Source: Rubripirellula sp.
GTDB taxonomy: Bacteria > Planctomycetota > Planctomycetia > Pirellulales > Pirellulaceae
Direction: 5' to 3'
DNA: 64,000 nt
Assembly: GCA_965216875.1 (NCBI GenBank)
Contig: OZ244207.1
Coordinates: forward strand, 4,960,001-5,024,000
How positions within the stretch are numbered: the stretch's first letter is position 1; every line of letters begins with the position of its first letter. The position numbers and the translations under genes were made by a program. This document shows, in pieces, positions 1 through 64,000 of this stretch. Below the pieces are notes generated by a model. That model did not search any database. It saw only the letters and a list, made by a program, of their open reading frames with translations, and was not told the origin of the DNA.

Positions 1-128
1 CTGCCAGTGAAGCGTCTCTTCCCGTTGGTGATTTGCTTTTTGCCAGGGCTCTTCATTTGGACACTCGGTCCAGCATTTATTCAGCTCTTCAAATTGACCG
101 AAACCTTCACTCGTGGCGGCGGGCTTTG

Positions 129-476
129 ATGGCATCTCTCATCGATGAGGAAACGGGGCAAGTCCTTTGGAACGACTTGCTGCTTGCTGATAACTTTGCC
201 CGTCGCGCGGTTGGATTGCTGGGCAAGAAGTCGCTGGAGTCTGATCAAGCGATCCTGATCCGGCCCTGCAGTTCCATCCATACGATCGGAATGCGAATGA
301 CGATCGGCGTCGCGTTCTGTGACGCCGATGGCAACGTCTTGCGAGTCACACCCGCGGTTCGCCCATGGCGCCTTCAATTTGGACCACGAGGCTCGAAATT
401 CGTCATCGAGTGGTCTTCCGACCACTCGCCCATGATCGATGTCGGCCAGCGTGTACGAGTCGTCAATCGTCCCTAG
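129..476 (+). CDS. DUF192 family protein (often near Tad/Flp loci)
   Basis: Motifs ADNFARRAVGLLG, PCSSIHTIGM and VIEW resemble DUF192; ATG at 129 is preferred over TTG at 33. Confidence 0.75.
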   Translation: MASLIDEETGQVLWNDLLLADNFARRAVGLLGKKSLESDQAILIRPCSSIHTIGMRMTIGVAFCDADGNVLRVTPAVRPWRLQFGPRGSKFVIEWSSDHSPMIDVGQRVRVVNRP

Positions 477-480
477 CCAA

Positions 481-590
481 GTTCGTAGTACCGGCTTCAG
501 CCGGAATCGTGCACAAGAGAACAGACAGACTTCCGCCTGAAGGCGGGACTACAAACGACAGCGACCAAATCAGTTCGTAGTACCGCCGGA
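481..590. repeat. GTAG-REP inverted doublet (REPIN, family 1) upstream of RAYT, plus a partial third REP
   Basis: GTAGTACCGGCTTCAGCCGGAA followed by an inverted TTCCGCCTGAAGGCGGGACTAC. Confidence 0.9.
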
Positions 591-676
591 AATTCATTTG
601 ATGTTATTGACACTGAGGTATCGCGTGAGTCCACTGCGCATTCATTGGCGTACAAACGATGAGGGGCAGCCGCATT

Positions 677-1273
677 ATGTACGAATACCGCAAGTGGACC
701 GAAGAACAACAGTCAAACGCGTTACTTGAGCGTGTCGCTCATGGACTTCCGCAGCACAGCCCGCCTCACGTCCCACAACCCCATGCGTTTCGCCTCATTA
801 CCGGCGTTTGTTTTGAACACAAACCCATTCTCCGCTCAGCGCAGAGAATGAACTGGTTCGAGCAAGAACTGCTTCAACATCTCCGTCAGCAGTCTCTCGA
901 CGTCTCAGCATGGGTTGTTCTTCCAAATCACTACCACGTGCTCGTAAAGATCCCGGACATCGAGTTGTTCGCGAAATCGCAGGGCCGGCTTCATGGTCGA
1001 ACATCATTCTTAATCAACAAGGAAGACTGCAAACAGGGTCGCCAGGTTTGGTTTCGGTTCTCTGACCGCGTGATGCGCAGCGAGAGGCACTATTTCACTA
1101 CGCTGAACTACATTCACAACAATCCTGTCAAACACTGTTACGTCGACAAATGGGGTGAGTGGGCGTTTTCGAGCTATCACTGGTATTTGCAAGAGAGGGG
1201 CAGGGCCTGGTTGGTTGATCTTTGGCGTGAATTTCCAGTTCTCAACTACGGCGATACCTGGGACTCCTTGTAG
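677..1273 (+). mobile_element. rayT: REP-associated tyrosine transposase (RAYT, HUH Y1 family)
   Basis: VLPNHYHVL (HUH motif) and YIHNNPVKH (catalytic Tyr); flanked on both sides by GTAG REPs; GAGGGG upstream of ATG 677. Confidence 0.9.
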
Positions 1274-1280
1274 CCCTTGA

Positions 1281-1592
1281 CAGACTTCCGCCTAAAGGCG
1301 GGATTACGAACGGCGGCAGCCAAATCAGTTCGTAGTACCGGCTTTAGCCGGAATCGAGCGCAACAGAACAGACAGACTTCCGCCTGAAGGCGGGATTACG
1401 AACGGCGGCGGCCAAATCAGTTCGTAGTACCGGCTTTAGCCGGAATCGAGCGCAACAGAACAGACAGACTTCCGCCTGAAGGCGGGACTACAAACGGCGG
1501 CGACCAAATCAGTTCGTAGTACCGGCTTCAGCCGGAATCGAACGCAACAGAACAGACAGACTTCCGCCTAAAGGCGGGACTACAAACGGCGG
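1281..1592. repeat. Tandem array of REP doublets (family 1), 92-bp period, about 3.4 units
   Basis: caaatcagttcgtag recurs at 1321, 1413 and 1505; REPs alternate in orientation. Confidence 0.92.
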
Positions 1593-1755
1593 TCAGACTT
1601 CTGGGCTGGGAAAATGTAGCGATTGCGGGCTAAAGTCGGAGCTAAATCGTGCCGATTACAACGGTTGTTCCATGGTCGGACCAATTCCGGTTGATGGTGC
1701 GCCGTTCGGGCAGGCCGCAGCGGGATTCCACAATCATCCGCTCACACGATTGCTC

Positions 1756-3663
1756 ATGATGTCACCCGTACATCAATTCATTCGACTCACCGCTATGCGA
1801 TGCGCCGCGGTGATGCTTGGATTGCTGCCACTCGTAGCGATTGCCCAAGATCGCAGTCGCCTCCCTGAAATCTCAGGGGGTGGCCAACAACCAAACGCAA
1901 GTGCGCCCGCCTCCCGTCTCCAAGCCGGCTTTCCTCGCGAGTTGATCTTGCCGGAACCAAGCCAGGAGGCGAAGGACCGCGCAAGCAGGTTCGTTCCTAC
2001 CACAATCGACCCGGAATTGCCGCTTCGATTGGTGGTGGGCCGTCCCAAAGTGCTGCAACTCGCCGACACGCCAAAGCGGATCTACACCCCCACTGACTCG
2101 ATCATTCGCACCGAAGTGATTGACGAACAAAGTGGCAAAGAGATCGCCGTTACGGGCCTGGAAACGGGAGCGACAACGCTGATTCTTTGGTTCGATGACC
2201 CTACTGCTGATGGTGGACAGGTCTCGATCGCGTACGAAGTCCAAGTGTTTGCTGACCCACTTTACGCTCGTCCAGTCGAAGACATTCAAGGCGAACTGAA
2301 TCAGAAATTCCCCAACAGCTACATCGAACTTGATGAGATCGCCAACCGCTTGATCATTCGGGGTCAGGTGCCCGACGTGATCGAGATGTCGCAAATCCTC
2401 AATGTGTTGCTGGGCACACGCAACAATCGCCGCGGTAATCGTCAAGGACCGCCCGAGCAATCGATCAACATTGACAATGCGAGCCGGTTTGAACGCACAG
2501 GGGCTCGCCTCGACGCCGAGCGTGATAACGAATTCGCAAATCGCCTGATTGACCCGCAAGCGCTCGCTGCCGCCGGCATCATCAATCAACTCAAGGTCGT
2601 TGGCGAACAACAGGTCATGTTGAAAGTGACTGTCGCAGAGGTCAACCGCAGTGCAGCTCGCAGCATTGGTTTGAACTTTGGTGTTGAGAATAGCGCTGGC
2701 GACACCGTCTTTCAAACGCTAACTGGCAATTTGATCCAGAACCTTGGCAACAACAATGCCGGCCAAACCGGTGCCAACATCCTTGCATCGTTTGACATGG
2801 GGCAAGTTCAGTTGGCAATCGAGGCGTTGCGTCAACTGAATCTCTCGCGCACACTCGCAGAGCCAAACCTTGTCACCATGAATGGCGAACCGGCCGACTT
2901 CCAGGCTGGCGGGCAATTCCCAATTCCTGTGATCAGCAGCGGTGGCGTTGGCAACAACCTGCAAGGCGTTTCTTTCGTCCCATTCGGCGTCCAGCTTCAA
3001 TTTACCCCGTTCATCCAAGAACGTGACGTGATTCGGTTGCAGATGAATGCGGAAGTAAGTACACGCGACGAATCGCTCGGCACCAGTATTGGTGGCGGCG
3101 GTGGCGGAACACAGGTATCTGGCCTTAACAGTCGCAACTTTTCAACCACCGTCCAACTTCGTAGCGGACAAACGGTGGCCGTCGCAGGCCTGCTGCAAAC
3201 CAACTACGGTGCAAGTACGGAACGCGTCCCCTTTTGGGGCGATCTTCCGATCATCGGTGCGACCGGTGGGGTTAATCGCTCAAGTAGCGGCGAACAGGAA
3301 CTCGTCATCTTGGTAACGCCGCACTTGGTAGCGCCCGTTGATGCTTGCCAGGGACCGGCGATTCCCGGCGGCGACCTCTACGAGCCAACGGACATCGAAT
3401 TCTACATCTCGAACCGATTAGAAAGCCGACGCTCAAAAGACTATCGCGCATCCGTTCGCACGGACTACGGACGCCAATCACGCGCCGAACATTGCTGCCC
3501 TGAACGATTCTTGATCGGTGACATCGGCCCCACCGATCGTTGCTGCCCGCGACCGTTCTCAGCACCTCACCAAGCCGTCCCCCAAACTCGTCCAAACACG
3601 AGTGCTGGCGGAGCAACCCATCAGCAGTTGAGCGACTACATCGAGGGCCATACTGGTGAATAA
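1756..3663 (+). CDS. cpaC: Tad/Flp pilus secretin (CpaC/RcpA-like)
   Basis: QQVMLKVTVAEV, LAEPNLVTMNGEPADFQAGGQFPIP, VPFWGDLPIIG and ELVILVTPHLV secretin motifs; signal peptide; start uncertain (1672-1795). Confidence 0.85.
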   Translation: MMSPVHQFIRLTAMRCAAVMLGLLPLVAIAQDRSRLPEISGGGQQPNASAPASRLQAGFPRELILPEPSQEAKDRASRFVPTTIDPELPLRLVVGRPKVLQLADTPKRIYTPTDSIIRTEVIDEQSGKEIAVTGLETGATTLILWFDDPTADGGQVSIAYEVQVFADPLYARPVEDIQGELNQKFPNSYIELDEIANRLIIRGQVPDVIEMSQILNVLLGTRNNRRGNRQGPPEQSINIDNASRFERTGARLDAERDNEFANRLIDPQALAAAGIINQLKVVGEQQVMLKVTVAEVNRSAARSIGLNFGVENSAGDTVFQTLTGNLIQNLGNNNAGQTGANILASFDMGQVQLAIEALRQLNLSRTLAEPNLVTMNGEPADFQAGGQFPIPVISSGGVGNNLQGVSFVPFGVQLQFTPFIQERDVIRLQMNAEVSTRDESLGTSIGGGGGGTQVSGLNSRNFSTTVQLRSGQTVAVAGLLQTNYGASTERVPFWGDLPIIGATGGVNRSSSGEQELVILVTPHLVAPVDACQGPAIPGGDLYEPTDIEFYISNRLESRRSKDYRASVRTDYGRQSRAEHCCPERFLIGDIGPTDRCCPRPFSAPHQAVPQTRPNTSAGGATHQQLSDYIEGHTGE

Positions 3664-4219
3664 ACGAATTCAACAAACACACTTTGCGGTCGCGATTGCC
3701 ACCGTCCTTTCCATCGCGGGTTGTTCACATCACAAAGGCGTGCTCAACGTCGACGCATGTGCGGACATCCCTTGTGGAGCCATTCCGGAGCCGCCTGGTT
3801 CAAAGATCTGCGCATGGGAAACGATCCAGGCAACCCAGGCTGCAGCCGATCAATCAGTCCTTTACATCTCAGATTTCGTCGGCACAACGACACAGTTATC
3901 ACCTGCCGCGACCCAGCGAATCGGGCGGCTTGTTCAAGCCGGTGCGGCCGAAAATTTGCCATGGGTCATCGAGTCCTCGGACGACTCGGATCTTGATGCA
4001 ACACGCGCCAATGCGTTAGTCGAAGCACTTGCCGAACTCGGTGTGGCGCCCATCGATGTAACCATCGGAACGCCGGCGGCTCTTGGACTGCGAGGCCCGC
4101 AAGCCGAGCGAATCGCTGGCAACGCTGGCAGAAACCGAAACTCGATCTCCAATTCACGAGCACGTACCGGCGGTCGCAATGGCGGTTTTGGCTTCGGTGG
4201 ATTTGGGAGGGGATTCTAG
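3656..4219 (+). CDS. Lipoprotein of the pilus locus, function unknown
   Basis: Lipobox LSIAGC; overlaps the secretin stop codon. Confidence 0.6.
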   Translation: MNKRIQQTHFAVAIATVLSIAGCSHHKGVLNVDACADIPCGAIPEPPGSKICAWETIQATQAAADQSVLYISDFVGTTTQLSPAATQRIGRLVQAGAAENLPWVIESSDDSDLDATRANALVEALAELGVAPIDVTIGTPAALGLRGPQAERIAGNAGRNRNSISNSRARTGGRNGGFGFGGFGRGF

Positions 4220-4962
4220 TGAGCATGCAAATGACTCTTGCGAAGACGCTCACACTGGCTGGCTGTCTTTGCGTATCGGTCGGAGTCGGATGTCGGAGCA
4301 TCGACAATCCCGTGCGTCCATCGTCATTGCTTTCGCTTGACGCCAAGTCGCCAAGTAATGCACCGCCACTGGACAATCGTTACAACGAACGTCTCGTCTG
4401 TATCAAGACAGCGAAAACGGTCGCCGAAAAAGGTTATTCCGGCGAAGCGATCCAACTCTACGAGAAGGCTGAAAAGCTCGACGCAAGCGAACCGGCACTC
4501 GATCTTGAGTTGGCGCCCCTTTATGCGGAATCTGGCCAATCGGAAAAAGCGATCGCTCGCTACCGCAAGGTGATTGCCGCTGGTAACGCTGCGGCCGATG
4601 TCTACAACAACCTTGCCTGGACACTTCTCGAGAACGGCTTGCACAACGATGCTCTGCAAACATGCCAGCAAGGTTTGGCTCGCTGGGCTGACGACAAGCG
4701 TCTGCAGACGACTAACGCAGTGACTCATTATCACCTTGGCAACCGAGATCAGTCACTCGAAGCCTTCACGAGTCTCTACGGCACTTCCGCAGCGCATCAC
4801 AACCTCGCCATCCTCGACACCGACGCAGGTAACCTTGACATGGCTCTTCGGCATGCCGTCGCCGCTGCGGAGCTTCCCAATTGCGCCACCGAATCGATTG
4901 AGCTTCGCGACTCGCTTCGAACTCAGATCGCTTCGATCCAATCGCAAACGCTCAAACGCTAG
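4219..4962 (+). CDS. TPR-repeat lipoprotein (TadD-like pilotin candidate)
   Basis: VGVGC lipobox; TPR-like helices (YNNLAWTLLE, AHHNLAIL); coupled to the upstream gene. Confidence 0.65.
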   Translation: MSMQMTLAKTLTLAGCLCVSVGVGCRSIDNPVRPSSLLSLDAKSPSNAPPLDNRYNERLVCIKTAKTVAEKGYSGEAIQLYEKAEKLDASEPALDLELAPLYAESGQSEKAIARYRKVIAAGNAAADVYNNLAWTLLENGLHNDALQTCQQGLARWADDKRLQTTNAVTHYHLGNRDQSLEAFTSLYGTSAAHHNLAILDTDAGNLDMALRHAVAAAELPNCATESIELRDSLRTQIASIQSQTLKR

Positions 4963-5018
4963 CCCACCGAGTCGACGAAAACCGCCTACAATGATCGCTT
5001 TCAAAGCGACTGGGTGGC

Positions 5019-5741
5019 GTGTTGGACCGACTCAAGACAATCGTCGAGCAACCTGAAACGAAGTGGGGACGTGCGTTCGCACTCTCGATTCAGTTTCTGA
5101 TCGTCCTTTCGCTCATCACGTTTTCGCTCGAAACACTTCCTGACCTTTCGCCCAAAGTGCGTCTGCTGCTTCGAACAGTGGAAGTGGTCACGGTTGTCAT
5201 TTTCACGGTCGAATACCTGTTGCGACTTTGGGTTGCCGATCATCGGCTGCGTTTTGCCACCAGTTTCTTTGGCATCATCGATCTGTTGGCAATTGCTCCG
5301 TTCTACCTCTCGCTTGGTGTCGACCTCCGCACGGTACGAGCGTTTCGACTGCTACGTCTCTTTCGCATCTTCAAACTCGCTCGTTACAGCCGGGCGGCTC
5401 GACGTTTTCATCGAGCACTGGTGATCGCGAGGGAAGAACTCATCTTGTTCGGGTTTGTCGCGTTGATCGTGGTCTATTTGGCGGCGGTAGGAATCTATTA
5501 CTTCGAACGCGACGCTCAACCTGACAAGTTTGCGTCGGTGATCCACAGTTTGTGGTGGGCTATGGTGACGCTCACAACGGTTGGCTATGGAGATGTTTAT
5601 CCCATCACCGCCGGCGGCAGGTTTTTCACGTTCATCGTGCTGATCGCGGGACTCGGAATCGTGTCCGTCCCCGCAGGACTGCTCGCCTCGGCACTCTCGA
5701 AAGCGCGAGAGTTGGACATGCAAGAGAATGAAGACGCCTAG
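5019..5741 (+). CDS. Voltage-gated potassium channel
   Basis: TTVGYGD selectivity filter; Arg-rich S4 segment RAFRLLRLFRIFKLAR. Confidence 0.9.
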   Translation: MLDRLKTIVEQPETKWGRAFALSIQFLIVLSLITFSLETLPDLSPKVRLLLRTVEVVTVVIFTVEYLLRLWVADHRLRFATSFFGIIDLLAIAPFYLSLGVDLRTVRAFRLLRLFRIFKLARYSRAARRFHRALVIAREELILFGFVALIVVYLAAVGIYYFERDAQPDKFASVIHSLWWAMVTLTTVGYGDVYPITAGGRFFTFIVLIAGLGIVSVPAGLLASALSKARELDMQENEDA

Positions 5742-5762
5742 CAGAACGCGCTGCGTCGACAA

Positions 5763-6815
5763 TCATTCGCCGTCCACCGAAACGCCAGCTTTGGCTGCAC
5801 GTTTTTTCCAGCGATCACGCGCAAACTCTTGCAGGTCGACTTGCAGGTCTTGCTCGTCAACGATTTCGAGTCCTAGCAGTGTTTCGACAACATCCTCGAG
5901 TGTCACGACGCCAACAACGCTGCCGTATTGATCGTTCACCACTGCGATATGTGTCCGGTCCTGCAAGAGCTGTTCGGAAAGCTTAGGAAGTTTCCAGTCC
6001 GCGCCCACTATCAACACTTGGCGACGAAAATCGGCGAGCGTGCGATCGTTTTCGCCACGAGCATGGGCAAGCAAGAGTTCATCCTTGAGCACAAAGCCCG
6101 TGGTGTCATCGAGTTTGCCGTTGTAAACCGGCAACCGCGAAAGTGGAATCACGTCGTGCTCGGCAAACAATTCGCCAACCGTTTTCGATTCGTCAAACGC
6201 CATTGTCACGACGCGCGGCGTCATGATGTCCTTGACACTCAATTCTGGGAATCGGATCAGGGCGTTGAAGATCCCCAATTCGCCTTCATCCAGCGCACCC
6301 TGTTTCGCGCCGATCGCAACGGTCGCGGCGAGCTCCTCGCGTGAAAGCGAATGATGCGACTTGCCGCCAGACAAGATCCGTGTCAGTCGTTCGCTGAACC
6401 ATACCAACGGGTACAACAACAGAATCAACCACTCGACCGTCGTTCCGATCATCGGTCCAAGACGTCGCCAATAGAGGGCACCAATTGTCTTGGGAATGAT
6501 CTCGCTGAAAACCAAAATCAAAAGCGTCAGCACACCACTGACCACTCCCAAGTGGACGCTCTCAAGTGCGATTTTCGCTTGCGCCCCCACGCCAGCAGCA
6601 CCGACGGTGTGAGCGATCGTGTTCAAGCTCAAGATCGCGGCAAGCGGCCGGTCGATGTTGCTTTTGAGTCGGTCGAGTTTGTCAGCAGCAGCGGGTCGTT
6701 TGTCGCGTAGCGTGGCGATAAACGAAGGCGTGATCGACAGCAGCACCGCTTCAGCAATCGAACAATAGAACGAAAAGCCAATAGCGACACAAAGGTAGAC
6801 GATCAACAGAACCAT
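5763..6815 (-). CDS. CNNM (DUF21)-CBS domain protein, CorB/TlyC-like
   Basis: SIAEAVLLS, ILSLNTIAHT, FSEIIPKT, DIMTPR and VTLEDVVE motifs. Confidence 0.88.
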   Translation of the reverse strand: MVLLIVYLCVAIGFSFYCSIAEAVLLSITPSFIATLRDKRPAAADKLDRLKSNIDRPLAAILSLNTIAHTVGAAGVGAQAKIALESVHLGVVSGVLTLLILVFSEIIPKTIGALYWRRLGPMIGTTVEWLILLLYPLVWFSERLTRILSGGKSHHSLSREELAATVAIGAKQGALDEGELGIFNALIRFPELSVKDIMTPRVVTMAFDESKTVGELFAEHDVIPLSRLPVYNGKLDDTTGFVLKDELLLAHARGENDRTLADFRRQVLIVGADWKLPKLSEQLLQDRTHIAVVNDQYGSVVGVVTLEDVVETLLGLEIVDEQDLQVDLQEFARDRWKKRAAKAGVSVDGE

Positions 6816-6945
6816 AATGTTTTTCCCTTACCACCACGATCTCGAGCCAGAGATTCGCCTCAAACACGCCGTCGGCAAATCCACTGGACGGGTGAGTGGA
6901 AATGATACTCGCAGCGGATCGAAAAGCACACGCCGCGTCAAACGC

Positions 6946-6989
6946 AAAAAGGCACGGACGAAGGAGGGGGATGCTCCTTCGTCCGTGCC
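6946..6989 (-). terminator. Rho-independent terminator
   Basis: ggcacggacgaaggag...ctccttcgtccgtgcc hairpin with a T-tract on the minus strand, downstream of the 7019 ORF. Confidence 0.75.
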
Positions 6990-7018
6990 GATGATTCTAC
7001 CTGCTAGACCGCTTCAGC

Positions 7019-7597
7019 TCACTGAGCTGGAATCGGTTGTGGCAAGTCGTCGGTCTTGATTTCGACCGGAGCAGGTGCCGCGTCGAGTTCGCGGTATTCC
7101 ATCGGTGCGCTGGTGTAGGGCGTTGCACCGTCGCAGCAACCCGCGTCGCAACCGGAATCGCAGCAACCCGAACCGCAACCCACTTTCTCGGCATTCCACG
7201 AGTACTTGCACTCAGGGCACTTGTACTTCTTGCTCTTGAGGACCTTGATCGTGCGAGTCTTTGCTCCGTTGTGCACGCAGTTGGTGCAGCCAGCGCCGTC
7301 GCAAGAGTCACAGCTGTCGCAGCAGCCACGAGCCTTTTTCTTTTGCCAAGGGAAGACAACGCGTGGAATGCAAATCACTTTGCACTCGATCTCGAAGCAC
7401 TTCTTCTCGACGTCGACCTGTTCGGCTTCCAGATTGCAGCAGTGGCCGCATGCGGGGCACAAGCCATCACAACCGGTTTGGTTGAGCAGTTTGAAATTCT
7501 TGCCACCTGCTTCGGCGGTGTTGGTCTGGAACACTTGACCGAGAGCAGCGACGACCAGTGCGGCCATCAGCACTCGCGAAATCGTTTTCATTGACAT
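7019..7597 (-). CDS. Exported Cys-rich hypothetical protein
   Basis: Signal peptide ending AEA; many CC/CD clusters; lies downstream of the porin. Confidence 0.7.
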   Translation of the reverse strand: MSMKTISRVLMAALVVAALGQVFQTNTAEAGGKNFKLLNQTGCDGLCPACGHCCNLEAEQVDVEKKCFEIECKVICIPRVVFPWQKKKARGCCDSCDSCDGAGCTNCVHNGAKTRTIKVLKSKKYKCPECKYSWNAEKVGCGSGCCDSGCDAGCCDGATPYTSAPMEYRELDAAPAPVEIKTDDLPQPIPAQ

Positions 7598-7773
7598 GGG
7601 AAACTTCCTTGTAGTTGCCGGCCCCAACTGCAAGGTTCGAAAACCGAATTCTCCAATTCGATGTATCGACCGTTGGGACCAGCCAAAATGATTTGCTTAC
7701 ACTCAATAACAGTCTGTTGAACGCGAGCCGAACCGTTTGCCGAGTCGACTCGCGTCGCATTGAACACATCGGC

Positions 7774-9282
7774 TTAGAAGTCGATCATGGCTCGCAAGCC
7801 ATAGATGTTGTAGTTACCCGATTCGATGCCGGCACCGGCATCGCGGTTTTCGATCTTGCCGGTGATGTAGTTGAACTGCATCCGAGCGTTTGCGGTCCAG
7901 TACCAGTTCGCCCCGAAGGTGAATGCTTCGCCTTCGCCACCAAAGATGTCCTTGTTGCTGTAGTCGGCCTTTGAGTAGCGGCCAGCAATCTGCCATGCAC
8001 CCCAGCCACCGCCGCGGCAACCGTTGCACATGTCAACCAAGAAGAAGTTCTGGAATGGCACGGGACGACCGAGCGTACCGCTCTTGCGGCTCCATGGCAT
8101 GTGTTCGCCGGTCAGGAAGTAGCTGAGGTAGACGTAACCACCATCGAAGCGAGTCGTTGGAAGTGCTTCGCGGTTGACCCAAACGCTTTGGTACTCAGCC
8201 ACAACTTGGACTGCACCGACGTTCACAACACCTTCCAAGCCAATCAAGTCTTGGTAGTCAGCACCTGCGATGCGTCCGGTGTCGATCCAGCGATTGCTCG
8301 AACGACCTTCTGGACGCGTTCGGTAACGAGCTTCGTTGCCGTTTTGCGTACGCTCGGTTGCATCAGCGTGGCTGCCGGAGATCGCCCAGTGAGCGTATCC
8401 GCGACCGCCAGAGATGTCGTCGTACCAAATGGTGTTTGCCAAACGACCGGTGACTTCCAGTTGAAGGTGGTCGTCGATGTAGTTACCAAGCGATTGAACA
8501 TTGCGTTGGTTGTAAACACCGTAACGCCAGTTCCAACGTTGGTCTTTCGAAACGCTATAGGCGGCGATACCGAGACGACGAGCATCTTGGTTGTTCGCTT
8601 CGATCACGAACGGACGCTCGATGAAAACGTTGTATCGTGAACTGTTCAGGTGGTCCAAACCATAAGGACGTTTTTGGTTACCGACCAGGATGGTTTGCAC
8701 CACGGGCAGGTCATTCCATCCCAACCAAACGTCACGAAACTCGCTGCGATTACCGCCAGCGAATTCCATTTCGATTCGGTATTCCATGTTGTCCTTGACC
8801 TTTCCGCGAACGCCAAAACGAACGCGGCGGAAGCCGAGGCGATTCTGTGGATCAAGCGGGTTTCCGCCTGAGTCCTGGTTGAACCGAGAAATGCTCGGAT
8901 CGTTGCCAGTGTCAAATCCCCACGCGTCAGCGTGAACACGACCGACGATCTTCATCGTCGACTTGCTCGTTCCGCTCTTAACGATCGTGGGATCGCTGGC
9001 CTTTTCAGAAACCTTGTCCAGCGAGGTTTCGAAGCTATCCAGTTTGTCGTGGAAACTGGCGAACTTCTCCTCGATGGAAAGTTCCTTTTCCCCTTCCGCC
9101 AAAGCGTTGAAGGAAACTTGTTGGATCTCGCTGTCAGTCTCTACGGTCGATGGAAGACGCAGAGCGCGAAGCAGGGCTGGATCTTCGGCGGCTTGGGTGA
9201 CAGAAAGGTTAGTGAAGGTCGTCGCGGCAATACCGAGCGCGACCAGCAAGGCGCGCCGCGCCTTCTGCGTGATGCGAGTCAT
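7774..9282 (-). CDS. Phosphate-selective porin, OprO/OprP family
   Basis: Signal peptide; FRRVRFGVRG, GNQKRPYGLDHLNSS, SYFLTGEH, GANWYW; C-terminal Phe (IDF). Confidence 0.85.
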   Translation of the reverse strand: MTRITQKARRALLVALGIAATTFTNLSVTQAAEDPALLRALRLPSTVETDSEIQQVSFNALAEGEKELSIEEKFASFHDKLDSFETSLDKVSEKASDPTIVKSGTSKSTMKIVGRVHADAWGFDTGNDPSISRFNQDSGGNPLDPQNRLGFRRVRFGVRGKVKDNMEYRIEMEFAGGNRSEFRDVWLGWNDLPVVQTILVGNQKRPYGLDHLNSSRYNVFIERPFVIEANNQDARRLGIAAYSVSKDQRWNWRYGVYNQRNVQSLGNYIDDHLQLEVTGRLANTIWYDDISGGRGYAHWAISGSHADATERTQNGNEARYRTRPEGRSSNRWIDTGRIAGADYQDLIGLEGVVNVGAVQVVAEYQSVWVNREALPTTRFDGGYVYLSYFLTGEHMPWSRKSGTLGRPVPFQNFFLVDMCNGCRGGGWGAWQIAGRYSKADYSNKDIFGGEGEAFTFGANWYWTANARMQFNYITGKIENRDAGAGIESGNYNIYGLRAMIDF

Positions 9283-9643
9283 GAGAAATCTTCCGTGATC
9301 TCTATGGAATATTTCGATTCCGACCAAGCGAGGGTCGGAGTCGGGCCTCTTGCCCAACATTAAGATGAGGAGAAATCATCCGCCTCGTAAGCACGTTTCG
9401 GAACGCTTGGCAAACGAATCTCATTAAGATTCCTTCATCAAAGGGCATGCCGCAGTGAGCCACCCGGCATAACCGGATCAACCATCGTTACGCGCAATCC
9501 GCGGACATGATGGTAGGAGCAACCGATACAACCCCTACCATCGGATCTGTCACAGTGTGCCCGAACAAGGGAACCTTGGCTAAGCTAGGGGCGAGAATTT
9601 TGAAGATTTGATTCATGCGTGGGCCCGCAAAAGGCGATAGCGA

Positions 9644-11074
9644 GTGCTCTTTAACAGCTACACCTTCCTGGCCTTCTACGCGATTGTCTTTGCGAGCTAC
9701 TTCGCGCTGCGCCGCTCGTTAAGGGCCCAGAACGGATTGCTGCTCATCGCCAGCTATGCGTTCTACAGTGCCTGGGACTATCGCTTCCTGGCTTTGATCC
9801 TTCTCTCGACAGTCGTCGATTTCGTCGTCGCTCGAAAGATTGAGCACCACCGGGACAAGGGTGGCGCCGCGAAAGGGCGCGGTCGCCGCTGGTTGATCCT
9901 CAGTCTGGTCGTCAACCTCGGCTCGCTGGCAATCTTCAAGTACCTGAACTTTGCGGTGGACTCGTTTTGTGCGTTGTCCGAGATGGTCGGCCTGCCTCTT
10001 TCGGTTACGGTGGGCAAGATCATCCTTCCGGTAGGCATCAGCTTCTTCACCTTCCAAACGCTCAGCTACACCATCGATGTCTACCGCGGTCGTGTCAAAG
10101 CGTGTCGCGACCCGTTGGCTTTCGCCGTCTACGTTGCGTTCTTTCCTCAATTGGTTGCCGGCCCGATTGAAAGGGCAACGCACTTTCTACCGCAAGTCCT
10201 CCGCTCGCGTTCGCTTCGCCGAGTCGATTTCGCGATCGGCACGCAATTCGTCCTCTATGGCTACTTTCTTAAAGTCGTCCTGGCCGACTCGATCGCCCCG
10301 CTCGTGGATCAATACTATGCCGACCCTGCGCGGTACGGAGGCTCGATTGCGTGGATTGCCAATTTAGGATTCGCGGTTCAAATCTACGGCGACTTTTGCG
10401 GCTACAGCCTGATTGCACGCGGCATCTCGCGATGGATGGGTTTTCGGTTAATGTCCAACTTCCGCCAACCGTACCTGGCGACCAGTCCCCGCGACTTCTG
10501 GACGCGTTGGCACCGTTCCCTTTCGCTTTGGTTACGGCGGTACCTCTACTTTGAACTGGGCGGCAGCCGACATGGTATGACCAGAACCGTTCGCAATTTA
10601 ATGATCACGATGGCCTTGGGCGGACTCTGGCACGGCGCCTCTTGGAACTTCGTGCTATGGGGAATCTTTCATGGGCTTTTGCTTGCCTGCGAACATTGGT
10701 GGATCGCCGCGAGGCCGTTTCGTACACAGTCGGCGGGACGGGCTTGGAAACCGCTTCAACGAGTTGCAACTTTCTCGATCATGATCATTGGATGGACGCT
10801 CTTTCGATGCGAGTCCACTGACGAACTGTCGACCGTGTTCACGTCGATGTTTGCCGGCCCCTTTGCGGACCATCGCGCGTTTGCCTTTCTTCAACCTGTC
10901 GCCGTGGCACTCGCCATCCTATTGGCAGTTGATGTTTGGAAAGAGACGAAATCGCATGAGCTCGTTTTCCTGCGTGCCCACCCAATGGTCCGCACCAGCC
11001 TGTACGTGTTCTTCGTGATCGCAGTGATGGCGGTCGGGTTTCGCCCCACCAGTTTTATCTATTTCCAGTTCTGA
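9644..11074 (+). CDS. algI: MBOAT O-acyltransferase (AlgI/PatA-like)
   Basis: LPVGISFFTFQ, FFPQLVAGPIER, GLWHGA, C-terminal FIYFQF. Confidence 0.9.
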   Translation: MLFNSYTFLAFYAIVFASYFALRRSLRAQNGLLLIASYAFYSAWDYRFLALILLSTVVDFVVARKIEHHRDKGGAAKGRGRRWLILSLVVNLGSLAIFKYLNFAVDSFCALSEMVGLPLSVTVGKIILPVGISFFTFQTLSYTIDVYRGRVKACRDPLAFAVYVAFFPQLVAGPIERATHFLPQVLRSRSLRRVDFAIGTQFVLYGYFLKVVLADSIAPLVDQYYADPARYGGSIAWIANLGFAVQIYGDFCGYSLIARGISRWMGFRLMSNFRQPYLATSPRDFWTRWHRSLSLWLRRYLYFELGGSRHGMTRTVRNLMITMALGGLWHGASWNFVLWGIFHGLLLACEHWWIAARPFRTQSAGRAWKPLQRVATFSIMIIGWTLFRCESTDELSTVFTSMFAGPFADHRAFAFLQPVAVALAILLAVDVWKETKSHELVFLRAHPMVRTSLYVFFVIAVMAVGFRPTSFIYFQF

Positions 11075-11084
11075 GGATCTCGCT

Positions 11085-12149
11085 GTGAAACGAACGACAT
11101 CCTCGCCGGTCCGCTTGATCGCACAATTGGTTGCCGGCATTGTGATCGGATGCGTGTTGTGTGAAGGTCTATTGCGCGTGCTCGTGCCGCAAACGACCTA
11201 TTACTCAAGCTGGTTCACGCCGGGCGCCCATCAACTTGACCCCGAGTTGGGTTTCGCTTTTCGCCCAGGCTTTTCTGGCGACATGAGGAACGCCGACAAA
11301 GTCTGGCTCGAACCGATTCGGCTTGATGATCATGGCTTTCGCTTACCCGCCACCAACTTTGGCGTGGCTTCCGATGCGGATCAGGAGGACGTCAGCGATA
11401 TCATCATGTTGGGCGGCGCTTCGATGGCCTTCTGTTATGGCCTTTCTGACGCAGAAACGATTCATCATCAAGTCGCCGATCGCATCGCCGCCCCGGTTGA
11501 AATCTCGCTCGTTTCCTGGCCTGGCTTCACACTTGCTCAAGACATCCAGAAACTGCGTCGCCTAGACAGCATCAAGCCAGGCACGCTTGCAGTGGTGTTT
11601 GCCTATGGCGTGGAGGACTACGCCCCGGTCGATCAACGCAATGATCCGCCACGCGAGATTCGGCTCGTTCGCTCCGTTGCGATGCCCAACGATCCGGCGG
11701 CGTCCTGGGGCGGATCGCTGTATTATGAAAGCTACGTCGTCGCCGGGGTCTGTCGAACGATGGACGTGGTGTCTCAAATCATCAACCGATTGACCAGTCG
11801 GTTCAGCAGAGAAGCGGTCGCAGCCGACGCCGCGGAACCGAATTCGGCACCACTCGAAAACAGAGGACGCCGCCAGATTGACTTTGCCGTCGACCAGCTA
11901 GCCGGCATGGGCCTCGAGAACGTGGTCGTTGTAGCGCTCCCGCACCAATCGCAGTGGGTTGGTCCCGAAACGTTGACGGTTGACGGCGCCCGCGTCATCG
12001 ACCTGCGAGCCCTGCCACAATCACAAGCATTCGACTGGATCGCCTTTGGCCACTACGGACGACGATCGGCCGAGCACGTTGCCGAGCCCATTGCCGCCCA
12101 AATTGCCGAAGTCATTGGCGATGGCAGCGTTCGGGGCGCGTCGGAGTGA
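11085..12149 (+). CDS. Membrane-anchored SGNH-like partner of the MBOAT (AlgJ/PatB-like)
   Basis: N-terminal TM helix; GGASMAF block-I-like motif; late GHY; 10 bp after algI. Confidence 0.55.
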   Translation: MKRTTSSPVRLIAQLVAGIVIGCVLCEGLLRVLVPQTTYYSSWFTPGAHQLDPELGFAFRPGFSGDMRNADKVWLEPIRLDDHGFRLPATNFGVASDADQEDVSDIIMLGGASMAFCYGLSDAETIHHQVADRIAAPVEISLVSWPGFTLAQDIQKLRRLDSIKPGTLAVVFAYGVEDYAPVDQRNDPPREIRLVRSVAMPNDPAASWGGSLYYESYVVAGVCRTMDVVSQIINRLTSRFSREAVAADAAEPNSAPLENRGRRQIDFAVDQLAGMGLENVVVVALPHQSQWVGPETLTVDGARVIDLRALPQSQAFDWIAFGHYGRRSAEHVAEPIAAQIAEVIGDGSVRGASE

Positions 12150-12436
12150 GCGTTTTGGCGCGCTCATGCGACCGTTAAAGAGTTCCGCGCCGCGCACTTC
12201 CGCACACTCGCGGCGATGGACACCCTGAAATCCCGTCGAAGTCCCGTTTGGAACGCCGCTTGCTCTCTACGTCCTCCGTTGGCCGCCGTGAATGGACCAC
12301 GACGTGAGTCGACGACGCTAGCCGCGAGCCACTGGAGAAACGGCTGCACCCTGTTTTTGTTTGCTTGGGGCTGGCGTCGTCGTCTCACTCACCTGTACAT
12401 CGGGTGTGTGCTTGCACGCAACGCGGTCCCGCAACA

Positions 12437-12477
12437 ATGCCGGATCCGTGTCGCTGTCGCTCCTTGATCCGGCCTAC
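12437..12477 (-). repeat. GTAG-REP family 2 (GTAGGCCGGATCAAG...GATCCGGCAT)
   Basis: Related copies at 38815, 56464 and 59091. Confidence 0.8.
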
Positions 12478-12581
12478 AGACATCGTAGGGTGTTTGCTTG
12501 CACGCACCACATGCTTCTTCATCACCGGTGCGTGCAAGCACACACCCTACGAACGAAGAACACTCTCAAAGGGGTCCAACG

Positions 12582-13064
12582 ATGATCTCGACGCTGCCAA
12601 CTTCTGACCTCCAGGTACAAGATGTGATGACGCGCAACATCGTACGTGTTGCGCCATCGACCACCGTCGGGGAGGCCTTGAACCTGATGTTCGAGGCGAA
12701 GGTTTCGGCCTTGCCCGTTGTCGACGAAGGCGACCGCTGCTTTGGAATCGTCACCGCAACCGATTTGGTGGACCTGTTGAGGTCGACCGAACAAGCTCTC
12801 AAAAGCGACTTGCTTCACAACGACGATGCTCGTCAGGCGATCGAGGTTGTCCAACAGAAGTTTGACACTTCGCCAATTCGAGAAATCATGACGGAGTTGA
12901 TCGTGACCGTTGCCCCGGACGTCAGCCTCCAACGCGCCGCGAAAACGATGACGACAGAAAACGTGCATCACTTGCCCGTACTGGCCGATCGAAAACTCGT
13001 CGGTTTTCTTTCCTCGGCTGACATCGTGCGCGCGGTAGCATCAAATGAACCCAATTCACCGTAG
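12582..13064 (+). CDS. CBS domain pair protein
   Basis: VQDVMT...ALPVVDE...GIVTATD and HHLPV...GFLSSAD. Confidence 0.88.
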   Translation: MISTLPTSDLQVQDVMTRNIVRVAPSTTVGEALNLMFEAKVSALPVVDEGDRCFGIVTATDLVDLLRSTEQALKSDLLHNDDARQAIEVVQQKFDTSPIREIMTELIVTVAPDVSLQRAAKTMTTENVHHLPVLADRKLVGFLSSADIVRAVASNEPNSP

Positions 13065-13110
13065 CGATGCTCGCCAGAGCGTTGTTTCGCGTCAGGCAAG
13101 TTTCGATAGA

Positions 13111-13172
13111 GTCGCTTTCTGCTCCGCAAAAGTTGCGTTTGCCGGCGCCACTTTCGCGGAGCGATAGGCGAC
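13111..13172. repeat. Palindromic repeat family 3 (GTCGCCTTTCGCTCCGCGAAAG / CTTTCGCGGAGCGAAAGGCGAC)
   Basis: Related copies at 26774, 33171 and 59146. Confidence 0.75.
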
Positions 13173-13577
13173 TAAGTGCGAATAGCGCGAACCGGACTCG
13201 GTCACTGCGCATCCTTGTCTTCTGCTTCGCGCGAATCCGACGGAGTGTCTTGCAGGTGGTGGAATAGTTAACGCCCCCGCCCAAATTGACCAGAGGCACC
13301 CCACACCAAGACCCTCAAATGAGCGGTTTTCTTCGGAAGCGAGCCACTTTTTAATCGTTTGGATGCGAGAAGGTGCAGCGAGGAAAAGTTTGCAATTCGC
13401 AATCTTTTCTTAGCCGTGTTTTTGAGACCTTCTATAATCGAACTTGGGTAAAACTTCTTTCCAGGCTGAGCGATCGTCACGTCTATGCCAGGTTAGGCAA
13501 GCGACTGCACCAATGATTTTCGGCTGGGCAAAGAAGCCCCGTGCGAGCGAACGAAACGCAAACATTGGGCGAGAGCG

Positions 13578-15527
13578 ATGACTGGTAACCAACACGACAT
13601 TCTGCAGCTCTACAGCGAAATCTATGAAAAAGATAAGCAGGTCACCTACTCTTTAAAGGAGTACCTGCAAGCTGCGAGCAACGACCCGAACCTTTACGCT
13701 TCGACTGCCGAGCGTATGGTTCAAGCGATCGGCGAACCCGAGTTCATCGACACGTCGAACGATTCGCGCCTCGGTCGTATCTTCATGAATCGCACGATCA
13801 AGACGTACCGTGCCTTTGAAGATTTCTATGGTCTCGAAGAAACCATCGAACGGATCGTTGGTTTTTTTCGTCACGCTGCGCAAGGGCTCGAGGAACGCAA
13901 GCAGATCCTCTATTTGCTGGGGCCCGTTGGTGGCGGGAAGAGTTCGCTCGCTGATGCGTTGAAGACGCTGATTCAACATCGCCCCGTCTACGTCCTTGCC
14001 GCTGGCGATGAAGTCTCGCCGATCTATGAAAGCCCACTCGGGCTCTTCAATCCCGACAGTATGGGAATGATGCTCGAGGAAGAGTACGGCATTCCGCGAC
14101 GACGTCTTCCCGGATACATGTCGCCATGGGCGATCAAACGTCTTGACGAATTTGGCGGCGACATTTCAAAGTTCTCGGTCGTTCGCGTCGTGCCCTCGGA
14201 ACAACGTCGCGTGTGCGTCGCAAAAACCGAACCGGGTGACGAAAACAATCAAGACATCTCCTCGCTGGTCGGCAAAGTCGACATTCGAAAACTGGAGCAC
14301 TTTGGACAAGACGACGCCGATGCCTATTCCTACAGCGGCGGTCTCAATCGAACCACGCAAGGTTTGCTCGAATTCGTCGAGATGTTCAAAGCCCCGCTAA
14401 AAATGTTGCACCCGCTTTTAACGGCAACCCAAGACGGCACCTACGTCGGCACCGAGAATGTGGGGGCGATGCCCTACCAAGGGATCATTGTTGCCCACTC
14501 GAATGAATCGGAATGGGAATCTTTTAAGGCCAACCGCAACAATGAAGCCTTCCTTGATCGCATCTGCGTGGTGAAGGTTCCCTATTGCTTGCGTGTCACC
14601 GAAGAAAAGCAGATCTACGACAAACTGATCCTGAACTCGGAACTGGGCGCCGCGCCGTGCGCGCCAGACACACTTGAAATGATGTCGCGTTTCACCGTCC
14701 TGACGCGAATGAAGGATCACGAAAACTCGAGTCTCTATTCCAAGATGCGAGTTTATGACGGCGAGTCGCTCAAAGACACCGACCCGCACGCGCGTACGGT
14801 CCAAGAATACCGCGACGCCGCCGGGGTGACCGAAGGCATGGATGGCATGTCAACTCGTTTCGCCTACAAGATCCTGTCAGAAACGTTCAACTTTGACACG
14901 CGAGAAGTTGCTGCGGACCCTGTGCACCTGATGTACGTGCTTGAAAAGGCAATTCGACGCGAGCAGCTTCCCGAAGAAACGGAACAGCGGTACCTGGAAT
15001 TCGTCAAAGAGGAGCTTGCCACGCGTTACGCCGAGTTCATCGGCAACGAGATTCGCAAAGCCTATCTCGAATCGTATCACAGCTACGGCCAAAACCTCTT
15101 CGATCGCTACATCGCCTACGCGGATGCTTGGATCGATGACCAAGACTACAAAGACCCCGACACCGGCCAGTTGATGGATCGCGACATCCTCAATGAAGAG
15201 CTGGAGAAAATTGAACATCCAGCGGGAATCTCGAACGCGAAAGACTTCCGCTACGAAGTCGTCAAATTTGCCCTGCGAGCACGTGCAAAGAACGAAGGGA
15301 AGAACCCCGAATGGACTTCGTATGAAAAGATCCGTGATGTGATCGAAAAACGAATGTTCGGTCAAATCGAAGAACTGCTTCCGGTCATTAGCTTTGACGC
15401 CAAAAAAGATAGCGAGGCCGAACAGAAACACACCGAGTTTGTACAGCGCATGACGCAACGTGGTTACACCAAACGGCAAGTCCGACGCCTGGTCGATTGG
15501 TATATGCGCGTCAGCAAATCAAGTTGA
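13578..15527 (+). CDS. prkA: PrkA/YeaG family serine protein kinase (AAA+)
   Basis: LLGPVGGGKSS Walker A; EPGDENNQDIS; HSNESEW. Confidence 0.95.
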   Translation: MTGNQHDILQLYSEIYEKDKQVTYSLKEYLQAASNDPNLYASTAERMVQAIGEPEFIDTSNDSRLGRIFMNRTIKTYRAFEDFYGLEETIERIVGFFRHAAQGLEERKQILYLLGPVGGGKSSLADALKTLIQHRPVYVLAAGDEVSPIYESPLGLFNPDSMGMMLEEEYGIPRRRLPGYMSPWAIKRLDEFGGDISKFSVVRVVPSEQRRVCVAKTEPGDENNQDISSLVGKVDIRKLEHFGQDDADAYSYSGGLNRTTQGLLEFVEMFKAPLKMLHPLLTATQDGTYVGTENVGAMPYQGIIVAHSNESEWESFKANRNNEAFLDRICVVKVPYCLRVTEEKQIYDKLILNSELGAAPCAPDTLEMMSRFTVLTRMKDHENSSLYSKMRVYDGESLKDTDPHARTVQEYRDAAGVTEGMDGMSTRFAYKILSETFNFDTREVAADPVHLMYVLEKAIRREQLPEETEQRYLEFVKEELATRYAEFIGNEIRKAYLESYHSYGQNLFDRYIAYADAWIDDQDYKDPDTGQLMDRDILNEELEKIEHPAGISNAKDFRYEVVKFALRARAKNEGKNPEWTSYEKIRDVIEKRMFGQIEELLPVISFDAKKDSEAEQKHTEFVQRMTQRGYTKRQVRRLVDWYMRVSKSS

Positions 15528-15530
15528 CCC

Positions 15531-15595
15531 CGCCCGCCGGCGAATTCAGTGCCGCCCGCCAGCGGATTCAGTGCCCCCGCCAGCGGATTCAGTGC
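15531..15595 (+). repeat. Short tandem repeat, about 21-22 bp x3
   Basis: (c)ccgccagcggattcagtgc repeated between prkA and yeaH. Confidence 0.75.
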
Positions 15596-15642
15596 TGATG
15601 TGCAGCCCGTCATCACGGCCACGCAACCAATCGAGATTCGCA

Positions 15643-16911
15643 ATGCATGTTATCGACCGCCGTCGTAACCCGACGTCCAAAAACCTTGGCAATCGACAGC
15701 GGTTTGTCCGTCGCGTCAAGTCACACATTCGCAAAGCGGTAAGTGACTCGATTCGCAAACGCAAAGTCGCCGACCTTGAGGGTGGCCAAGAGATCTCAAT
15801 TGACGCCAAAGACATTCGTGAACCCGCCTTTGGTTATGACCGCGCCGTGGGAAACCGCGACTATGTATTGCCCGGAAACAAGCGATACCAACGCGGGGAC
15901 CAGATCCAAAAACCTGGATCGGGCGGAGGCAGCGGAAGCAACGGCAGCCCTGATGGTGAGGGCGAAGACAACTTCGTCTTCGCGCTCACGAGCGACGAGT
16001 TCCTGGACCTCTTCTTCGAGGACCTCCAGCTGCCCAATCTGGCGAAGCGAAAACTCAAGTCGATGGCCACGCCGGCATGGTCGCGGGCAGGCTACACAAG
16101 CGATGGCGCACCTCAACGACTGAACACTTCCGAGACGATGCGGCGTTCGCTCGCCCGTCGCATCGCCATGCGACGCCCACGACTGTCCGATCGCGAAGAA
16201 CTCGAGGAGAGACTAGCCAAAGCCGAAGAGGAAGGTGACGAAGATCAGATCGCGCGCATCCGCGAGGAACTTGCCACGGTCAAGAAACGCATGAGCTCGG
16301 TCGCGTTTATCGACAACGTTGACCTTCGATACAACCGATTCGATCGCACACCACGCCCAACCACCCAAGCGGTGATGTTCTGCTTGATGGACACTTCAGC
16401 ATCGATGACCGAGGAACTCAAGGACCTTGCCAAACGCTTCTACATGCTGCTGCATCTGTTTCTGAAGCGTCACTATCGCTCAGTCGATATAGTTTTCATT
16501 CGTCACACCTACACCGCATCCGAGGTGGACGAGGAAACGTTCTTCTACGGGCGAGAAACCGGCGGCACCATCGTGTCATCAGCACTCCTCGAAATGAAAC
16601 GCATCGTTCAAGAACGTTACCCGATCGATGACTGGAACATTTACGCCGCCCAAGCGTCGGATGGACACAATTTTGACCATGACATGCCGTTGACGCTCAA
16701 TTTGCTCGAACAGAGCATTTTGCCGATGTGTCAGTACTATGCCTACATCGAAGTGGGTGACGAAGATCCGTCGTTCGACAGCCTGTTGTGGCAAGGTTAC
16801 GAATCGCTCGTCGTTCGTCACGAACAGTTTGCCCGCGCGATGGTTCAAGCCCCCGAAGATATCTTCCCCGTCTTTCACGATCTATTCACAAGTAAGTCCA
16901 CGCACGCGTAA
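15643..16911 (+). CDS. yeaH: YeaH/YhbH (UPF0229) vWA-like protein
   Basis: MHVIDRR start; FCLMDTSASM; ETGGTIVSSAL; QASDG. Confidence 0.93.
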   Translation: MHVIDRRRNPTSKNLGNRQRFVRRVKSHIRKAVSDSIRKRKVADLEGGQEISIDAKDIREPAFGYDRAVGNRDYVLPGNKRYQRGDQIQKPGSGGGSGSNGSPDGEGEDNFVFALTSDEFLDLFFEDLQLPNLAKRKLKSMATPAWSRAGYTSDGAPQRLNTSETMRRSLARRIAMRRPRLSDREELEERLAKAEEEGDEDQIARIREELATVKKRMSSVAFIDNVDLRYNRFDRTPRPTTQAVMFCLMDTSASMTEELKDLAKRFYMLLHLFLKRHYRSVDIVFIRHTYTASEVDEETFFYGRETGGTIVSSALLEMKRIVQERYPIDDWNIYAAQASDGHNFDHDMPLTLNLLEQSILPMCQYYAYIEVGDEDPSFDSLLWQGYESLVVRHEQFARAMVQAPEDIFPVFHDLFTSKSTHA

Positions 16912-16922
16912 GGGAGCAATCC

Positions 16923-18467
16923 ATGGCTGGCAAGTTGCTCTACAGCGGTTCCGAGTGGGATTTCGAAACGATCCAGCGGGTATACGAAGCTGTCGAACAG
17001 GTCGCTATCGAAAACCTGGGACTTGACGTCTACCGCAACCAAATTGAGGTGATCACTTCCGAGCAGATGCTCGATGCCTACGCGGCGATCGGTATGCCGC
17101 TGATGTACCGGCACTGGTCCTTTGGGAAGAAGTTTGCGCGAGAAGAGCTGCTCTATCGCAAAGGGGCTCAAGCACTGGCCTACGAACTTGTGATCAACTC
17201 CGATCCGTGCGTCTCGTACGTGATGGAAGAAAACTCGATGACGATGCAAACGCTCGTCATCGCGCACGCGGCCTTTGGACACAACCACTTCTTCAAGAAC
17301 AACCACTTGTTTCAGCAGTGGACGCGAGCTGATCGCGTGCTCGACCACCTCGCTTATGCAAAGGAGTTCATTGCCGGATGCGAACGCAAACACGGACTCG
17401 ATGCAGTTGAGAGCTTGCTCGATTCGGCACACGCACTCATGACACAAGGCGTGAGTCGGTATCAACCCAACCAATCGAAAAGCCAGGCTGATGAGTTGGC
17501 CAAATCACTCGCGCGACATGAGCACCACCAACAGACCTTCAACGACCTTTGGCGGACGGTCCCAACGCTCAAACAGGAAGACGAGCTGAGTGAGACGGAA
17601 AAACACAAAGAAGCCGAAACGCGAGCGATTCAACAAAAGCTTGACCTTCCCGAGGAAAACCTGCTTCGTTTTCTCGCCGAACACGCTCCGAAGCTCGCCG
17701 ACTGGCAACGCGAAATCCTGAACATCGTGAGCGGGCTCGCTCAATACTTTTACCCGCAGCGCCAAACCAAGCTGATGAATGAAGGCTGCGCGACCTTCAC
17801 TCACTACCAGATCATGAATCAGCTCTACGACGATGGCCGGATCGACGAGGGGGCGATGCTCGAGTTTTTGCACATGCATTCGGCCGTGGTGACTCAACCC
17901 AGATTCAACAGCCGGCGATTCTCGGGCATCAATCCGTACGCGCTCGGATTTGCCATGATGCGAGACATCGAACGAATCTGCACGGCACCGACCGACGAGG
18001 ACAAAGATTGGTTTCCCGAAATCGCCGGAAACCAGCGTCCGCGAGAAACGCTGCGGGATGCTTGGGCCGAATACCGGGACGAGAGTTTCGTCTTGCAATT
18101 CCTAAGCCCCACGCTGATTCGCGAGATGCACTTGTTTGCCGTCGATGACGAATCGGAATCACATTACTTATCCGTATCAGCGATTCACGATGAAGCAGGT
18201 TATCGCGAGATCCGCCGTCGACTTGCCGCGCAATATGATCTGCTTCGGCAAGAACCGAAAATCGAAGTTACCAACGCCGACCTTGCCGGCAATCGTCGCC
18301 TGGTTCTGACACACCGTGTCCGCGAGGAGCGTGTCTTGGAAAAAGAGGAATGCAATCGCACGCTGCGCCATGTCGCCAACCTATGGGGATACCGTGTGCG
18401 ACTCGTCGAAGTCGACGATGAAACCGGCAAGACATTGAACGAATACGATTCAGTCCCCATGCCGTAG
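16923..18467 (+). CDS. ycgB: SpoVR family protein
   Basis: YRHWSFGK, LAYELVINS, HAAFGHNHFFKNN, TKLMNEGCAT. Confidence 0.94.
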   Translation: MAGKLLYSGSEWDFETIQRVYEAVEQVAIENLGLDVYRNQIEVITSEQMLDAYAAIGMPLMYRHWSFGKKFAREELLYRKGAQALAYELVINSDPCVSYVMEENSMTMQTLVIAHAAFGHNHFFKNNHLFQQWTRADRVLDHLAYAKEFIAGCERKHGLDAVESLLDSAHALMTQGVSRYQPNQSKSQADELAKSLARHEHHQQTFNDLWRTVPTLKQEDELSETEKHKEAETRAIQQKLDLPEENLLRFLAEHAPKLADWQREILNIVSGLAQYFYPQRQTKLMNEGCATFTHYQIMNQLYDDGRIDEGAMLEFLHMHSAVVTQPRFNSRRFSGINPYALGFAMMRDIERICTAPTDEDKDWFPEIAGNQRPRETLRDAWAEYRDESFVLQFLSPTLIREMHLFAVDDESESHYLSVSAIHDEAGYREIRRRLAAQYDLLRQEPKIEVTNADLAGNRRLVLTHRVREERVLEKEECNRTLRHVANLWGYRVRLVEVDDETGKTLNEYDSVPMP

Positions 18468-18524
18468 CACTCACGGCCCGTGCCCCACATCTGCACACGG
18501 CGGACAGCCCCGACTGAAAACAGA

Positions 18525-18775
18525 GAGAACCACTAATCTCCTCAAATCGCCACTAATCTTTGTACTACTCATCTTCCCACTCTCTGATCAGTGTTCGATC
18601 AGCGGAGATGAGTGTTCCGCCCCCGAGCCTGACGAACCGTGTGTTGTGAGAATGCCGTTAGCAAGTAACAACGCTGACACCCAAAAACGTCAGCTGAGAA
18701 CCACTGATCGCCTCTAATCGCCACTCATCTTCCCACTCTCTGATCAGTGTTCGATCAGCGAAGATAAGTGTTCCC
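18525..18775. repeat. Two direct copies of an imperfect palindromic element (gagaaccact...gatcagtgttcgatcagc...agtgttcc)
   Basis: ctcatcttcccactctctgatcagtgttcgatcagcg is present twice. Confidence 0.75.
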
Positions 18776-18817
18776 GCCTTGCGTACGTTACGAACTGTGT
18801 AAGGATTGCAATCGAGG

Positions 18818-21800
18818 CTAGCTTCCAAAGTTGGAACGGAACGCGGCGAAGTCAAAGAGGTTCACCGCTCCATTGCCATCGTTGTCGAATTCGGGAAGAA
18901 ATGCAGGGTCGGCGGCGGGTTTGTTGTAGGTCCCGCGGAAGGCTGCAAAATCAAACAGGTCGACGATCCCGTTGCCGTTCCGATCGCCATATTTGCGATA
19001 GAAATTGTCGGCCGCAATCTCACCAAACACTCGGTCATCGCCATTAGCGCCATCACCGTTTCCGTCCAGGGACGCGCCACCACGGGAAATCCGTGATGCA
19101 TCAATGGTCAATTGATAGTCCCCATCCAACAACGTCCCGGAGGCATGGACCGATGGGCCCGTTGTGAACGTGAAGCGAACCACCGTCTTGCCGTCAACGA
19201 TGCTTACAACTGGCACATCAGCAACAGCTTGGCCCGTGCCTTTGTTGATGAAACGGAACGGATCGCCGTTCGAATCGTCAATATCAACGTGCGAATCAAA
19301 AGAAACGGTCACTGAATCGACTCGGGATCGTTGGGTTGCGCCATCATTGACTGTGATCGTTTCCACAGTTGGGGCAGCACCGATCGATACGCTGTAGTCT
19401 TCGACTTCCCCGTCGCCGGCTAGCCGCGTGGGCAAAAGGTTCCCGCTGGATGAGATCCGGATCCGCATGGCCGTGTCGCCTGACACTGCGCTAGCTGGCA
19501 CGTTGATCCCCAGATCATTGCTGCCTGCATCGACTGCGATTGACGTGCCACCGTCGAGGTGTTCGGCGGGATGGTCAAACAGGCCGTTGCCGTCAAAGTC
19601 GATCCAAGCGTCGACCAACGCGGGTTCTGACGCAGTGATCGTGGCGGACGCAGTCGCGCCCGCCATCAAAGTGCCGATCGTCACGAGGCCATCTTCATCA
19701 TCGCCACCGTCCGCGTCGTCACCCTGAGCGTTGGAGGTAGGCTGGCCATCCGCGTCCGCATCCACTGCGATCCCCAAGACTGGGCCCCCCACCAGAATAT
19801 GGTGCGGACCAGAAGAAGCTTGCAGTGTCCCAAAACTATCCTCGGCGTCGCCGTAATCCACCGGCACATGGGTCACAACGAACTGATCAAATCGATCAAA
19901 GGTGGCGCCGGTGTTCCCAGTATCGACTAACAATTGATAGAGAAGCGGAAGGTCGTTGATATCAACGAGCCCATCGCCGTTGAAATCGGCGGCTGGATTG
20001 AACAAATCGTTTTCTGAGAGATAGATCGCTTCGAAGGCAGCCATGTCATCTGGATCGACGTCACCATCGACATCGAGGTCACCCAAGCCCGCTCCAAAGA
20101 TCGTCGACGTGAATTGCCCTGGGAACCTTTGAACATTGACGTTGCCCGACATCTCGAACGTCACGGTTGTGATCACATGATTACCGTGCGTCAGGCCACC
20201 GAAGTCTTTGGTGAACAGATCACGATCGACTTTGTTGGCTTGACTATTCCCATCAAGCATTGCGATCACTTCTGCGTCGGACAAACCGGCCGGCAAATTG
20301 AGGAATGCATGAATGTTGTCGCCCGTTAAATCGTGCCGCACTTCCAGACGGCGGTCTTGATTGATCCCCGCAACGATCGGATCAAAACGAACCAACTGTG
20401 ATTCGGGCGGGAGTCGATCGACATAGATGGACTTTTTGAATGAACTATAGATCGCGTCACCTTCGCCAGGTTCACGATGGCGAAATGCGCGAACTTCCAA
20501 AAAGTGCATGCCTTCACTAAGCGTGGTTGCATCGATTGTTTGTCGGTAGGTGCCGTTGCCGTCAGCTTCAAAGAATCCAGGCTCCTTCTGCGTGACAAAC
20601 TCTTCGAATCCTGTCGAGACACCGCCGCCGCCAACAAAGTCAACGAAACCGTTGCCGTTCAAGTCGATGCCTGAATCAAGCTTAAGGAGCGCGTTGTCGC
20701 CGTCGGCAAACTGATCACGCACCGAACCAAGATGATTGACGGCAAACGTGTCAAGTTGAACATCAAACGCATCGGCGCTGATCACATCAATGCCGGCGAC
20801 ACGCGTCGTCCCGTTGGTTTCTGGTGTTCCGGAAGAGCCGTTCAAAGTGGCGGACACGTTTGTCAGGCTCAGTGCGCCCTGGGGTCCGGAGGGACCATAG
20901 ATGAAATAGCCGGTATCGTGGTGCGTGCCGTTTGGTGCAACGTTTCGTGGCACGCGAAGGTTGACGGTGCCGTCTTGGTTGACCACCAATACTTCCGGGA
21001 AGTCGTTGAACGGATCGATCGTGCCATTGGCGGCATTGCCCGTCAGATCAACCAGCGGTGTGCCTGGAGCGAAATTCGTCTGAATCGTCCGACTGTCAAA
21101 ACCGGCGTCGAGCCGATTGCTCAACACGACCAGCGACGACGCGTCACGCTCGAAGATCAACATCTCCTTCTCGTCGGCTCCCGGCGTTCGATCAATGTAG
21201 TTGCCGCGACCGTGGGTGTTGCGAATGCCAACGAGCTTGGTAATCGTTTCACCGAACTGGCCGCCAACCGCATCACCGCGACCATCCTTGGGAAAGTCTC
21301 GCCCGTCGCCAAATTGTTCTGCATTGAAATAGACGATTGCGTTGCCTGGCCGCATCAAGACGTACGCATGAGCGACGTTGCTTAGATGGGCACCCTCTTC
21401 GTCGTGACTGTTTACGAAGGCAACCCCTTGACTGCCGTTGTTGGCGAGTCCGTCGTCCTGGACATCTTGGCTGGCGTTCTTGATGTCGCGCCAATCGTTA
21501 ACGATACCGTTGCCGGTCAGGTTGTCGCGCATTGCAAAGAACAAAGGGAAGTCCAACGCGTCGCGGTTACCGCCAATCCGGCCTGGATCATTCGGGTTGA
21601 TGTCCTTTCGAATCAGATTTTGAATCGCCGCCTTATCACTCGAGAAGATCTCCGAAAACATGAATGTGTGTTCGGTGCTGCCATCGAGCAGTGGTGTTTG
21701 GATCGCCCGATAGACCGCCCGGTCCAAAAAGTTCAACACCCAATCGGGAAAGTGTTTGGCGGCATCCAACCGAAAACCATCCACGCCGATCTCTTGGATC

Positions 21801-22630
21801 ATCCACTGGGCATTTCGCATGATCAGCCCGAGAGCGTTTTCCGGAATCGGATCGCCAGCGCCAGGGTCTGATGTATTGAAGGGATAGACCGGGATGTCCG
21901 ATTCGCCAGTGGTCGGGTCGAACAACATGATCGGATCAAGATCGCGATCGGGATAAAACTGTGTGTTCGATGGATCGGGTTGATTTGCGATCGTCCCCGC
22001 AGGCAAGTTTCGATTGTCAGCCGGATCGACAGGATGCCGGATCAGTTGGTAGTTCTTTTCCTGAGCAATGTCGTTCAAGCCAGCCAAGCGGCCTTCGAGA
22101 TCGCCGCCAGAAAAGACACTGTGAAAGTCACCATCAATGTCGTCGTAGCCCTGTGAGTTGTTCCCTGCATTGAGCGTTAGTGCAAAGCCGGGATAGCCGC
22201 CTTGGGCAACAAAGTCAGGAGTGCTTAGGTCACGAAAGCCGTTGTGGTTGGGAATGAAGTCGGCGTAGACATTGAAGTCGGCATCATGCAACACATCGAC
22301 CAGCGTCTTGAGCCCTGTTTCTGTTCCATACAGCGTTGGATTGCCCGGGCCACCCAAGTCGAATCGATCGTAGACATCGTAGCCGACAGAGAAATTGCCT
22401 GAGTCGGCACGGCCAGTCGGAGGAATCCAAACCGCACCGTATCCAGCGTGGAAAAGATCCGCCGCGCGCTGCTCGGTGTTTTCGTACGTGCTTTCGAAAA
22501 TCTGCAGGATCGCTGGGGCGGAAGCATCGAGCATCTTTCGCTGCTCGAGTGGTTCGCACATCAATGCGCGAAACAGTCGACGCCGAGAGGGCGACAAACA
22601 AGAACTTGGTTTGCGGTGGGCTCGGTTCAC
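18818..22630 (-). CDS. Extracellular GH13 alpha-amylase-family protein with dockerin-like and GEVED domains
   Basis: Planctomycete export motif RRLxxxxxEPLEQRKML; catalytic DGFRLDAAKH, FSEIF, FVNSHD; DGEVEDY; paired GDxNGNG/DxDGNG Ca-binding repeats. Confidence 0.85.
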   Translation of the reverse strand: MNRAHRKPSSCLSPSRRRLFRALMCEPLEQRKMLDASAPAILQIFESTYENTEQRAADLFHAGYGAVWIPPTGRADSGNFSVGYDVYDRFDLGGPGNPTLYGTETGLKTLVDVLHDADFNVYADFIPNHNGFRDLSTPDFVAQGGYPGFALTLNAGNNSQGYDDIDGDFHSVFSGGDLEGRLAGLNDIAQEKNYQLIRHPVDPADNRNLPAGTIANQPDPSNTQFYPDRDLDPIMLFDPTTGESDIPVYPFNTSDPGAGDPIPENALGLIMRNAQWMIQEIGVDGFRLDAAKHFPDWVLNFLDRAVYRAIQTPLLDGSTEHTFMFSEIFSSDKAAIQNLIRKDINPNDPGRIGGNRDALDFPLFFAMRDNLTGNGIVNDWRDIKNASQDVQDDGLANNGSQGVAFVNSHDEEGAHLSNVAHAYVLMRPGNAIVYFNAEQFGDGRDFPKDGRGDAVGGQFGETITKLVGIRNTHGRGNYIDRTPGADEKEMLIFERDASSLVVLSNRLDAGFDSRTIQTNFAPGTPLVDLTGNAANGTIDPFNDFPEVLVVNQDGTVNLRVPRNVAPNGTHHDTGYFIYGPSGPQGALSLTNVSATLNGSSGTPETNGTTRVAGIDVISADAFDVQLDTFAVNHLGSVRDQFADGDNALLKLDSGIDLNGNGFVDFVGGGGVSTGFEEFVTQKEPGFFEADGNGTYRQTIDATTLSEGMHFLEVRAFRHREPGEGDAIYSSFKKSIYVDRLPPESQLVRFDPIVAGINQDRRLEVRHDLTGDNIHAFLNLPAGLSDAEVIAMLDGNSQANKVDRDLFTKDFGGLTHGNHVITTVTFEMSGNVNVQRFPGQFTSTIFGAGLGDLDVDGDVDPDDMAAFEAIYLSENDLFNPAADFNGDGLVDINDLPLLYQLLVDTGNTGATFDRFDQFVVTHVPVDYGDAEDSFGTLQASSGPHHILVGGPVLGIAVDADADGQPTSNAQGDDADGGDDEDGLVTIGTLMAGATASATITASEPALVDAWIDFDGNGLFDHPAEHLDGGTSIAVDAGSNDLGINVPASAVSGDTAMRIRISSSGNLLPTRLAGDGEVEDYSVSIGAAPTVETITVNDGATQRSRVDSVTVSFDSHVDIDDSNGDPFRFINKGTGQAVADVPVVSIVDGKTVVRFTFTTGPSVHASGTLLDGDYQLTIDASRISRGGASLDGNGDGANGDDRVFGEIAADNFYRKYGDRNGNGIVDLFDFAAFRGTYNKPAADPAFLPEFDNDGNGAVNLFDFAAFRSNFGS

Positions 22631-22781
22631 AAGTCTGAGACGATTGGCGGGCTAAGTAGGTGGTAATGAAGCCACTCAGTTTACTTAGTCGCAACCGCCG
22701 CTTGGCGATTCCCCCCCGGTAGGCCAAAGATGTTGGTTTCCCAGGAATCTGCGGCAAATGCCGCTGTCATCTCATGCGCAC

Positions 22782-23678
22782 TCAGGCCGCTTTGGCCCTG
22801 GTCGCAATTTGCTGATCACGCTCAATCACAGCCATGATGCTGTGACCACGGAGCTTGGTCTTGTTGGGGTAGAGTTTGAACGCCGACTTCACCAAGGGCT
22901 TGACGATCGCACGTCGAACCGACCGCCGCGGCAAATGCTCAATCAAACTATTGGCGTAACTGCTGTGATGATACTTCGCCAAAGGTTCGAATCGCACGTC
23001 GCGAAGCGAAAGCCCCAGCAACTTGCAGGTCTGTTCGTAAGACTGTTGGTCCAACCGACTCATGTGATGCGGAGGCATGTCCAACAAGTGCCAGTGAACA
23101 CGTTTGAAAAAGGAATCGGCATTGGGTGTGCAGAGAATCAAACGACCCTTGTCAGTCAAGACGCGCGACGCTTGGCGAACAAAGTCGACCGGATCGGGTA
23201 CGTGCTCAAGAACTTGAAACGCACAAACGATGTCGTAGCGACGATCGGTTTCTGCAACATGTTCGATTCGTGAATCGGTAACATCGAGCCCCTTGTCGCG
23301 GCAGATTTTTAACGCTTCTTCGTTGAACTCGATGCCCGACAGATTGTTGTATCCCGCATCACGGCACCGATCGAGAAAGCCACCGCCACCACAACCGATG
23401 TCCAAGATGGCTGCATCCTTGGAAAGCCCGCTGGGAAAACAATGGATCGCTTCCTGATACTCCCACTTTTCTTCCATGTAGTAGAAGTCGTTCTGGGCGA
23501 GCTGTTCGTAGAAGTTGCCCGACCCTGGCTGACAACCATCAAAACGCAAAATACCGCTCTCCGGGTCTCGCGCCAGGACAACTTGGTCGCCCTGAATGAA
23601 CTGCTCAATGTTGATACTGAAACTGTCTTGGTAACGCTTGACGAGTTCGTCCGAGTTCCAGGTAATCGATTCGGTCAT
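22782..23678 (-). CDS. Class I SAM-dependent methyltransferase
   Basis: ILDIGCGGG, FQVLEHVPDP, PPHHM. Confidence 0.88.
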   Translation of the reverse strand: MTESITWNSDELVKRYQDSFSINIEQFIQGDQVVLARDPESGILRFDGCQPGSGNFYEQLAQNDFYYMEEKWEYQEAIHCFPSGLSKDAAILDIGCGGGGFLDRCRDAGYNNLSGIEFNEEALKICRDKGLDVTDSRIEHVAETDRRYDIVCAFQVLEHVPDPVDFVRQASRVLTDKGRLILCTPNADSFFKRVHWHLLDMPPHHMSRLDQQSYEQTCKLLGLSLRDVRFEPLAKYHHSSYANSLIEHLPRRSVRRAIVKPLVKSAFKLYPNKTKLRGHSIMAVIERDQQIATRAKAA

Positions 23679-23790
23679 GGAATAGCCTGAAGGCCAAAGA
23701 GTACGTGCGGAAGGAATTGCCCGTACCTCTTAGGAAAAATGCCCCCATGGCGTCAACATTGATGCGATCTGGATGCTGTTTCATCCGGCG

Positions 23791-24024
23791 TCAAAGCAAC
23801 TTACCAATGGCTGCGACGATCGCATCCTCACTTGGAAACTCGCCAGTCGCGAGCTTGGAATAGATCAGCTCACCGTCTACCGACACTTCAAAACAGCCAC
23901 CACTCGCCGGTTGAAGCTCAAGTCCGTCGAGCCGCTGTTTGTACTTCGTCAGAATCTTGGTCGCCAAACTGACGGCCTGCGGTTCGTAATTTCACGCTGC
24001 GCAATAACGCAAGTGGATCTTCAT
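23791..24024 (-). CDS. SelW/SelT/SelH (Rdx) family selenoprotein, 77 aa, CxxU (TGA at 23992-23994)
   Basis: MKIHLRYCAA-TGA-NYEPQAVSLA...GGCFEVSVDGELIYSKLATGEFPSED matches Rdx motifs on both sides of the TGA. Confidence 0.9.
23959..23977 (-). promoter_or_regulatory. Putative SECIS hairpin of the Rdx gene
   Basis: GGCCGUCA-GUU-UGGCGACC, 14 nt after UGA (one mismatch, one G-U pair). Confidence 0.65.
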
Positions 24025-24230
24025 TTCGGCTTCCCGTTTCACTTGTGTTGTCCACACCCGTCGCCAGCAAAGAAGTTTAGCCGAGTTGCTTGCATTTAGC
24101 AGCATCCGAGCGAGCGGGGCTTCGACAGGCAGTATTGTGACCCAATTCGCATTTTGATAACCCGTCATTGTGACGGCACACGCACTTCCGCAATCAATTG
24201 CTAGCAGAACGCCTCCGCCAAGCAACCATC

Positions 24231-25028
24231 ATGTCAAAACTCTCTGACCTTAGTCGCAAACTACTGACGCGCGTGGGATTCCGTTCATCGGGATGGTTGC
24301 CGCAGACCATGCGGGCAGACGACGTATTCATTGTTGGCTATCCGAAATCAGGTAGCACTTGGATGCGTTTTCAGATTGCCAATCTATTGCGAGAACCTGA
24401 AGGCGAAGAGATCGACTTTCACAACTATCGATTCCACGTCCCGGCGGTTGGTTCTGAGCACGAAGAAGTCGCTGGCGATGGACCACGTGTCCTCTCGACG
24501 CACGCTCCCTATCAACGGCAGATGAAGAAGGTGATTTACATCGTGCGAGACGGCCGCGATGTTTATGTTTCGTTCTATCATCACCTCAAGAGAACGCTAC
24601 CACCGGGAACAACCTTCAGTGAATTCCTTGCTCAAAAACAGTGGCCCTGCCGTTGGTCCGAGCACGTCAACGGTTGGCTCGACAACGCCAGGTTGGATCA
24701 ACTGTTGCTGGTTCGGTATGAGGACATGTTCACCGATGGTGTTGAGCAGCTTGCGAGGGTCGCCGAATTCGCAGGCTTGGATCGCAGTCGTGATCAAATT
24801 GCCGATGCCGTCGCACGATCAAGTTTCGATCGCATGAAACGAACCGAAACCGAAAAGGGTCGGTACAACAGCGAAGAAGGCCCCAAGAACTTTGTACGCA
24901 AAGGGGTCGCGGGCGATTGGACGACCACCTTCTCGCCAGCCGACATCGAACTCTTCAACGATTTGGAAGGATCGGGAATGAATCGTATGGGTTACCGGCT
25001 AATCGCTTCGAATCAACAAGCGGCCTAA
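24231..25028 (+). CDS. PAPS-dependent sulfotransferase
   Basis: YPKSGSTW 5'-PSB loop; RDGRDVYVS 3'-PB; RKGVAGDW. Confidence 0.9.
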   Translation: MSKLSDLSRKLLTRVGFRSSGWLPQTMRADDVFIVGYPKSGSTWMRFQIANLLREPEGEEIDFHNYRFHVPAVGSEHEEVAGDGPRVLSTHAPYQRQMKKVIYIVRDGRDVYVSFYHHLKRTLPPGTTFSEFLAQKQWPCRWSEHVNGWLDNARLDQLLLVRYEDMFTDGVEQLARVAEFAGLDRSRDQIADAVARSSFDRMKRTETEKGRYNSEEGPKNFVRKGVAGDWTTTFSPADIELFNDLEGSGMNRMGYRLIASNQQAA

Positions 25029-25105
25029 GTTTGTGGTAGCAACACCGCACTGTCCGTAGCTCGCAACGGCGAATCGCGGCTATCCAATGTCATGCGGAGC
25101 ATGAC

Positions 25106-26605
25106 CTACAACCCTGCATCACGTTTATCGAGCTTGCCAAATTCTGGCTTGGTCGGTTTGTAGGGTTTCATCTCGCCGTCGCGCGACATCAAAAATGTAT
25201 GTTCGCCGTAGCGAATCAGATGATGGCGGCGCACCATGTCCATGTTCCATTGAATCGGCGCCTCAAAAAGATTCATCGGACGAGCTTCGTCAGGCACGCC
25301 CACGGCAACAAGTGCTTCAATGCTGCTTTGCCAATTCGGTGAACTCGGCAGCGTTTCACTCCGCGACGGAGCGAGCTTGATCCACCCCACTGTGATTTGC
25401 CGGCTTCCTCGAATCCAGTTGATGGACGAGATGTACCCGATTTCGAGATGACGACCGCTGCGGCGCACGAAGCAATCACGAAGCTCTTTGTCGCCGAGCT
25501 TCGGGGGCGCCGGGAACAGGCTGCCGGTCAGGTGGATGTAACCATCATCCGCCGTCGCCACGCCGCTGCGATGCTCGGGTTCGACGTTGGCAACGGATGT
25601 TGAAACATCGCCGAGCGTTTTAAAGCCCGTCTTTTGCTTTTGATGGTCGATCCAGCGATAGTCTCCTGTCCAACACTGCCCGCCGCCCGCATCGAGAATC
25701 ACACAGCTTCCATCGGCACGAAACGAAATCCCAAACGTTGGATCCGATCCGTCCGCCGCAACTTCGATCCAATCACCGATCACTTCCTGTCGGTCCATTC
25801 CTGTCGGCCATACCCAATAGGTGACGCCAACGATGGCCAACACAAACAATCCACCAACAAGCACATCGGCACGTATCCTGATCGACTTTTTTGGTTTCCC
25901 CCGTCGCAAATCGGTACGAAGCTGTTCGCTGTAGTCTTCGAGACTTGGATCTTCTTCCAGTTCCTCGATCGGCCCAGCGAATTCATCAGCAATGTCGGCG
26001 GCTCGACTTGCCGGCGCGTTGGTTGCGTTTGGCGACTCCGACACGGGGCTCGATTGGACAACCGCCACCTGTGCGATTTGACTCTCCACCGGTGCTTCCG
26101 TTCTTCGCTCGCCGCGCCAACGCGAGTGGACCGGATGTGATGGGTCAACGCGTTGTGGGTGCGGCGCTGTGTTGGCAGCGGCAAGCCGCCCTTCCAAACA
26201 TGCCGCCAACACGTTGATACGTGTCACGGTGATCCATGGGTTTTGGTCACTGGTCGTTTCGGTACTCGGCGGAGGCTGACCATTGATCACTTGAACGAGT
26301 GCATCTTCGGGCAACATGCCGCGAACGGCGAACCCAATGAGTTCGCGAAGCTTGAAAGGACCGTCAAACGAATCGTTGACCCCAGTCAATCGAAACTCGG
26401 GAACATGCGTGCCGGCGGGATGGGGCAGGGGAGTCTGTTTTTGAGAAAACAGACCGATGTCGCCGGCACGCATCCACGGTCCATTTTCGGAACCGCCGAC
26501 CTGGGTCGCGGGAAGAACGATTCGTGCCAAGGCGGCTTCGCGCAATTCGATCCCCGTGAAAGGGCCGCAGACAGCGCGTTCGGTCTTGATGTAGAAATCA
26601 GTCAT
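25106..26605 (-). CDS. Membrane protein with two GYF_2/DUF4339-like domains
   Basis: Two GPF...L...A...G.L motifs; single TM helix near residue 250. Confidence 0.55.
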   Translation of the reverse strand: MTDFYIKTERAVCGPFTGIELREAALARIVLPATQVGGSENGPWMRAGDIGLFSQKQTPLPHPAGTHVPEFRLTGVNDSFDGPFKLRELIGFAVRGMLPEDALVQVINGQPPPSTETTSDQNPWITVTRINVLAACLEGRLAAANTAPHPQRVDPSHPVHSRWRGERRTEAPVESQIAQVAVVQSSPVSESPNATNAPASRAADIADEFAGPIEELEEDPSLEDYSEQLRTDLRRGKPKKSIRIRADVLVGGLFVLAIVGVTYWVWPTGMDRQEVIGDWIEVAADGSDPTFGISFRADGSCVILDAGGGQCWTGDYRWIDHQKQKTGFKTLGDVSTSVANVEPEHRSGVATADDGYIHLTGSLFPAPPKLGDKELRDCFVRRSGRHLEIGYISSINWIRGSRQITVGWIKLAPSRSETLPSSPNWQSSIEALVAVGVPDEARPMNLFEAPIQWNMDMVRRHHLIRYGEHTFLMSRDGEMKPYKPTKPEFGKLDKRDAGL

Positions 26606-26773
26606 CAACCACGGGCGACGGTAGCGAAACGGGGCGTTCCCAGAAATCCGCCCCACGTCGCATTGTAGCCGACACGTTCACAGCAGTCGCTGTGCCATTT
26701 CCTGAGCCGTGATCGCCGTAGCGACGCTCGCCCGAGCGTGGAAGTAGCGGCACCGACCTTTCATCAGAAACAT

Positions 26774-26838
26774 CGTCGCCTTTCGCTCCGCGAAAGGCGC
26801 GTAGGGTGACGCAACTTTCGCGGAGCGAAAGGCGACGA
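26774..26838. repeat. Palindromic repeat family 3
   Basis: tcgtcgcctttcgctccgcgaaag...ctttcgcggagcgaaaggcgacga. Confidence 0.8.
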
Positions 26839-26880
26839 TCAAGAATCACAGCCATCAGCCAGAGTGCCATCGGCACACGT

Positions 26881-26901
26881 GTCATGCACAGCATGACCTA
26901 C
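26881..26901 (-). repeat. GTAG-REP family 4 (GTAGGTCATGCTGTGCATGAC)
   Basis: Identical 21-mer at 56624-56644; 7-bp stem after GTAG. Confidence 0.75.
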
Positions 26902-26908
26902 GTTCACC

Positions 26909-28147
26909 CTATCGTGACTTGACGTCGTAGACCAACAACACGCTTTGATCGCGCAGGTACATTTTCCCGTTGGCGATCACAGGGTGAGCCCAAGCCCGTT
27001 CATCAGTCCGAGAGGGCTGATCAAAGTGACTCACTTCGATCATGTCATCTGTGGTCGCTTTGATCAAAGCGATCGGTCCCGATTCACTTCGCAGATAGAA
27101 GTGGCCATCAGCGTAAACCGTCGCTCCCTTGCCAATGCTTCGGGCATTGAAGTTCAACTCGCCCGATTCAATTTCGAGGCATCGAAACGTACCACCGCTC
27201 GATCCAAAGACATGATCGCCGAGCAGCAGGACACCACCGTGGTGATTGGCAATCGCTTTGCTGGCGTAAATCTCTTCGGTCGACCAGTCAGATCCGATTC
27301 GAAAACCGTTACACCCGACGCCGTACGATGAGGTGACAAATACGATGTCGCCTGAAACGACCGGTGTTGCAACGACTGCCGTCTTGCCTTCGCGATCGGC
27401 TTTCCAAATCAGCTTGCCTGTGTCGGGTTCGATCCCCGCAACACTTCGGCCGGTCAATTGTACATATTGCCGCTTGCCATGAATGGTGGCGACAATCACT
27501 GAAGAATAAGCTGCCGTGTCCGTCCACTCGGTGGTGCGCCAAAGCGTTTCGCCACTCTTACGATCAAGCGCGACGACCGTACCTTTGTTGCCGCCAGGGG
27601 TGCAGATCACTTTGTTGCCATCGACGAGTGGCGATTCACTGTAGCGCCACCCCGACATCATCTTGCCACCAAGATCGTCTTCGAGTTCGACCGACCAAAG
27701 CAGGTCACCACCCTCACGTTGCACACACGCGATGGTGCCATGTTGATTGAGCGTAAAGATTTGGTCGCCATCCACCGTCGGTGTACTGCGTGGTCCTTTG
27801 TAGCGTTTGTGACCGCCGCGCTCGCCGATCTTGGTCTTCCACGCAATCTGGCCATCGTCGTCCGAGAGCGCGATCAGGTAACAGCCGTCTTCGAGATCCC
27901 CGAGCGTGTAAACGTAGCCATTGGCCACCGCAACGCTCGAATAACCTTCGCCAAGTCCGTCAGCCTTCCACTGCATCGCTGGACCGCCCTCGGGCCACTC
28001 TTTAAGCAGACCGGTTTCCTTTGAAAGTCCATCCCGATTGGGACCACGCCACTGTGGCCAATCTTCGGCGACAACACTACTAGACAAAAACAGCGTAGCC
28101 GCAACGAATGACAGACACGCTCGGCGCGATAGGCGATCGACTTGCAT
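26909..28147 (-). CDS. PQQ-like/BamB-type beta-propeller protein (planctomycete-expanded family)
   Basis: Signal peptide; DWPQWRGPNRDG; repeated Trp-docking blades; WAHPVIANG. Confidence 0.85.
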   Translation of the reverse strand: MQVDRLSRRACLSFVAATLFLSSSVVAEDWPQWRGPNRDGLSKETGLLKEWPEGGPAMQWKADGLGEGYSSVAVANGYVYTLGDLEDGCYLIALSDDDGQIAWKTKIGERGGHKRYKGPRSTPTVDGDQIFTLNQHGTIACVQREGGDLLWSVELEDDLGGKMMSGWRYSESPLVDGNKVICTPGGNKGTVVALDRKSGETLWRTTEWTDTAAYSSVIVATIHGKRQYVQLTGRSVAGIEPDTGKLIWKADREGKTAVVATPVVSGDIVFVTSSYGVGCNGFRIGSDWSTEEIYASKAIANHHGGVLLLGDHVFGSSGGTFRCLEIESGELNFNARSIGKGATVYADGHFYLRSESGPIALIKATTDDMIEVSHFDQPSRTDERAWAHPVIANGKMYLRDQSVLLVYDVKSR

Positions 28148-28268
28148 GAGGATTGCTCGGTCGGTGGGAAGGGAGCAGCGTTCGACAACGACCGCCGCGG
28201 TAGGCATTGACGCAACATTCTAGCCTATCCGCGTCGGCCAAACCGCAACCCATCCCTCCGGCCGGGAA

Positions 28269-28742
28269 CTAGTGTGCCCGATGCGGGATCAACATCGCCA
28301 CGTTTTCAGCCTCATGATCCTCATGTTGCTCCAGCGCGGCAACAAACGATTCCACTTCATTGATCGCCGATTGCCACGACTCGAAGGGTGGCTCAAGTTC
28401 ATCAAGCCGATCCACCAAATCGTTCAACCGATCAAGCAACACTCGATGGTCGCGGATTGCCTGGCGCCGCGTTGCGCTGACCGCAACGCACTCAGGCGAG
28501 TATAAACCGGAGAGCTGGTTGGTGATCTCGTTCTCGCGTTGGAAGTGTTTGGCGAGTTGCCGCCGCAGCGACTTTAGCCGCAATGCGGTTTCGCCAAATC
28601 GTGGGATGCCTAGCTGACTCACGTCACTCATCCAATGTCGGACATCATCAAACTCTTCTTCGATTCTTCGGTCTTCGACCTTCCATTGACCGAAAAGGGT
28701 TTGGAGCCTTTCTTCGTAAATCACGTTCATCGTTCGACTCAC
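28269..28742 (-). CDS. Hemerythrin-like (HHE) domain protein
   Basis: HFQRE, DH and HEDHE helix motifs. Confidence 0.65.
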   Translation of the reverse strand: MSRTMNVIYEERLQTLFGQWKVEDRRIEEEFDDVRHWMSDVSQLGIPRFGETALRLKSLRRQLAKHFQRENEITNQLSGLYSPECVAVSATRRQAIRDHRVLLDRLNDLVDRLDELEPPFESWQSAINEVESFVAALEQHEDHEAENVAMLIPHRAH

Positions 28743-28842
28743 AGGGATGCCTCGGCAGTCCCGACGGGCTCAGCCGAGAGGGTAGATGCTTCTCGTCATC
28801 TTCTCTTATTAGGTGTGTCCGAGGTGAATTAAACAACTACTG

Positions 28843-28859
28843 TGCAGGTGAGATGCCAA
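28843..28859 (-). promoter_or_regulatory. Possible sigma54 -24/-12 promoter of the hemerythrin gene
   Basis: TTGGCATCTCACCTGCA (GG-N10-GC), about 100 bp upstream. Confidence 0.4.
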
Positions 28860-29227
28860 AGTGACCCGAATCCGAACAAGCGGTCTCAACTTTTTGAAAA
28901 CGATCGATAACGGCCCCGTTTGCGTTCAGAACCGATACAAGCAATACGCTGGGCGTGGCGTTTTGCCTCGGTTTTTCCCCGAGATTCGCGTGAATCTCCC
29001 TGGGTGGCTCAACGATTGGGCACAATCTCGTGCGCGGTATCGCCCACCAATGATCGCCGGCGACCACTTTTTGAAAAGGTCCACCCGATTCGCGGTCAAC
29101 AGCGCCCCGTCCCCACTTCCTTGACGCCCCTACTGTTGAGCACTATCGTCGGCAACTTCTCCGAACCAATGATTGTCTATTCCATCAAGTGTTCGCTCGA
29201 ACCCAATCCAAACTAGGGACGGTTTTG

Positions 29228-29944
29228 ATGGCACGTTCTCCCGCAGGACTGGTTGAACTCTTTGCTCCTCGTAGCGATTTGCTTCAAGACTTTTCGTTCG
29301 CAGATTTCCCATCGCGATTGTTGGGCTGGCATGGTCCGACGATCGATCTCGATGCGGGCGCAACCCACTATGGGTACATCGCAAGCGGCAATGCCGAAAT
29401 CGAGTTTGGCGATTATCGATACCCACTTTCCGCTGGCATGTATTTTTGTGTTCCGCATGCCATGCGATTGGTCGGAAATGGAACGGGCTTTATCGCGTCG
29501 CGAATCGACTACCGCGGACTGTTTCAGCTTGGCGGCCCCGTCGAATCGACCGGACGACTGAGGTACATCGATGGTTGTCGCGACACCCTGTTGATCGGAC
29601 CGCCGGTCATCGGCGATCCGTGCTTGAACTTGCTTCACATCCCACCGGACACGCGACAAACGTCGCACACCCATCCGTCCGAGCGTCTCGGGATGATCGC
29701 GGCGGGGCGAGGCGTTTGCAAAACGTTATCCGGAGACCTTCAACTCGAACCGGGCATGATCTTTTCGATCGAATCGGAGGGAGTGCATAGCTTCAACACA
29801 AACGATGAGTCACTGCTTGTCATTGCGTGGCACCCCGACAGTGATTGTGGCCCGTCCCACGAAGACCACCCCATGATCAATCGCACGATCATCGACGGGA
29901 TTTCGGCTTCAACGCTTGCGACCAAAGGAGAGTTGAATCGATGA
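29228..29944 (+). CDS. Cupin domain protein
   Basis: QTSHTHPSER and GVHSF cupin metal motifs. Confidence 0.8.
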   Translation: MARSPAGLVELFAPRSDLLQDFSFADFPSRLLGWHGPTIDLDAGATHYGYIASGNAEIEFGDYRYPLSAGMYFCVPHAMRLVGNGTGFIASRIDYRGLFQLGGPVESTGRLRYIDGCRDTLLIGPPVIGDPCLNLLHIPPDTRQTSHTHPSERLGMIAAGRGVCKTLSGDLQLEPGMIFSIESEGVHSFNTNDESLLVIAWHPDSDCGPSHEDHPMINRTIIDGISASTLATKGELNR

Positions 29945-30903
29945 AGTGTCCGAAGTGCGGCCACAACCATCCGGCAAAGCAGGGCATGAAATGCTCGAGC
30001 TGTCGCTATCAGTTTACTTTCAACCCAAAGTCATGGTCGTCACCGGGAATCACGGACGGAAAGTTTCTCTCGTACATTCGCGGCGCGAGCGCAAACGACA
30101 CGGTCTACTTCACGCGGAATCACTTGTATTCGGTCTACTGCCGAAAACAACGTCCTGCTCGTGGCTTTTGGATCGTTGCTGCCGTGATCGCAGCTGTCAT
30201 GAGCGCGGCATGGTTGTTGGATGAAGATCCCGCCTACGTTCGTGGCGTTCTCGCTCTCCTGTTTTGTGGTTTCATGATCTGGCGAGCCTTCGTCGTCCGG
30301 GCCAAGTGCGTGAAGAAAAAGAAGTTCTTCAAGTGGATCGATCAGTGGCAAGCGAAAGGTCACTTGATCGAAAAACTGATCGAAGCCCCAACGCTTCATC
30401 AGCCGCCGCCGCACTGGAAAGAGTCCGACATCTACGACTACGGTGTCGAGAAAATCGTGATCGTCGAGCGCGACATCTTGGTCGATTGGATGGTGCTTAA
30501 CAATGCTCACGCTCAGCAAAAGGCGCTCGTCATCAGCGAGAGCGGGTACCCAAGTTATCTAATGCCCATCGCCGAAAAGTTGCTGCGCGAGAATCCAACA
30601 CTCCCGATCCATTTGCTGCATGACGCAACCCAAAACGGATTGCAGATGGAAGCCCGCATCCGGCAAATGAACTTGCCCATCGCGGGACACCCGATCACCG
30701 ATTTGGGAATGAAACCCGACGATTTCAAACGCATTCGCCGCATCCGCAATGTTCATGACAGCGATGGAGGAGAACTGGAGATCGACTTGCTCGGATTCGG
30801 AATGCTCGCTGGCGGAATGGTGCTCTGCACGGAATTGGGGCTCGAGATTTCCGGTCTTCTGGATGGATCGGACGGGGCGGACGACGTCGGTGACTTTGGT
30901 TAA
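29941..30903 (+). CDS. Zn-ribbon + 2 TM + TOPRIM-like domain hypothetical protein
   Basis: CPKC...CSSC N-terminus; two TM helices; IVIVERD/SGYP/LLHDA resembles TopoVI-A TOPRIM motifs; ATGA overlap with the cupin gene. Confidence 0.55.
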   Translation: MKCPKCGHNHPAKQGMKCSSCRYQFTFNPKSWSSPGITDGKFLSYIRGASANDTVYFTRNHLYSVYCRKQRPARGFWIVAAVIAAVMSAAWLLDEDPAYVRGVLALLFCGFMIWRAFVVRAKCVKKKKFFKWIDQWQAKGHLIEKLIEAPTLHQPPPHWKESDIYDYGVEKIVIVERDILVDWMVLNNAHAQQKALVISESGYPSYLMPIAEKLLRENPTLPIHLLHDATQNGLQMEARIRQMNLPIAGHPITDLGMKPDDFKRIRRIRNVHDSDGGELEIDLLGFGMLAGGMVLCTELGLEISGLLDGSDGADDVGDFG

Positions 30904-30929
30904 TCGCCCTCGACAACGAGACTGCAACC

Positions 30930-32714
30930 TTGATTGATGCCATTGTCGGTTCTGTTGGTGCCAGCAGCGAAGAGCGATTGCGATCCATGGCGCAATCCAT
31001 TGCGCATCGCGGACGCTGGCGTGACGACCAATTTCGACAATCTTCTCATTGGTCGATCGCACGCATCGCTCATCCATGCACCACAACGATTGGGATCCCC
31101 ACAGGATCGCGTTTTGCGACCGACCGCGATTTGACGGTCGCCTTTTGTGGCTACTGCACGAGCACGTCTTTCTCTGGCCGCAAGGATGATCGTCCATTCT
31201 TGCAATTGATCGCCGATGAATATCGCAAGCACGGACTCGATTTCGCCAAGCCGGTTCGAGGGTCCTATTTGATCCTCGTGGCCGACCATGAATCGGGAAA
31301 AGTTCATATTGCTCGTGACGGAGCCGGGGGACGAACCCTGTTTTATGGCAAAGCGGGCGACCAATGGCTCTTTTCATGTGAACCAAAGTCGATCACCTCG
31401 CAGAGCGCCTTCTCAGCCAAAATCCGACCGGCGGCGCTTGCCCAGTACCTTTCGTTCAGCTTCACGCCAGGTGCCGGCACCATGCTGGAAAACCTGTACG
31501 AATTGCAATGCGGTCACGTGGTCACTCTCGAAGCGGGCCAAACGCCCAAGCTTCACAACTTCTTCCCGTTCGAACAGTTCGAATGGGATGGCGAACAACC
31601 GGACATCAGCGACCAACAATGGGTCGATCGCACTCGCGACGCCGTCGCGAGTGCGGTCACACAACGTCTTCCTCAAAGTGGCGAACCCGTTGGCGTCTTT
31701 CTTTCCGGCGGGCTCGACTCGAGCATCATCGCAGCGGAAGTCGCAAGGCAACATCAAGGTCCGGTCTATTCGTACGCATTGCACTTCGGTCCCAACTATC
31801 CGAACGAACTCTCCTTTGCCAAGTCAGTCGCTGATCGCGTAGGAACGAAACACCACGAGATTTTGATCGAACCAAAGAACTTCGTTTCGCGGATGCGCCA
31901 GATGGTTTGGCATCTCGATGAACCGATTGGCGATCCCATCACACAACCCAACTTCGAATTGGCACGTCGCGTTGCCGACGATGTTTGCGTCGTGTTCAAT
32001 GGCGAAGGTGGCGATCCGCTGTTTGGTGGCCCCAAAAACATTCCCATGATGATGCAGCATTGGTACGGAGTTCCACGAGAGAAAAACTTCCGCGAAAAAG
32101 CGTACCTGGCATCCTATCGCCGCGCTTATGAAGAATGGTCGCGTGTGTTGCATCCCAACATACGCGAGCAAATTGATCCCCAGCGCGACTTGGAAGCGAT
32201 TCTTCAACCCTACTTCGAAACCGACGCGCTGAATTCGTTTCTCAACAAACTGATGGCGATCAACATTCGTTTGAAAGGGGCGCACTTGATACAGCCAAAA
32301 GTCGAACGAATGCTCGCCGCATCAGGCCTGGTCCCACTCGCACCGTTGTTTGACGAGGATTTGATTGAACTCAGTTTTCAGATGCCGCCCACGATGAAAC
32401 TGCGCCAGGGGATTGAAAAGTGGGCTCTCAAACGTGCCTACGATGATGCCTTACCGAGCGGAATCATCGAGCGTCCCAAGAGCGGCATGCGAGTGCCGGT
32501 GCATTACTGGTTCCAGCGTGAAATGCGTCGCGTTGCCAAGAAAACGTTGTCTCGTCGCCGTCTCAAGTCCGCCGAACTGTTCGATCCCGCACGCGTCCGC
32601 CAACTGCTGGCCTACGATGTCGAAGAATCGTCCGGCCGTTATGGCATGCGGCTTTGGATGTTGATGACCTTCGAGCTTTGGCGAGAGCAACTGGTCGAAC
32701 GATCAGCCGCTTAG
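30930..32714 (+). CDS. Asparagine synthetase B-like ATP-dependent amide ligase lacking the N-terminal Cys
   Basis: LSGGLDSS PP-loop; NGEGGDPLFGG; EKWALKRA; RPKSG. Confidence 0.82.
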   Translation: MIDAIVGSVGASSEERLRSMAQSIAHRGRWRDDQFRQSSHWSIARIAHPCTTTIGIPTGSRFATDRDLTVAFCGYCTSTSFSGRKDDRPFLQLIADEYRKHGLDFAKPVRGSYLILVADHESGKVHIARDGAGGRTLFYGKAGDQWLFSCEPKSITSQSAFSAKIRPAALAQYLSFSFTPGAGTMLENLYELQCGHVVTLEAGQTPKLHNFFPFEQFEWDGEQPDISDQQWVDRTRDAVASAVTQRLPQSGEPVGVFLSGGLDSSIIAAEVARQHQGPVYSYALHFGPNYPNELSFAKSVADRVGTKHHEILIEPKNFVSRMRQMVWHLDEPIGDPITQPNFELARRVADDVCVVFNGEGGDPLFGGPKNIPMMMQHWYGVPREKNFREKAYLASYRRAYEEWSRVLHPNIREQIDPQRDLEAILQPYFETDALNSFLNKLMAINIRLKGAHLIQPKVERMLAASGLVPLAPLFDEDLIELSFQMPPTMKLRQGIEKWALKRAYDDALPSGIIERPKSGMRVPVHYWFQREMRRVAKKTLSRRRLKSAELFDPARVRQLLAYDVEESSGRYGMRLWMLMTFELWREQLVERSAA

Positions 32715-32760
32715 GTGCAGGACTTTTCCGCGATCCGCGCATCCAACCCTCGCGTACGGT

Positions 32761-32828
32761 CTCTTCATAGTCGGGGCCTCTTCATAGTCGGGGCCTCTTC
32801 ATGGTCGGGGCCTCTTCATAGTCGGGGC
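32761..32828 (+). repeat. 17-bp tandem repeat x4 (ctcttcatagtcggggc)
   Basis: Three exact copies and one single-mismatch copy. Confidence 0.9.
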
Positions 32829-32874
32829 AACGAGACGCCTGTTCGTTTGAAAGTCATTCACTGCGAGAGCCACG

Positions 32875-33108
32875 ATGAGCTACGGCGCTGGGCCGCTTTT
32901 CGGCTTCTTTCTGTTTTGGTTCTGCATCTTTGTTGTGCCGCCAATTGTGATCATTGGCCTTCACAGCCCAATCAAGAACGGGCACCTCGTTCCCTCTGAG
33001 AACAGGCTACTGATCCGCTTCCTCACGATCGTGGGCACGCTCTTGGTTTCATTGACCGCGGTCTTCATGCTCTTCTTTATTCGACACGTGGCGGCAATTG
33101 CCGGATAA
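32875..33108 (+). CDS. Small two-TM membrane protein
   Basis: Two hydrophobic segments; 77 aa. Confidence 0.45.
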   Translation: MSYGAGPLFGFFLFWFCIFVVPPIVIIGLHSPIKNGHLVPSENRLLIRFLTIVGTLLVSLTAVFMLFFIRHVAAIAG

Positions 33109-33170
33109 GACGACGTTCAAACTTGGGCCCCGCGTCGCCTCGTACTCTCATCGAGTGTGATTGGTTGAAT

Positions 33171-33232
33171 GCCGCCTTTCGCTCCGCGATAGCTGCATCC
33201 GCTAACGCAAGTCTTGCTGAGCAAAAGGCGAC
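33171..33232. repeat. Palindromic repeat family 3 (degenerate)
   Basis: gccgcctttcgctccgcgat...gagcaaaaggcgac. Confidence 0.6.
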
Positions 33233-33374
33233 TTTTTTGAGACTCGCTCCCAAATGATCGCGGCCTCGCAGAGACCACTGCATCACAGACGCTGGTCAAG
33301 TATCTTGAATACAGTCCATTGCCTATTGGCTGGACCGATGACATGCCGGTTTCCCCCTCCGCTCAACCTTCCGC

Positions 33375-35939
33375 ATGAAACCTCTCTACGCTTGGACCAT
33401 CCTCTTGGTCCTCATAACGCACAACGTTCACGCAGACTTTCAGGTTGCTGCCGGATTGTCGCTTCGCAAAGTCGCGGGTGATGATCTTGTTCCCGACTGC
33501 ACTTGCATCACCGTCACACCCGACAATCGTGTCGTTGCGTCCGGGCCGGGCTACATTCGGATTTTGGAAGACGTCGATGGTGATGGAGGATTCGATCGAT
33601 TTCGAACGATTGTGGACCGTCCAAGCCGCGGCGCGCACGGTCTATTCGTCGACGAAGAACAACTCCTCTTTGTCGGCGACGGTGGTGTCTGGAAAATCGA
33701 TGATGTGGACTCAAACGGCACCTTCAAGGGCGAGCCATCCCAAGTCCTGAGAATCAAGACGGGCGGCGAGCATGATGCGCATGCGATTCGCAAAGGCTTT
33801 GACAACCATTGGTATTTGATCTGCGGAAACGGAGTTCCCGATCCGGCCCAGCTTCAAAACCGCCTCCAGCCCCTCATCGAGCGTCCGCGGGCTGGAGTGA
33901 TCTGGCGAATCACAGCCGATTGGTCACGTAGGGAAGTGTTTGCCCACGGTTTCCGAAACGCCTATGACTTCGACTTTGGACCTGGCAAAACAATCGACAC
34001 CTTTGACAGCGATGGCGAGAGAGACGTTTCGCTGCCGTGGTACCGCCCAACACGCGTCTTTCGAGTGCGTCACGGAGACGACGCCGGCTGGATCTCGCGA
34101 AGCTGGAAGCGTCCCAACACCGATCCGCAGATGCCGCAGGTGCTTGCAGAATTTGGCCGCGGTTCGCCAACGGGAGTGGCACGTTATCGGCATGGCCGGT
34201 TTCCCGATCGGTTTCATCATGGCGTTTTCGTTGCCGATTGGACATTTGGACGCCTGCTTTTTGTCGGTGACGATGGCCGTCGCGAAGTCATCGTCGAGCC
34301 TGATGGCACCACCGGCTTTGCCATCACTGACGTCGAATGCACTCAAGATGGAAAGCTCGCCATCAGCGTTGGCGGGCGAGGCTCGCAGGGAGCCCTTTAT
34401 TTGCTCGATGCGAAACGACCACGAGCCGGCGCGCCGCAACCACATCCCTGGTCGACCGCGTTTCAAACGCGAGGCCCCTCCGAAGCGGCGGCGCGAGTCG
34501 TCGCACTTCGGTCCGCTCAGCCAATCAATGGCGACGTCGATGCCGCCAACCAAGCCATCGTGATCCTCCGCAATGGTCGATCAGCATTGCGACAGACTGG
34601 TCGAGACAGCGCAAATGAAGATCTCTTTGAAGCTTGCGCCCTGTTGATTGAAAGTGTTGGCAGCCTCGGCCCCGGGGATCCCAAAGACGCAAGAGGAAAG
34701 GAACAAGCCGCTGCTGTCTTTGACGGTTATCGTGGACCGTCGCGTCCCAAGCTGCCCAAGCTCGTGCACCAAGCGGCAACGGACGCTTTGGTGAATCTCA
34801 TTACATCAAACCAGCCGCGTTTGGTTCGAGATGAAGCGGTTCGCGCCCTTGCCGTACTCGAGCCTGAGTCCGGCACAGCGTTGGCCGCGCTGATCGATGA
34901 TATTGCACGCGTCAAAAGCCCAACGGCAAAGCTTCATCGATTGATCGCGAGCGCTCGATTGCCGGTCCGTCACAACGACATCACCACGGAACAGATCGTG
35001 GAGGCCATGATCGAGATTCCGATCCTCGTTGACTCCAGCGGGTTCAACATCGACCGCAATTGGGCACCACGTCTGGCCGAATTGCATGACGCACTTCAAC
35101 GCAACGATTCGTTGTTGACGAGTCGCTTAGTCACCAATCCCAAATTTGGTCATCCTTCGCACCTCGTTTGGACGCTCCGGATGGATCCCGAGAACCTCGA
35201 GCGGTTCCGCGTTCGCTTGCTTGGCGATCCTAAACGACGCCGTGACCCGAAACTCGCGAGATTCATCGCCGAGGGCAACGACGCTATCCGTCGTAGCGTG
35301 ATCAAAGATTGGTTGGAGAATGCTGAAACACGGCCCGCCGCTTGGCTCGCGATCGCGAATCATCCCAACGCCAATGACGTCGCGACTCTAACCACAGCCT
35401 ATCGGTCACTCGACCCCGCCATACACGCTGCCGCGGCTCAGGCGTTGCAAAAGCTCGGTGTCGATCCGCCGCAACCGAGAGAAGCTGCCGAATCCGTGAA
35501 AAACTGGCTTGCGCGTGGCGAGGCGATCTTTGCCCTCTCACCGAACCGCGAAAAAGGCAAGCAGCTCTATATCGAAAAGTCTTGCGCAACCTGCCATCAA
35601 GGTACCAAGACGCTTGGACCACGACTCGAAGGGGTTTCCAAACGGTTCAGCCAAAGCGACGTGCTGCGTGCAACGGTTGACCCGAATCATCACATTCCCG
35701 ATCGTTTCCGGGCGAAACAAGTTTTGACAAGCGATGGACAGGTCGTCGTCGGCATGAAAATCTATGAGAGCGTCGACGGCTTGACCCTGATGACCGCCGA
35801 GGGCAAAACCGTCCGCATCAACGCACCTGAGATCGAAGAGTCTCGGCCGGCTGCAAAGTCGCTGATGCCAGAAGGTTTGCTCGAAGGAATGAGCAACCAA
35901 CAGGCCGCTGATCTGATCGACTACGTCCGCTCGATGTAG
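33375..35939 (+). CDS. PVC-type dehydrogenase-like beta-propeller with C-terminal heme-c domain
   Basis: Signal peptide; GFRNAYDFDF; CATCH heme motif; GPRLEGV; KSLMPEGL. Confidence 0.85.
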   Translation: MKPLYAWTILLVLITHNVHADFQVAAGLSLRKVAGDDLVPDCTCITVTPDNRVVASGPGYIRILEDVDGDGGFDRFRTIVDRPSRGAHGLFVDEEQLLFVGDGGVWKIDDVDSNGTFKGEPSQVLRIKTGGEHDAHAIRKGFDNHWYLICGNGVPDPAQLQNRLQPLIERPRAGVIWRITADWSRREVFAHGFRNAYDFDFGPGKTIDTFDSDGERDVSLPWYRPTRVFRVRHGDDAGWISRSWKRPNTDPQMPQVLAEFGRGSPTGVARYRHGRFPDRFHHGVFVADWTFGRLLFVGDDGRREVIVEPDGTTGFAITDVECTQDGKLAISVGGRGSQGALYLLDAKRPRAGAPQPHPWSTAFQTRGPSEAAARVVALRSAQPINGDVDAANQAIVILRNGRSALRQTGRDSANEDLFEACALLIESVGSLGPGDPKDARGKEQAAAVFDGYRGPSRPKLPKLVHQAATDALVNLITSNQPRLVRDEAVRALAVLEPESGTALAALIDDIARVKSPTAKLHRLIASARLPVRHNDITTEQIVEAMIEIPILVDSSGFNIDRNWAPRLAELHDALQRNDSLLTSRLVTNPKFGHPSHLVWTLRMDPENLERFRVRLLGDPKRRRDPKLARFIAEGNDAIRRSVIKDWLENAETRPAAWLAIANHPNANDVATLTTAYRSLDPAIHAAAAQALQKLGVDPPQPREAAESVKNWLARGEAIFALSPNREKGKQLYIEKSCATCHQGTKTLGPRLEGVSKRFSQSDVLRATVDPNHHIPDRFRAKQVLTSDGQVVVGMKIYESVDGLTLMTAEGKTVRINAPEIEESRPAAKSLMPEGLLEGMSNQQAADLIDYVRSM

Positions 35940-36076
35940 AAGTCCTCAACACTGGACGGGCAAGTTGCTGCCGGGTTTCTACACGGATTTGGCGTCAACA
36001 TGCAAGACAACCGGCAGCCACTCGACCATGATGTCGGGGTCATCTTGTCCTTGAAGTCCAAATGTCTGAAGTCCAC

Positions 36077-36847
36077 ATGTTTTATCGCAGCCTCCTCTTT
36101 GCCGCGTCGTTGGTTGGCCTCGTTGCCGGCCCCGTCGCGAACTCGGCCGAAACCGACCATCCAATCGTGATCGTTCACGGTGCGTGGGGCGGCTCGCACC
36201 ATTGGAAGGCCGTCGCCGACGAGTTGACTCAAAAACACGGGCACACCGTCCGTCGTGTTTCATTGACGGGACTCGGTCCCAAACAACATTTGGCAACGCC
36301 AGACGTCGATCTCGACACACACATTCAAGATGTTGTCAATGCGATCGAATTTGATGAACTGAAGGACGTGATCGTGATCGCGCACAGTTATGGTGGTGTC
36401 GTCGCGTCGGGTGTTGCCCACAAGATCCCAGCGCGTCTTGCGCACGTTTACTATTTGGATTCGCACCTGCTTGAAGACGGCGAGTGCTACTTAACGCATC
36501 ATGCTGACGCGCGAGAGCAACTCACCAAACGAGCCGCTGAAGCGGGCGACGGCTGGCTGATTCCAGTCGATTGGCCCAATCACGTTCGCGACGTACCACA
36601 TCCGCTGGCGACGTTGACCCAAGCGCTCAAGCTTGATCACTCCGACGGTGCATCGGTCGCGGCATCCTATTGGCTGTTTGCTGACGGTAGGCCGGCCGAG
36701 CAAGATAGCCGCCATCGGTATCTCGAACGAGCCAAAACGCGTGGCTACACAACCCGAGTTCTGGATTGGAATCACAACCCACAACGGGAACGCCCAACGG
36801 ACGTGGCAACGGCCATCGACAAAGCGATCGACACACTTCAACACTGA
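36077..36847 (+). CDS. Exported alpha/beta hydrolase (esterase)
   Basis: VHGAWGG; AHSYGG nucleophile elbow; signal peptide. Confidence 0.85.
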   Translation: MFYRSLLFAASLVGLVAGPVANSAETDHPIVIVHGAWGGSHHWKAVADELTQKHGHTVRRVSLTGLGPKQHLATPDVDLDTHIQDVVNAIEFDELKDVIVIAHSYGGVVASGVAHKIPARLAHVYYLDSHLLEDGECYLTHHADAREQLTKRAAEAGDGWLIPVDWPNHVRDVPHPLATLTQALKLDHSDGASVAASYWLFADGRPAEQDSRHRYLERAKTRGYTTRVLDWNHNPQRERPTDVATAIDKAIDTLQH

Positions 36848-36854
36848 GCGCCTG

Positions 36855-37170
36855 TGATATCGGCGGCTAGCGTTTGTTCGTAGTACCGAGCTTTAGCCGG
36901 AATCTTTAGGCTCTGCCGCCTGAAGGCGGGACGACGAACAAGAAGCGTCCGAGCGACTGTGATTCTCCGTGAGCCGAACGCGCTAGCGTCGGGCCTTGCA
37001 ACATCGGCCTTGCTTGGTGCGTTGTGATACCGGCGGCTAGCGTTTGTTCGTAGTACCGAGCTTTAGCCGGAATCTTCAGGCTCTGCCGCCTGAAGGCGGG
37101 ACGACGGACAAGAGGCATTCGAACGACTGAGGTTTTCCGTGAGCCGAACGCGCCAGCGCGTACGGCTCAT
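36855..37170. repeat. Composite REP array, two 170-bp units each holding a family-1 REP doublet plus a second repeat type
   Basis: cggcggctagcgtttgttcgtagtaccgagctttagccgg at 36861 and 37031. Confidence 0.85.
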
Positions 37171-37319
37171 CGATGAGTGGCAAGGCGACCTACAAACCCG
37201 TGCACAAGTTTTTTGTTCCCGATCTGTTAAGCACTCCAAGCTTCTACGGTTAGAGACGCTGTTTCGAGGCGGCGACACTCGCTCGTCTCGATCATCGAAC
37301 GTGTTTCGAGTGCGCCAAA

Positions 37320-38792
37320 ATGACTGATCAACAAACGCCAAGCGGCACTGCGCCGCTTTCTTGGTTCTGTGTCTCTGCGCCCGTAGGGCAGCGAAGCTAT
37401 GCCTTGGTCGGAATCTCGCTAGGGGCCTTCAAGTACATCGTTGAAGGCACGTTCGTGTTCCTGATGACGGGCGATTGGTACACACCGATCGATTTTGTGA
37501 ACCCCTGGCTAAGCAGTCGCGCCCCGTTTCTGGCCGACATTCCGGCCGCCGCAACCGTTTGGCTGATCTTTACGATTCCGTTCGTTTGGATCGCGATCGC
37601 CATGAGCGTTCGCCGCGCCGCTGACATCGGCATCTCGCCGTGGTGGGGCCTGTTGATGCTCATTCCGCTCTTGAACCTGCTCATCATGCTCATGCTCGCG
37701 GTGCTTCCGAGCGGCTTGTTGAAATTGACTCCCGATGAAGTCAAAGCGTCCCAGCGTCGCCGTAGTGAAATGGCAGCCGCTTTTGGACCGCCAGCCGACG
37801 AGGAGGAGACGCCGCGATCGCGGCCCTTGCCCCGCGATGATTCTCCACTGGCGGCCGCCTTAGCCGCCATGACCGTCGGAGCGGTCACTCAGGTTGGCAT
37901 TGGCATGTTCAGCGTCTGGGCCTTTCAACTTTACGGGCTCATCCTCTTTTTCGCGGCGCCCGTGATCGCGGGTGCCGCATCGGGGTTTGTCTTCAATCAA
38001 CACCATCAACGTGGTGGCTTCACAACGATTGGAATCGTCACCGGAATGAATGTCGCTTCGATGTTCGCAATGTTGGGCGTCGGTCTTGATGGAGCGATCT
38101 GCTTGATGATGGCCTACCCGCTTCTCTTTCCGCTGACCATCATTGGCGCGCTCGTTGGCCGATCGATCGCATTGTCAGGCTTGCGGCCAGGCATGAATGA
38201 AAAGAAAGGGATGATCGGAACCATCATCATGCTGCCGCTTTGCCTGGCACTTGAATCGCTTGATGATCGCAGCCCCGTTCATGCGGTGACCACGTCGGTT
38301 GAAATCGACGCACCCCCTTCGGTGGTTTGGAACAACGTCATCAGCTTCCCCGACATCGAATCGGACATGGCATGGTATTTCCGCGCTGGCATCGCCGCTC
38401 CTCTGCGCGCACGCATCGATGGCGAAGGGGTTGGTGCGGTGCGGCACTGCGAATTCACAACCGGAACCTTCGTCGAGCCGATCACCGTCTGGAACGAACC
38501 AGAGCACCTTGCTTTTGACGTTGCCTCGCAACCGAAGCCGATGACCGAGTGGACGCCGTTTGCGCACCTGCATCCGCCGCACCTCGACACCGGCTTCGTC
38601 AGTCACCGCGGTGAATTCCGACTCGAAGCTCTGCCGGACGGAAGAACACGTCTGCATGGCACGACTTGGTATTCACTTGATGTACGCCCGCGTCTTTACT
38701 GGAAAGGTTTGGCTGACCCGATGCTGCACTCGATTCACTACCGCGTACTTGAACACATCGCTACCCAAGCGGAACGCGATTCACAAAGTTGA
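37320..38792 (+). CDS. DUF805-like membrane domain + SRPBCC/START domain protein
   Basis: SVRRAADIG; several TM helices; VEIDAPPSVVW...GAVRHCEF. Confidence 0.7.
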   Translation: MTDQQTPSGTAPLSWFCVSAPVGQRSYALVGISLGAFKYIVEGTFVFLMTGDWYTPIDFVNPWLSSRAPFLADIPAAATVWLIFTIPFVWIAIAMSVRRAADIGISPWWGLLMLIPLLNLLIMLMLAVLPSGLLKLTPDEVKASQRRRSEMAAAFGPPADEEETPRSRPLPRDDSPLAAALAAMTVGAVTQVGIGMFSVWAFQLYGLILFFAAPVIAGAASGFVFNQHHQRGGFTTIGIVTGMNVASMFAMLGVGLDGAICLMMAYPLLFPLTIIGALVGRSIALSGLRPGMNEKKGMIGTIIMLPLCLALESLDDRSPVHAVTTSVEIDAPPSVVWNNVISFPDIESDMAWYFRAGIAAPLRARIDGEGVGAVRHCEFTTGTFVEPITVWNEPEHLAFDVASQPKPMTEWTPFAHLHPPHLDTGFVSHRGEFRLEALPDGRTRLHGTTWYSLDVRPRLYWKGLADPMLHSIHYRVLEHIATQAERDSQS

Positions 38793-38814
38793 TTAGGCAC
38801 TGCGCACGTGAGTT

Positions 38815-38855
38815 GTAGGCCGGATCAAGGAGCGACAGCGAAACAGATCCGGGAT
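38815..38855 (+). repeat. GTAG-REP family 2
   Basis: gtaggccggatcaaggagcgacagcgaaacagatccgg. Confidence 0.75.
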
Positions 38856-39388
38856 GTTTCGATGAGCGTCCCCATCCGCCTACACAAACTCAACAATAAC
38901 ATCGAGCGAACACGCTTTAGCCAACCCCTAACACACGTTAGGAACATTGTTCGCACGCAAACGTTGACAAGGCCTCGGTTTGCCCCATACTCGTCCTACC
39001 AAATGGCCGGTACCACATGGTTCGTACCACATGTCTGGTACCACATGGTGCGGGGCGATCCCGTTGAAAGCAGCCACCACAAACGGCTCGCCCCGTTTCA
39101 CCATTCATCCGACACCCTCTTTCTCTTTCGAATAGCAACTTTCGTTTCGCGCCGCTTTGCGTGAAGCGACAACCGAATAGGACGCGCAGCGTGACGTGCG
39201 TCCTTCGCCGCGAACCTTGTGGTGAGAGCCCTCGCCACAAGGTTCTTTTTGATCCTGCGGCGTTCTTTTTGATCCTGCGGCGCAATGTCCCCTTCGAGCC
39301 TGGAACGTATTCGGGCCAGCGAAACGTGCTGGTAATACGCTAGACTGTCGCCTTTGACCAGAATCAGAATCTGTCTTCAGGGCGCGGC

Positions 39389-40876
39389 ATGGACGCAGCA
39401 AACTCACCGCACATCGTGATCGTCGGCGCCGGTATGAGTGGGCTTTGCTTGGCGATTCAGTTGAAGCGTGCCGGCTTTCACAACATCACTCTGTTGGAAG
39501 CCTCCAGCGAAGTTGGCGGCACATGGAACAAGAACACGTACCCCAACGCGGGTTGCGACGTTCCTTCGTACCTCTATTCCTATTCGTTTGCGTCGAATCA
39601 TTGCTGGTCGATGAAGTACGCGCGCCAGCCCGAGATCCTTGACTATTTCCGGCAATGCGCCGAGCGATTCGATGTCCGGCGATCTATAAGATTCGAGACG
39701 ATGGTCGAATCGGCGACCTTTGATGAAGCGACGGGACGTTGGAAAGTACGGACCGATGCAGGCGACGAAATTGTGGCTGACGTCTTCGTGAGTGCCGTTG
39801 GCCAACTCAACCGTCCCGCGATTCCGTCGTTTCAATCGGCAGACGTGTTTGAGGGCGAAGCGTGGCACAGTGCCCAATGGAATCACGACTACGAGCTTGC
39901 AGGCAAGAACGTTGCCGTGGTCGGAAACGGTGCCAGCGCCATTCAATTCATGCCAATCATCGCCGAGCAATGCAAGAAAGTGGTGTTGTTTCAACGCACC
40001 GCAAGCTGGATCCATCCACTCCACAACTACCGTTACCCCAAGTGGGCGCAGCGATGTATGCGGTGGATACCCTTTGCGGCCAAATTACACCGACTCTCTA
40101 TCTTCCTGAGTTGCGAGTGGCGAATCGTTGCGTTCCGCGAAGGGAGCAAATTGAACAAGGAATACGCGCGTTGGTTGCGCCGCCAAATGCGAAGACGACT
40201 GCCCAATGAAGATTGGGAAAAACTGATTCCCACCTATGCACCAGGGTGCAAACGCATCCTCTTGTCGAGCGACTACCTCGAAACACTTTCTCGCGACGAT
40301 GTCGAAGTCGTCCTCGATCCGATTACCGGTTTCACCAAAGACCAGATTGTGACCGGTGAATCGAGTTACGATGTCGATGCGGTGATCTACGCAACAGGAT
40401 TTCGCGCGACCGAATTCTTGCAACCCATGACCATCCGCGGCCGCGGCGGCAAAACACTCGAGCAAGAATGGAAAGCCCGGCCCAAGGCATACCTCGGTCT
40501 TGCTGTGCCGGAGTTCCCGAACCTGTTCATGTTGTACGGTCCCAACACGAACCTCGGGCACAACTCGATCATCTATATGGTCGAGCAACAAGTCAACTTC
40601 ATCATCAAGTGCCTCAAACGCATGCGAAACCGATCGGCCAACACGATCGAAGTTCGCCGCGAAGCACTTGATCAATACGATGCTCAGGTGCAGTCGGAAC
40701 TTGCCTCATCGGTTTGGGCCGGCGACTGCACGAACTGGTACAAGTCAGCCGATGGAACGATCCCCAATAACTGGTGGGGATCGGCGATGGCCTATCGCCG
40801 CCGACTCAAGCGTCCTCGGTTCGATAACTTCAAGTTTGGAACAGCAAAGGACGCTGCCGCCAGCGGCGAGGGTTAG
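39389..40876 (+). CDS. Baeyer-Villiger-type flavin monooxygenase
   Basis: GAGMSG; GGTW...YP; FEGEAWHSAQW (FxGxxxHxxxW); GNGASA; ATGF. Confidence 0.92.
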   Translation: MDAANSPHIVIVGAGMSGLCLAIQLKRAGFHNITLLEASSEVGGTWNKNTYPNAGCDVPSYLYSYSFASNHCWSMKYARQPEILDYFRQCAERFDVRRSIRFETMVESATFDEATGRWKVRTDAGDEIVADVFVSAVGQLNRPAIPSFQSADVFEGEAWHSAQWNHDYELAGKNVAVVGNGASAIQFMPIIAEQCKKVVLFQRTASWIHPLHNYRYPKWAQRCMRWIPFAAKLHRLSIFLSCEWRIVAFREGSKLNKEYARWLRRQMRRRLPNEDWEKLIPTYAPGCKRILLSSDYLETLSRDDVEVVLDPITGFTKDQIVTGESSYDVDAVIYATGFRATEFLQPMTIRGRGGKTLEQEWKARPKAYLGLAVPEFPNLFMLYGPNTNLGHNSIIYMVEQQVNFIIKCLKRMRNRSANTIEVRREALDQYDAQVQSELASSVWAGDCTNWYKSADGTIPNNWWGSAMAYRRRLKRPRFDNFKFGTAKDAAASGEG

Positions 40877-40900
40877 GGCAGTAGGAACCTTATCGGCGAG

Positions 40901-42766
40901 TCACTTGATCTCAACCGTCTGGCGAAGCTGAGCTGGGGGCAAACAAAAGGTGTCACGACACACTTCGTAGTCGACCAAGACACGCAACCTCGTTGTCGCG
41001 GCAACGTCATCAACCCGGACTTTCCGACTGAATTGCGCGATCGCTTGGTAGATCTTTTCTTGTGGATTTTGCCTCGAAGGCTGGCCCTTTGAACGGGTCC
41101 ACTTTCCCAGCGGTGCGACACCGCCTGGCAAGTCGAACTTCAGTCGCACTGGAACATGGGCGCCGCCTTCAGGAACTTCCGAGTAAAGGTGCCATCCCGG
41201 TTTGATGGAGATCGTCACCTTCACGTCGTAGACGCCCGGCTGATCCTCAACCGGATCGGCGACCGTCACCATGCTTAACTGGTCCGTCGAAACCTTGTCG
41301 TCAGTCTCGAAGGTGTCCACCTTTTCTTCAGGCTTGACGTCTTTCTCAGGCTTTGCGTCCGGTGATTCTGCCGCTGAGCCCGCGGACGAAACCGCGTGCT
41401 TGGGCGCATCTGGATTCCGTCGGAAGTACCAAACTTGACTGATACGAGATTCCTTTTCGATGAACTCTTTGTTCCGCTCGCTCAGCTTTTCGAACCTACC
41501 TTGAAATGGCTTCATCGCCTCTTCGAAGGCCTCTTGATCGTAGTCCCCGGCCTCAAACTTCTTGGCAAACTCTTTTTGTACCGCTTGGCTTTCCGCCGTC
41601 AGGGCTTCAATCGCCTGCCGCACTTCTTCCTGGGCGACTTTTTCTTCGTCGGTCATCTCGCGCAGGTGATAGACGTCTGAGTAGTCGCCAACGATCAAGT
41701 CGAGCCAACCATCGTTGTCATAGTCAACAACGCAGATCTGGCTTCGAACGCCCAGTGCCGCTTCGTCGTCCTTGCCAAGGTATTGCATCTTGAACTTTGA
41801 TTCCGAACCAGCTGCGATCAGTGGTCGGTACGCTTCGAACTTTGGCTCACCTGTTGAACCTTGCGTCACGTTGCGATACCAGCCAACTGCGCCGTCACCC
41901 GAACCGACGACCAAGTCCCATTTGCCGTCGTTGTCCCAATCAGCAGCAACGGGCGCAGCGTGCATGTTGACGTGCAAGGGTTCCTCACCAACGTTCACTT
42001 GGATCGCGTCGACCGAGTACTTCGGTGTTTCGCGCGTGCCGATGTTCGTGCGCAAAAACAAGTCGCCCGAGAACGAACCTATCAAAACGTCGAGATCGCC
42101 GTCGCCATCCCAATCGACGGTCGTCGGCCAGCTTCCAAAGGTCGCGACTCGCAACGTGATTGAATCGGTATCACCAGAGTTCTGCTTCTCTTCGTCAAGC
42201 TCATTCCACTTGGCAAGCTCGACCGGATGGTGGACCAGTTCGATTCCTGACTCGTCACGAATCTTTTCGACTTCGGCATACTTGCCATCACCCAAACCGC
42301 GAAACAGATAGATGTCGCCGGGGTCGTACGAACCGCTGATCATGTCGAGCGTGCCGTCGTTGTCGTAGTCCACAAACTGTGGACTTGACGCGATGCATCA
42401 GTAAACCGGTGTCTTGGCATCGACACCACCTGCTTGAAGTTTGCCTTTGGACGTGTACTCAGGCTTTTCGTCGTTGGCCGTGTTTTCGAAGAACCAAAAG
42501 AAGCCTGGAAAATCCCCCACCAACAGATCGCGGTCACCATCACCATCGACGTCCGCCACGCAGGGTCCAGCGTGAGCAATGTTTGACAATTGACCGATGT
42601 CGATCGGCTTGCCGTCCGCTTGGATGCGAACTCCTTTGTCTAGATCGCCGACCACTCGATCTTTCGTCAAGTCCTGCTCGCCGGCGATCGCCGTTGGAAG
42701 CGCCAGCAGCCCCATCAACAGCGTGCATGAACCACGCCCCACCTTCCTCAATAACCGACAACACAT
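40901..42766 (-). CDS. Exported FG-GAP/VCBS repeat protein with C-terminal DsbD-N-like domain; in-frame TGA (42398-42400) in a U-C motif, candidate selenoprotein of 621 aa
   Basis: ORFs 42398-42766 and 40901-42373 are in one frame: KTPVY-TGA-CIASSPQFVDYDNDG; DxDGDGDxDL repeats on both sides; YEVCRDTFCLPP. Confidence 0.8.
42367..42385 (-). promoter_or_regulatory. Putative SECIS hairpin
   Basis: AGUCCACA-GUU-UGUGGACU, perfect 8-bp stem 12 nt after UGA. Confidence 0.75.
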
Positions 42767-42854
42767 TTAGGTCATCTCCCACGTGCGTGTTGCAAGAAAC
42801 GGAATTCCCACCAGAAGAAATTGTACCGGGCGCACGGCCAGCACGCTCGAATCG

Positions 42855-43757
42855 CTAGGAGCGACCCACTCCGATCTCGAGTACGCGGTTTTCGGAGGCC
42901 GAGGTCTCGATCAGCGCGGCGACTTGGGTCGCCAAATGGACATCGCCCCAGGTGATGGGGAAGGGTGTTCCGGCGAGGATTGCTTTGGCAAATTCGTGCA
43001 AAAGAGAATCCTCGGCATGCTCATCGTCGCCATTCGATGCGGCGAGCTCAGGTCCCGTCTTGCCCGGAACGTTTTGCCCCTGAACCTTTTGACCCTGTCC
43101 TTTTTCATCAAAGAGTTGGAAACGACGTTGGCTATCGACTTGAGCCGTAGCCTGAGTGCCCACCAGCGTGAGCGAATTGCATGCTTCGCCCGGAAACTTT
43201 GTGCAGGTGTCGATCAATGCCGTCGCCCCCGATGCAAAATCGAGATGTGCCTGAGCCAACCCATCTCGCAAAACGCCATAGACGCTCGAGGGTACAGAGC
43301 CGATCAACCACATCACCAAATCGAGTTGCTCAGCCAACCCTTGTTTCGGAGATTGTTGAGTGTTCGCCCATGCGTGAATCCGGATCAAGCGAGGTTCGCC
43401 GAGCTCGCCCATAAGGAGTGCCTTTTTGAGCTGAACCATCGCCGGCTCAAACCGCAACATCATCGCCGGCATCGAACGACCACTCGAGCCCATCACGGAG
43501 ATCATGTCTGGCTCAACCAGAAAGGGATCGATTGTCAATTGATGCCCGCCTCGTTGAATCATTCCCAAGTGTTCCAGCGGCGATTCCGTGACAACCGCTC
43601 GAGCCGAATCGAGATCGGTCTGAGCAGCGATCAAGCGATTCGTTGCCGCGGCCTTTTGGAGTCGTTCGCCACGATCATCTTGAACGCCAACCCAGATCGC
43701 AACTTGGCGAGTTGGATTCGAAGCGTGTTGCATTTCCCTGGGATCCATCTCGCTCAA
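42855..43757 (-). CDS. Gfo/Idh/MocA-like oxidoreductase (divergent)
   Basis: LRFEP...K..L..GELGEP and LDLVMWLIG motifs; Rossmann part appears degenerate. Confidence 0.5.
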   Translation of the reverse strand: MSEMDPREMQHASNPTRQVAIWVGVQDDRGERLQKAAATNRLIAAQTDLDSARAVVTESPLEHLGMIQRGGHQLTIDPFLVEPDMISVMGSSGRSMPAMMLRFEPAMVQLKKALLMGELGEPRLIRIHAWANTQQSPKQGLAEQLDLVMWLIGSVPSSVYGVLRDGLAQAHLDFASGATALIDTCTKFPGEACNSLTLVGTQATAQVDSQRRFQLFDEKGQGQKVQGQNVPGKTGPELAASNGDDEHAEDSLLHEFAKAILAGTPFPITWGDVHLATQVAALIETSASENRVLEIGVGRS

Positions 43758-43806
43758 TGGTGCTCGCGAAAAGTGAAGGCGACCGCTTGATGAATGCGGC
43801 GGGAGC

Positions 43807-46200
43807 TTATCTTACTTCAAGGTAGGGATTGATGGTTTGCGCCTTTTCGACGCCCTTGGACGTGACCTGATACCGCCCCACTTGGATGGAAACATAGCGC
43901 AGGCTCGCACACTTCGCGAGCTCGAACAAACCTTCGTCCGTGACGTTGGGCGATTCGATAATGAGGGTCTCAAGTTTTGGGGATTGGCCGAGGTGCTTGA
44001 GCCCTTCGTCACTCACCGCCACTTTGCCCAGGTAGAGTGAGGTCAGCGAGGGAATCCTGGACAAATGCAAACACGCTTGATCACCGAGTGATGGCGTATT
44101 GCGTATTTTGAGTTCTTTGAGTTCGGGCAGTTTCTGCAGGTGGATGAGGTATCGCCCCTTGATCGCTTCGGAGATCAACTCCACTTCTTTCAGCTCGGGG
44201 CAATGGGCCAGGTAAGGCAACCCCGAGCCGGTCATCAATTCCGATTGAAAATTGAGTCGCTGTAAATTCGGCAAGGCTTCAAACGCTTGCATGCCGTGAT
44301 CCGTAATCGTTGACTTTCGTGTCAGCAGGTACTCGAGTTGTGGGAACTGATTCAGTTTTTGAAATTGTCGATCGTCAAGTGACGCTGAGACAGATTCGAA
44401 TGCCGTGACATTCGGCAGCGGCTCATCAAGTTTCCAGATCGGAGCGTGGGCGACCTTGCCACGAACGGAGATGCTTTTCAACTTGGTGAGTGCTTGCAGA
44501 GGCGTCAGGTCCAAGGTGCGCTGAATCGCTTCAATCTGAACGGTTTCCAGTTGAGGCATCGACAGCATGTCGGTGATCGACCCTTGCCCCGAAAAGGGCG
44601 TTTGCCAGCGAGTGTCATTGTCAAACAGGCTGCCATGACCGTTGACGCGCATCGAAACGCCGGGATAGCGAGCCTGCAGTTGGGCAAGACCACCGCGAGT
44701 CACGGGGCAGGGCGTGATGACCAAACGCCTGAAACCCGCCGGCAACTTGAGGCCAACAAGCTCATCATCAGACAATTTCGGATCATCGACAATGAGCTCT
44801 TTCAATCCGCTCAACTCTGCAATGCGACCAAGCTGATGCGGTGCGATACGTTCGAGCCACAAGCCTTCGATTCCGCGGAGCGCGGCGACTTCGTCCAAAT
44901 CCCACGACACCTTTCCTGACGATTCAAGCTCAGGCATCACCGACGGTGGACCAGCGGTGTGCAGGTCGTACATTCGACCACGCGTGCCCAACGGTGTGAG
45001 ATGAAGGTCCGCGATCTGACCTGGCCAATGAAGCACGGGTCTGAGTCGATTGGAAAAAAACGGTCGAAGGAAAAGAAGGGGCACGACGGACAAGTTCCGA
45101 AGCTTGGCAGCTTCGATCGCCTGGGCTTGAGTTGGCGACAACTCGGTGCGAATCGTCAACTCCAAGTCAGGACGTGCCTTCGCCAAACGCTCAATCGCCT
45201 CTTTGCTAAACCGACCCGATAGCTCAACGCGTCTTAGCGGCTGCTTTGCATTGCCCACAACTTCGAGCGAGCGATCCGTCAAATTACCACTTAGCGTGAT
45301 CGATTCGATCGAGTTCATTTGCGTCAGCGACTGCGTCGCTTGATCCGAAATTCCCGAACCAATCAGATTGACCTCTTGTAACTTTCGACATCGGGCAATG
45401 CTTTCAGCGTCCTCATCACTCGCGCCAACAAATCGCGAAGCAAACAACTCGAGGTTTGGTAGAGTCGGCAGCACATCCACGAGACGCGAGGGCAAGTCGT
45501 CGGCATAGGTCAACTTTGAAACCGGACATCCATCCAGACGATGAAACTGGTCGTAGTACACGCCGGACCGAGACAAGTCGAGCTGTTGGAGGTTGGGGAG
45601 TTTCGAAACGTCACCTAGCCCCGGACCGAGCACCCCCGAACCGAGCGTCAATTCACGCAGCGAAGGTATCTTCAACAGGTGTGCAAGTCCGGCATCCGAA
45701 ACACCTGTCTCATGAATATCCAATGCCACCAGTTGTTTGCAGTTGGCAAGCGGAACGAGCCCATCGTCGGTAAGGTGCGTTCGCCAAAGTGATAAGCGTT
45801 CAAGTTGTTCCAAACGAGCGATGTACTTCATCCCCTCGTCGCCAAGATGGGAACGATTGAAGTAGGCGCGTTTCAAGTTTGACAGGTGAGTGATCGGCGC
45901 AATCGAATCGTCATTGAGCATTGGCGATCCGGCGCGAATCTGAACGGCCAAGACGAATCGCTCGGGATCGAGCTTGGCAATCCAACTTGGTCGGACGCCG
46001 ATCGTTTGAATCTCGGCACCCTTTTCGGCCAGCTGTAGACTCGCCTCATGCTGGCGATAGTAGAAGACGTAGAAGTGAAGCCAGACCGCCAGCAGGATGG
46101 CTAGAAAGGTAACCATCACCAGCAGCGTACGTAGCCGCCAGCGCAGCCCCCACTTTTTCGAGTTTGCCTTGATGTCGTGCCCCGGCACCTGCTCACTCAC
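43807..46200 (-). CDS. Membrane-anchored leucine-rich repeat protein
   Basis: WRLRTLLVMV N-terminal TM; many LxxLxL..T.VSD.GL repeats. Confidence 0.85.
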   Translation of the reverse strand: MSEQVPGHDIKANSKKWGLRWRLRTLLVMVTFLAILLAVWLHFYVFYYRQHEASLQLAEKGAEIQTIGVRPSWIAKLDPERFVLAVQIRAGSPMLNDDSIAPITHLSNLKRAYFNRSHLGDEGMKYIARLEQLERLSLWRTHLTDDGLVPLANCKQLVALDIHETGVSDAGLAHLLKIPSLRELTLGSGVLGPGLGDVSKLPNLQQLDLSRSGVYYDQFHRLDGCPVSKLTYADDLPSRLVDVLPTLPNLELFASRFVGASDEDAESIARCRKLQEVNLIGSGISDQATQSLTQMNSIESITLSGNLTDRSLEVVGNAKQPLRRVELSGRFSKEAIERLAKARPDLELTIRTELSPTQAQAIEAAKLRNLSVVPLLFLRPFFSNRLRPVLHWPGQIADLHLTPLGTRGRMYDLHTAGPPSVMPELESSGKVSWDLDEVAALRGIEGLWLERIAPHQLGRIAELSGLKELIVDDPKLSDDELVGLKLPAGFRRLVITPCPVTRGGLAQLQARYPGVSMRVNGHGSLFDNDTRWQTPFSGQGSITDMLSMPQLETVQIEAIQRTLDLTPLQALTKLKSISVRGKVAHAPIWKLDEPLPNVTAFESVSASLDDRQFQKLNQFPQLEYLLTRKSTITDHGMQAFEALPNLQRLNFQSELMTGSGLPYLAHCPELKEVELISEAIKGRYLIHLQKLPELKELKIRNTPSLGDQACLHLSRIPSLTSLYLGKVAVSDEGLKHLGQSPKLETLIIESPNVTDEGLFELAKCASLRYVSIQVGRYQVTSKGVEKAQTINPYLEVR

Positions 46201-46583
46201 GTTGTCTGTTCATCCCTCGATGCGAGATCGCGCATCAATCACACCACCTTTATACTCCGGCGAGAACGACGATGCGCTGTCACTACCTTCGGCCAGACAG
46301 CGGGGCCTCGCCCATGTCCCCAGCCGGTCAACGTCCCGACGGGGTCACCCGTCCCTGACTTTGAAATGCCGTCCGATGCCGCAAATCAGTGGCGGAAGGA
46401 CTGCCAAACAGGCGATTTGTCATTGAAGTGACGGCTGTCCCGTTCGGCCGCCGACCGCGGGTGAAGTGTAAGCTCGTCCACGTGATGAGGCTATTTCACC
46501 TACGCAATGGGTGGTCGCCGGGCTAACCTGTCACCAGTCAACGTTAGTTATCCTTCCTCTTAACACGCGAGGAGTTTCATTCA

Positions 46584-46946
46584 ATGAAACGATCGTCTTT
46601 ACTGCTGCCCATCGCGATGCTGGTCGCGATCGGCTGTTCGGCCGAACCTGAGGCAACGGTTGATTCCAATGCCACAGAGTCGACCCAAACCGTACAAACT
46701 CCAGCTGGAACCGATTCCGAGGCTGTCACCTTTGTCAGTCTCAAAGTTCCCAACATGGTCTGAGGAGGCTGTGCCGCTTCGGTCCGAAGCGATCTGTCCA
46801 AAATCGCAGGTGTCAGCGATATCAAAACCGACATCCCCAACAAGACCTGTTCGTTCAAGATCTCTGATCCTAACGTTGACTACGAGGCGGAACTGAAGAA
46901 GTACGCCGAAACGAACACGCACTTGGCTGAATACACCATTCAGTAG
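46584..46946 (+). CDS. Lipoprotein with HMA domain, MxUxxC motif (TGA at 46761-46763), candidate selenoprotein of 120 aa
   Basis: GAGGAG RBS; lipobox VAIGC; LKVPNMV-TGA-GGCAASVRSDLSKIAGVSDIKTD; TAG stop followed by a terminator; absent from the ORF track. Confidence 0.85.
46775..46791 (+). promoter_or_regulatory. Putative SECIS hairpin
   Basis: CGCUUCG-GUC-CGAAGCG, perfect 7-bp stem 11 nt after UGA. Confidence 0.75.
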
Positions 46947-46970
46947 TCCATCCAACCGAATTGCGAAGTG

Positions 46971-47006
46971 AAACGGGCCCGTGAAACTCTCACGGGCCCG
47001 TTTTTT
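46971..47006 (+). terminator. Rho-independent terminator
   Basis: aaacgggcccgtga-aactc-tcacgggcccgtttttt. Confidence 0.88.
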
Positions 47007-47136
47007 ATTGATCGAAAAGAAAACGGAGATTTCTTTCCCCGCGGTGTAATCCTGGAGGCCGTTGTGCCCTTTGTCTAATGTCAACACGAGACAAACGAAC
47101 AAAACACAAGGCAAACCAACTCAAGGAGCCAGGACA

Positions 47137-47559
47137 ATGAAAACCTCATGGAAGTCAATCGTAGCAGCAGGAACGGTCGTCGCCGCTTTGGGACTTTGCG
47201 TTCCGCAAACGGCAAGTGCACAGGGCACCGTGTACGTTTCGACCCCAACCGTCGTCAACGCAACTGTGGGCTACACCGTCGAACAACGCGGATTGCTCGG
47301 ACGACGAACGGTTGTCCGCCCCGTGGTCGCCCCAGTGGTGACAAACACCGTGGTCGCCCGACCTGTCATCACAACGCCTGTGGTGACAACCCCCGTGGTC
47401 CCAGCACCTGTCGTTCAAACCCGCGTGGTCACGCCAGTCGTCACTCCACCAGCACCTGTCACGGTGGCTCGCCCTGTTTACACCGCAGCCCCCACAACCG
47501 TCGTGCAACCCGTCGCTCCGGTGACCTACTACACGCCCCCTGTGCTGACGGCATGGTGA
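47137..47559 (+). CDS. Exported Pro/Val/Thr-rich low-complexity protein
   Basis: AAGGAG RBS region; signal peptide ASA|Q; paralog at 52783. Confidence 0.7.
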   Translation: MKTSWKSIVAAGTVVAALGLCVPQTASAQGTVYVSTPTVVNATVGYTVEQRGLLGRRTVVRPVVAPVVTNTVVARPVITTPVVTTPVVPAPVVQTRVVTPVVTPPAPVTVARPVYTAAPTTVVQPVAPVTYYTPPVLTAW

Positions 47560-47580
47560 AAACACGCTGAAAAGCGCAAC

Positions 47581-47619
47581 AAAAAACCTCGGCTTCCTTA
47601 AGGAATCCGAGGTTTTTTT
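47581..47619. terminator. Bidirectional terminator
   Basis: aaaaaacctcgg...ccgaggtttttt between convergent genes. Confidence 0.85.
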
Positions 47620-47650
47620 ATTGTTCTCTAGTTTGCGTGCGAGCCGCTCA

Positions 47651-48004
47651 TTAGCGAACGATGGTGCGACCAAACTTGGTGATCACGACTTCGACGCTGT
47701 GGTCGCAGCCTGGGAACTTGTAGGTCAGGACCTTGCGACCGAAGAAACCAGATCGGCATCCGCAGTACACAGGAGGAACTTCTGCACAGCAGGCTGGCAC
47801 GCATGCCGACACTTCATAGGTGCAGCATGGGTTGCATGGATCTGCAACGCACCATGAAACCTTCACCGGTGGTGGAGGGCATGGGGTGCAGCAAACAGGT
47901 GCTGGCTTGCAGCATGGATCAAGGCAACCAGCGTCGGCCGGCGCTGCCATTGCAACCAAAGCGGCTACCATGCACCCGGCGATCAAACCACGTAAACGAA
48001 ACAT
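47651..48004 (-). CDS. Small exported Cys/Pro-rich protein
   Basis: Signal peptide ADA|G; CC/CP-rich mature region. Confidence 0.7.
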   Translation of the reverse strand: MFRLRGLIAGCMVAALVAMAAPADAGCLDPCCKPAPVCCTPCPPPPVKVSWCVADPCNPCCTYEVSACVPACCAEVPPVYCGCRSGFFGRKVLTYKFPGCDHSVEVVITKFGRTIVR

Positions 48005-48230
48005 CTCTTCTCTCTCTTGTTGAAGTTCGTGGGAAATCGAGGCGTTTCCCTAGTCTTGTTGTTCAACGCAAACTGAGCAAGCGACAAGGTTGCCCCTGTC
48101 CTCGCATTCAACGCAGGCGTGCCAGTATAGCCGATGTAATCAGATCAACCACGCCCCCTCGAGTGTGTCGTCTGCGTGGTCGCGCAATCGGGTGGTGCGC
48201 AATGACGCTCCCCAATCCTGCCCGCCGCCC

Positions 48231-48295
48231 GTTTGCTGTACCGAGCTTTCGCCGGAATCTTCATGCTCTTCCGCCCAAAAGGCGGGACGACAAAC
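48231..48295. repeat. Degenerate family-1 REP doublet
   Basis: gtaccgagctttcgccggaa...ttccgcccaaaaggcgggacgac. Confidence 0.65.
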
Positions 48296-48376
48296 TGAGC
48301 AAGTCGCCGAAACCTCGCTAAAATGTGAGTCACGAGCTCGTTTTCGCCGCAAACCCGTACATTCTTCGCCCCATCA

Positions 48377-48964
48377 ATGACCAACGAAACGCAACTCAGC
48401 CTCCTCGGACGGGTCCAGCAAACGCAGGTCGGCAACTCCTGGCTCGAGTTTTCCGACATGTACGACCGTATGATCCAGGGCTGGCTCTTTCGACAGGGCG
48501 TTCAGGCCCAGGATGCGGATGATATTCGCCAGGAGGTGATGACCATCGTCCTGCGTGAAATCGGCAAGTTCGAGCACAATGGGCGGACAGGGGCCTTTCG
48601 GGCTTGGCTCAAGGCGATCACGAGCAATTGCCTGCGTGACTTTTGGCGGCGCAGCAAACGGCGAGCGGCCTCTGGAAGCCCCGATTTGGCCGAAATGGCT
48701 GCCCAGCTCGAGGACGAAAGCAGTCGTCAGAGCATGATGTGGAACGCCGAGCACGACCGATATGTAATCGACCATCTGCTCGAAAAGATCGGCGAGCGAC
48801 TCTCGCCCAAGAGCGTCAGCGTGTTTCGCCGGATCGTGATCGACCAGGAAGAGGCCGAGTCGGTCGCCGAAGACCTGGGCATGACCCTAGGAGCCGCCCG
48901 AGTTGCCCAACATCGCGTCCTGAAGGCTCTCAAAGAGTCGGGAATGGGTCTGGTCGATTGTTGA
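48377..48964 (+). CDS. ECF RNA polymerase sigma factor
   Basis: DADDIRQEV and FRAWLKAI (region 2); VAEDLGMTLGAARVAQHRV (region 4). Confidence 0.9.
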   Translation: MTNETQLSLLGRVQQTQVGNSWLEFSDMYDRMIQGWLFRQGVQAQDADDIRQEVMTIVLREIGKFEHNGRTGAFRAWLKAITSNCLRDFWRRSKRRAASGSPDLAEMAAQLEDESSRQSMMWNAEHDRYVIDHLLEKIGERLSPKSVSVFRRIVIDQEEAESVAEDLGMTLGAARVAQHRVLKALKESGMGLVDC

Positions 48965-48970
48965 TCCGCC

Positions 48971-49193
48971 CATCAGCCAAAACGCAATGGCGTGCAGTTC
49001 TTCCGGCATCGGTCGCGCAGGAACCGCGAGCTATCGCTCTGCGGCTGATGCCTTGTTGATTTCACTCATCAGCCGCAACGCGATAGCGTGCGGTTCGCAT
49101 GGCATTGATTTGCGCAGGAACAGCGAGCTATCGCTCTGCGTCTGATGCCTCGTTGATTTCACTCATCAGCCGCAACGCGATAGCGTGCGGTTC
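48971..49193. repeat. Array of five alternating-orientation 30-bp repeats, 97-bp period
   Basis: catcagccgcaacgcgatagcgtgcggttc and its near reverse complement. Confidence 0.85.
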
Positions 49194-49212
49194 CCATACC
49201 ATCGGCGCGCAC

Positions 49213-49241
49213 AAAAAAACGCGGCCGATTGGCCGCGTTTT
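49213..49241. terminator. Rho-independent terminator
   Basis: aaaaaaacgcggcc-gatt-ggccgcgtttt. Confidence 0.75.
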
Positions 49242-49262
49242 GCATGGTTTTGGCGATGATCG

Positions 49263-49886
49263 TTAGGCGTCGCTCTTGGCGATACGTCGGGCTTCGCTGG
49301 CGATCGCGATTCGGGCAACACCCGTGGTCAGCATGTGAACGCCGGCCAAAATTCCGATCGCCCACAACGAGCTGGTTGGCAATCCGGCGAGGATGATCAT
49401 GCCGCAGGCGAGTGTTGCAATCCCGCCAGCCATAATCCATCCCCATCCCGATTCTCTCCTCGCACCCGCCGACAGCGCGATTCGGGTCACACCGTCGATC
49501 ATCAACAGGACTGCCAGGAGGACCGTCAGCGAGACCATGCTGCCAACAGGGTAGAACGCGATGACTGCGGCAAGCAGGACCTGCATCACCCCGACGCAGA
49601 ACGATTCCAATTTGAGCCCGCGAGGTGCGAAGAAGGCTCCAGCCAGGTTGAAGGCTCCAACCACAACCAGCGTGACGGCAATCACCATTGCGACTGCGGC
49701 GGTGGCGAGTACGGGTGCCATGATCGCCAACATCCCCGCGATGACCGACACGATGCCGGCTGCCATCAACCAGCCCCAATCCTTGGCGAGGGCTTTCACT
49801 GCTGCGGCAGGATTGAATCCGATGGTGACTTGGTCGATCTGGTGAAGATTGTTGTTGGTTTGGTTGGTAGGGGTTGCGGTCGACAT
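49263..49886 (-). CDS. HdeD/DUF308 family membrane protein
   Basis: WGWLMAAGIVSVIAG; six TM helices; SLWAIGILAG. Confidence 0.85.
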   Translation of the reverse strand: MSTATPTNQTNNNLHQIDQVTIGFNPAAAVKALAKDWGWLMAAGIVSVIAGMLAIMAPVLATAAVAMVIAVTLVVVGAFNLAGAFFAPRGLKLESFCVGVMQVLLAAVIAFYPVGSMVSLTVLLAVLLMIDGVTRIALSAGARRESGWGWIMAGGIATLACGMIILAGLPTSSLWAIGILAGVHMLTTGVARIAIASEARRIAKSDA

Positions 49887-50105
49887 GACGGGCTCCTTCG
49901 AGATTTGCCTTTTTGAGTTTTTGATTGCGTTTGCGTTTGATTTCGCTCTTTGCCTGGTGAATGGCACGAGGTGACCGCGAGATTTCACCTGACGGAGTTT
50001 TTTTTCCGAAAAACCTTCCGCCATCGCCACAGCCGCCCGGTTTCGCACAACCGGCCAAACGGCATTCGGCCGATCCTGGACCGCCCCATCGCCCGATGAA
50101 AGAAG

Positions 50106-51953
50106 GTGACGCAGTGCATCGAGGCACGGTCAAACCAACTCCGATGGCATGGATGTCCTCACACGCGCATATGGTCTGTCCATCCATCCGTCGTGACGTC
50201 ACGTCCAGCTAGCTTCCGCCCACTCTCCTTTGCCGTCGCGATGGTCGCGTTGACGTGCAGCGGTTGCTTAGTGACCCGAGTGAAATGGCACGAGCCGGTC
50301 TTTGCCAAACCGGCCAACGTGGACGCGTCCGATCCTTCGGCGATTGCACAGAGCGAACGCAGCTACGCCCGAGCGGTGGAACTGGAAGAGCAGGGGAGTG
50401 CGGCTTGCGTTGACCACTATTTTCAAGTGGCGGTCGCAACCGAAAAGCACGATCACTGCGGACATGACGATTGCCGAGCATGCGAGCTGCACAAGAGCGC
50501 GCTGATGAAGGTCGTCACAACCGGTCAACGATTCGGGCGGCTTGATCGAAACGTCGGTTTGACCATCAAGCTTGACGGGATCTGTCATGTCATCCCGATC
50601 GATCATCGCGGATTCGTTTGGAAGCCTGATGACTTTCGCAAACTCATCCCGGTCGGGCACTACCGCACCAACGCCATGTCACGCGAGCACCAATGTGATG
50701 GCGTTGGCATCCCGCTTGTCGTGCGCACGTGCCATCCCTGCGACAACGATTTCATTCCCGATCATGTTCATTTCGCTGCCACACTGCGGCTCAATGTTTG
50801 CGCCTGTGCCGATCCCTCGAGTGAAGACAACGCCCAAGAATTCTCCGGCGAATCGATTAGCGCCAAACGTTGTCAACTTCAACTCTATGATCCCTTGCGA
50901 GTCTGTTGTGCGACCGTCGATGGGATCCAACGCCCACTCGCGAAAGACACGTCGGCCCCGTTGGTCTATGCGTTGCGAAACAACCCGCGAACTTACCTGA
51001 CAGGATTCCTTACTCCCGATTCATCCAACGAAAACGATGGCGAGCTCTACATGCTCGAGCCCTACCAACCGGGCAAAATTCCGGTGGTGCTGATCCACGG
51101 CCTCCTTTCCGATCCCTACACGTGGCTTGAATTCGTCAACGAGATGCGAGCCTGCCGAGGGTTTGTCGAACACTTCCAACTTTGGGTCTTTGAATACTCA
51201 ACCGGCGAAGTTTTTCTCTCGAGCGCCACGGAATTGCGGCAGCAACTCAAGAGCATTCGCAACAAGTTCGATTCGCTCCATCACGACCCACAACTTTCCA
51301 ACATGGTGTTGGTGGGTCACAGCATGGGCGGGTTGATTGCAAAGCTGCAGGTCACTCAAAGTGGTGATGACCTCTGGAATTCGGTCTCGTTTCGGCCCTT
51401 CCATCAGATTCGAATGCGGAGCGAGCTGCGTCAGGAAATTGCCGCGTCATTCTTCTTTGAACCCACCAACGATGTCTCGCGTGTGATCTTCATCGGCACA
51501 CCCCACAAGGGCTCCAATTATTCGCGGCGGATTGCGGGACGCTTGGGATCGGCACTTGTGCGTCGTCCGGAACAGCAGCGGCAAGAACACGAACAACTCA
51601 TGCGGGCCAACCCCGACGCGTTCTCGCCCGAGGTCCGCAAGCGGATTCCAACCAGCATTGACTTGCTGGACACCGAAAGCTGCCTGCTCAAAGCCATCGA
51701 CCGCATTCCGATACGACAAGACGTTTGTCTGCATTCAATCATCGGCGACCATTTCGGAGGGGTGATTCACGAGCGAACCGACGGCGTGGTCCCGGTCTAC
51801 AGCGCTCGGCATCCGCAAGCGATCTCGGAAAAGCTCGTGCCCACCAACCACGCCAATCTGAACAAGCATCGCACGGCGATCGAGGAAACCGTTCGCATCC
51901 TCAACGAACATCTTCGTCAGCACCAGCCCTCTTTTGTGAGGCCGGCAATCTAG
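50106..51953 (+). CDS. Alpha/beta hydrolase (lipase/esterase), probable lipoprotein
   Basis: IHGLLS, GHSMGG, GTPHKGS, DGVVP...H; start uncertain. Confidence 0.82.
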   Translation: MTQCIEARSNQLRWHGCPHTRIWSVHPSVVTSRPASFRPLSFAVAMVALTCSGCLVTRVKWHEPVFAKPANVDASDPSAIAQSERSYARAVELEEQGSAACVDHYFQVAVATEKHDHCGHDDCRACELHKSALMKVVTTGQRFGRLDRNVGLTIKLDGICHVIPIDHRGFVWKPDDFRKLIPVGHYRTNAMSREHQCDGVGIPLVVRTCHPCDNDFIPDHVHFAATLRLNVCACADPSSEDNAQEFSGESISAKRCQLQLYDPLRVCCATVDGIQRPLAKDTSAPLVYALRNNPRTYLTGFLTPDSSNENDGELYMLEPYQPGKIPVVLIHGLLSDPYTWLEFVNEMRACRGFVEHFQLWVFEYSTGEVFLSSATELRQQLKSIRNKFDSLHHDPQLSNMVLVGHSMGGLIAKLQVTQSGDDLWNSVSFRPFHQIRMRSELRQEIAASFFFEPTNDVSRVIFIGTPHKGSNYSRRIAGRLGSALVRRPEQQRQEHEQLMRANPDAFSPEVRKRIPTSIDLLDTESCLLKAIDRIPIRQDVCLHSIIGDHFGGVIHERTDGVVPVYSARHPQAISEKLVPTNHANLNKHRTAIEETVRILNEHLRQHQPSFVRPAI

Positions 51954-52075
51954 GTGGTGATTAGACTGTGGGGAACTAGGCTGTAGGGGTTTAGCAAAGA
52001 GGTCAGCAACCGTTCTCGGGCTACCTCAATCCCGATACCCTCTGCACCAACCGCCCCTCCCTCAGCGAAAGCCCG

Positions 52076-52504
52076 ATGGATTCTGAACTCAAACCGATGA
52101 GCACCAAAGAGCTCACACAAGCCGTCGCAACGCTGCTCGAGCGAGAGGAACGCCGCGAACAGCTTCGGGAGAAGCGACGCAAAAAGAAAGTCGTCGAGGA
52201 AAGACAACGGTTGCAGGCGAGCGTCGATCAGTTGGCTGCCTCTGTCAATGTGATCAAGTGGTGCGTGGTCGGAATCGCGTCGGTGATGGCCGTCGCGTTG
52301 TTGGTCCTGATCCTGGTGATCGTCGAAGTCGAGCGAGAAGTGGAACGCGTCAAACTCGAAGCCGAAAAGATCGTTGGTCGCGTCCACGAAATTGAAGCGG
52401 AAGCCGAAAAGATCCGCGAGAAGATTCGCCACCCACTCGAAACTCTCGGCGGCAGCCTCGGACGTAGTCTCGAATCAAAGATTTTCGATGCGCTCACCGA
52501 ATAG
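52076..52504 (+). CDS. Single-TM coiled-coil hypothetical protein
   Basis: Charged helices flanking one TM. Confidence 0.6.
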   Translation: MDSELKPMSTKELTQAVATLLEREERREQLREKRRKKKVVEERQRLQASVDQLAASVNVIKWCVVGIASVMAVALLVLILVIVEVEREVERVKLEAEKIVGRVHEIEAEAEKIREKIRHPLETLGGSLGRSLESKIFDALTE

Positions 52505-52782
52505 GCTCAGCCACCTTTGAGCTGCCGGCATTGACATAACGATTGCCGAGCCGGGAAGAGACAACCACCGATGACACGAATAACACGGATAGTTGACCGG
52601 CTTTGGCGCTGTTTTCCAACAGAACGAGTCAAAGCCCAATCACCTCAACTGAGCCGTGATCGCGTAAGCGGCCGGGCCTTACACCCATGGTGCATGGGGC
52701 CGGCTGAGGCCTCAAAGCCAACGGCACACAGACACTGCGGCATTACTCACGACGTGCCATCCGTCTAGAAGCCGCCATCCGT

Positions 52783-53220
52783 TTAGAAGCCATTGATAAG
52801 AGGCACGACAGGAGGAGCGTAGTAGGCTCGAACCGGTGCCACGACAACCGGTCTGGCCACGGTCACCGGTGCAACAACCGGTCGGGCGACCACGACGGGG
52901 GCCGCCACAACGGGAGTCGTCAAAACGGGGCGGGCCACCGTGACCACCGGAGCCGAAACGACGGGCCGCGCGACGCTCACCACGGGTGCCGCTGGCGCGA
53001 CGGGAGCGACGGGGACAACCGGCGCGGCCACAGGTGCAACGACCGGACGGTAAACGACTCGGCGACGGAACAGACCACGACGCTCGGCCGTGTAACCGAC
53101 CACTGCTGGGACAACCGGTTGCACCGCTACGGGATATTGAGCCTGGGCATCGCTGCTGCAAGCCAATACGGCAATCGTCGCAACGATCGCAACTGAAAGG
53201 GTTCGGCGAAGGGTCAGCAC
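52783..53220 (-). CDS. Exported Pro/Val/Ala-rich low-complexity protein
   Basis: GGAG RBS; signal peptide AQA|Q; shares a motif with the 47137 ORF. Confidence 0.7.
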   Translation of the reverse strand: MLTLRRTLSVAIVATIAVLACSSDAQAQYPVAVQPVVPAVVGYTAERRGLFRRRVVYRPVVAPVAAPVVPVAPVAPAAPVVSVARPVVSAPVVTVARPVLTTPVVAAPVVVARPVVAPVTVARPVVVAPVRAYYAPPVVPLINGF

Positions 53221-53681
53221 GGGTCAACTCCTAGGGTTTTGTCCGCTTTAGATTCCTGGTGAATCGAGTTTGGCGTATCTGCCAAGCGAGCGGAATTTGT
53301 TTTGAGCGGGATGCCGAACAGGCAACGGCGGTTTCGGTCCCCCTTACGATAGTCATTCGTCGATCTCCGTGGGTCGAAAATGGGCATTTGAATTGCCAAT
53401 TCGCCTGACGCTTCTCGCCGTGAAACTCGTAAATCGTGGTCCAGTTCGACGTCGAGGCAGTCGACGGCAAAATGCCTGCCCCTACCGGACACTTCGGGCG
53501 CCGCAACAAACCGGATCACTCGGTCGCCCGCTCGCGCGTGCTCGCCTGGCCGCAAAAAGATTCGCGAAAAAACCGCGCAGCTGTAATCATGACGTGGTGG
53601 CGCCCCTTTTACTTGTGAAGCCGCAAGAAATTGCGTCCTTCACAAGGCTAAACTGACTCACATCAAAACGAGGCAAGAACG

Positions 53682-53963
53682 ATGTCCACAACGAGCACTC
53701 ACCTGGAAAACTTGATTTCGACACTCAAGCAAGAACGTGACGAACTGAAACTCAGGATGCATCTGGCCAGCATGGAGGCCCAGCAAGAGTACGAAAAAGT
53801 CTCCGAGCAGCTCGACAAGCTCTCGGATGAGTGTGAACCGGTCACGTCGGCTGTTGGTGAAACAGCCGACAACGTTCTCTCGGCACTGGGGCTGGCTGCC
53901 GAAGAGCTGCGCGACGGCCTGACGCGTGTCCGCGATGCGGTGATTGAAAAGGTTGATTCCTAG
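53682..53963 (+). CDS. Small helical hypothetical protein
   Basis: LKQERDELKLRMHLASMEA amphipathic helices; upstream of the ABC1 kinase. Confidence 0.7.
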   Translation: MSTTSTHLENLISTLKQERDELKLRMHLASMEAQQEYEKVSEQLDKLSDECEPVTSAVGETADNVLSALGLAAEELRDGLTRVRDAVIEKVDS

Positions 53964-54011
53964 CCTTACGTTTCCTGCTTCCACTTCCCACCTTGAAAGA
54001 GCTCCACTGTT

Positions 54012-55664
54012 TTGGAAGTCAGCGACCTACCACGATTGATGCGCAATGCGAGCCGGTTCCACGAAGTGGTCGGCGTGCTCATGAAATACGGATTGGCTCC
54101 GTGGCTTGGCGGTGTTCAAGCCGAGTGGGTGCAAAAGCACCTGCGGAGCCACGATGGGCAACAGATCTCGCAACTCCCCGATGATGTTCGCACCCGAAAC
54201 GCGCTCACCGAACTTGGAACGACCTTTATCAAGCTCGGTCAAATCCTGAGCACGCGTGCCGATTTGGTCGGCCCGGAACTCGCCGCCGAATTGTCCGAAT
54301 TGCAATCGAGCACGCCGGCTGATGATCCGGAACAAGTCATCGAGACGATCACCAATGAACTCGGAGATCATCCCGACAAGCTCTTTAAGGCATTCGATTC
54401 GCAAGCCATCGCATCGGCTTCCATTGGCCAAGTTCACCGAGCAACGCTGCATGACGGAACCGACGTGGTCGTCAAAGTGCAACATGCCGGGATCGAAGAT
54501 CGGGTCAAGAACGACATCGAAATCCTGATCGAAATCGCCAAACTCGCCGAAACCTATTCAAACGAAATCGCTCAGTACAATCCCGTGGCCACCGCTCGGG
54601 AATTCCAAAAGACCCTGCTGGATGAGTTGGACTTTACGCGCGAACAACGAAACCTAGCGCGATTCTCGGCAAACTTTCGCGAAGACCCCAAGATTCGATT
54701 CCCCGAGCCTCACGCTGAATTCTGTAGCCGTCGTGTTCTGACGATGGACGCTCTGGATGGAATCAGCGTGTCGGATCGCGATGCATTGGTCGACTCGGGA
54801 TATGACTTGACCGATGTTGCCCGCCGCGGCGCCAACATGTTTCTGAAGATGGTCTTTCGGGACGGCTTCTACCACGCCGACCCCCATCCCGGAAACCTCA
54901 TGGTCCTTGCCGACGAAGCAATCGGCGTTCTCGACTGTGGGATGGTCGGTCGAGTCGACGAAGACTTGCGCGAACAGGTCGAAGATCTGTTGATGTCGGC
55001 CGTCGACCGGGACGCCAATCGTTTGCTCGACGCCGTCGTGTTGCTGGGCGAAGTCCCCGCCGACTTTGACCGCGGCCAACTCAAGGGCGATCTTGTCGAA
55101 TTCATCGACGAATACGGTTCGCAAGCGATTGACCAGTTTGACCTCAGTGGTGCGCTCAACCGAATGACCGACATCATTCGTCGGCACCATATCCTTTTGC
55201 CGTCTCGCGTCAGCCTGTTGATCAAAATGTTGGTGATGCTCGAAGGCACGGCCCAGCAACTCAATCCAGCCTTCAACATTGTCGAACTGCTTGAACCTTA
55301 CCGGCACGAGGCGATCAAACGCAGGCTTTCACCCGAGCGAATGTGGCGCAAGCTTCAAAACACTCATCGCGATTGGAGCCGTCTGGTCGAATCCTTGCCT
55401 GCTGACATTTCGGATATTGTCAATCGAGTGCGACGCGGCAGCTTTGATGTCCATCTCGAACATCGACGACTCGACTCGATCGTCAACCGTATGGTGATGG
55501 GGCTCCTTGCGTCGGCGCTGTTCGTTGGATCGGCGTCGATGCTCAGCAACCAAGTTCGTCCGCTGCTCTTTGACACCTCGGTGCCAGGCGCGGTCGGGTG
55601 TTTGGTTGCCATGTTCTACGCGTTCACTTTGATGCGCGCCATCAGGCGATCTGGCAATATCTGA
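54012..55664 (+). CDS. ABC1/AarF/UbiB family atypical kinase
   Basis: IKLGQILSTR, ASASIGQVH, VVVKVQ, HADPHPGN, LDCGM. Confidence 0.92.
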   Translation: MEVSDLPRLMRNASRFHEVVGVLMKYGLAPWLGGVQAEWVQKHLRSHDGQQISQLPDDVRTRNALTELGTTFIKLGQILSTRADLVGPELAAELSELQSSTPADDPEQVIETITNELGDHPDKLFKAFDSQAIASASIGQVHRATLHDGTDVVVKVQHAGIEDRVKNDIEILIEIAKLAETYSNEIAQYNPVATAREFQKTLLDELDFTREQRNLARFSANFREDPKIRFPEPHAEFCSRRVLTMDALDGISVSDRDALVDSGYDLTDVARRGANMFLKMVFRDGFYHADPHPGNLMVLADEAIGVLDCGMVGRVDEDLREQVEDLLMSAVDRDANRLLDAVVLLGEVPADFDRGQLKGDLVEFIDEYGSQAIDQFDLSGALNRMTDIIRRHHILLPSRVSLLIKMLVMLEGTAQQLNPAFNIVELLEPYRHEAIKRRLSPERMWRKLQNTHRDWSRLVESLPADISDIVNRVRRGSFDVHLEHRRLDSIVNRMVMGLLASALFVGSASMLSNQVRPLLFDTSVPGAVGCLVAMFYAFTLMRAIRRSGNI

Positions 55665-56363
55665 TCACTGGTTTTCACGAATCAGCTTGATCGCTTCGTT
55701 GGCCAAACGCAGGCCGAAGGTCTTGTAGCCCTCGGCCGAATAGTGCAAGTCGTCTTTGATCTCTTTGCCTTTGCGGTTGAGGCCGTCGTTGAGGTCATCG
55801 GTGTCGACCCACCCGCCGCGAGGATGTTTCTCTGCAACCGCGACTTGCACTTCACGAATCTTGGTCCAATGCGGATAGCGTTTGTTGGCCATATCGAAAT
55901 CGCTCAAACGCCCAATCACCAAATTCACATCGTCCCGTTTCAAATCATTCGAAAGCTGTTTGTGGAGTCCCAACAAACTGTCGCCGTAGACGTCACCATG
56001 CTTTTCGCGGGCATCACGTTCACCTTGCATCCAAAGAAAGGTGACTGAAGCAATCTCTTTGCCTTTGATCGCGGGCGAAACTTTTCCCATCAATCGATCA
56101 TAGAGGTCACCAGTCTCAGCAGGCTTTTTGCCGTCGCCCGACTTCCAATCGCGATACCAACGTCGAATCGGTTGGCCACCGTGGGCGTCGAAAACAACGA
56201 TCACGTTTTCTTTTCCAAAGGCTTCTTGGACGGTTGGCACAAACGACTCACTGGGCCTCAGTCCGGCCATATTCGATTGCCCCGAAAGCACGAACAGATG
56301 CTGGTCCGCAAAGGCGTTGCCATGAATCAACAACGCGCCGAGTAGCAAGAAGGCAAACCGCAT
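55665..56363 (-). CDS. Sialate O-acetylesterase-like (SASA/DUF303) SGNH esterase
   Basis: GQSNM, WMQGE, DLHY; signal peptide. Confidence 0.85.
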   Translation of the reverse strand: MRFAFLLLGALLIHGNAFADQHLFVLSGQSNMAGLRPSESFVPTVQEAFGKENVIVVFDAHGGQPIRRWYRDWKSGDGKKPAETGDLYDRLMGKVSPAIKGKEIASVTFLWMQGERDAREKHGDVYGDSLLGLHKQLSNDLKRDDVNLVIGRLSDFDMANKRYPHWTKIREVQVAVAEKHPRGGWVDTDDLNDGLNRKGKEIKDDLHYSAEGYKTFGLRLANEAIKLIRENQ

Positions 56364-56463
56364 GACGGGAATCCTCGTGGTGGGTAGGTAGGCAAACAAG
56401 CAGGCGGGAATTGATTCTACTGTAGCTACCGTCACACGGCGGTGGGAGCATCCAACCAAATCT

Positions 56464-56504
56464 GTAGGCCGGATCAAGAAGCGACAGCGACGCAGATCCG
56501 GCAT
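56464..56504 (+). repeat. GTAG-REP family 2
   Basis: gtaggccggatcaagaagcgacagcgacgcagatccggcat. Confidence 0.8.
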
Positions 56505-56623
56505 GACGATGGTATCGAGGCGATCCAGACAGTAAGCCTAACGTGCCAGAGCCAGACCCCAAGGAAACAGACGCCCAACCAATCCCAGCCTCTTGCATAG
56601 AGAACGGCGATCGAGCTGTGAGT

Positions 56624-56644
56624 GTCATGCACAGCATGACCTAC
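56624..56644 (-). repeat. GTAG-REP family 4
   Basis: Identical to 26881-26901. Confidence 0.75.
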
Positions 56645-56649
56645 GTGTG

Positions 56650-56997
56650 CTAGATCGCTTCGTTGCCGCGTTCGCCCGTTCGAATCCGGATGCAATCGTC
56701 CATCGGCAGAACAAAAATCTTGCCGTCGCCAATTTCACCCGAATCGCCAGAGCGACCGCCTTCAAGGATCGCATCGACCGTCGGTTGCACGAATTCTTCG
56801 TTGACGGCGATTTGAAGCTGAACCTTACGCAATAGGTTCACACTGAATTCGTGCCCGCGGTAGACTCCCGTTTGCCCTTTCTGTCGACCGAATCCCTGAC
56901 AATCCATCACCGTCAATCGAAAGACTTCAACCTTGGTTAAAGCTTCTTTGACCGCTTCCAATTTGGCGGGCTGGATGATGGCGATGATCAGCTTCAC
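56650..56997 (-). CDS. glnK: P-II nitrogen regulatory protein
   Basis: GFGRQKG, YRG, IGDGKIF, IRTGE; GTG start; downstream of amtB. Confidence 0.95.
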   Translation of the reverse strand: MKLIIAIIQPAKLEAVKEALTKVEVFRLTVMDCQGFGRQKGQTGVYRGHEFSVNLLRKVQLQIAVNEEFVQPTVDAILEGGRSGDSGEIGDGKIFVLPMDDCIRIRTGERGNEAI

Positions 56998-57382
56998 GGG
57001 ACGCACAACGGAATCGGGGAACGAAATACGAGAGTACTACGTTAGCGAATCCTGGCGTCAGGAAAAGATGCCCAAAAAAGAGAAGCCGGCCTCGCGATGA
57101 GACCGGCTCCTGCAAAACAAACTCGATTCCTACCTGGTTCAAAAGACCCTGCCCCCAACAAGCGAGGCGGACACCTGTTGGGGATCAGGGCGTCTTCTGG
57201 CCCAGGCAAGAGCCGAGAAGCTCGATGTAGAAAGGAGATCGCATCCCGCCGGTTGCTCCGCCATCGGCCGTGGACAGCCGACGACGGAGCTGCGGTGGGT
57301 AGATCATTGATGAATGCTCTCGAAAGACGGCTTCCTTGCGTGCTTGATTTCTAGCGTGCTTGATTTCTAGCGAGCTTCATTC

Positions 57383-58807
57383 CTAGCGTGCGGGCATCCT
57401 TGTCAGATCAGCTGGATAAGCGTGCATTCCGTGTTCGGAGACGTCCAAACCTGCCTGCTCCTCTTGAGGAGAAACGCGAAGCAAGCCTGCGAACTTGAGC
57501 CCCACAAAGACGACCGTCATCATTGCGAATGCCCAGCCACAAATGGCGGCCGTTCCGATCAGCTGAGTCATGAAGCTTGTCGCCCCCGACGCCAAATGTG
57601 TGTTCGGCAAAATCCCGATCGCCATGCATCCCCAAACACCGCAGAGACCGTGAACGGGCCAAGCACCGACGGGATCATCAATTTTCAGTTTGTCGAGCAA
57701 CAAGATTCCGGCGATCACAAGAATGCCGGCGACGCCGCCAACGGCGATCGCCCAAACATTGCTGAAACAGTCACAGCAGGCCGTGATCCCCACCAGTCCG
57801 CCAAGCGCACCGTTGAGGCTCATCGAAAGATCTGGTTTCGAAAACAGCCCCCAACTGACCAGGGTTGCCGTCACCACTCCAGCCGCTGCGGCAAGTGTCG
57901 TGTTGACTGCGATCAAGACAAAGGCGTCGATGTCGCCGGTCCCTTGAAACGCAAGTTGGCTGCCGGGGTTAAAGCCGTACCAACCGACCCAAAGGATGAA
58001 GACTCCAAGGGCGGCAAAGGTGATGTTGTGCCCCGGCATCGGAATCGACTTACCATCGGAAGTGAAGCGTCCAAGTCTCGGTCCGAGAATGAGTGCACCG
58101 GCGAGGCCAGCGAATCCGCCTACGCCGTGGACAACCGCCGAACCGGCAAAGTCCTGAAAGCCCATGTCAGCGAGCCAACCGCCGCCCCACTTCCAGTACC
58201 CGCTGATCGGATAAATCAAACCAGTCAGTAGCGCGCTGTAGATCAGGTAAGCTGAAAACTTCATGCGACCAGCAACGGCACCGGAGACAATGGTCGCGGC
58301 TGTCGCGGCAAACACCGCCTGAAAAAACCAATCCGCTTGTGGAGAAAACGTTCGGTCGGCACCTGCTTCGTAGATGCCGGTGCCCCCGAACGCGATGTAC
58401 TGGTTAGCCGCCTCGGCTTCGGCTTCGGACATGTAGTTGCCCGGGTACATCAACCCGAAACCGATGATGAAGAACAACAATGCACCCACCGAAAGGTCCA
58501 TCACGTTCTTGTAGAGAATGTTGACGGTGTTCTTGGCCGAATTGAGTCCTGTTTCAACCATCGCAAACCCGGCTTGCATGAACAACACAAGCACGGCGCA
58601 GATAAACAGCACAGCGTTGTCAAAGGCATAGCCGACACCCAGGTCTTCCGAGACAGATTCGGCAGCAACCTCTTCGGTTTGCGCCAAACATTCGGGGGCC
58701 ACGCACACGCTCGCCAGCGCGAAAAGACCAAACAGCAACGGTACCCGCAGCAGCGGGACACGCAGGGAAAGTTGATTCATTGGAATTGGGGCCTTCTCGG
58801 TAGCCAC
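57383..58807 (-). CDS. amtB: Ammonium transporter
   Basis: MQAGF, DFAGSAVVH, WYGFN, IDDPVGAWPVHG. Confidence 0.95.
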   Translation of the reverse strand: MATEKAPIPMNQLSLRVPLLRVPLLFGLFALASVCVAPECLAQTEEVAAESVSEDLGVGYAFDNAVLFICAVLVLFMQAGFAMVETGLNSAKNTVNILYKNVMDLSVGALLFFIIGFGLMYPGNYMSEAEAEAANQYIAFGGTGIYEAGADRTFSPQADWFFQAVFAATAATIVSGAVAGRMKFSAYLIYSALLTGLIYPISGYWKWGGGWLADMGFQDFAGSAVVHGVGGFAGLAGALILGPRLGRFTSDGKSIPMPGHNITFAALGVFILWVGWYGFNPGSQLAFQGTGDIDAFVLIAVNTTLAAAAGVVTATLVSWGLFSKPDLSMSLNGALGGLVGITACCDCFSNVWAIAVGGVAGILVIAGILLLDKLKIDDPVGAWPVHGLCGVWGCMAIGILPNTHLASGATSFMTQLIGTAAICGWAFAMMTVVFVGLKFAGLLRVSPQEEQAGLDVSEHGMHAYPADLTRMPAR

Positions 58808-58932
58808 AACGTGTTAGGGAGGATTCGATGATGGAGGCGACAATGCGACTTTCCATCCACTCATGCCCGGGCCATCAAGCTTCGCTCGAAAGGTGATGAA
58901 AAAGGAAGCGTTCGCTCAGAGGATCAGCACGA

Positions 58933-58949
58933 TGCAACCGCCGGGCCAA
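58933..58949 (-). promoter_or_regulatory. Sigma54 -24/-12 promoter of amtB-glnK
   Basis: TTGGCCCGGCGGTTGCA (TGGC-N7-TTGC). Confidence 0.65.
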
Positions 58950-59047
58950 AACGCTTTCAATTCCGCATCGGCGTGAAGAGAACGCAGCGATTTGCGGCAC
59001 GAATTTTTTTTATCCCCATCGAGGCGGCCTGGCGTGCCCGAAAAGCT

Positions 59048-59085
59048 TGCACGCCGCAGAGGCATCGACGCCTAATCAACGTGCA
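59048..59085. promoter_or_regulatory. Two NtrC-like enhancer boxes
   Basis: TGCAC-N7-AGGCA and CGCCT-N7-GTGCA, 21 bp apart, 100-135 bp upstream of the sigma54 site. Confidence 0.5.
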
Positions 59086-59090
59086 AGCGT

Positions 59091-59225
59091 GCAGGCCGAA
59101 TCAAGGAGCGACAGCGACACGAATCCGGCATGGTCAAGCCTCAACGTCGTCGCCTTTTGCTCCGCAAGAGTTGCGTTGCGGACGCTGAGTTTCCGGGCGC
59201 TACTTTCGCGGAGCGAAAGGCGACA
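59091..59225. repeat. Adjacent family-2 and family-3 repeats
   Basis: gcaggccgaatcaaggagcgacagcgacacgaatccggcat, then gtcgccttttgctccgc...ctttcgcggagcgaaaggcgac. Confidence 0.75.
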
Positions 59226-59235
59226 ATTCCAGCGC

Positions 59236-59268
59236 AAAAAAAAGCCGGGCTCGTGTTGAGCCCGGCTT
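59236..59268 (-). terminator. Rho-independent terminator
   Basis: aaaaaaagccgggctc-gtgtt-gagcccggctt. Confidence 0.8.
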
Positions 59269-59299
59269 GATGAATTGCCAATCGTGTCCAACTCGTTTC

Positions 59300-60661
59300 C
59301 TAGTAAAGGAAGATCGTGTCGATACCGAAGGTCGTTTGACGCTCTTCGTTGCCTTCAAGCAGGGTGATGTCGGCGATCGCCAAGTTGGTGTTGCTTCCGT
59401 CAACCCAGTCCCAACGAATTTCGGGACGGATCATGACGTTTGCGTGAGGCTTGTAGTTCAAGCCGAGGGTCAACGCAAAGATGTCGTAGTCGCCCGTTGC
59501 GGTGTTGACCAATCCCGGAGGCGCTGCGGGGCCATAGTAGCCTTGGCTTCTCGCATCGAGGTTCCAGTATTCGAAGCGAGCACCCAGAGCCCAGCAGTCG
59601 TTGATGGTGTGCAACAAGTATTGGTTGATACCAAACGTCTCACGCCAGGTTTGTCCGGTTGCATCTTCGGTGTCGAGGATGTCGTTTTGGAAGATGTAGG
59701 TCAGCTTGTCGGTCAACGAAACATCGAACAACAAGGTGTGCATCCAACCACGCTCGTTGCCACCGGCGTTGTCGGCAAAGCGACCTGCAACGAGAGTCGA
59801 TACCATGGTGATGTCTTCGCACAAGTCGATCGAAGCACCGCCAAGATAGGCATCGCCATTGTCTTCAAAGCCGCTGTCCCAACCGAGGACCCAACCGCCG
59901 TAGACGTCCATATGGTCAGCGACTGCCAGCGTTCCCAGAGCACCGGTGTGCGTGAAGGGCTCGCTGTTGTACATCGTGTACGCGTGGCTGTAGAAGAAGT
60001 TGTCGGGGGCGGTCACGACTTCGTAGCCGATGATCGTGAAGAACTTACCGACCTTGAAAGTCAGTTCGCCGTAACCCGCTTCGAGGTAAGCCTGTGGGAT
60101 GGCGTGACCATAGTCTGGACCATGATCCCATGGGTTGTCCCAGTGATGGTTATCAATCCCGAAGGCTTGAGTGTCTTGTGCGTCGGTACCGTAGACATAG
60201 TCAACTCGGCCGCCGATGTCGAAACCGCATGAGGTGTCGATCGCTTGTTCGGCGTAAACCCAAGCTTGGTGAAGTTGGTACTCGTATTTGCGGCTGTTGA
60301 ACAAAGGCAGGTTGGCGCTGTGGTAGCCCAATTGAGCCCAACCGCCGATTGAGAAGCCACAGTGTTCACCGAACAGCGACAGTGGGTCGCCCAAGCAGCA
60401 TTCGCCACCGAGGCTGCCGTCGAAGATACCGCCGAAGCCGTTTGCCGTTCCGCAGCCGCCACAGTCGTTGCAGCCGCTGTCGCAGCCATCACAACTGATG
60501 TCGCAGCCCGTGTCACAGGTCACGTCATCGCAGCAGGAAACTTGCGCGATTTGCCCACGATCCAAATCGCCTGCGTAATATGCGGCGTTTTCAACGCCCT
60601 GAGCCGAGACCATCGCTCCGACTCCGAGCGAGGCCATTAGTGCCAATCCCAAACGATACAT
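59300..60661 (-). CDS. Outer-membrane beta-barrel porin (BBP2-like) with Cys-rich N-terminus
   Basis: Signal peptide; GKFFTIIGYEV, NFFYSHAY, IRPEIRWDW; C-terminal aromatic residue. Confidence 0.82.
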   Translation of the reverse strand: MYRLGLALMASLGVGAMVSAQGVENAAYYAGDLDRGQIAQVSCCDDVTCDTGCDISCDGCDSGCNDCGGCGTANGFGGIFDGSLGGECCLGDPLSLFGEHCGFSIGGWAQLGYHSANLPLFNSRKYEYQLHQAWVYAEQAIDTSCGFDIGGRVDYVYGTDAQDTQAFGIDNHHWDNPWDHGPDYGHAIPQAYLEAGYGELTFKVGKFFTIIGYEVVTAPDNFFYSHAYTMYNSEPFTHTGALGTLAVADHMDVYGGWVLGWDSGFEDNGDAYLGGASIDLCEDITMVSTLVAGRFADNAGGNERGWMHTLLFDVSLTDKLTYIFQNDILDTEDATGQTWRETFGINQYLLHTINDCWALGARFEYWNLDARSQGYYGPAAPPGLVNTATGDYDIFALTLGLNYKPHANVMIRPEIRWDWVDGSNTNLAIADITLLEGNEERQTTFGIDTIFLY

Positions 60662-60982
60662 TTGCTGGACTCCATGCCTGATGTGCGGCCATCCCTGATG
60701 CGTGGCCAACGCCGATTGATTTTTTCTTGCGACAGTTCTTGTCGAGTCTGGTCGCACCGCAAGCATCCGATGAGGCGCGTCAGGTTCGTTGAAACCATGA
60801 GTTCCGTTAGCGACAGTTCAATTGCCTGCTTTTGCGTATCGGATACGACCGGCACCAGAATCCAGCTTGACCGCATTGTCGAAGACACCGCAAACCGCCC
60901 ATCTTTACACCGGCTGTTAAACTTTGCGGCCTGCGCAAGAATCGCCTGAAATCGGGCCTGAAACGGGTCGCCGCTGGCGCAT

Positions 60983-61018
60983 GAAAAAACCTGGCGTCTC
61001 CTACGAGACGCCAGGTTT
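60983..61018 (-). terminator. Rho-independent terminator
   Basis: aaaaaacctggcgtctc-ctac-gagacgccaggttt. Confidence 0.85.
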
Positions 61019-61060
61019 CACGTTGTTTTTCAGACCGACCTCGGTCGAGACGAGCACCTC

Positions 61061-62368
61061 TTAGAAGGTAAAGATCGTGTCGATGCCGAAGGTGGTTTGG
61101 TCGTCGCCGTTTTCAACGACTTGGTTACCGGCAGCCAGAACGGCGGTGTTGTTCTCAACCCAGTCGAAGCGAACTTCGGGGCGAACGATCACGTTGGCGT
61201 GTGGCTTGTAGTTCAAGCCCAAGGTCAGCTGGTAGATGTCAGCTTCTTGCCCAACGTTGGTGTACACACCTTCGTTTTGGTACCACTCAAAGCGGCTACC
61301 AACGGCCCAGCAATCATTGATCGTGTAGATCAAGTAGTTGTTGATACCGATGGTGTCACGAAACGTAGTGTTCGTGTTGTCTTCGGTGTCGAGGTAATCG
61401 CTTTGGAAGATGTACTGCAAGTTGTCGGTCAGAGCGACATCGGCAACGATCGAGTGCATGTAACCCTTTTCAACACCGTTGAAACGAGCTTCGCCGAAGC
61501 GACCGAAAACGGTTGCGTAGGTCAGCGTGATGTCGCAGGTCAGTGCTGCAGAGAAACCACCGAGGAACGAGTCCCCGTTGTCATCAAAGCCGCTGTCCCA
61601 ACCGAGGGTGTATCCGCCGAAGACGTCGATGTCATCCGACAGATCGTAGGTCGCCAAGAAACCGGTGTGGGTAAATGGCTCACTGTTGTACATCGTGTAC
61701 GCGTGGCTGTAGAAGAAGTTGTCCGGAGCGGTCACCACTTCCCATCCGATGATGGTGTAGAAATGACCGACTTTTACGGACAAATCGCCGTATCCAGCTT
61801 CCAGGTAAACCTGTGGCAACGCGTGACCGTAGTCCGCACCGTGGTCCCAGCTGTTGTCCCAACCACGAGGGTCGGTGCCAAAGGCTTGGGTATCGGGAGC
61901 GTCGGTACCGTAGACGTAATCGATACGTCCACCGATGTCGAAGCCACAGCTGGTGTCGATGGCCTTTTCGGCCCACAACCAAGCTTGGTGAAGTTGGAAG
62001 TTATCGCGACGGCTGTTGAACAAAGAGTTAGCTTTGTTGTGGTAGCCGAGTTGGACCCAACCGCCGGCCGAGTAGCCGCATGCTTCGCCAAACAAGGCAA
62101 AGGGGTCGCCCAGATCACAATCCAAACATCCTTCCAGTGGGCAACCGGCGTCACAGCAACCCGAGTCGCAGCAACCCGAGTCACATCCTGAATCGCAACT
62201 GGTATCGCAGCAGTCAGCCACTGGCTCACAACCGCAGACGGCTTCACCACAATCGCAGTACCCAACCTGGGCAACTTCTCCCGGGTAGGTAGGGGTCTCT
62301 GCTTGAACGGCAACCGCCATTCCCAAGCAGCATAAAGAGGCCAAAATGGCCGACTTTGAAAGTCTCAT
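61061..62368 (-). CDS. Outer-membrane beta-barrel porin (BBP2-like), paralog 2
   Basis: Same motifs; C-terminal IFTF. Confidence 0.85.
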   Translation of the reverse strand: MRLSKSAILASLCCLGMAVAVQAETPTYPGEVAQVGYCDCGEAVCGCEPVADCCDTSCDSGCDSGCCDSGCCDAGCPLEGCLDCDLGDPFALFGEACGYSAGGWVQLGYHNKANSLFNSRRDNFQLHQAWLWAEKAIDTSCGFDIGGRIDYVYGTDAPDTQAFGTDPRGWDNSWDHGADYGHALPQVYLEAGYGDLSVKVGHFYTIIGWEVVTAPDNFFYSHAYTMYNSEPFTHTGFLATYDLSDDIDVFGGYTLGWDSGFDDNGDSFLGGFSAALTCDITLTYATVFGRFGEARFNGVEKGYMHSIVADVALTDNLQYIFQSDYLDTEDNTNTTFRDTIGINNYLIYTINDCWAVGSRFEWYQNEGVYTNVGQEADIYQLTLGLNYKPHANVIVRPEVRFDWVENNTAVLAAGNQVVENGDDQTTFGIDTIFTF

Positions 62369-62645
62369 TTTCCTGAACTCCGGAAGATCGCTACTTAATG
62401 CAAGCGTGTGTTTCGGACGGGTCAATCGTGCAGCGTTGGAGTCAAAGGGCTACGGACCGCCGTATGTAGATCCCAAATAACCCGCGCACTTTATGTGTTC
62501 TGCAACATCGGTTTCACGAGCGGTCCGATTGACCAGCAGAACGCCAAAAACCGTCTCAAATTGCTAGGACGACACTCCATTTGGCAAGCTTTGGCGATTA
62601 GCTCGACTTCTCCGCGCTTCGGCGGCTCCGTTGCCCCCACAACAG

Positions 62646-62683
62646 AAAAAAGCCCAGCCACCTCATTAGAGGTGGCTGGGCTC
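62646..62683 (-). terminator. Rho-independent terminator
   Basis: aaaaaagcccagccacctc-atta-gaggtggctgggct. Confidence 0.85.
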
Positions 62684-62752
62684 AAATGCTTTCAATTGCT
62701 TTGTTCGCCTCGATCCGTGGGAACCGAGGCGAGAACTCAGCTCGAAATCACC

Positions 62753-64000
62753 TTAGAAGGTGAAGATCGTGTCGATACCGAAGGTGGTTTGGTCGTTGCC
62801 GTTTTCGACAACTTGGTTACCAGCGGCCAAGACAGCTGCGTTGTTGTCAACCCAGTCGAAGCGAACTTCGGGGCGAACAACGACGTTGGCGTGTGGGCGG
62901 TAGTTCAAGCCCAAAGTCAACGCGTAGATGTCAGCTTCTTGTCCAATGTTGGTGTAAACACCTTCATTGTTGTACCACTCGAAGCGACCGCCGAATGCCA
63001 AGCAATCGTTGACGGTGTAGATCAAGTAGTTGTTCAGACCGAAGGTATCGCGAACTTTGACGTTTGCGTTGTTTTCGGTGTCGAGGTAATCGCTCTGCAG
63101 GATGTACTGCAGGTTATCGGTCAACGCCATGTCAGCGACGATCGAGTGCATGTAACCCTTTTCAACGCCATTGAAGCGAGCTTCGCCGAAGCGGCCGAAG
63201 ACGGTAGCGTAAGTCAGGGTGATGTCTTCGGTCAGAGCAGCTGAGATACCACCGAGGAACGAGTCCCCGTTGTCATCAAATCCGCTGTCCCAACCCATGG
63301 TGTAACCACCGTAGACGTCAATGTCATCCGAAACGTCGTAGGTTGCCAAGAACCCGGTGTGGGTAAATGGCTCGCTGTTGTACATGGTGTACGCGTGGCT
63401 GTAGAAGAAGTTGTCGGGAGCGGCAACAACTTCGTACCCGATCAGGGTGAAGAAGTGACCTGCTTTGACCGTCAAATCGCCGTAGCCAGCTTCGACGTAA
63501 ACTTGTGGCAGTGCGTGACCGTAGTCTGCACCGTGATCCCAGCTGTTGTCCCAACCGCGTGGGTCAGTACCAAAAGCTTGGGTGTCAGGTCCGTCCGTAC
63601 CGTAGACGTAATCGATACGTCCACCGATGTCGAATCCACAAGTGGTGTCGATGGCTTTCTCAGCGAACAACCAAGCTTGGTGAAGTTGGACGTTGTCGCG
63701 TCGGCTGTTGAACAAAGAGTTTGCTTTGTTGTGGTAGCCGATTTGAACCCAACCGCCAGCCGAGTAGCCGCAGTGCTCACCAAAGAGGGTGAAGGGGTCG
63801 CCCAAGCAGCAGTCGCCCATCAGGCCACAGCTGGGGAGCGAGAATCCACATCCGCTGTCACAGCAAGAGTCGCAACCGGAGTCGCAACAATCAGTGTCAC
63901 AGCACTCTGTGTCGCATGCGTCGCCGCATGGTTCACATCCACATACTGGTTCGCCACAGTCGCAAGCAGCTGCTGCGCAGTGGGAAACCAAATTGATATC
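62753..64000 (-). CDS. Outer-membrane beta-barrel porin (BBP2-like), paralog 3, 5' end outside the window
   Basis: Highly similar to paralog 2; frame is open to the window edge. Confidence 0.85.
   Translation of the reverse strand, partial: DINLVSHCAAAACDCGEPVCGCEPCGDACDTECCDTDCCDSGCDSCCDSGCGFSLPSCGLMGDCCLGDPFTLFGEHCGYSAGGWVQIGYHNKANSLFNSRRDNVQLHQAWLFAEKAIDTTCGFDIGGRIDYVYGTDGPDTQAFGTDPRGWDNSWDHGADYGHALPQVYVEAGYGDLTVKAGHFFTLIGYEVVAAPDNFFYSHAYTMYNSEPFTHTGFLATYDVSDDIDVYGGYTMGWDSGFDDNGDSFLGGISAALTEDITLTYATVFGRFGEARFNGVEKGYMHSIVADMALTDNLQYILQSDYLDTENNANVKVRDTFGLNNYLIYTVNDCLAFGGRFEWYNNEGVYTNIGQEADIYALTLGLNYRPHANVVVRPEVRFDWVDNNAAVLAAGNQVVENGNDQTTFGIDTIFTF

Follow-up and report, generated by a model that had tools for sequence, protein, structure and literature searches.

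The question raised by this locus is how an in-frame UGA is read in three genes of a planctomycete. The window, the whole stretch of 64,000 nucleotides of Rubripirellula sp. DNA that was analysed (contig OZ244207.1), contains a gene for a small SelW-like protein, one for an exported beta-propeller protein and one for a lipoprotein with a heavy-metal-associated (HMA) domain, each interrupted by UGA and each with a hairpin shortly downstream. All three UGAs and hairpins lie where the first-pass annotation had placed them, as read from the sequence and its translations, and its proposal that the codons are recoded has been borne out by the fit of the products to their families, the conservation of TGA, the hairpins and the presence of the decoding machinery. 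Selenocysteine (Sec) is by far the best reading of the three codons. It is very probable that they are Sec codons served by the standard bacterial pathway, and on these grounds we infer the insertion of selenium.

The 8.26-Mb genome encodes selA, selB, selD and tRNA-Sec. The genes selD, selA and selB are adjacent at 325–331 kb, and their products score above the curated cut-offs (249.3, 507.5 and 343.5 bits, respectively). There is a single tRNA-SeC with the anticodon UCA. The sel genes are 4.6 Mb from the genes in the window, in agreement with the earlier remark that none of the three is adjacent to them. In the proposed mechanism SelD would provide selenophosphate and SelA would convert Ser-tRNA(Sec) to Sec-tRNA(Sec). 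SelB would bind both Sec-tRNA(Sec) and the mRNA hairpin, which begins 11–14 nt after the UGA, and, competing with release factor 2, would bring Sec to the ribosome.

Three genes with an in-frame UGA

In all three genes the UGA occupies a codon that is TGA or Cys in relatives, a pairing that had been put forward as a check on the recoding, and it is followed by a hairpin with a G in the apical loop that is conserved together with the UGA. The first gene encodes a 77-aa protein of the SelW/SelT/SelH (Rdx) type (23791..24024, minus strand). Its UGA (23992..23994, residue 11) is at the U position of the family CxxU motif, here Y-C-A-A-U at residues 7–11. The protein matches Pfam Rdx (PF10262; E=5e-21, 75.1 bits, cut-off 22.6) and, over its full length, NCBIfam TIGR02174 (72.9 bits, cut-off 34.2; motif C8-A-A-U11), and it shares the N-terminal CxxU and the small size of these families. 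It differs from the Campylobacter-type equivalog NF041051 in falling below the cut-off of that model (79 bits vs. 88), and it is therefore a member of the subfamily only. The product would be a small cytoplasmic CxxU thiol-selenol oxidoreductase. The hairpin, GGCCGUCA-GUU-UGGCGACC (23959..23977, minus strand), follows a 14-nt spacer; its stem has seven pairs and one C.A mismatch, and the loop GUU (23969–23967) places its G at the 23rd nucleotide after the UGA. Among homologs in 60 related genera TGA is retained in 34 of 42 rows. It is present at the Sec codon in all 20 of the orthologs examined, all of which keep the hairpin, 18 of them with a dG of −5 or below. RNAalifold gives five pairs, two with compensatory changes, at positions 21–33 (CG in 16, GC in three, UA in one) and 24–30 (CG in 19, UA in one).

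The gene for the HMA-domain lipoprotein (46584..46946, plus strand; 120 aa) has a UGA at residue 60 (46761..46763), the first Cys position of an MxCxxC-type metal site, M58-V-U60-G-G-C63. Pfam HMA (PF00403) matches at 36.3 bits (cut-off 24.8), and the metal site supports membership. The hairpin CGCUUCG-GUC-CGAAGCG (46775..46791) begins after an 11-nt spacer with a perfect 7-bp stem, CGCUUCG/CGAAGCG, and the G of its loop (GUC, 46782–46784) is the 19th nucleotide after the UGA. TGA is retained in 19 of 22 rows of homologs; among the orthologs 15 have TGA and two have Cys (TGC and TGT). The hairpin is found at a dG of −5 or below in 14 of the 15 with TGA and in neither of those with Cys, and three of the six pairs recovered by RNAalifold show compensatory changes. 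Models of MerP, CopZ and HMA selenoproteins match the protein weakly, below threshold, and it lies below the cut-off of every HMA selenoprotein model in NCBIfam; membership in NF045683 (21.4 bits vs. 375) or NF041115 (21.2 bits vs. 95) was rejected. Like the MerT/CopZ fusion-like proteins of NF045683, the UxxU metal-binding proteins of NF041115, and MerP/CopZ, it has an HMA fold with Sec in the MxCxxC site, but its motif is UxxC rather than UxxU, and it is a lipoprotein that stands alone and is not fused to MerT. By analogy with its domain, it may be a periplasmic metallochaperone whose Sec-x-x-Cys site would bind soft metals, e.g., Cu(I) or Hg(II).

The largest of the three genes encodes an exported FG-GAP (integrin/CRTAC1-like) beta-propeller protein of 621 aa (40901..42766, minus strand), identified by Pfam, AlphaFold2 and Foldseek. 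Of 17 full-length homologs, in which the site reads YCCIGSSP, 15 have a CC dyad whose first Cys lines up with the UGA (42398..42400, residue 123). The hairpin, AGUCCACA-GUU-UGUGGACU (42367..42385, minus strand), folds after a 12-nt spacer into a perfect 8-bp stem, AGUCCACA/UGUGGACU, with the loop GUU at 42377–42375 and the loop G at the 21st nucleotide after the UGA. Among motif-bearing loci of the family, TGA-Cys was found in 12 related genomes and Cys in two; in other species TGA-Cys was found at 46 of the 76 loci sampled. Ten of the 12 homologs with TGA have the hairpin, the other two lacking its strict form, and neither of those with Cys has it. The stem codes for SPQFVD, a conserved peptide, so that conservation of the hairpin is partly confounded with that of the protein.

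The hairpin as a bacterial SECIS

The strict descriptor required GU in the loop, a stem of at least 5 bp and a dG of −5 kcal/mol or below. Were these hairpins unrelated to recoding, they should be equally frequent after true stops. They are not: the descriptor is satisfied after 11 of 12 Sec-UGAs validated by family, but after only 7 of 705 confident true TGA stops, and at 3,203 of the 200,407 TGAs scored (1.6%). When candidates were picked by coding potential alone, the hairpin was present at 9 of 11 validated sites and at none of 146 others. Among orthologs, it is found after 27 of the 35 with TGA and after none of the 22 with Cys or another residue. Single-sequence folding energies are unremarkable (z-scores of −0.8, −1.6 and −0.6 for the SelW-like, FG-GAP and HMA genes), and in the SelW-like gene another hairpin, not the SECIS, has the minimum free energy.

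The first-pass annotation saw in the three hairpins a SECIS peculiar to the lineage. This did not hold, since the spacing and the GU in the apical loop are generic features of bacterial SECIS elements. The paradigm of SelB-dependent Sec insertion, including the details of the loop, is E. coli fdhF, with its intragenic SECIS. As in fdhF and the bSECISearch consensus, there is an in-frame UGA, a hairpin from about 11 nt downstream and an apical-loop G (here GU) about 20 nt from the UGA, along with selA, selB, selC and selD; nothing essential differs in this genome. An apical-loop G conserved in bacterial SECIS elements has been described (PMC1794560). The hairpins in the window are thus general bacterial SECIS elements with GU in the apical loop some 20 nt after the UGA, and no invention of the lineage. 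Other validated sites in the same genome have the loops GGUC, AGUUG, CGUGA or GGGU, with offsets of the loop G up to about +30, and GU[UC] is in the loop at 13 of 16 validated sites. Triloops of GUU or GUC with an A-U or C-G closing pair are frequent, which marks a preference and no separate type of SECIS.

A genome-wide scan with a covariance model had been suggested as a means of finding further sites, and it failed in this role. The model, built from 13 hairpins, gave four matches at E ≤ 10, three of them training sequences and one false; the top match was the FG-GAP hairpin (25.1 bits). There is too little information in 13 hairpins for such a model to find sites by itself. The lesson is that the hairpin is highly diagnostic given the coding context and useless as a stand-alone covariance model.

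Other readings of the UGA codons

The UGAs could be recoded by a SECIS- or context-dependent route to cysteine or another standard residue. Some orthologs have Cys at the equivalent position, so a Cys product would be functional. With Cys as the product, however, there would be no point in the complete, dedicated Sec pathway that this genome keeps, and dozens of genera have retained TGA, not TGC or TGT, and with it a SelB-type hairpin. Recoding to a standard residue is accordingly improbable. It is even less probable that the UGAs are true stops, either in fresh nonsense pseudogenes or between adjacent genes in the same frame. This is what the annotation implies: public gene calls divide the FG-GAP gene, and its public protein is a 490-aa fragment beginning after the UGA, an instance of the misannotation that the first-pass annotation had expected. 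Most same-frame TGA candidates in the genome are indeed adjacent genes, and 252 of 263 have no Pfam domain across the TGA. But a single Pfam domain runs across the UGA in both the SelW-like and HMA genes, and the FG-GAP homologs continue through the site with Cys. In addition, TGA is conserved across genera, with the protein conserved on both sides and the hairpin conserved as well, and after the UGA there is no start codon opening a separate domain.

Broad or genome-wide reassignment of UGA, e.g., to Trp or Gly, would also let the three reading frames continue. It is refuted by stop-codon usage, as the earlier reading had anticipated: TGA terminates 1,364 of 3,900 confident long ORFs, and in 705 cases a strong coding signal ends at TGA. 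Aragorn finds no tRNA with a UCA anticodon other than tRNA-SeC. The chance of such a reassignment is negligible, and selenocysteine is the reading adopted in what follows.

A Sec-Cys propeller protein and the wider selenoproteome

In the FG-GAP protein the propeller is followed by a coiled coil and, at the C-terminus, by an Ig domain of the DsbD_N-like type. The propeller is of the integrin type, which has seven blades and FG-GAP repeats bearing DxDxDG loops (Pfam FG-GAP_3; E=2e-22, 79.9 bits), and it was modelled by AlphaFold2 at high pLDDT (mean of 83.6 for the protein). Foldseek matches of the model were to integrins (integrin alpha), CRTAC1 and PVL lectin. Residues 514–614 match DsbD_N (PF11412; E=5e-9, 36.7 bits, cut-off 25), and both the profile score and a Cys pair support this assignment; a redox role is predicted. 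Besides the U123-C124 dyad, the protein carries a CxxxxC pair (C-R-D-T-F-C) close to its C-terminus.

In the C-terminal Cys-Sec dyad of thioredoxin reductase, the two neighboring residues could close an eight-membered selenenylsulfide ring that serves as a redox center. The vicinal Sec and Cys of the FG-GAP protein could likewise form such a ring; here, in contrast, the order is Sec-Cys, the two residues lie within the chain in a loop of the propeller, and the protein, which is extracytoplasmic, has no flavin domain. By domain analogy, the dyad probably undergoes selenenylsulfide cycling, and it may be reduced again by the DsbD_N-like domain, which has a Cys pair too. More tentatively, the joining of the propeller and an electron-acceptor domain like DsbD_N may point to a redox relay in the periplasm that is based on selenium.

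No NCBIfam family matched this protein at E ≤ 0.01, and the main texts of the 2026 review, deep-Sep and BSepDB contain neither of the terms 'FG-GAP' and 'VCBS'; it corresponds to no selenoprotein family catalogued in NCBIfam or in those main texts. Similar candidates, FG-GAP/CRTAC1-type propeller genes of marine planctomycetes, are listed in Table S9 of an earlier study (Kim et al., 2016; PMC4807772). There too an in-frame UGA divides the genes, and a SECIS was predicted for most of them, but the closest database match carries Gly at that position, and neither a motif nor a family is defined. The present protein differs in its conserved U-C/C-C dyad and DsbD_N-like fusion, and the likeness is one of description.

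A genome-wide scan yielded at least 16 validated selenoprotein genes, the three in the window included, and two more that are unconfirmed. Pfam was run on 263 of 264 candidates, and a domain spans the UGA in 11, which were validated on this basis; the FG-GAP gene was validated by alignment and four others by comparison of TGA and Cys in orthologs. NCBIfam names among the candidates include an ArsC family (seleno)protein (143 bits, cut-off 85), FmdB and a YciW-related (seleno)protein. As a check on recall, an independent six-frame search for AhpC-TSA gave 24 matches, of which three bear TGA, all three already on the candidate list. The large selenoproteome that was expected from the window has thus been found in part: the genome is rich in selenoproteins, but the density of three genes in 23 kb, about one per 8 kb, is atypical, against about one per 500 kb overall, and the window contains one of two local clusters of selenoprotein genes. 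The record for a genome is about 60, far above the number found here.

Export signals had been noted on two of the genes, and by eye the FG-GAP gene has a signal-peptide-like N-terminus and the HMA gene a lipobox (LVAIGC, lipobox Cys18). About 7 of the 16 validated selenoproteins look exported, in keeping with the extracytoplasmic redox or metal proteins that had been proposed. About five of the 16 have no selenoprotein family model. In addition to the FG-GAP protein, these are a 1,116-aa protein with GG-x-U-PG, an 'FT-U-NNA' protein, a 'CGGGG-U-GGGSC' protein and a small 'GRALG-U-TFTVP' peptide whose gene lies between the sel operon and fmdB. It may be, though we advance this only tentatively and with the balance somewhat against it, that the selenoproteome is largely extracytoplasmic and centred on a widespread, uncatalogued FG-GAP Sec-Cys family, with the four unmodelled families being new. 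If confirmed, the FG-GAP Sec-Cys family would be among the larger unlisted families of bacterial selenoproteins. Since gene callers cut genes at UGA, selenoproteins are missing or truncated in public databases. Known use of selenium has hitherto been dominated by anaerobic Deltaproteobacteria and Clostridia, and at least 16 selenoproteins in a planctomycete widen the view of where selenium is used.

Three genes with an in-frame UGA

The window (G000:C1:4960001-5024000, on the single contig of a genome of 8.26 Mb with 55% G+C) contains three genes interrupted by an in-frame UGA that is very probably decoded as selenocysteine (Sec, U). When the UGA is read as U, two pieces become one protein at each site. 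The first-pass annotation had described a UGA, a spacer of 11-14 nt, a stem of 7-8 bp and a GUU or GUC loop in each case, and a base-by-base reading found this description to be exact; the loop G is nucleotide 19 to 23 after the UGA at all three sites. The intervening genes are unrelated; among their products are a methyltransferase, a sulfotransferase, a BamB-like protein, a hemerythrin, an asparagine synthase, a cytochrome c/HEAT protein, hydrolases, a flavin monooxygenase and an LRR protein.

Gene (a), on the minus strand at 24024..23791 of the window, encodes a SelW/Rdx protein of 77 amino acids with the motif C-A-A-U (Pfam Rdx, E=5e-21; TIGR02174 above cut-off), most likely a SelW-type CxxU thiol-selenol oxidoreductase. 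Gene (c), on the plus strand at 46584..46946, encodes an HMA lipoprotein of 120 amino acids in which the MxCxxC metal site reads M-V-U-G-G-C. The lipobox and the HMA site suggest that the product is most likely a periplasmic metallochaperone, in which Sec in place of the first metal-binding Cys should increase the affinity for soft metals.

Gene (b), on the minus strand at 42766..40901, encodes 621 amino acids. The N-terminus of the protein resembles a signal peptide, FG-GAP repeats and a U123-C124 dyad are present, and the C-terminal domain is DsbD_N-like and contains a C-x-x-x-x-C pair. An AlphaFold2 model (mean pLDDT 83.6) has an FG-GAP propeller (about residues 37-370), a coiled coil of two helices at residues 373-433 and a separate Ig-like domain of the DsbD_N type at residues about 497-620, and Foldseek matched it to integrin alpha subunits, CRTAC1 and a fungal lectin. 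The U-C dyad directly precedes the DxDxDG loop of the second blade. A vicinal Sec-Cys pair of this kind could form a selenenylsulfide, for which the Cys pair of the DsbD_N-like domain, fused in the same protein, would be a plausible internal reductant.

The relatives of this genome are planctomycetes, and homolog records carry the names Gemmataceae, Novipirellula and Pirellulaceae. Among 60 genomes of the same family, one per genus, 34 of 42 homolog matches of gene (a) and 19 of 22 of gene (c) carry the TGA; for gene (c), two orthologs have Cys at the exact codon. A protein-database search with gene (b) returned two classes of homologs, a full-length class covering 90-97% of the query region and many others that cover only 66% and begin just past the UGA; these shortened records reflect the same annotation error in other genomes. 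In the alignment 15 of 17 full-length homologs have I-Y-C-C-I-G-S-S-P where gene (b) has V-Y-U-C-I-A-S-S-P. The motif is encoded with TGA-Cys at 12 loci in related genomes and with Cys at two. A wider sample took 80 loci from representatives of species in Planctomycetota, Verrucomicrobiota and other groups; the site is covered in 76 of them, with TGA-Cys in 46 and Cys-Cys in two.

Selenoproteins already catalogued include SelW-like, Prx-like, ArsC-like, rhodanese, AhpD-like, FmdB and DUF3179 proteins (PMC13188914). For marine planctomycetes, Table S9 of Kim et al. 2016 (PMC4807772) gives ten candidates from one genome, among them FG-GAP/ASPIC-UnbV 'hypothetical' genes, the nearest match having Gly at the site. 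Literature searches and the main texts of surveys from 2025-2026, BSepDB among them, yielded no mention of an FG-GAP or VCBS selenoprotein family, and gene (b) has no NCBIfam model.

Sec machinery and UGA as a stop codon

The genome is equipped for Sec insertion. The genes selD, selA and selB adjoin at 325-331 kb, with every score exceeding the curated cut-off, and Aragorn found a single tRNA-SeC (anticodon UCA, 7,784,436-7,784,530). The remaining matches to the SelB model score below the cut-off and belong to ordinary translational GTPases. The first-pass annotation had considered a global reassignment of UGA unlikely, and it is now excluded, since UGA also serves as a normal stop, terminating 1,364 of 3,900 confident long ORFs.

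Several other features of the translation apparatus were recorded. The selD match (G000:C1:325282-326163) lies inside an open frame of 749 codons with no in-frame TGA, which suggests that SelD is fused to another domain. An EF-Tu/SelB-like GTPase match at G000:C1:390949-392115 (155 bits, below the selB cut-off) has one in-frame TAG in a frame of 477 codons. Aragorn also predicted a tRNA with a CUA (amber) anticodon at G000:C1:3282034-3282109, labeled tRNA-Pyl, and a tRNA with a four-base anticodon (tttc) at G000:C1:3442059-3442132. About 50 tRNA genes form dense single-strand arrays at G000:C1:591000-632700, resembling the degenerate tRNA gene clusters reported in planctomycetes (Kim et al. 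2016, PMC4807772).

Selenoproteins across the genome

A hexamer coding model trained on long ORFs was used to score every TGA preceded by 8 or more open codons and followed by 3 or more, 200,407 in all. From these, 264 candidates were taken that had coding signal on each side of the TGA, or a coding downstream part together with a hairpin or a nearby Cys. Pfam searches of 263 read-through translations (the omitted one, of 19 amino acids, was too short) found a domain spanning the UGA in 11, and gene (b), supported by alignment, made 12, several of which are known (seleno)protein families by NCBIfam name. These are FmdB (TGA at 333089), a YciW/AhpD-like protein (353597), a rhodanese (1259663), a Trx7-like protein (1386418; a weak case, confirmed by TGA in 19 of 20 homolog matches), an ArsC family protein (1685310), a ResA/Prx-like protein with W-U-P-H-C (1772173), a deiodinase/Prx-like protein with C-L-T-U (4481819), genes (a), (b) and (c) (4983994, 5002400 and 5006761), BCP/PrxQ (6090558) and a DUF3179 protein with W-U-H-L-C (8114242), confirmed by the best 14 homolog matches.

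Ortholog comparison added four genes, for a total of 16. A protein of 1,116 amino acids with GG-x-U-PG-x-K-S (locus L182, G000:C1:3656706-3660608, TGA at 3658658) has TGA at 7 and Cys at 5 of 12 orthologous loci. The 301 residues surrounding the site match no family, and the protein probably represents an uncatalogued selenoprotein family. A CGGGG-U-GGGSC protein (4039386) has Cys in two orthologs, and an FT-U-NNA protein (3179718) keeps TGA in 7 of 7; both are without a family match. The fourth is a small protein with GRALG-U-TFTVP (332624), located outside the window between selB and the Sec-containing fmdB (G000:C1:332432-334400). Its frame of about 94 codons encodes P-[KR]-R-[VI]-R-G-S-C-x-G-R-A-L-G-U-T-F-T-V-P, and the orthologs in 8 of 8 related genomes keep both the TGA and a strong GGUUC hairpin. 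Neither Pfam nor NCBIfam has a model that matches this protein. By eye, export signals are predicted in about 7 of the 16 (FG-GAP, HMA, Trx7-like, ResA-like, deiodinase-like, BCP and DUF3179), which fits the extracytoplasmic redox/metal set that had been proposed.

Same-frame candidates in which the Pfam domain stops before or starts after the TGA were rejected, among them an ArsR-type regulator (4034363), a GATase (1554573) and an Fe-dependent repressor (7772538). Two small candidates are unconfirmed and stand outside the 16, one at 5359479 and one at 7588361 (CNG-U, 48 amino acids), which had no homolog in the 60 related genomes. A BLAST search for Sec/Cys paralogs within the genome was of limited power, and TGA was aligned to R or W in many matches, which suggests repeats, antisense frames or pseudogenes. 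None of 122 other TGAs with a strict hairpin, from a list compiled by SECIS first, combined a redox motif with two-sided coding signal on inspection by eye. As a check of recall, independent six-frame searches with three families found no missed member: TGA was present in 3 of 24 AhpC-TSA matches, all three already listed, in 0 of 8 for DUF1573 and in 0 of 18 for Thioredoxin. The total of 16 is a lower bound because the filter, which required at least 8 codons upstream of the TGA and at least about 5-10 downstream, misses sites only a few codons away from either terminus.

With at least 16 genes, the genome is selenoprotein-rich by the threshold of six or more set in 2006 (PMC1794560); the record selenoproteomes have 57-63 genes (PMC13188914, PMC13326102). 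The density of recoded genes in the window had been extrapolated to a large hidden selenoproteome. This extrapolation fails. Validated genes form two local clusters of three, each within 23.2 kb: one in the window, at 23992-46763, and one at G000:C1:332624-353597, which adjoins the sel operon. Two such clusters arose in 0.04% of random placements (20,000 simulations).

Hairpins downstream of the UGA

The single-sequence folding energies of the three hairpins are unremarkable, and about 7-11% of TGAs overall satisfy loose hairpin definitions, which gave no enrichment. A loose descriptor that asked for 6 bp or more in the stem and a G near the start of the loop was rejected; its frequency was 7.2% among candidates, 7.7% among true stops and 6.9% in the background. 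Among the descriptors tried, only a strict one combining a GU loop with an energy limit separated the classes (loop [ACG]?G?GU[UCG]N?, stem of at least 5 bp, dG <= -5 kcal/mol, loop start 14-29 nt past the UGA). It was present after 11 of 12 family-validated Sec-UGAs vs. 7 of 705 confident true TGA stops; among all scored TGAs the count was 3,203 of 200,407. In a set of 157 sites picked by coding potential alone, the strict hairpin followed 9 of 11 validated sites and 0 of 146 others. The cleanest control is the comparison of orthologs from five families, gene (b) and four others, in which it was present in 27 of 35 that keep TGA and in 0 of 22 with Cys or another codon.

In gene (a) the GUU hairpin originally described, not the MFE alternative, is the conserved one, occurring in 20 of 20 orthologs with compensatory changes, which are also seen in gene (c). 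The conservation of the hairpin in gene (b) is partly confounded with that of the protein, because the stem encodes the conserved peptide SPQFVD.

The proposal of a SECIS peculiar to this lineage did not hold up. Spacing of this kind and an apical loop with GU are generic to bacterial SECIS elements, fdhF of E. coli being the paradigm. The apical-loop G is conserved in bacterial SECIS elements (PMC1794560), and other loops at the validated sites of this genome are GGUC, GGUCU, AGUUG, CGUGA and GGGU. The covariance-model scan that had been suggested was run with a model (R1) built from 13 in-register hairpins, holding only 0.555 bits per position, and gave four genome-wide matches at E <= 10. 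Three were training sequences and the fourth (3022971-3022997) was false, a ferredoxin-like ORF without an upstream in-frame TGA. Rfam at gathering thresholds gave no match within the window. The system is standard bacterial Sec recoding, and the point of interest is the content of the selenoproteome rather than the SECIS.

A plus-strand frame at window 18803-21385 contains ten in-frame TGAs (the series at 19.1-20.7 kb), a positive coding score and one strong hairpin. As a multi-Sec gene it was dismissed as an artefact, being antisense to a minus-strand gene for 1,270 amino acids at 18818..22630, and it illustrates that antisense frames are able to imitate multi-Sec genes.

Follow-up and report, generated by a model that had tools for sequence, protein, structure and literature searches.

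A candidate selenoprotein family of planctomycete FG-GAP propellers with an in-frame UGA next to a cysteine codon

Described selenoproteins and related systems

Bacterial selenoprotein genes carry the SECIS element within the coding region, as a stem-loop immediately 3' of an in-frame UGA. The gene described here has the same arrangement, and it shares further traits of the class: a loop of 3-9 nt opening with G-U, a UGA-to-loop distance of 20 nt, homologues with Cys at the site, and a genome with selA, selB, selC and selD. It lies in a 64,000-nucleotide stretch of a Rubripirellula sp. genome, which was analysed as a whole and is called the window below. The 119 selenoprotein families or subfamilies inventoried in Table 1 of a recent study (PMC13188914, 2026) include no FG-GAP/VCBS or propeller family and no plain U-C dyad of this kind. 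The words FG-GAP, VCBS, repeat and propeller are all absent from the main text and the supplement of BSepDB, and NCBIfam release 20 yielded 0 families at E ≤ 0.01 for the window protein. The sequence-only reading of the locus, made without database searches, had not recognised the architecture among the classical selenoprotein families, which agrees with the inventory and with NCBIfam.

A partial precedent exists in Table S9 of Kim et al. (2016, PMC4807772), where planctomycete genes split by a TGA are annotated as FG-GAP-containing, and where bSECISearch predicted a SECIS element for three of the four. By their descriptions in that table, which are the basis of the comparison, these genes may well belong to the present family. 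The table identifies them by IMG gene identifiers only, and the residue aligned in the closest match is Gly rather than Cys. Table S9 itself gives no motif, family definition or distribution, and the window protein differs in having no UnbV_ASPIC Pfam match.

The integrin alpha head, CRTAC1/ASPIC, ITFG2 and the PVL lectin have the DxDxDG repeats and the propeller fold, predicted here, in common with the window protein. Its matches to FG-GAP/VCBS propellers rest on the repeats only, with E about 1e-6, and the titles returned mention no Sec/Cys dyad. The recycling of a dyad by a Cys pair, as proposed here, finds its best mechanistic analogy in mammalian thioredoxin reductase, a non-homologous enzyme whose C-terminal Gly-Cys-Sec-Gly forms an eight-membered selenenylsulfide; a dithiol belonging to a different domain or subunit re-reduces this ring. 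There the order is C-U on a flexible C-terminal tail, whereas the dyad of the window protein is U-C, internal (residues 123-124) and situated on a propeller; unlike the reductase, the window protein is extracytoplasmic and has neither a flavoprotein domain nor a GCUG tail. A possible parallel is the vicinal Cys-Cys disulfide over the cofactor of PQQ-dependent methanol dehydrogenase, a periplasmic, calcium-containing beta-propeller. The methanol dehydrogenase propeller is eight-bladed, of the tryptophan-docking type and unrelated in sequence to the window protein.

The gene and the predicted protein

Two ORFs, 42398..42766 (122 aa) and 40901..42373, had been taken in the sequence-only reading for a single frame split by TGA. 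The coordinates agree with this: both ORFs are in the same frame on the minus strand, the TGA alone stands between them, and together they make up one frame of 621 codons (Table 1), of which this codon is the sole interruption and which ends with the TGA at 40901-40903. Read-through would give a product of 621 residues containing ...KTPVY-U-CIASSPQFVDYDNDG.... The upstream part does have, as had been stated, a ribosome-binding site and a signal-peptide-like N-terminus (MCCRLLRKVGRGSCTLLMGLLALPTAIAGE), in which a charged stretch is followed by a hydrophobic one and an AxA motif when the layout is judged by eye; the N-termini of the homologues are similarly hydrophobic. The downstream part was correctly described as having no export signal of its own: it lacks a signal peptide while continuing the exported propeller.

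The source genome consists of one 8.26-Mb contig. In the window, the neighbours of the gene (an FMO-like monooxygenase, a Gfo/Idh/MocA-like ORF and an LRR protein) suggest no operon. Within the 1.5-kb flanks of 41 family loci no conserved neighbour gene was found, the largest recurrent cluster being a heavy-metal P-type ATPase-like ORF at 3 of the 41 loci, two of which are near-identical relatives.

Table 1. Positions in the window of the features assigned to the gene and its predicted product
Feature	Position	Strand	Basis or remark
GGGAG ribosome-binding site	42776..42780	-	9 nt upstream of ATG 42764-42766, read from sequence
Putative selenoprotein CDS	40904..42766	-	codon 123 = UGA, proposed to be read as Sec; homologues cross the TGA in one frame
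Signal-peptide-like N-terminus, residues 1 to ~28	42683..42766	-	likely cleavage after AIA, by eye
FG-GAP/VCBS beta-propeller, residues ~40-370	41657..42649	-	Pfam, AlphaFold2 model, Foldseek and HMM matches
In-frame UGA, proposed Sec123	42398..42400	-	column conserved in all inspected TGA-form homologues; Cys in Cys-forms
Cys124, vicinal partner of proposed Sec123	42395..42397	-	invariant in alignment A1 (8 sequences), nearly so in A3
Predicted SECIS core hairpin, AGUCCACA-GUU-UGUGGACU	42367..42385	-	12 nt after UGA; overlaps codons S-S-P-Q-F-V-D-Y
Long helical hairpin (373-433), then beta strands (436-448) with xVW(L/F/Y)xxR motif	41423..41650	-	secondary structure of the model
Low-complexity linker, predicted disordered, residues 458-493	41288..41395	-	pLDDT <50
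DsbD-N-like (nDsbD) all-beta domain, residues ~497-620	40907..41278	-	Pfam DsbD_N and nDsbD structure matches
Cys pair in YEVCRDTFCLPP, C603 and C608	C603 40958-40960; C608 40943-40945	-	aligned with the E. coli nDsbD pair

The window protein belongs to a large family of signal-peptide-bearing FG-GAP beta-propellers of ~400 aa, which is common in planctomycete bacteria. The hallmark of the family, a vicinal dyad of Sec and Cys (of two Cys in the Sec-free relatives), lies just before the second FG-GAP repeat (DxDxDG at residue 133). An FG-GAP propeller in an exported protein had been recognised from the sequence alone, and it was borne out by Pfam scores of 79.9 bits for FG-GAP_3 (PF13517; cut-off 26.9) and 34.3 bits for FG-GAP (PF01839; cut-off 22.1), by five motifs of the DxDxDG calcium-loop type starting at residues 72, 133, 218, 276 and 348, and by an all-beta AlphaFold2 model. 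In this model pLDDT is mostly >90 over the propeller, with a dip to 76 around residues 121-130, and <50 over residues 1-33. With a disordered linker and a pTM of 0.69, the model leaves the placement of the propeller relative to the DsbD-N-like domain free. Positions V445 and W446, in the motif that follows the helical hairpin, vary little or not at all in the alignments (A1 and A3). H65 and H269 are further examples of conserved residues. Foldseek and HMM searches matched the propeller to CRTAC1, integrin alpha, ITFG2 and the fungal PVL lectin. With the whole model Foldseek returned generic propeller proteins only, at TM-scores of 0.2-0.35, and no functional lead. Pfam assigned no metal-binding domain to the protein. 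Membership in the ASPIC/UnbV (CRTAC1-like) group was considered and rejected, the UnbV_ASPIC domain (PF07593) being absent from the window protein; all 16 UnbV_ASPIC loci of the source genome lie away from the selenoprotein gene.

The C-terminus, with its IKPGWHLY motif and Cys pair, had been likened to the DsbD N-terminal domain, and this was upheld by Pfam, which scored DsbD_N (PF11412) over residues 514-614 at 36.7 bits (cut-off 25) and in two orthologues at 50.4 and 46.8 bits. A phmmer search of the PDB with this domain gave no match; a profile built from three sequences found E. coli nDsbD (1L6P, 3PFU and 1JPE), weakly (E = 1.7e-4) but with the two cysteines in register. In the comparison with nDsbD (1L6P, 3PFU, 1JPE and 1VRS) the C-terminal domain aligns along its whole length, IKPGWHLY corresponding to IKDGYYLY and YEVCRDTFCLPP to YQGCADAGFCYPP, both cysteines included. 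The Cys spacing is four residues in the window domain versus five in nDsbD, and nDsbD is the N-terminus of a membrane transporter, whereas the window domain is attached to the C-terminus of an exported, soluble propeller. The source genome encodes exactly one other DsbD_N, in a protein composed of DsbD_N, DsbD_TM and a thioredoxin-like (Thioredoxin_7) domain, whose gene lies at about contig positions 2623317-2626055. In the family the fusion is confined to the subclade nearest to the window protein, where it recurs in the U-C and in the C-C forms, and most members are without it. Owing to this restriction the DsbD-N domain cannot be the recycling route of the family as a whole. A tally of 8 DsbD-N changes on the tree was set aside, the labels, assigned by a crude regular expression, having missed several obvious cases.

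Conservation of the TGA codon, the hairpin and the Sec machinery

All 35 TGA-bearing loci inspected from two whole-genome searches have the TGA-Cys pair at one and the same column of the alignment. Among the relatives whose loci were fetched, the TGA was at this column in 7 of 7 TGA-bearing ones, and among the fetched non-own loci of a 401-genome sample of the phylum in 28 of 29, the remaining locus being Cys-Cys. In the phylum sample 110 of the 401 genomes gave a match at E ≤ 1e-25, and 104 genomes had a match containing an in-frame TGA, one genome having four copies. A TGA lies inside 143 of 150 matches, among the matches listed; in most of those with a single TGA the codon was counted as present, and its column was inspected only for the fetched loci. 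A species-wide scan found U-C in 39 of 79 loci. The TGA-TGC sequence is kept across dozens of genera and in some MAGs labelled Verrucomicrobiota or Ca. Aegiribacteria, and in all homologues the reading frame is intact on either side of the TGA.

In relatives without the TGA the Sec column is occupied by Cys, mostly as Cys-Cys (loci L061, L073, L110 and L111, and likewise full-length homologues in the database). The second Cys is replaced in three Cys-form relatives, by Tyr (L016), Ala (L022) and Leu (L072), the last being the source genome's own paralogue. One close relative, P0007, has Ser-Gly and no dyad whatever; judging from its sequence, the propeller fold can evidently function without a two-cysteine couple. 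The tree set comprises 75 UC and 42 CC dyads and single cases of CY, CA, CL and SG; Sec is retained in many lineages, which are spread over several of the major clades. In alignments A1 and A3 (8 sequences and 36 rows, respectively) the family shows no universally conserved feature outside the repeats other than the dyad. These data answer the questions that the sequence-only reading had put to the homologues. Trp, Arg or Gly in place of Sec was not seen, the homologues showing Cys, chiefly in Cys-Cys; a strain-specific TGA is refuted by the 35 loci and by the frequency of U-C in the species-wide scan; and of the expected forms, Cys-Cys or TGA-Cys followed by a hairpin, both were found, the hairpin being kept with compensatory changes.

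The hairpin itself was located where it had been described, as a perfect 8-bp stem with a GUU loop (Table 1), with 20 nt from the UGA to the loop and a free energy of -14.7 kcal/mol over the 42 nt past the UGA. Taken singly it is not unusual: folding of 76 nt gives z = -1.65, a stability that 12 of 200 shuffled sequences reach. What makes it significant is its conservation in homologues. Pairing in the core stem is retained in 28-32 of the 32 distinct sequences, and at one of its pairs A-U (21 sequences) is exchanged for G-C (9), with only 2 mismatches. This covarying pair joins a synonymous third position of a Pro codon to the second position of a Val/Ala codon; more double compensations occur alongside altered amino acids, for example in the PCVMD variant. 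The constraints of the bSECIS model (PMC13188914), i.e. a loop of 3-9 nt, a stem of 4-16 bp, G in the first two loop positions, a spacing of 16-37 nt and an MFE ≤ -7.5 kcal/mol, were satisfied by 60 of 73 Sec-form sequences versus 2 of 8 Cys-form sites. The window hairpin fits them as well, in line with the earlier suggestion that it be examined with a bacterial SECIS predictor. Rfam gave no match of the hairpin to a SECIS family, the only match being a chance snoRNA (E = 6). Lying within the codons for P-Q-F-V-D, the hairpin offers a clean case of RNA and protein constraints acting on the same bases, and it could help to train SECIS predictors.

All components for Sec insertion are encoded in the source genome, which had been in question from the sequence alone. 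It contains a tRNA-Sec with the anticodon TCA (71.5 bits; contig positions 7784438-7784530) and, at contig positions 325282-328902, a cluster of SelD, SelA and SelB, in which SelA (412.9 bits) is adjoined by SelB, with SelD (249 bits) beside both. In the phylum sample SelA was found in 103 of the 104 genomes with a TGA form versus 289 of all 401, and only 1 of the 112 genomes without a SelA match had a TGA form; the genomes are related and hence not independent, and the strength of this association is overstated by the counts. One genome without a SelA match (G384), which is 99% complete, has the Cys-Cys form. On these comparative data, codon 123 is with high confidence predicted to be read as Sec by SelA, SelB, SelD and tRNA-Sec of the genome through the hairpin in the coding region.

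Possible function of the dyad and alternative readings

In the mechanism that we propose, U123-C124 would be a redox centre cycling between the selenol/thiol state and an eight-membered selenenylsulfide ring and acting on an envelope substrate, which might be a peroxide, a disulfide or an oxidised metalloid. In the subclade of the window protein the nDsbD-like C-terminal domain, carried on its flexible linker, would re-reduce the dyad and would in turn receive its electrons from the thioredoxin-like domain of the single three-domain DsbD of the genome. Electrons would then pass from cytoplasmic thioredoxin to the DsbD membrane domain, the DsbD thioredoxin-like domain, C603/C608, U123-C124 and finally the substrate. 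We lean slightly towards this reading as a whole, that is, towards an exported Sec-Cys propeller whose dyad acts in redox chemistry on an envelope substrate, with DsbD-N recycling in this subclade. The proposal that DsbD feeds an envelope redox centre appears about evenly balanced. A redox couple is argued against by the order of the residues, which is not the usual UxxC or CxxU, by the replacement of the second Cys by Tyr, Ala or Leu in three relatives and by the Ser-Gly of P0007. Against the DsbD-N relay speak the absence of the domain from most family members and the lack, at the 41 loci, of a conserved neighbour that could serve as an alternative reductant.

Gene callers split the locus, and public annotations give the C-terminal fragment alone, as would be expected if the TGA were a real stop in a pseudogene, the product of a sequencing error or the boundary of two separate genes. 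This was rejected as practically negligible in probability: TGA-TGC is conserved over dozens of genera, with Verrucomicrobiota- and Ca. Aegiribacteria-labelled MAGs among its carriers, no homologue shows a break in the frame on either side, the downstream part, which belongs to an exported propeller, lacks a signal peptide, and the genome was assembled as a single contig. A downstream hairpin can stimulate read-through generally, and the UGA could in principle be passed without Sec, by near-cognate insertion of Trp or Cys or by such a generic effect. This is very improbable in view of the near-confinement of TGA forms to genomes with SelA, the choice of Cys as the replacement residue in TGA-less homologues and the fit of the hairpin to the bSECIS model, including the spacing and a loop that opens with G-U.

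If the protein is a genuine selenoprotein, the dyad could have other roles than the proposed redox centre. It might bind a soft metal or metalloid (Hg, Cu, As or Se species), the protein then being an envelope metal scavenger, chaperone or sensor. Adjacent Cys/Sec motifs in Table 1 of PMC13188914 are mostly those of metal or organometal proteins (CU in the MerB-like SaoL, HgcA and the metal-binding MbdU; GxUC and CU in CopZ-family proteins), and the dispensability of the second Cys in some relatives and the P-type ATPase-like ORF, as the sole recurrent neighbour (3 of 41 loci, two near-identical), point the same way. We consider a metal site unlikely, since that neighbour is rare, the window protein has no metal-binding Pfam domain, and the fusion to DsbD-N with an intact Cys pair, in U-C and C-C forms alike, points to thiol-disulfide exchange. 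The propeller might also be mainly a binding module, adhesin- or lectin-like, with the selenenylsulfide serving as a redox switch of a structural or allosteric kind. In some proteins a vicinal disulfide switches the conformation, the nearest solved folds (integrin alpha, CRTAC1, the fungal PVL lectin and ITFG2) are those of binding proteins, and the dyad has been lost in the close relative with Ser-Gly. Such a role seems quite improbable for a dyad that no other non-repeat feature of the family equals in conservation and in which Sec is kept in many lineages over several major clades; Sec is costly, and in the catalogued families it is overwhelmingly found at catalytic redox or metal sites (PMC13188914).

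Returning to the exported redox propeller, its wider implications can be stated tentatively. Taken all together, they fall somewhat short of probable: an undescribed, phylum-wide family, maybe among the commonest selenoproteins of Planctomycetota, would provide the first beta-propeller selenoprotein, the first bacterial enzyme with an internal vicinal Sec-Cys selenenylsulfide and a new envelope-reducing branch, in which a DsbD-type relay leads to an extracytoplasmic selenium centre. The family adds a fold, the FG-GAP propeller, and a motif, the internal U-C, that are not in the inventory of 119 families (PMC13188914). FG-GAP/VCBS propellers are numerous in these genomes and mostly obscure in function, and the Sec/Cys dyad, with or without DsbD-N, provides a testable lead. 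The natural Sec and Cys versions of the vicinal chalcogen pair lend themselves to comparative chemistry. The family appears to have been missed by current selenoprotein catalogues and genome annotations; annotations cut the genes at the TGA, and therefore the size of planctomycete selenoproteomes and their selenium demand are probably underestimated. In public annotations, with the TGA as the cut point, the C-terminal fragments are named 'VCBS repeat-containing protein', 'DsbD domain-containing protein' or 'hypothetical'.

The interrupted gene and its relatives

As the sequence-only reading had proposed, the two open reading frames are one frame split by a TGA alone, and reading this codon as selenocysteine (U) yields a 621-residue protein (...KTPVY-U-CIASSPQFVDYDNDG... 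near residue 123). The ribosome-binding site and the 8-bp hairpin with a GUU loop described in the same reading were both found (Table), and residues 1 to ~28 have, judged by eye, the claimed look of a signal peptide; the protein is presumably exported. Pfam recognized FG-GAP_3 and FG-GAP repeats as well as a DsbD_N domain (residues 514-614), all above the curated cut-offs.

Table. Features of the selenoprotein gene, its surroundings, its product and related loci of the same genome
Feature	Position	Strand	Remark
Upstream ORF, 122 aa	window 42398..42766	minus	same frame as downstream ORF
Downstream ORF	window 40901..42373	minus	same frame as upstream ORF
In-frame TGA	window 42398-42400	minus	sole interruption between the two ORFs
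GGGAG	9 nt upstream of ATG	minus	sequence reading
Hairpin AGUCCACA-GUU-UGUGGACU	window 42367-42385	minus	starts 12 nt past UGA
FMO-like flavin monooxygenase	window 39389-40876	plus	converges on selenoprotein gene
Short Gfo/Idh/MocA-like ORF	window 42855-43757	minus	88 nt upstream, selenoprotein gene's strand
Leucine-rich-repeat protein, 797 aa	window 43807-46200	minus	flanks selenoprotein gene
selD, selA, selB side by side (L009, L011, L076)	contig 325282-328902	minus	
DsbD-type ORF, 912 aa	contig about 2623317-2626055 (L158:818-3556)	minus	only DsbD-type protein found
tRNA-Sec	contig 7784438-7784530		far from selD/selA/selB
Paralogue, 418 aa	contig 7807122-7808234 (L072:491-1744)		no TGA, Cys-Leu at dyad
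Disordered N-terminus	residues 1-33		AlphaFold2
All-beta region, five DxDxDG motifs	residues about 40-370		AlphaFold2
Two long helices	residues 373-433		AlphaFold2
Strands with conserved VW motif	residues 436-448		AlphaFold2
Disordered linker	residues 458-493		AlphaFold2
C-terminal all-beta domain	residues 497-620		AlphaFold2

A six-frame search of 41 relatives detected homologues with a single internal TGA, and in 7/7 fetched TGA-bearing loci of other genomes the TGA was at the same place and followed by Cys. In a profile search of a phylum sample, matches at E <= 1e-25 were obtained in 110 of 401 genomes; among the matches listed, TGA was inside 143 of 150 and absent from 7. Its position was inspected in the 29 fetched loci from other genomes: 28 had U-C and one (L061) C-C at the site. 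Of 79 loci from a species-wide scan 39 had U-C and two, from Bacteroidota, C-C, the remainder being generic FG-GAP proteins lacking the dyad. The TGA-Cys pair is thus conserved as predicted, and is not peculiar to one strain.

The U-C loci of the species-wide scan are mostly labelled Planctomycetota, including Phycisphaerales, Sedimentisphaerales and Brocadiaceae. Other labels are Verrucomicrobiales or Verrucomicrobia for a few (including the L095 and L153 MAGs), Ca. Aegiribacteria for two (L103 and L106 MAGs) and 'Alcaligenaceae' for one (L080 MAG); these bin labels may be wrong, and such occurrences may reflect horizontal transfer or mis-binning. In both Aegiribacteria loci an extra residue lengthens the dyad-to-Pro spacer, and the hairpin is moved 3 nt along with it. 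Tandem copies were seen in L064 (G399:C4:101585-105796; two U-C) and in L110, from a Rikenellaceae MAG (two C-C), and four separate TGA-containing family matches occur in a single genome (G159) from the phylum sample.

In TGA-less relatives the Sec column holds Cys, not Trp, Arg or Gly, the one exception in the tree being the Ser-Gly protein P0007. Cys-Cys, predicted for homologues, was found in L061, L073 and 37 of 38 full-length database proteins (e.g. PIYCCIGSSP), these 38 being those of 40 among the matches listed that entered the tree alignment. Such full-length matches cover 90-99% of the query; those covering about 76-78% start past the TGA position, including P0002, the window's own downstream fragment. 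L016 has C-Y and L022 C-A; the paralogue in the window's genome, with an extra Cys five residues past the dyad position (PSGCLVGFTPCVVD), groups with these two, which likewise lack the second Cys. The 121 rows of the FastTree tree comprise 75 UC, 42 CC and single CY, CA, CL and SG rows, a Sec:Cys ratio without meaning, given that only full-length proteins with no TGA could enter from the database. At several points the tree places Cys forms within groups of Sec forms, and it requires at least 6 Sec/Cys changes. P0007 (462 aa, without DsbD-N) is the nearest full-length relative of the window's protein in the tree and, as a natural dyad-less variant, a possible control.

The hairpin and the selenocysteine machinery

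By itself, the hairpin of the window is statistically unexceptional (z = -1.65, with folds as good in 12 of 200 shuffles), so the argument has to come from its relatives. When 33 Sec-form sequences are aligned without gaps, each of the five core stem pairs forms in 28-32 of the 32 distinct rows, which bears out the predicted conservation. Columns 21 (synonymous third position of a Pro codon) and 29 (second position of a Val or Ala codon) pair as A-U in 21 rows and G-C in 9, and are unpaired in 2. None of 500 shuffles and none of the slid registers reached the observed covariation score, a comparison that kinship of the sequences can inflate. The UCCAUG-UGU-CAUGGA variant, encoding PCVMD, keeps the stem with an altered peptide, and PHVVD forms keep it with a UGU loop. 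The published bSECIS model, as given in the Fig. 2 legend of PMC13188914, calls for a loop of 3-9 nt with G in its first two positions, a stem of 4-16 bp, a spacing of 16-37 nt and an MFE of at most -7.5. By MFE folding, and with two regular-expression artefacts left out of the count, 60 of 73 distinct Sec-form sequences satisfied these constraints and only 2 of 8 Cys-form sites did; most failing Sec forms retain a hairpin with a bulge, weaker energy or the G at the third loop position. Rfam families gave no match to the hairpin.

The genome (one contig, 8.26 Mb) encodes tRNA-Sec (71.5 bits; ARAGORN call tRNA-SeC, anticodon TCA), SelA (412.9 bits), a 645-aa frame adjoining selA with the SelB winged-helix domain, and, adjoining both, SelD (249 bits), so that none of the sel genes is missing. 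Of 80 genomes with the TGA form that were tested, 79 had a SelA match, as did 23/23 of the others, i.e. 103 of 104 with the window's genome included; the one without a match (G103) is 90% complete and split into 410 contigs. Across the whole sample SelA was found in 289 of 401 genomes, and the TGA form occurred in 103 of these 289 versus 1 of the 112 without a SelA match, figures that are descriptive and carry no test statistic since kin genomes are non-independent. Three genomes without a SelA match (G384, G370 and G295; 99% complete) have family matches lacking TGA, with C-C at the dyad in G384. TGA conservation, Cys homologues, hairpin and Sec machinery together uphold the selenoprotein reading: the gene displays the comparative hallmarks of Sec decoding and is very probably a real selenoprotein gene.

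Fold and possible role of the dyad

The AlphaFold2 model (36-row alignment; mean pLDDT 86, pTM 0.69) loses confidence near the dyad, falling to 76. Foldseek and profile searches of solved structures returned BBSome propellers, CRTAC1, integrin alpha, ITFG2 and PVL lectin, all weak. The DsbD-N-like C-terminus with a Cys pair, claimed from sequence, was confirmed by Pfam and by a full-length profile match to E. coli nDsbD in which both cysteines align. Besides the window's protein, the orthologues L013, L044 and L079 have the fusion; it is absent from the close relative L048 and every other subfamily inspected. In the protein database PF11412 was found on 54 of 120 among the matches listed, several C-C forms included. 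The window's genome has one further DsbD_N, in a 912-aa DsbD_N + DsbD_TM + Thioredoxin_7 protein.

Three points suggest that the dyad may be a redox-active vicinal selenenylsulfide: Sec/Cys-Cys is strictly conserved, Sec generally serves in redox centres, and the propeller is fused to a domain for electron transfer. Electrons would be supplied by the genome's single DsbD, the 912-aa protein being the candidate source for the DsbD-N of the selenoprotein. Several observations count against a redox couple: three relatives have another residue in place of the second Cys, the dyad is lost in one, DsbD-N is absent from most members, and no conserved neighbour gene was found beside 41 family loci, none of the window's three flanking genes recurring beside homologues. 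The main rival explanation, that the dyad is a soft-metal site, draws on the adjacent Cys/Sec motifs catalogued in PMC13188914, most of which occur in metal or organometal proteins; we consider it unlikely, and prefer the redox-active selenenylsulfide.

Precedent and other FG-GAP frames

Searches of full-text literature outside subscription journals gave nothing relevant for selenoproteins with FG-GAP or VCBS, for selenocysteine with VCBS or UnbV, or for selenoproteins of Planctomycetota. Term searches were likewise without relevant result in passages of deep-Sep (PMC12013277) and in passages and one supplement of BSepDB (PMC13326102). The architecture, unfamiliar to the sequence-only reading, is indeed absent from the 119 families or subfamilies in Table 1 of PMC13188914 (2026), which lists nothing under FG-GAP, VCBS or propeller. 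There is one partial precedent, Table S9 of Kim et al. 2016 (PMC4807772): four planctomycete genes there, split by a TGA and annotated as containing FG-GAP, may be family members; bSECISearch predicted a SECIS for three of them, and the residue aligned in the closest hit is given as Gly. We class the finding as a new family belonging to a known kind of system rather than as a novel recoding mechanism; the family is notable for its wide spread, fold, internal U-C dyad and DsbD-N fusion.

Outside the U-C propeller family, an FG-GAP frame (L010; row G010:C22:69544-70068 of the relatives search, locus L027) has a single in-frame TGA without adjacent Cys (...KPKUFWWNPASDEL...), which could mark another recoded gene or be a real stop. 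The window's genome has 16 UnbV_ASPIC loci and many ASPIC/UnbV FG-GAP proteins of roughly 1000 aa; two UnbV_ASPIC open frames, of 717 and 793 aa, are markedly shorter and may be interrupted.

Follow-up and report, generated by a model that had tools for sequence, protein, structure and literature searches.

A predicted selenocysteine-containing, heavy-metal-associated lipoprotein encoded in Rubripirellula and other Pirellulaceae

Nearly all selenoproteins that have been studied use selenocysteine (Sec) for redox catalysis. Sec has also been predicted at the metal-binding motif of heavy-metal-associated (HMA) domains: in the NCBIfam models NF041115 and NF045683, in a P-type ATPase bearing a UxxC motif, in a table of the GOS survey that lists a 'Mercuric transport protein MerP' selenoprotein represented by two sequences (PMC2398784), and in a table of a 2026 review. 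NF041115 ('UxxU_metal_bind') describes a small HMA-type protein, itself a prediction only, that carries two Sec residues in a UxxU motif. MerP (TIGR02052; PDB 1osd and 1afi), soluble and periplasmic, consists of one HMA domain whose loop is of the GMTCxxC type, with Cys rather than Sec, and it is encoded in the mer operon beside merT. CopZ and the HMA domains of copper ATPases share this fold and an M-x-C-x-x-C loop; these proteins are cytoplasmic, and the ATPase domains are fused to the pump.

Here we describe a gene within a 64,000-nucleotide stretch of Rubripirellula sp. DNA (hereafter, the window) that, judged from comparative sequence data, very probably encodes a complete, 120-residue membrane-anchored protein with Sec replacing Cys in a metal-binding site. 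Like the NF041115 protein, the predicted product is a small HMA-type protein with Sec in its metal-binding motif, but it has a single Sec, in a UxxC arrangement, and has in addition a signal peptide of the lipoprotein type, a linker predicted to be disordered, and a conserved third Cys; it scores 21.2 bits against this model, whose cut-off is 95, and 27 of 32 aligned orthologues match it weakly (best E 2.2e-7). These 32 orthologues are the loci returned out of 80 TGA-bearing matches. Unlike MerP, with which it shares the predicted periplasmic location and the single HMA domain, the window protein has Sec and a predicted lipid anchor, and its gene is accompanied by neither merT nor an operon. 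Its UxxC arrangement is identical to that of the P-type ATPase selenoprotein, although it is a stand-alone, predicted exported lipoprotein rather than a domain of a pump. Likewise, the model NF033795 for CopZ, which is cytoplasmic and lacks a signal peptide, yields 27.0 bits against a cut-off of 91 on the window protein, in which a signal peptide and lipobox are present. No NCBIfam model scored above its cut-off on any of the 32 orthologues.

The gene and all features given below lie on the forward (+) strand, with coordinates numbered from the first letter of the window. When UGA60 is taken as Sec, the full coding sequence spans 46584..46946 and consists of 120 codons and a TAG stop (46944-46946). 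It is preceded by a Shine-Dalgarno-like ribosome-binding site, GAGGAG (46569..46574), 9 nt upstream of the ATG at 46584, with GGAG-type motifs at the equivalent position in many orthologues, and is followed, 24 nt past the stop codon, by an intrinsic terminator (46970..47008) comprising a 15-pair stem (46970-47004) and then a T run. The in-frame UGA (46761..46763) occupies the first Cys position of the motif M58-V-U60-G-G-C63, and the sequence surrounding it reads LKVPNMV-TGA(46761-46763)-GGCAASVR. Under translation table 11, the sole open reading frame (ORF) listed at the locus is 59 aa long (46584-46763); readthrough of the TGA joins its signal peptide, lipobox, and linker to an HMA domain. 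The initial annotation of this DNA, made from its letters, had recorded the ribosome-binding site, lipobox, linker, motif, TAG stop, and terminator, and all of these elements are present. A public collection of 5.8 billion proteins holds the 59-aa stub and 50-61 aa stubs from relatives, the named ones as 'hypothetical protein', and a protein search at near length found no full-length form in it. A 382-nt contig from run X6, which is guessed to be an RNA run and which we do not count as evidence of expression, spans 46569-46950 with zero differences.

The portion of the product downstream of the linker, residues 49-120 (46728..46943), is a predicted HMA domain with a beta-alpha-beta-beta-alpha-beta arrangement. 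Pfam model PF00403 (HMA) matches residues 53-99 at 36.3 bits, above its gathering threshold of 24.8 (E 7.5e-9), and a genome-wide six-frame scan recovers the HMA domain of this gene as well, at 28.6 bits. AlphaFold2 assigned strands to residues 49-54, 77-83, and 88-93, helices to 61-71 and 100-110, and a strand state to two residues, 118-119, and its pLDDT across the domain was 94-97 per 10-residue block. The top Foldseek match was MerP (1osd; TM 0.77, normalised to target), with ATP7A and CopZ domains also matched (TM to target 0.7-0.8), and profile matches in the PDB were to ATP7B, CopA, and MerP. As in HMA domains, where M-x-C-x-x-C is located between strand 1 and helix 1, the M58-V-U60-G-G-C63 loop falls between these elements, and M58, U60, and C63 (46770..46772), the second ligand of the U-G-G-C motif, are invariant in all 32 orthologues. 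A third Cys, C89 (46848..46850), lies at the start of strand beta-3, outside the classical HMA motif; it is kept in 31/32 orthologues and also in homologues that have Cys at position 60. Fold topology alone would place C89 near the metal loop.

A candidate SECIS element follows the UGA. As had been proposed from the letters, a 7-bp stem (CGCUUCG/CGAAGCG) with an apical GUC loop (46775..46791) starts exactly 11 nt after the UGA, which we take to be the spacing of the minimal E. coli fdhF element. The likeness to fdhF and to bacterial SECIS (bSECIS) elements lies in a stem-loop directly 3' of the UGA with a small apical loop starting G-U; the window hairpin lacks the bulged U that the E. coli fdhF SECIS presumably has, and its loop is either the GUC triloop or, if the closing G-C pair opens, GGUCC. 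The 17-nt hairpin folds at -8.2 kcal/mol (z -3.21), a value equalled by 1 of 200 shuffles, and longer windows around the UGA were not distinctive (76 nt, z -1.33; 40 nt, z 0.02). A scan of 46000-47500 against Rfam at E<=10 returned no SECIS family and chance matches only. The bSECIS model, as described in PMC13188914, specifies a loop of 3-9 nt, a stem of 4-16 bp, a minimum free energy <= -7.5 kcal/mol, a G within the first two nucleotides of the loop and, after it, G or U, and a UGA-to-loop distance of 16-37 nt. With its 3-nt GUC loop, 7 bp, 18 nt from UGA to loop, and -8.2 kcal/mol, the hairpin passes 4/4 of the bSECIS criteria (PMC13188914).

Across the 32 orthologues, pairing is retained in 98.7% of cells of the hairpin, versus 27-44% in slid controls. 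Compensatory changes occur at two of the seven stem pairs, in three cells: GCU/AGC, seen in the window and also in locus L083, which is outside the 32-orthologue alignment, and ACC/GGU in loci L026 and L072. Covariation is nevertheless thin, as 3/7 pairs never vary, and the count of further pair types is not above that of shuffles (500/500 reach it). Codons 64-70 have an entropy of 0-0.63 bits, versus 1.1-2.2 at nearby four- and six-fold degenerate codons, and synonymous choices within the hairpin appear frozen, with Ser66 encoded by TCG in 32/32 orthologues and Arg68 by CGA in 31/32. These codons also encode the conserved sequence A-A-S-V-R-G, and part of the nucleotide conservation therefore reflects protein constraint.

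Full-length homologues were detected in 82 of 301 Pirellulaceae genomes. Codon 60 is TGA in 80 of the 89 homologue matches from these genomes, in 60/63 named loci (a set that overlaps the 89 family matches), and in every one of the 32 aligned orthologues; the TGA form as such is found in 74/301 sampled genomes, about a quarter, and eight of the other genomes have the Cys form only. Past the TGA, at codons 71-89, amino acids are kept while third positions vary. The remaining homologues include those with a Cys codon (TGC or TGT) in the Sec60 column (L031, L077-L082, L145, L147, and L148), and these lack the hairpin. SelA is present in 71 of the 74 genomes with the TGA form, and the other three are 73-86% complete. 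Conversely, four of five Cys-form genomes tested are without selB (G295, G205, G257, and G006; no SelB match at E<=1e-50). Sec is not obligatory at the HMA motif, as the genome G148 encodes both SelA and SelB, yet carries the Cys form. On a tree of the Sec and Cys forms, the starred branches force at least four changes; this tree, built from 72 columns, is poorly resolved and midpoint-rooted for drawing only, and we therefore claim no direction of Sec/Cys change. These comparisons indicate that Sec and Cys forms interchange repeatedly and that Cys forms accompany the loss of selB.

The genome encodes the machinery that Sec insertion would demand. It contains selD-selA-selB, with selA at 507 bits and selB at 343 bits; selA, selB, selC (tRNA-Sec), and selD all score above their curated cut-offs, and ARAGORN identifies a tRNA-SeC with anticodon tca. 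Other selenoprotein genes in this genome, for a Prx-like protein (WUPHC), a rhodanese (CYUQSGGR), and an FG-GAP candidate, carry similar hairpins with G-U loops. A de novo scan of the genome for TGA codons followed by hairpins in open frames gave 1379 raw candidates, of which 114 passed a loop filter; nearly all were out-of-frame noise, and only the HMA gene, the Prx-like gene, and the rhodanese gene were kept. The initial annotation had staked its reading on an HMA profile match, on protein conservation downstream of the TGA with varying synonymous sites, on close relatives having TGA and the hairpin instead of TGC or TGT, and on the Sec machinery being present, and each of these points came out in its favour. 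We consider it highly likely, from the sequence comparisons above, that this is a selenoprotein gene whose UGA is decoded as Sec. Decoding would involve SelB, with Sec-tRNA(Sec), binding the hairpin 11 nt past UGA60, such that Sec is inserted instead of termination taking place.

The N terminus of the product is predicted to be a type II signal peptide (46584..46637). Up to the cleavage site, which precedes the C, it reads MKRSSLLLPIAMLVAIG; its parts are MKR-SSLLLPIAMLVAIG-C, comprising a basic n-region, a hydrophobic h-region, and a lipobox, AIG followed by Cys18 (46635-46637), the predicted lipidated residue. This assignment was made by sequence criteria, not by a dedicated predictor: a basic n-region, a hydrophobic h-region, a lipobox of the form [LVI..][ASTVI][GAS]C, and genes for Lgt and LspA; the genome indeed encodes both LspA (85.2 bits) and Lgt (171.6 bits). 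In the alignment, G17 and C18 of the lipobox are invariant in 32/32 orthologues, and together with the two processing enzymes this supports the earlier proposal of a lipoprotein. Residues 19-48 (46638..46727) form a variable Thr/Ser/Pro/Glu-rich linker that is predicted to be disordered; residues 22-45 have pLDDT <50 in the AlphaFold2 model, and orthologues differ in both the length and the sequence of this segment. The product would thus be exported via its type II signal peptide and then lipidated at Cys18, and the flexible linker of ~30 residues would tether the HMA domain to the membrane, facing the periplasm.

From the fold and motif of the domain, we infer that the U60 selenolate and the C63 thiolate could hold a thiophilic metal ion between them, with C89 possibly serving as a third ligand. 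The metal would most likely be Cu(I), with Hg(II), Ag(I), and Cd(II) as alternatives, and the lipoprotein may buffer the metal or pass it on. The MerP and CopZ models score equally on the protein (27.7 vs 27.0 bits) and give no pointer to a particular metal. The surroundings of the gene are similarly silent: among the 32 loci, with 1.5 kb taken on each side and frames overlapping the gene excluded, no ORF family recurs in more than 4 loci, and the neighbours in the window, a leucine-rich repeat (LRR) protein, a repeat protein, and an ECF sigma factor, yielded nothing metal-related in a Pfam scan. The initial annotation had envisaged a membrane-tethered metal chaperone or sensor; its Sec-containing HMA lipoprotein stands, and the chaperone or sensor role is still conjecture, with neither a partner gene nor an operon. 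For the statement as a whole, a Sec-decoded, exported, lipid-anchored HMA protein that binds a soft metal, most likely Cu(I), we have moderate confidence.

Other accounts of the locus can be weighed against these data. Should the TGA be a genuine stop, the gene would specify a 59-residue lipopeptide or be a pseudogene in decay, with no translation of the HMA-like part downstream. The table 11 ORF and public gene calls do end there, and TGA is an ordinary stop in this genome, where 601 of 1674 long open frames close with it. This reading is already contradicted by the comparative data, and we regard it as extremely improbable: across the 32 orthologues, the 60 codons downstream show conservation of the encoded protein while their synonymous sites vary; the TGA falls exactly on a ligand Cys, in an HMA domain that is intact in all other respects, and is followed by a conserved SECIS; the TGA form and the presence of SelA and SelB go together; and in a near-identical strain (X5), all six listed differences fall outside the ORF. 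If Sec is inserted, the protein may instead be a redox protein built on an HMA scaffold, in which U60-x-x-C63 cycles between selenol/thiol and selenylsulfide states and C89 acts as the resolving residue, in the manner of a periplasmic oxidoreductase or a metal or metalloid reductase. The third Cys, present in 31/32 orthologues, is unneeded for classical two-coordinate HMA binding, and the other selenoproteins found in the genome are redox or sulfur-transfer enzymes (Prx-like, rhodanese). In the tables given in PMC13188914, most UxxC selenoproteins are oxidoreductases acting on thiols, and a redox role is what reviews anticipate for motifs of the UxxC and CxxU types (PMC13188914). However, the fold and motif match HMA metal binders and not thioredoxin-fold proteins, the entire M-x-[U/C]-x-x-C loop, with Met58, is kept without variation, which is also what HMA domains that bind metal show, and the 32 loci share no neighbouring gene for a redox partner; we think a redox role unlikely.

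Metal binding could also take the specific form of a MerP equivalent, in which Hg(II) captured in the periplasm is handed to a mercury importer and subsequently reduced by MerA. Selenolates bind Hg(II) very tightly. MerP supplies both the best structural match (1osd) and the best NCBIfam match (27.7 bits), with 32/32 orthologues matching weakly; MerP is, moreover, periplasmic, as is predicted for the window protein, and a selenoprotein 'MerP' is listed from ocean metagenomes (PMC2398784). Set against this, the TIGR02052 score is far under the cut-off of 92.55, MerT (PF02411) was not found in this 99%-complete genome, no MerA match reaches its cut-off (best 406.6 vs 454.45 bits), and the gene stands alone, outside any mer operon. 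We accordingly hold this assignment to be quite improbable.

Returning to the soft-metal-binding lipoprotein, a more speculative extension, and a rather unlikely one in our estimation, is that U60, C63, and C89 compose a three-ligand Se/S/S site for the capture or reduction of trace Cu(I), Hg(II), or As(III) in the periplasm at oceanic concentrations, throughout marine Pirellulaceae. To our knowledge, there is no such site among classical HMA proteins. Were it to exist, it would represent an oxidation-resistant, Se-dependent device, and selenium supply would be tied to trace-metal acquisition or detoxification family-wide.

Gene callers cut these genes at the UGA, the NCBIfam models all fall short of their cut-offs on the 32 orthologues, and the family is consequently invisible in current annotations. 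It is also uncatalogued, being absent from the selenoprotein lists examined; in the full Table S9 of PMC4807772, which covers planctomycete selenoproteins, there is no HMA or metal-binding entry, with one 'hypothetical' entry ambiguous. Its kind, Sec in an HMA motif, is known already, and the initial annotation, which had called Sec as a metal ligand unusual, overstated the novelty in light of the predictions embodied in NF041115 and NF045683. The sampled genomes indicate that marine Pirellulaceae commonly carry the family, and its distribution makes it a clean example of Sec/Cys dynamics. With Sec at a metal-ligand position in a predicted exported protein, the family lends itself naturally to testing how selenolates coordinate metals, and it suggests a possible link of selenium to copper or mercury cycling in marine and algae-associated Planctomycetota. 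One orthologue (NZ_CP036526.1:6395607-6395996) belongs to Stieleria marina K23_9, a strain that is in culture and whose genome is complete, which makes the family experimentally tractable.

The HMA (heavy-metal-associated) lipoprotein gene at 46584–46946 on the forward strand is a real gene. The initial annotation had described it as missing from the open reading frame (ORF) track, and translation table 11 does list only a 59-aa ORF there; translating the in-frame TGA as selenocysteine (Sec, U) gives a 120-residue protein. Each element ascribed to it was present when we re-read 46569–47008: a GAGGAG ribosome-binding site 9 nt upstream of the ATG at 46584, a signal peptide starting at that ATG and closed by the lipobox Cys (MKRSSLLLPIAMLVAIG|C), a linker rich in Thr, Ser, and Glu directly after it, the motif LKVPNMV-TGA-GGCAASVR with its TGA at 46761–46763, a TAG stop codon (46944–46946), and a terminator of a 15-pair stem and T run (46970–47004), all on the forward strand.

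The product is an HMA-domain lipoprotein. The read-through sequence scores 36.3 bits against the Pfam HMA model (threshold 24.8 bits) over residues 53–99, and a profile search of PDB sequences returned ATP7B, CopA, MerP, CCS, and CopZ. An AlphaFold2 model built with 32 orthologues as input has block mean confidences of 94–97 across residues 50–120, with strands at 49–54, 77–83, and 88–93, helices at 61–71 and 100–110, and two further strand-state residues (118–119); residues 22–45 are disordered. Its Foldseek neighbors are HMA domains, led by oxidised MerP (1osd, TM 0.77 to the target). The UGA takes the position of the first Cys in the M-x-C-x-x-C loop, and M58, U60, C63, S66, V67, and R68 are invariant in the 32-sequence alignment, as are the lipobox residues G17 and C18; Lgt and LspA are encoded in the organism's own genome. 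Where strand 3 starts, 31/32 orthologues have a third cysteine, C89. Because strand 3 is antiparallel to strand 1 and starts where strand 1 ends, C89 should lie at the end of the sheet shared with the metal loop.

Codon 60 is almost certainly decoded with selenocysteine. The machinery that this reading presupposes is encoded in the genome, as a selD-selA-selB cluster (contig C1:325282–330621; selA 507.5 bits, selB 343.5 bits) and a tRNA-Sec with anticodon tca (C1:7784438–7784530). TGA is otherwise a normal stop, ending 601 of the 1674 open frames of at least 500 codons. One in-frame TGA is found in each of the eight best matches among 61 relatives (43–99% identity). In a sample of 301 genomes from this bacterial family, matches at E ≤ 1e-8 occur in 82, with one TGA in 80 of 89 matches and none in nine. 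A separate collection of named loci, which overlaps the 301-genome set, has TGA at codon 60 in 60/63 cases; these are mostly labeled Pirellulaceae (Rubripirellula, Rhodopirellula, Stieleria marina K23_9), with a few labeled Gemmatales, Frigoriglobus, or Blastopirellula. The hairpin sequence described below is missing from the three Cys-codon loci (labeled Mariniblastus, Methylobacterium, and Oscillatoriales).

SelA matches (E ≤ 1e-60) occur in 71 of 74 genomes with the TGA form and in 205/301 overall. The three TGA-form genomes without one are 73% (G096), 84% (G322), and 86% (G142) complete, the latter two being counted as negative by absence from the list of positives. Five of eight Cys-only genomes were tested for SelB, which was not found at E ≤ 1e-50 in G295, G205, and G257 (each 99% complete) or in G006 (94%); G148 has SelB, yet uses Cys. 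In one genus, g121 (G122, G205, G257, G295, and G323), all five genomes have the Cys form, SelA-model matches are weak (E 1e-75 to 1e-88), and SelB is absent in 3/3 tested, and its "SelA" may be a paralogue remaining after loss of Sec decoding. Separately, the selD match in the Rubripirellula genome (C1:325282–326898, reverse strand) lies inside a 749-residue open frame; upstream of that match, the frame also aligns with the model of MerA (pyridine nucleotide-disulfide oxidoreductase) in its NAD-binding region, pointing to a fused SelD.

Downstream of the UGA, the perfect 7-bp stem noted in the initial annotation is present 11 nt on, at 46775–46791 of the forward strand (CGCUUCG-GUC-CGAAGCG). 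In isolation its folding energy is -8.2 kcal/mol (z -3.21; 1/200 shuffles as good); longer folding windows are unremarkable (z -1.33 and 0.02). A 2026 review gives four criteria for bacterial SECIS elements, namely a loop of 3–9 nt on a stem of 4–16 bp, a loop opening with G and then G or U, a UGA-to-loop distance of 16–37 nt, and an MFE of at most -7.5 kcal/mol (PMC13188914), and the hairpin falls within all four, its loop lying 18 nt from the UGA. We aligned 54 nt from the UGA in the 32 orthologues with returned loci, of 80 TGA-bearing matches. Across the seven stem pairs, 98.7% of cells are paired, versus 27–44% with the 3′ arm slid by 1–3 columns. Both sides of a pair have changed at two pairs, in 3 cells: the window has U-A in place of C-G, through a silent change (GCC to GCU) and a Gly-to-Ser change (GGC to AGC), and loci L026 and L072 have A-U in place of G-C. 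Since none of 500 shuffles attains the observed percentage paired, cell count, or covariation score, yet 6/500 attain the pair count, 500/500 attain the number of further pair types, and three pairs are constant throughout, we judge the covariation to be real but thin.

Synonymous sites give a stronger signal than covariation does. Codon entropy is 0–0.63 bits over codons 64–70 versus 1.1–2.2 bits at flanking four- and six-fold degenerate codons; Ser66 is TCG in 32/32 orthologues (genome usage 35%) and Arg68 is CGA in 31/32 (genome usage 23%). Over codons 71–89, amino acids are conserved and third positions are free, indicating that translation continues in this frame past the UGA; a loss of conservation beyond the TGA, named at the outset as grounds for doubt, is not seen. 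Variants at the named loci retain a 6-bp stem and a 5-nt loop containing G-U. No hairpin of this kind was found in the Cys-codon homologues L031 and L077–L082; close orthologues have TGA together with the hairpin.

Comparable hairpins accompany in-frame TGAs at classical sites in other genes of the genome, which serve as an internal control. A Prx-like WUPHC protein (C1:1772173, forward strand; AhpC-TSA 70.3 bits; loop GGUCG) and a rhodanese with CYUQSGGR (C1:1259663, reverse strand; 123.5 bits; loop GGUC) are predicted as additional selenoprotein genes of known types; in both, 13–14 nt and the stem separate the UGA from a GGUC-type apical loop. Within the window, two same-frame ORFs on the reverse strand (40901–42766) are split by a TGA at 42400–42398. 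Read through, they encode a signal peptide, the motif "...TPVYUCIASS...", FG-GAP repeats, and a DsbD_N domain, and a hairpin with an 8-bp stem and a GUU loop begins 12 nt after the TGA. This would be a second candidate selenoprotein gene of the window, resembling the planctomycete "ASPIC UnbV/FG-GAP" candidates in PMC4807772 Table S9.

The wider lipoprotein family is variable in its metal-loop spacing, as seen in double-Sec U-x-x-x-U forms with two in-frame TGAs four codons apart (L034, L043, and L051, from genomes G035, G003, and G007) and in U-x-x-x-C forms (L036, L037, and L040). Locus L084 (G168:C2:97700–99600) encodes a single 454-residue lipoprotein with four tandem HMA domains, every one of which contains NMTUGGC and has a separate in-frame TGA and a separate hairpin (loop GGUCU); four selenocysteines are predicted in this chain. 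Sec-form and Cys-form HMA lipoprotein genes stand in tandem at L083 (G279:C62:3300–4800), outside the 32-orthologue alignment, where the hairpin of the Sec copy has the U-A variant seen in the window. On a poorly resolved tree of 50 domains (72 columns; midpoint root for drawing only), five changes between Sec and Cys labels are needed, at least four of them forced by starred branches, and we claim no direction for them. A near-identical strain in X5, a sequencing run labeled algae metagenome, has six listed differences over 801 nt, none of them inside the ORF. The records include no RNA run; a 382-nt contig of X6, another run whose kind is only guessed to be RNA, matches 46569–46950 with 0 differences, spanning from 15 nt upstream of the ATG to 4 nt past the stop.

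Selenocysteine in an HMA metal site has been predicted before, and the window gene belongs to this kind. NCBIfam already holds the selenoprotein HMA models NF041115 (UxxU_metal_bind) and NF045683 (MerT/CopZ fusion), and the window protein and 32/32 orthologues score far below every NCBIfam cut-off. As selenoproteins, the GOS survey reports a UxxC "Cation-transporting ATPase" and two sequences of a "Mercuric transport protein MerP" (PMC2398784); Table 1 of the 2026 review has entries for NF041115, for the ATPase, and for a "putative mercuric transport protein," and PF00403, lipoprotein, Planctomycet, and Pirellul are absent as words from its text (PMC13188914); a 2022 review has no entries of this kind other than 2Fe-2S "CopZ family" ones; and the entries of PMC4807772 Table S9, the sole planctomycete selenoprotein list found, include no HMA protein. 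Full-text literature searches on selenocysteine in HMA domains, heavy metal-associated selenoproteins, and Rhodopirellula selenoproteins returned nothing relevant. The window gene's family is absent from the catalogues and models that were checked. It is solid, widespread, and testable, its third cysteine is unexplained, and it introduces no new principle.

With its own ribosome-binding site and terminator, the gene lies among a divergent LRR protein, a secreted Pro/Val-repeat protein, a Cys-rich 117-aa ORF, and an ECF sigma factor. No metal-related Pfam family was found among these window neighbors, and no family of flanking ORFs within 1.5 kb is common to more than 4 of 32 loci. MerP and CopZ models score alike on the protein (27.7 and 27.0 bits). 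The genome has no MerT and no MerA above cut-off, and only two further HMA matches, one of them opening an 890-residue frame that is presumably a P-type ATPase. Copper handling in the periplasm is general, and this, together with the missing mer system, makes Cu(I) our favored candidate for the metal that the protein would bind. A redox role for the lipoprotein is the main rival; we consider a periplasmic soft-metal binder the most likely reading, and a somewhat better than even one as a whole. Some 700 bp downstream, on the opposite strand, the Cys-rich ORF (47651–48004), which is not a conserved neighbor and is without a Pfam family, encodes 117 residues, including a signal peptide and roughly 19 cysteines arranged as CC, CxxC, and PCC runs.
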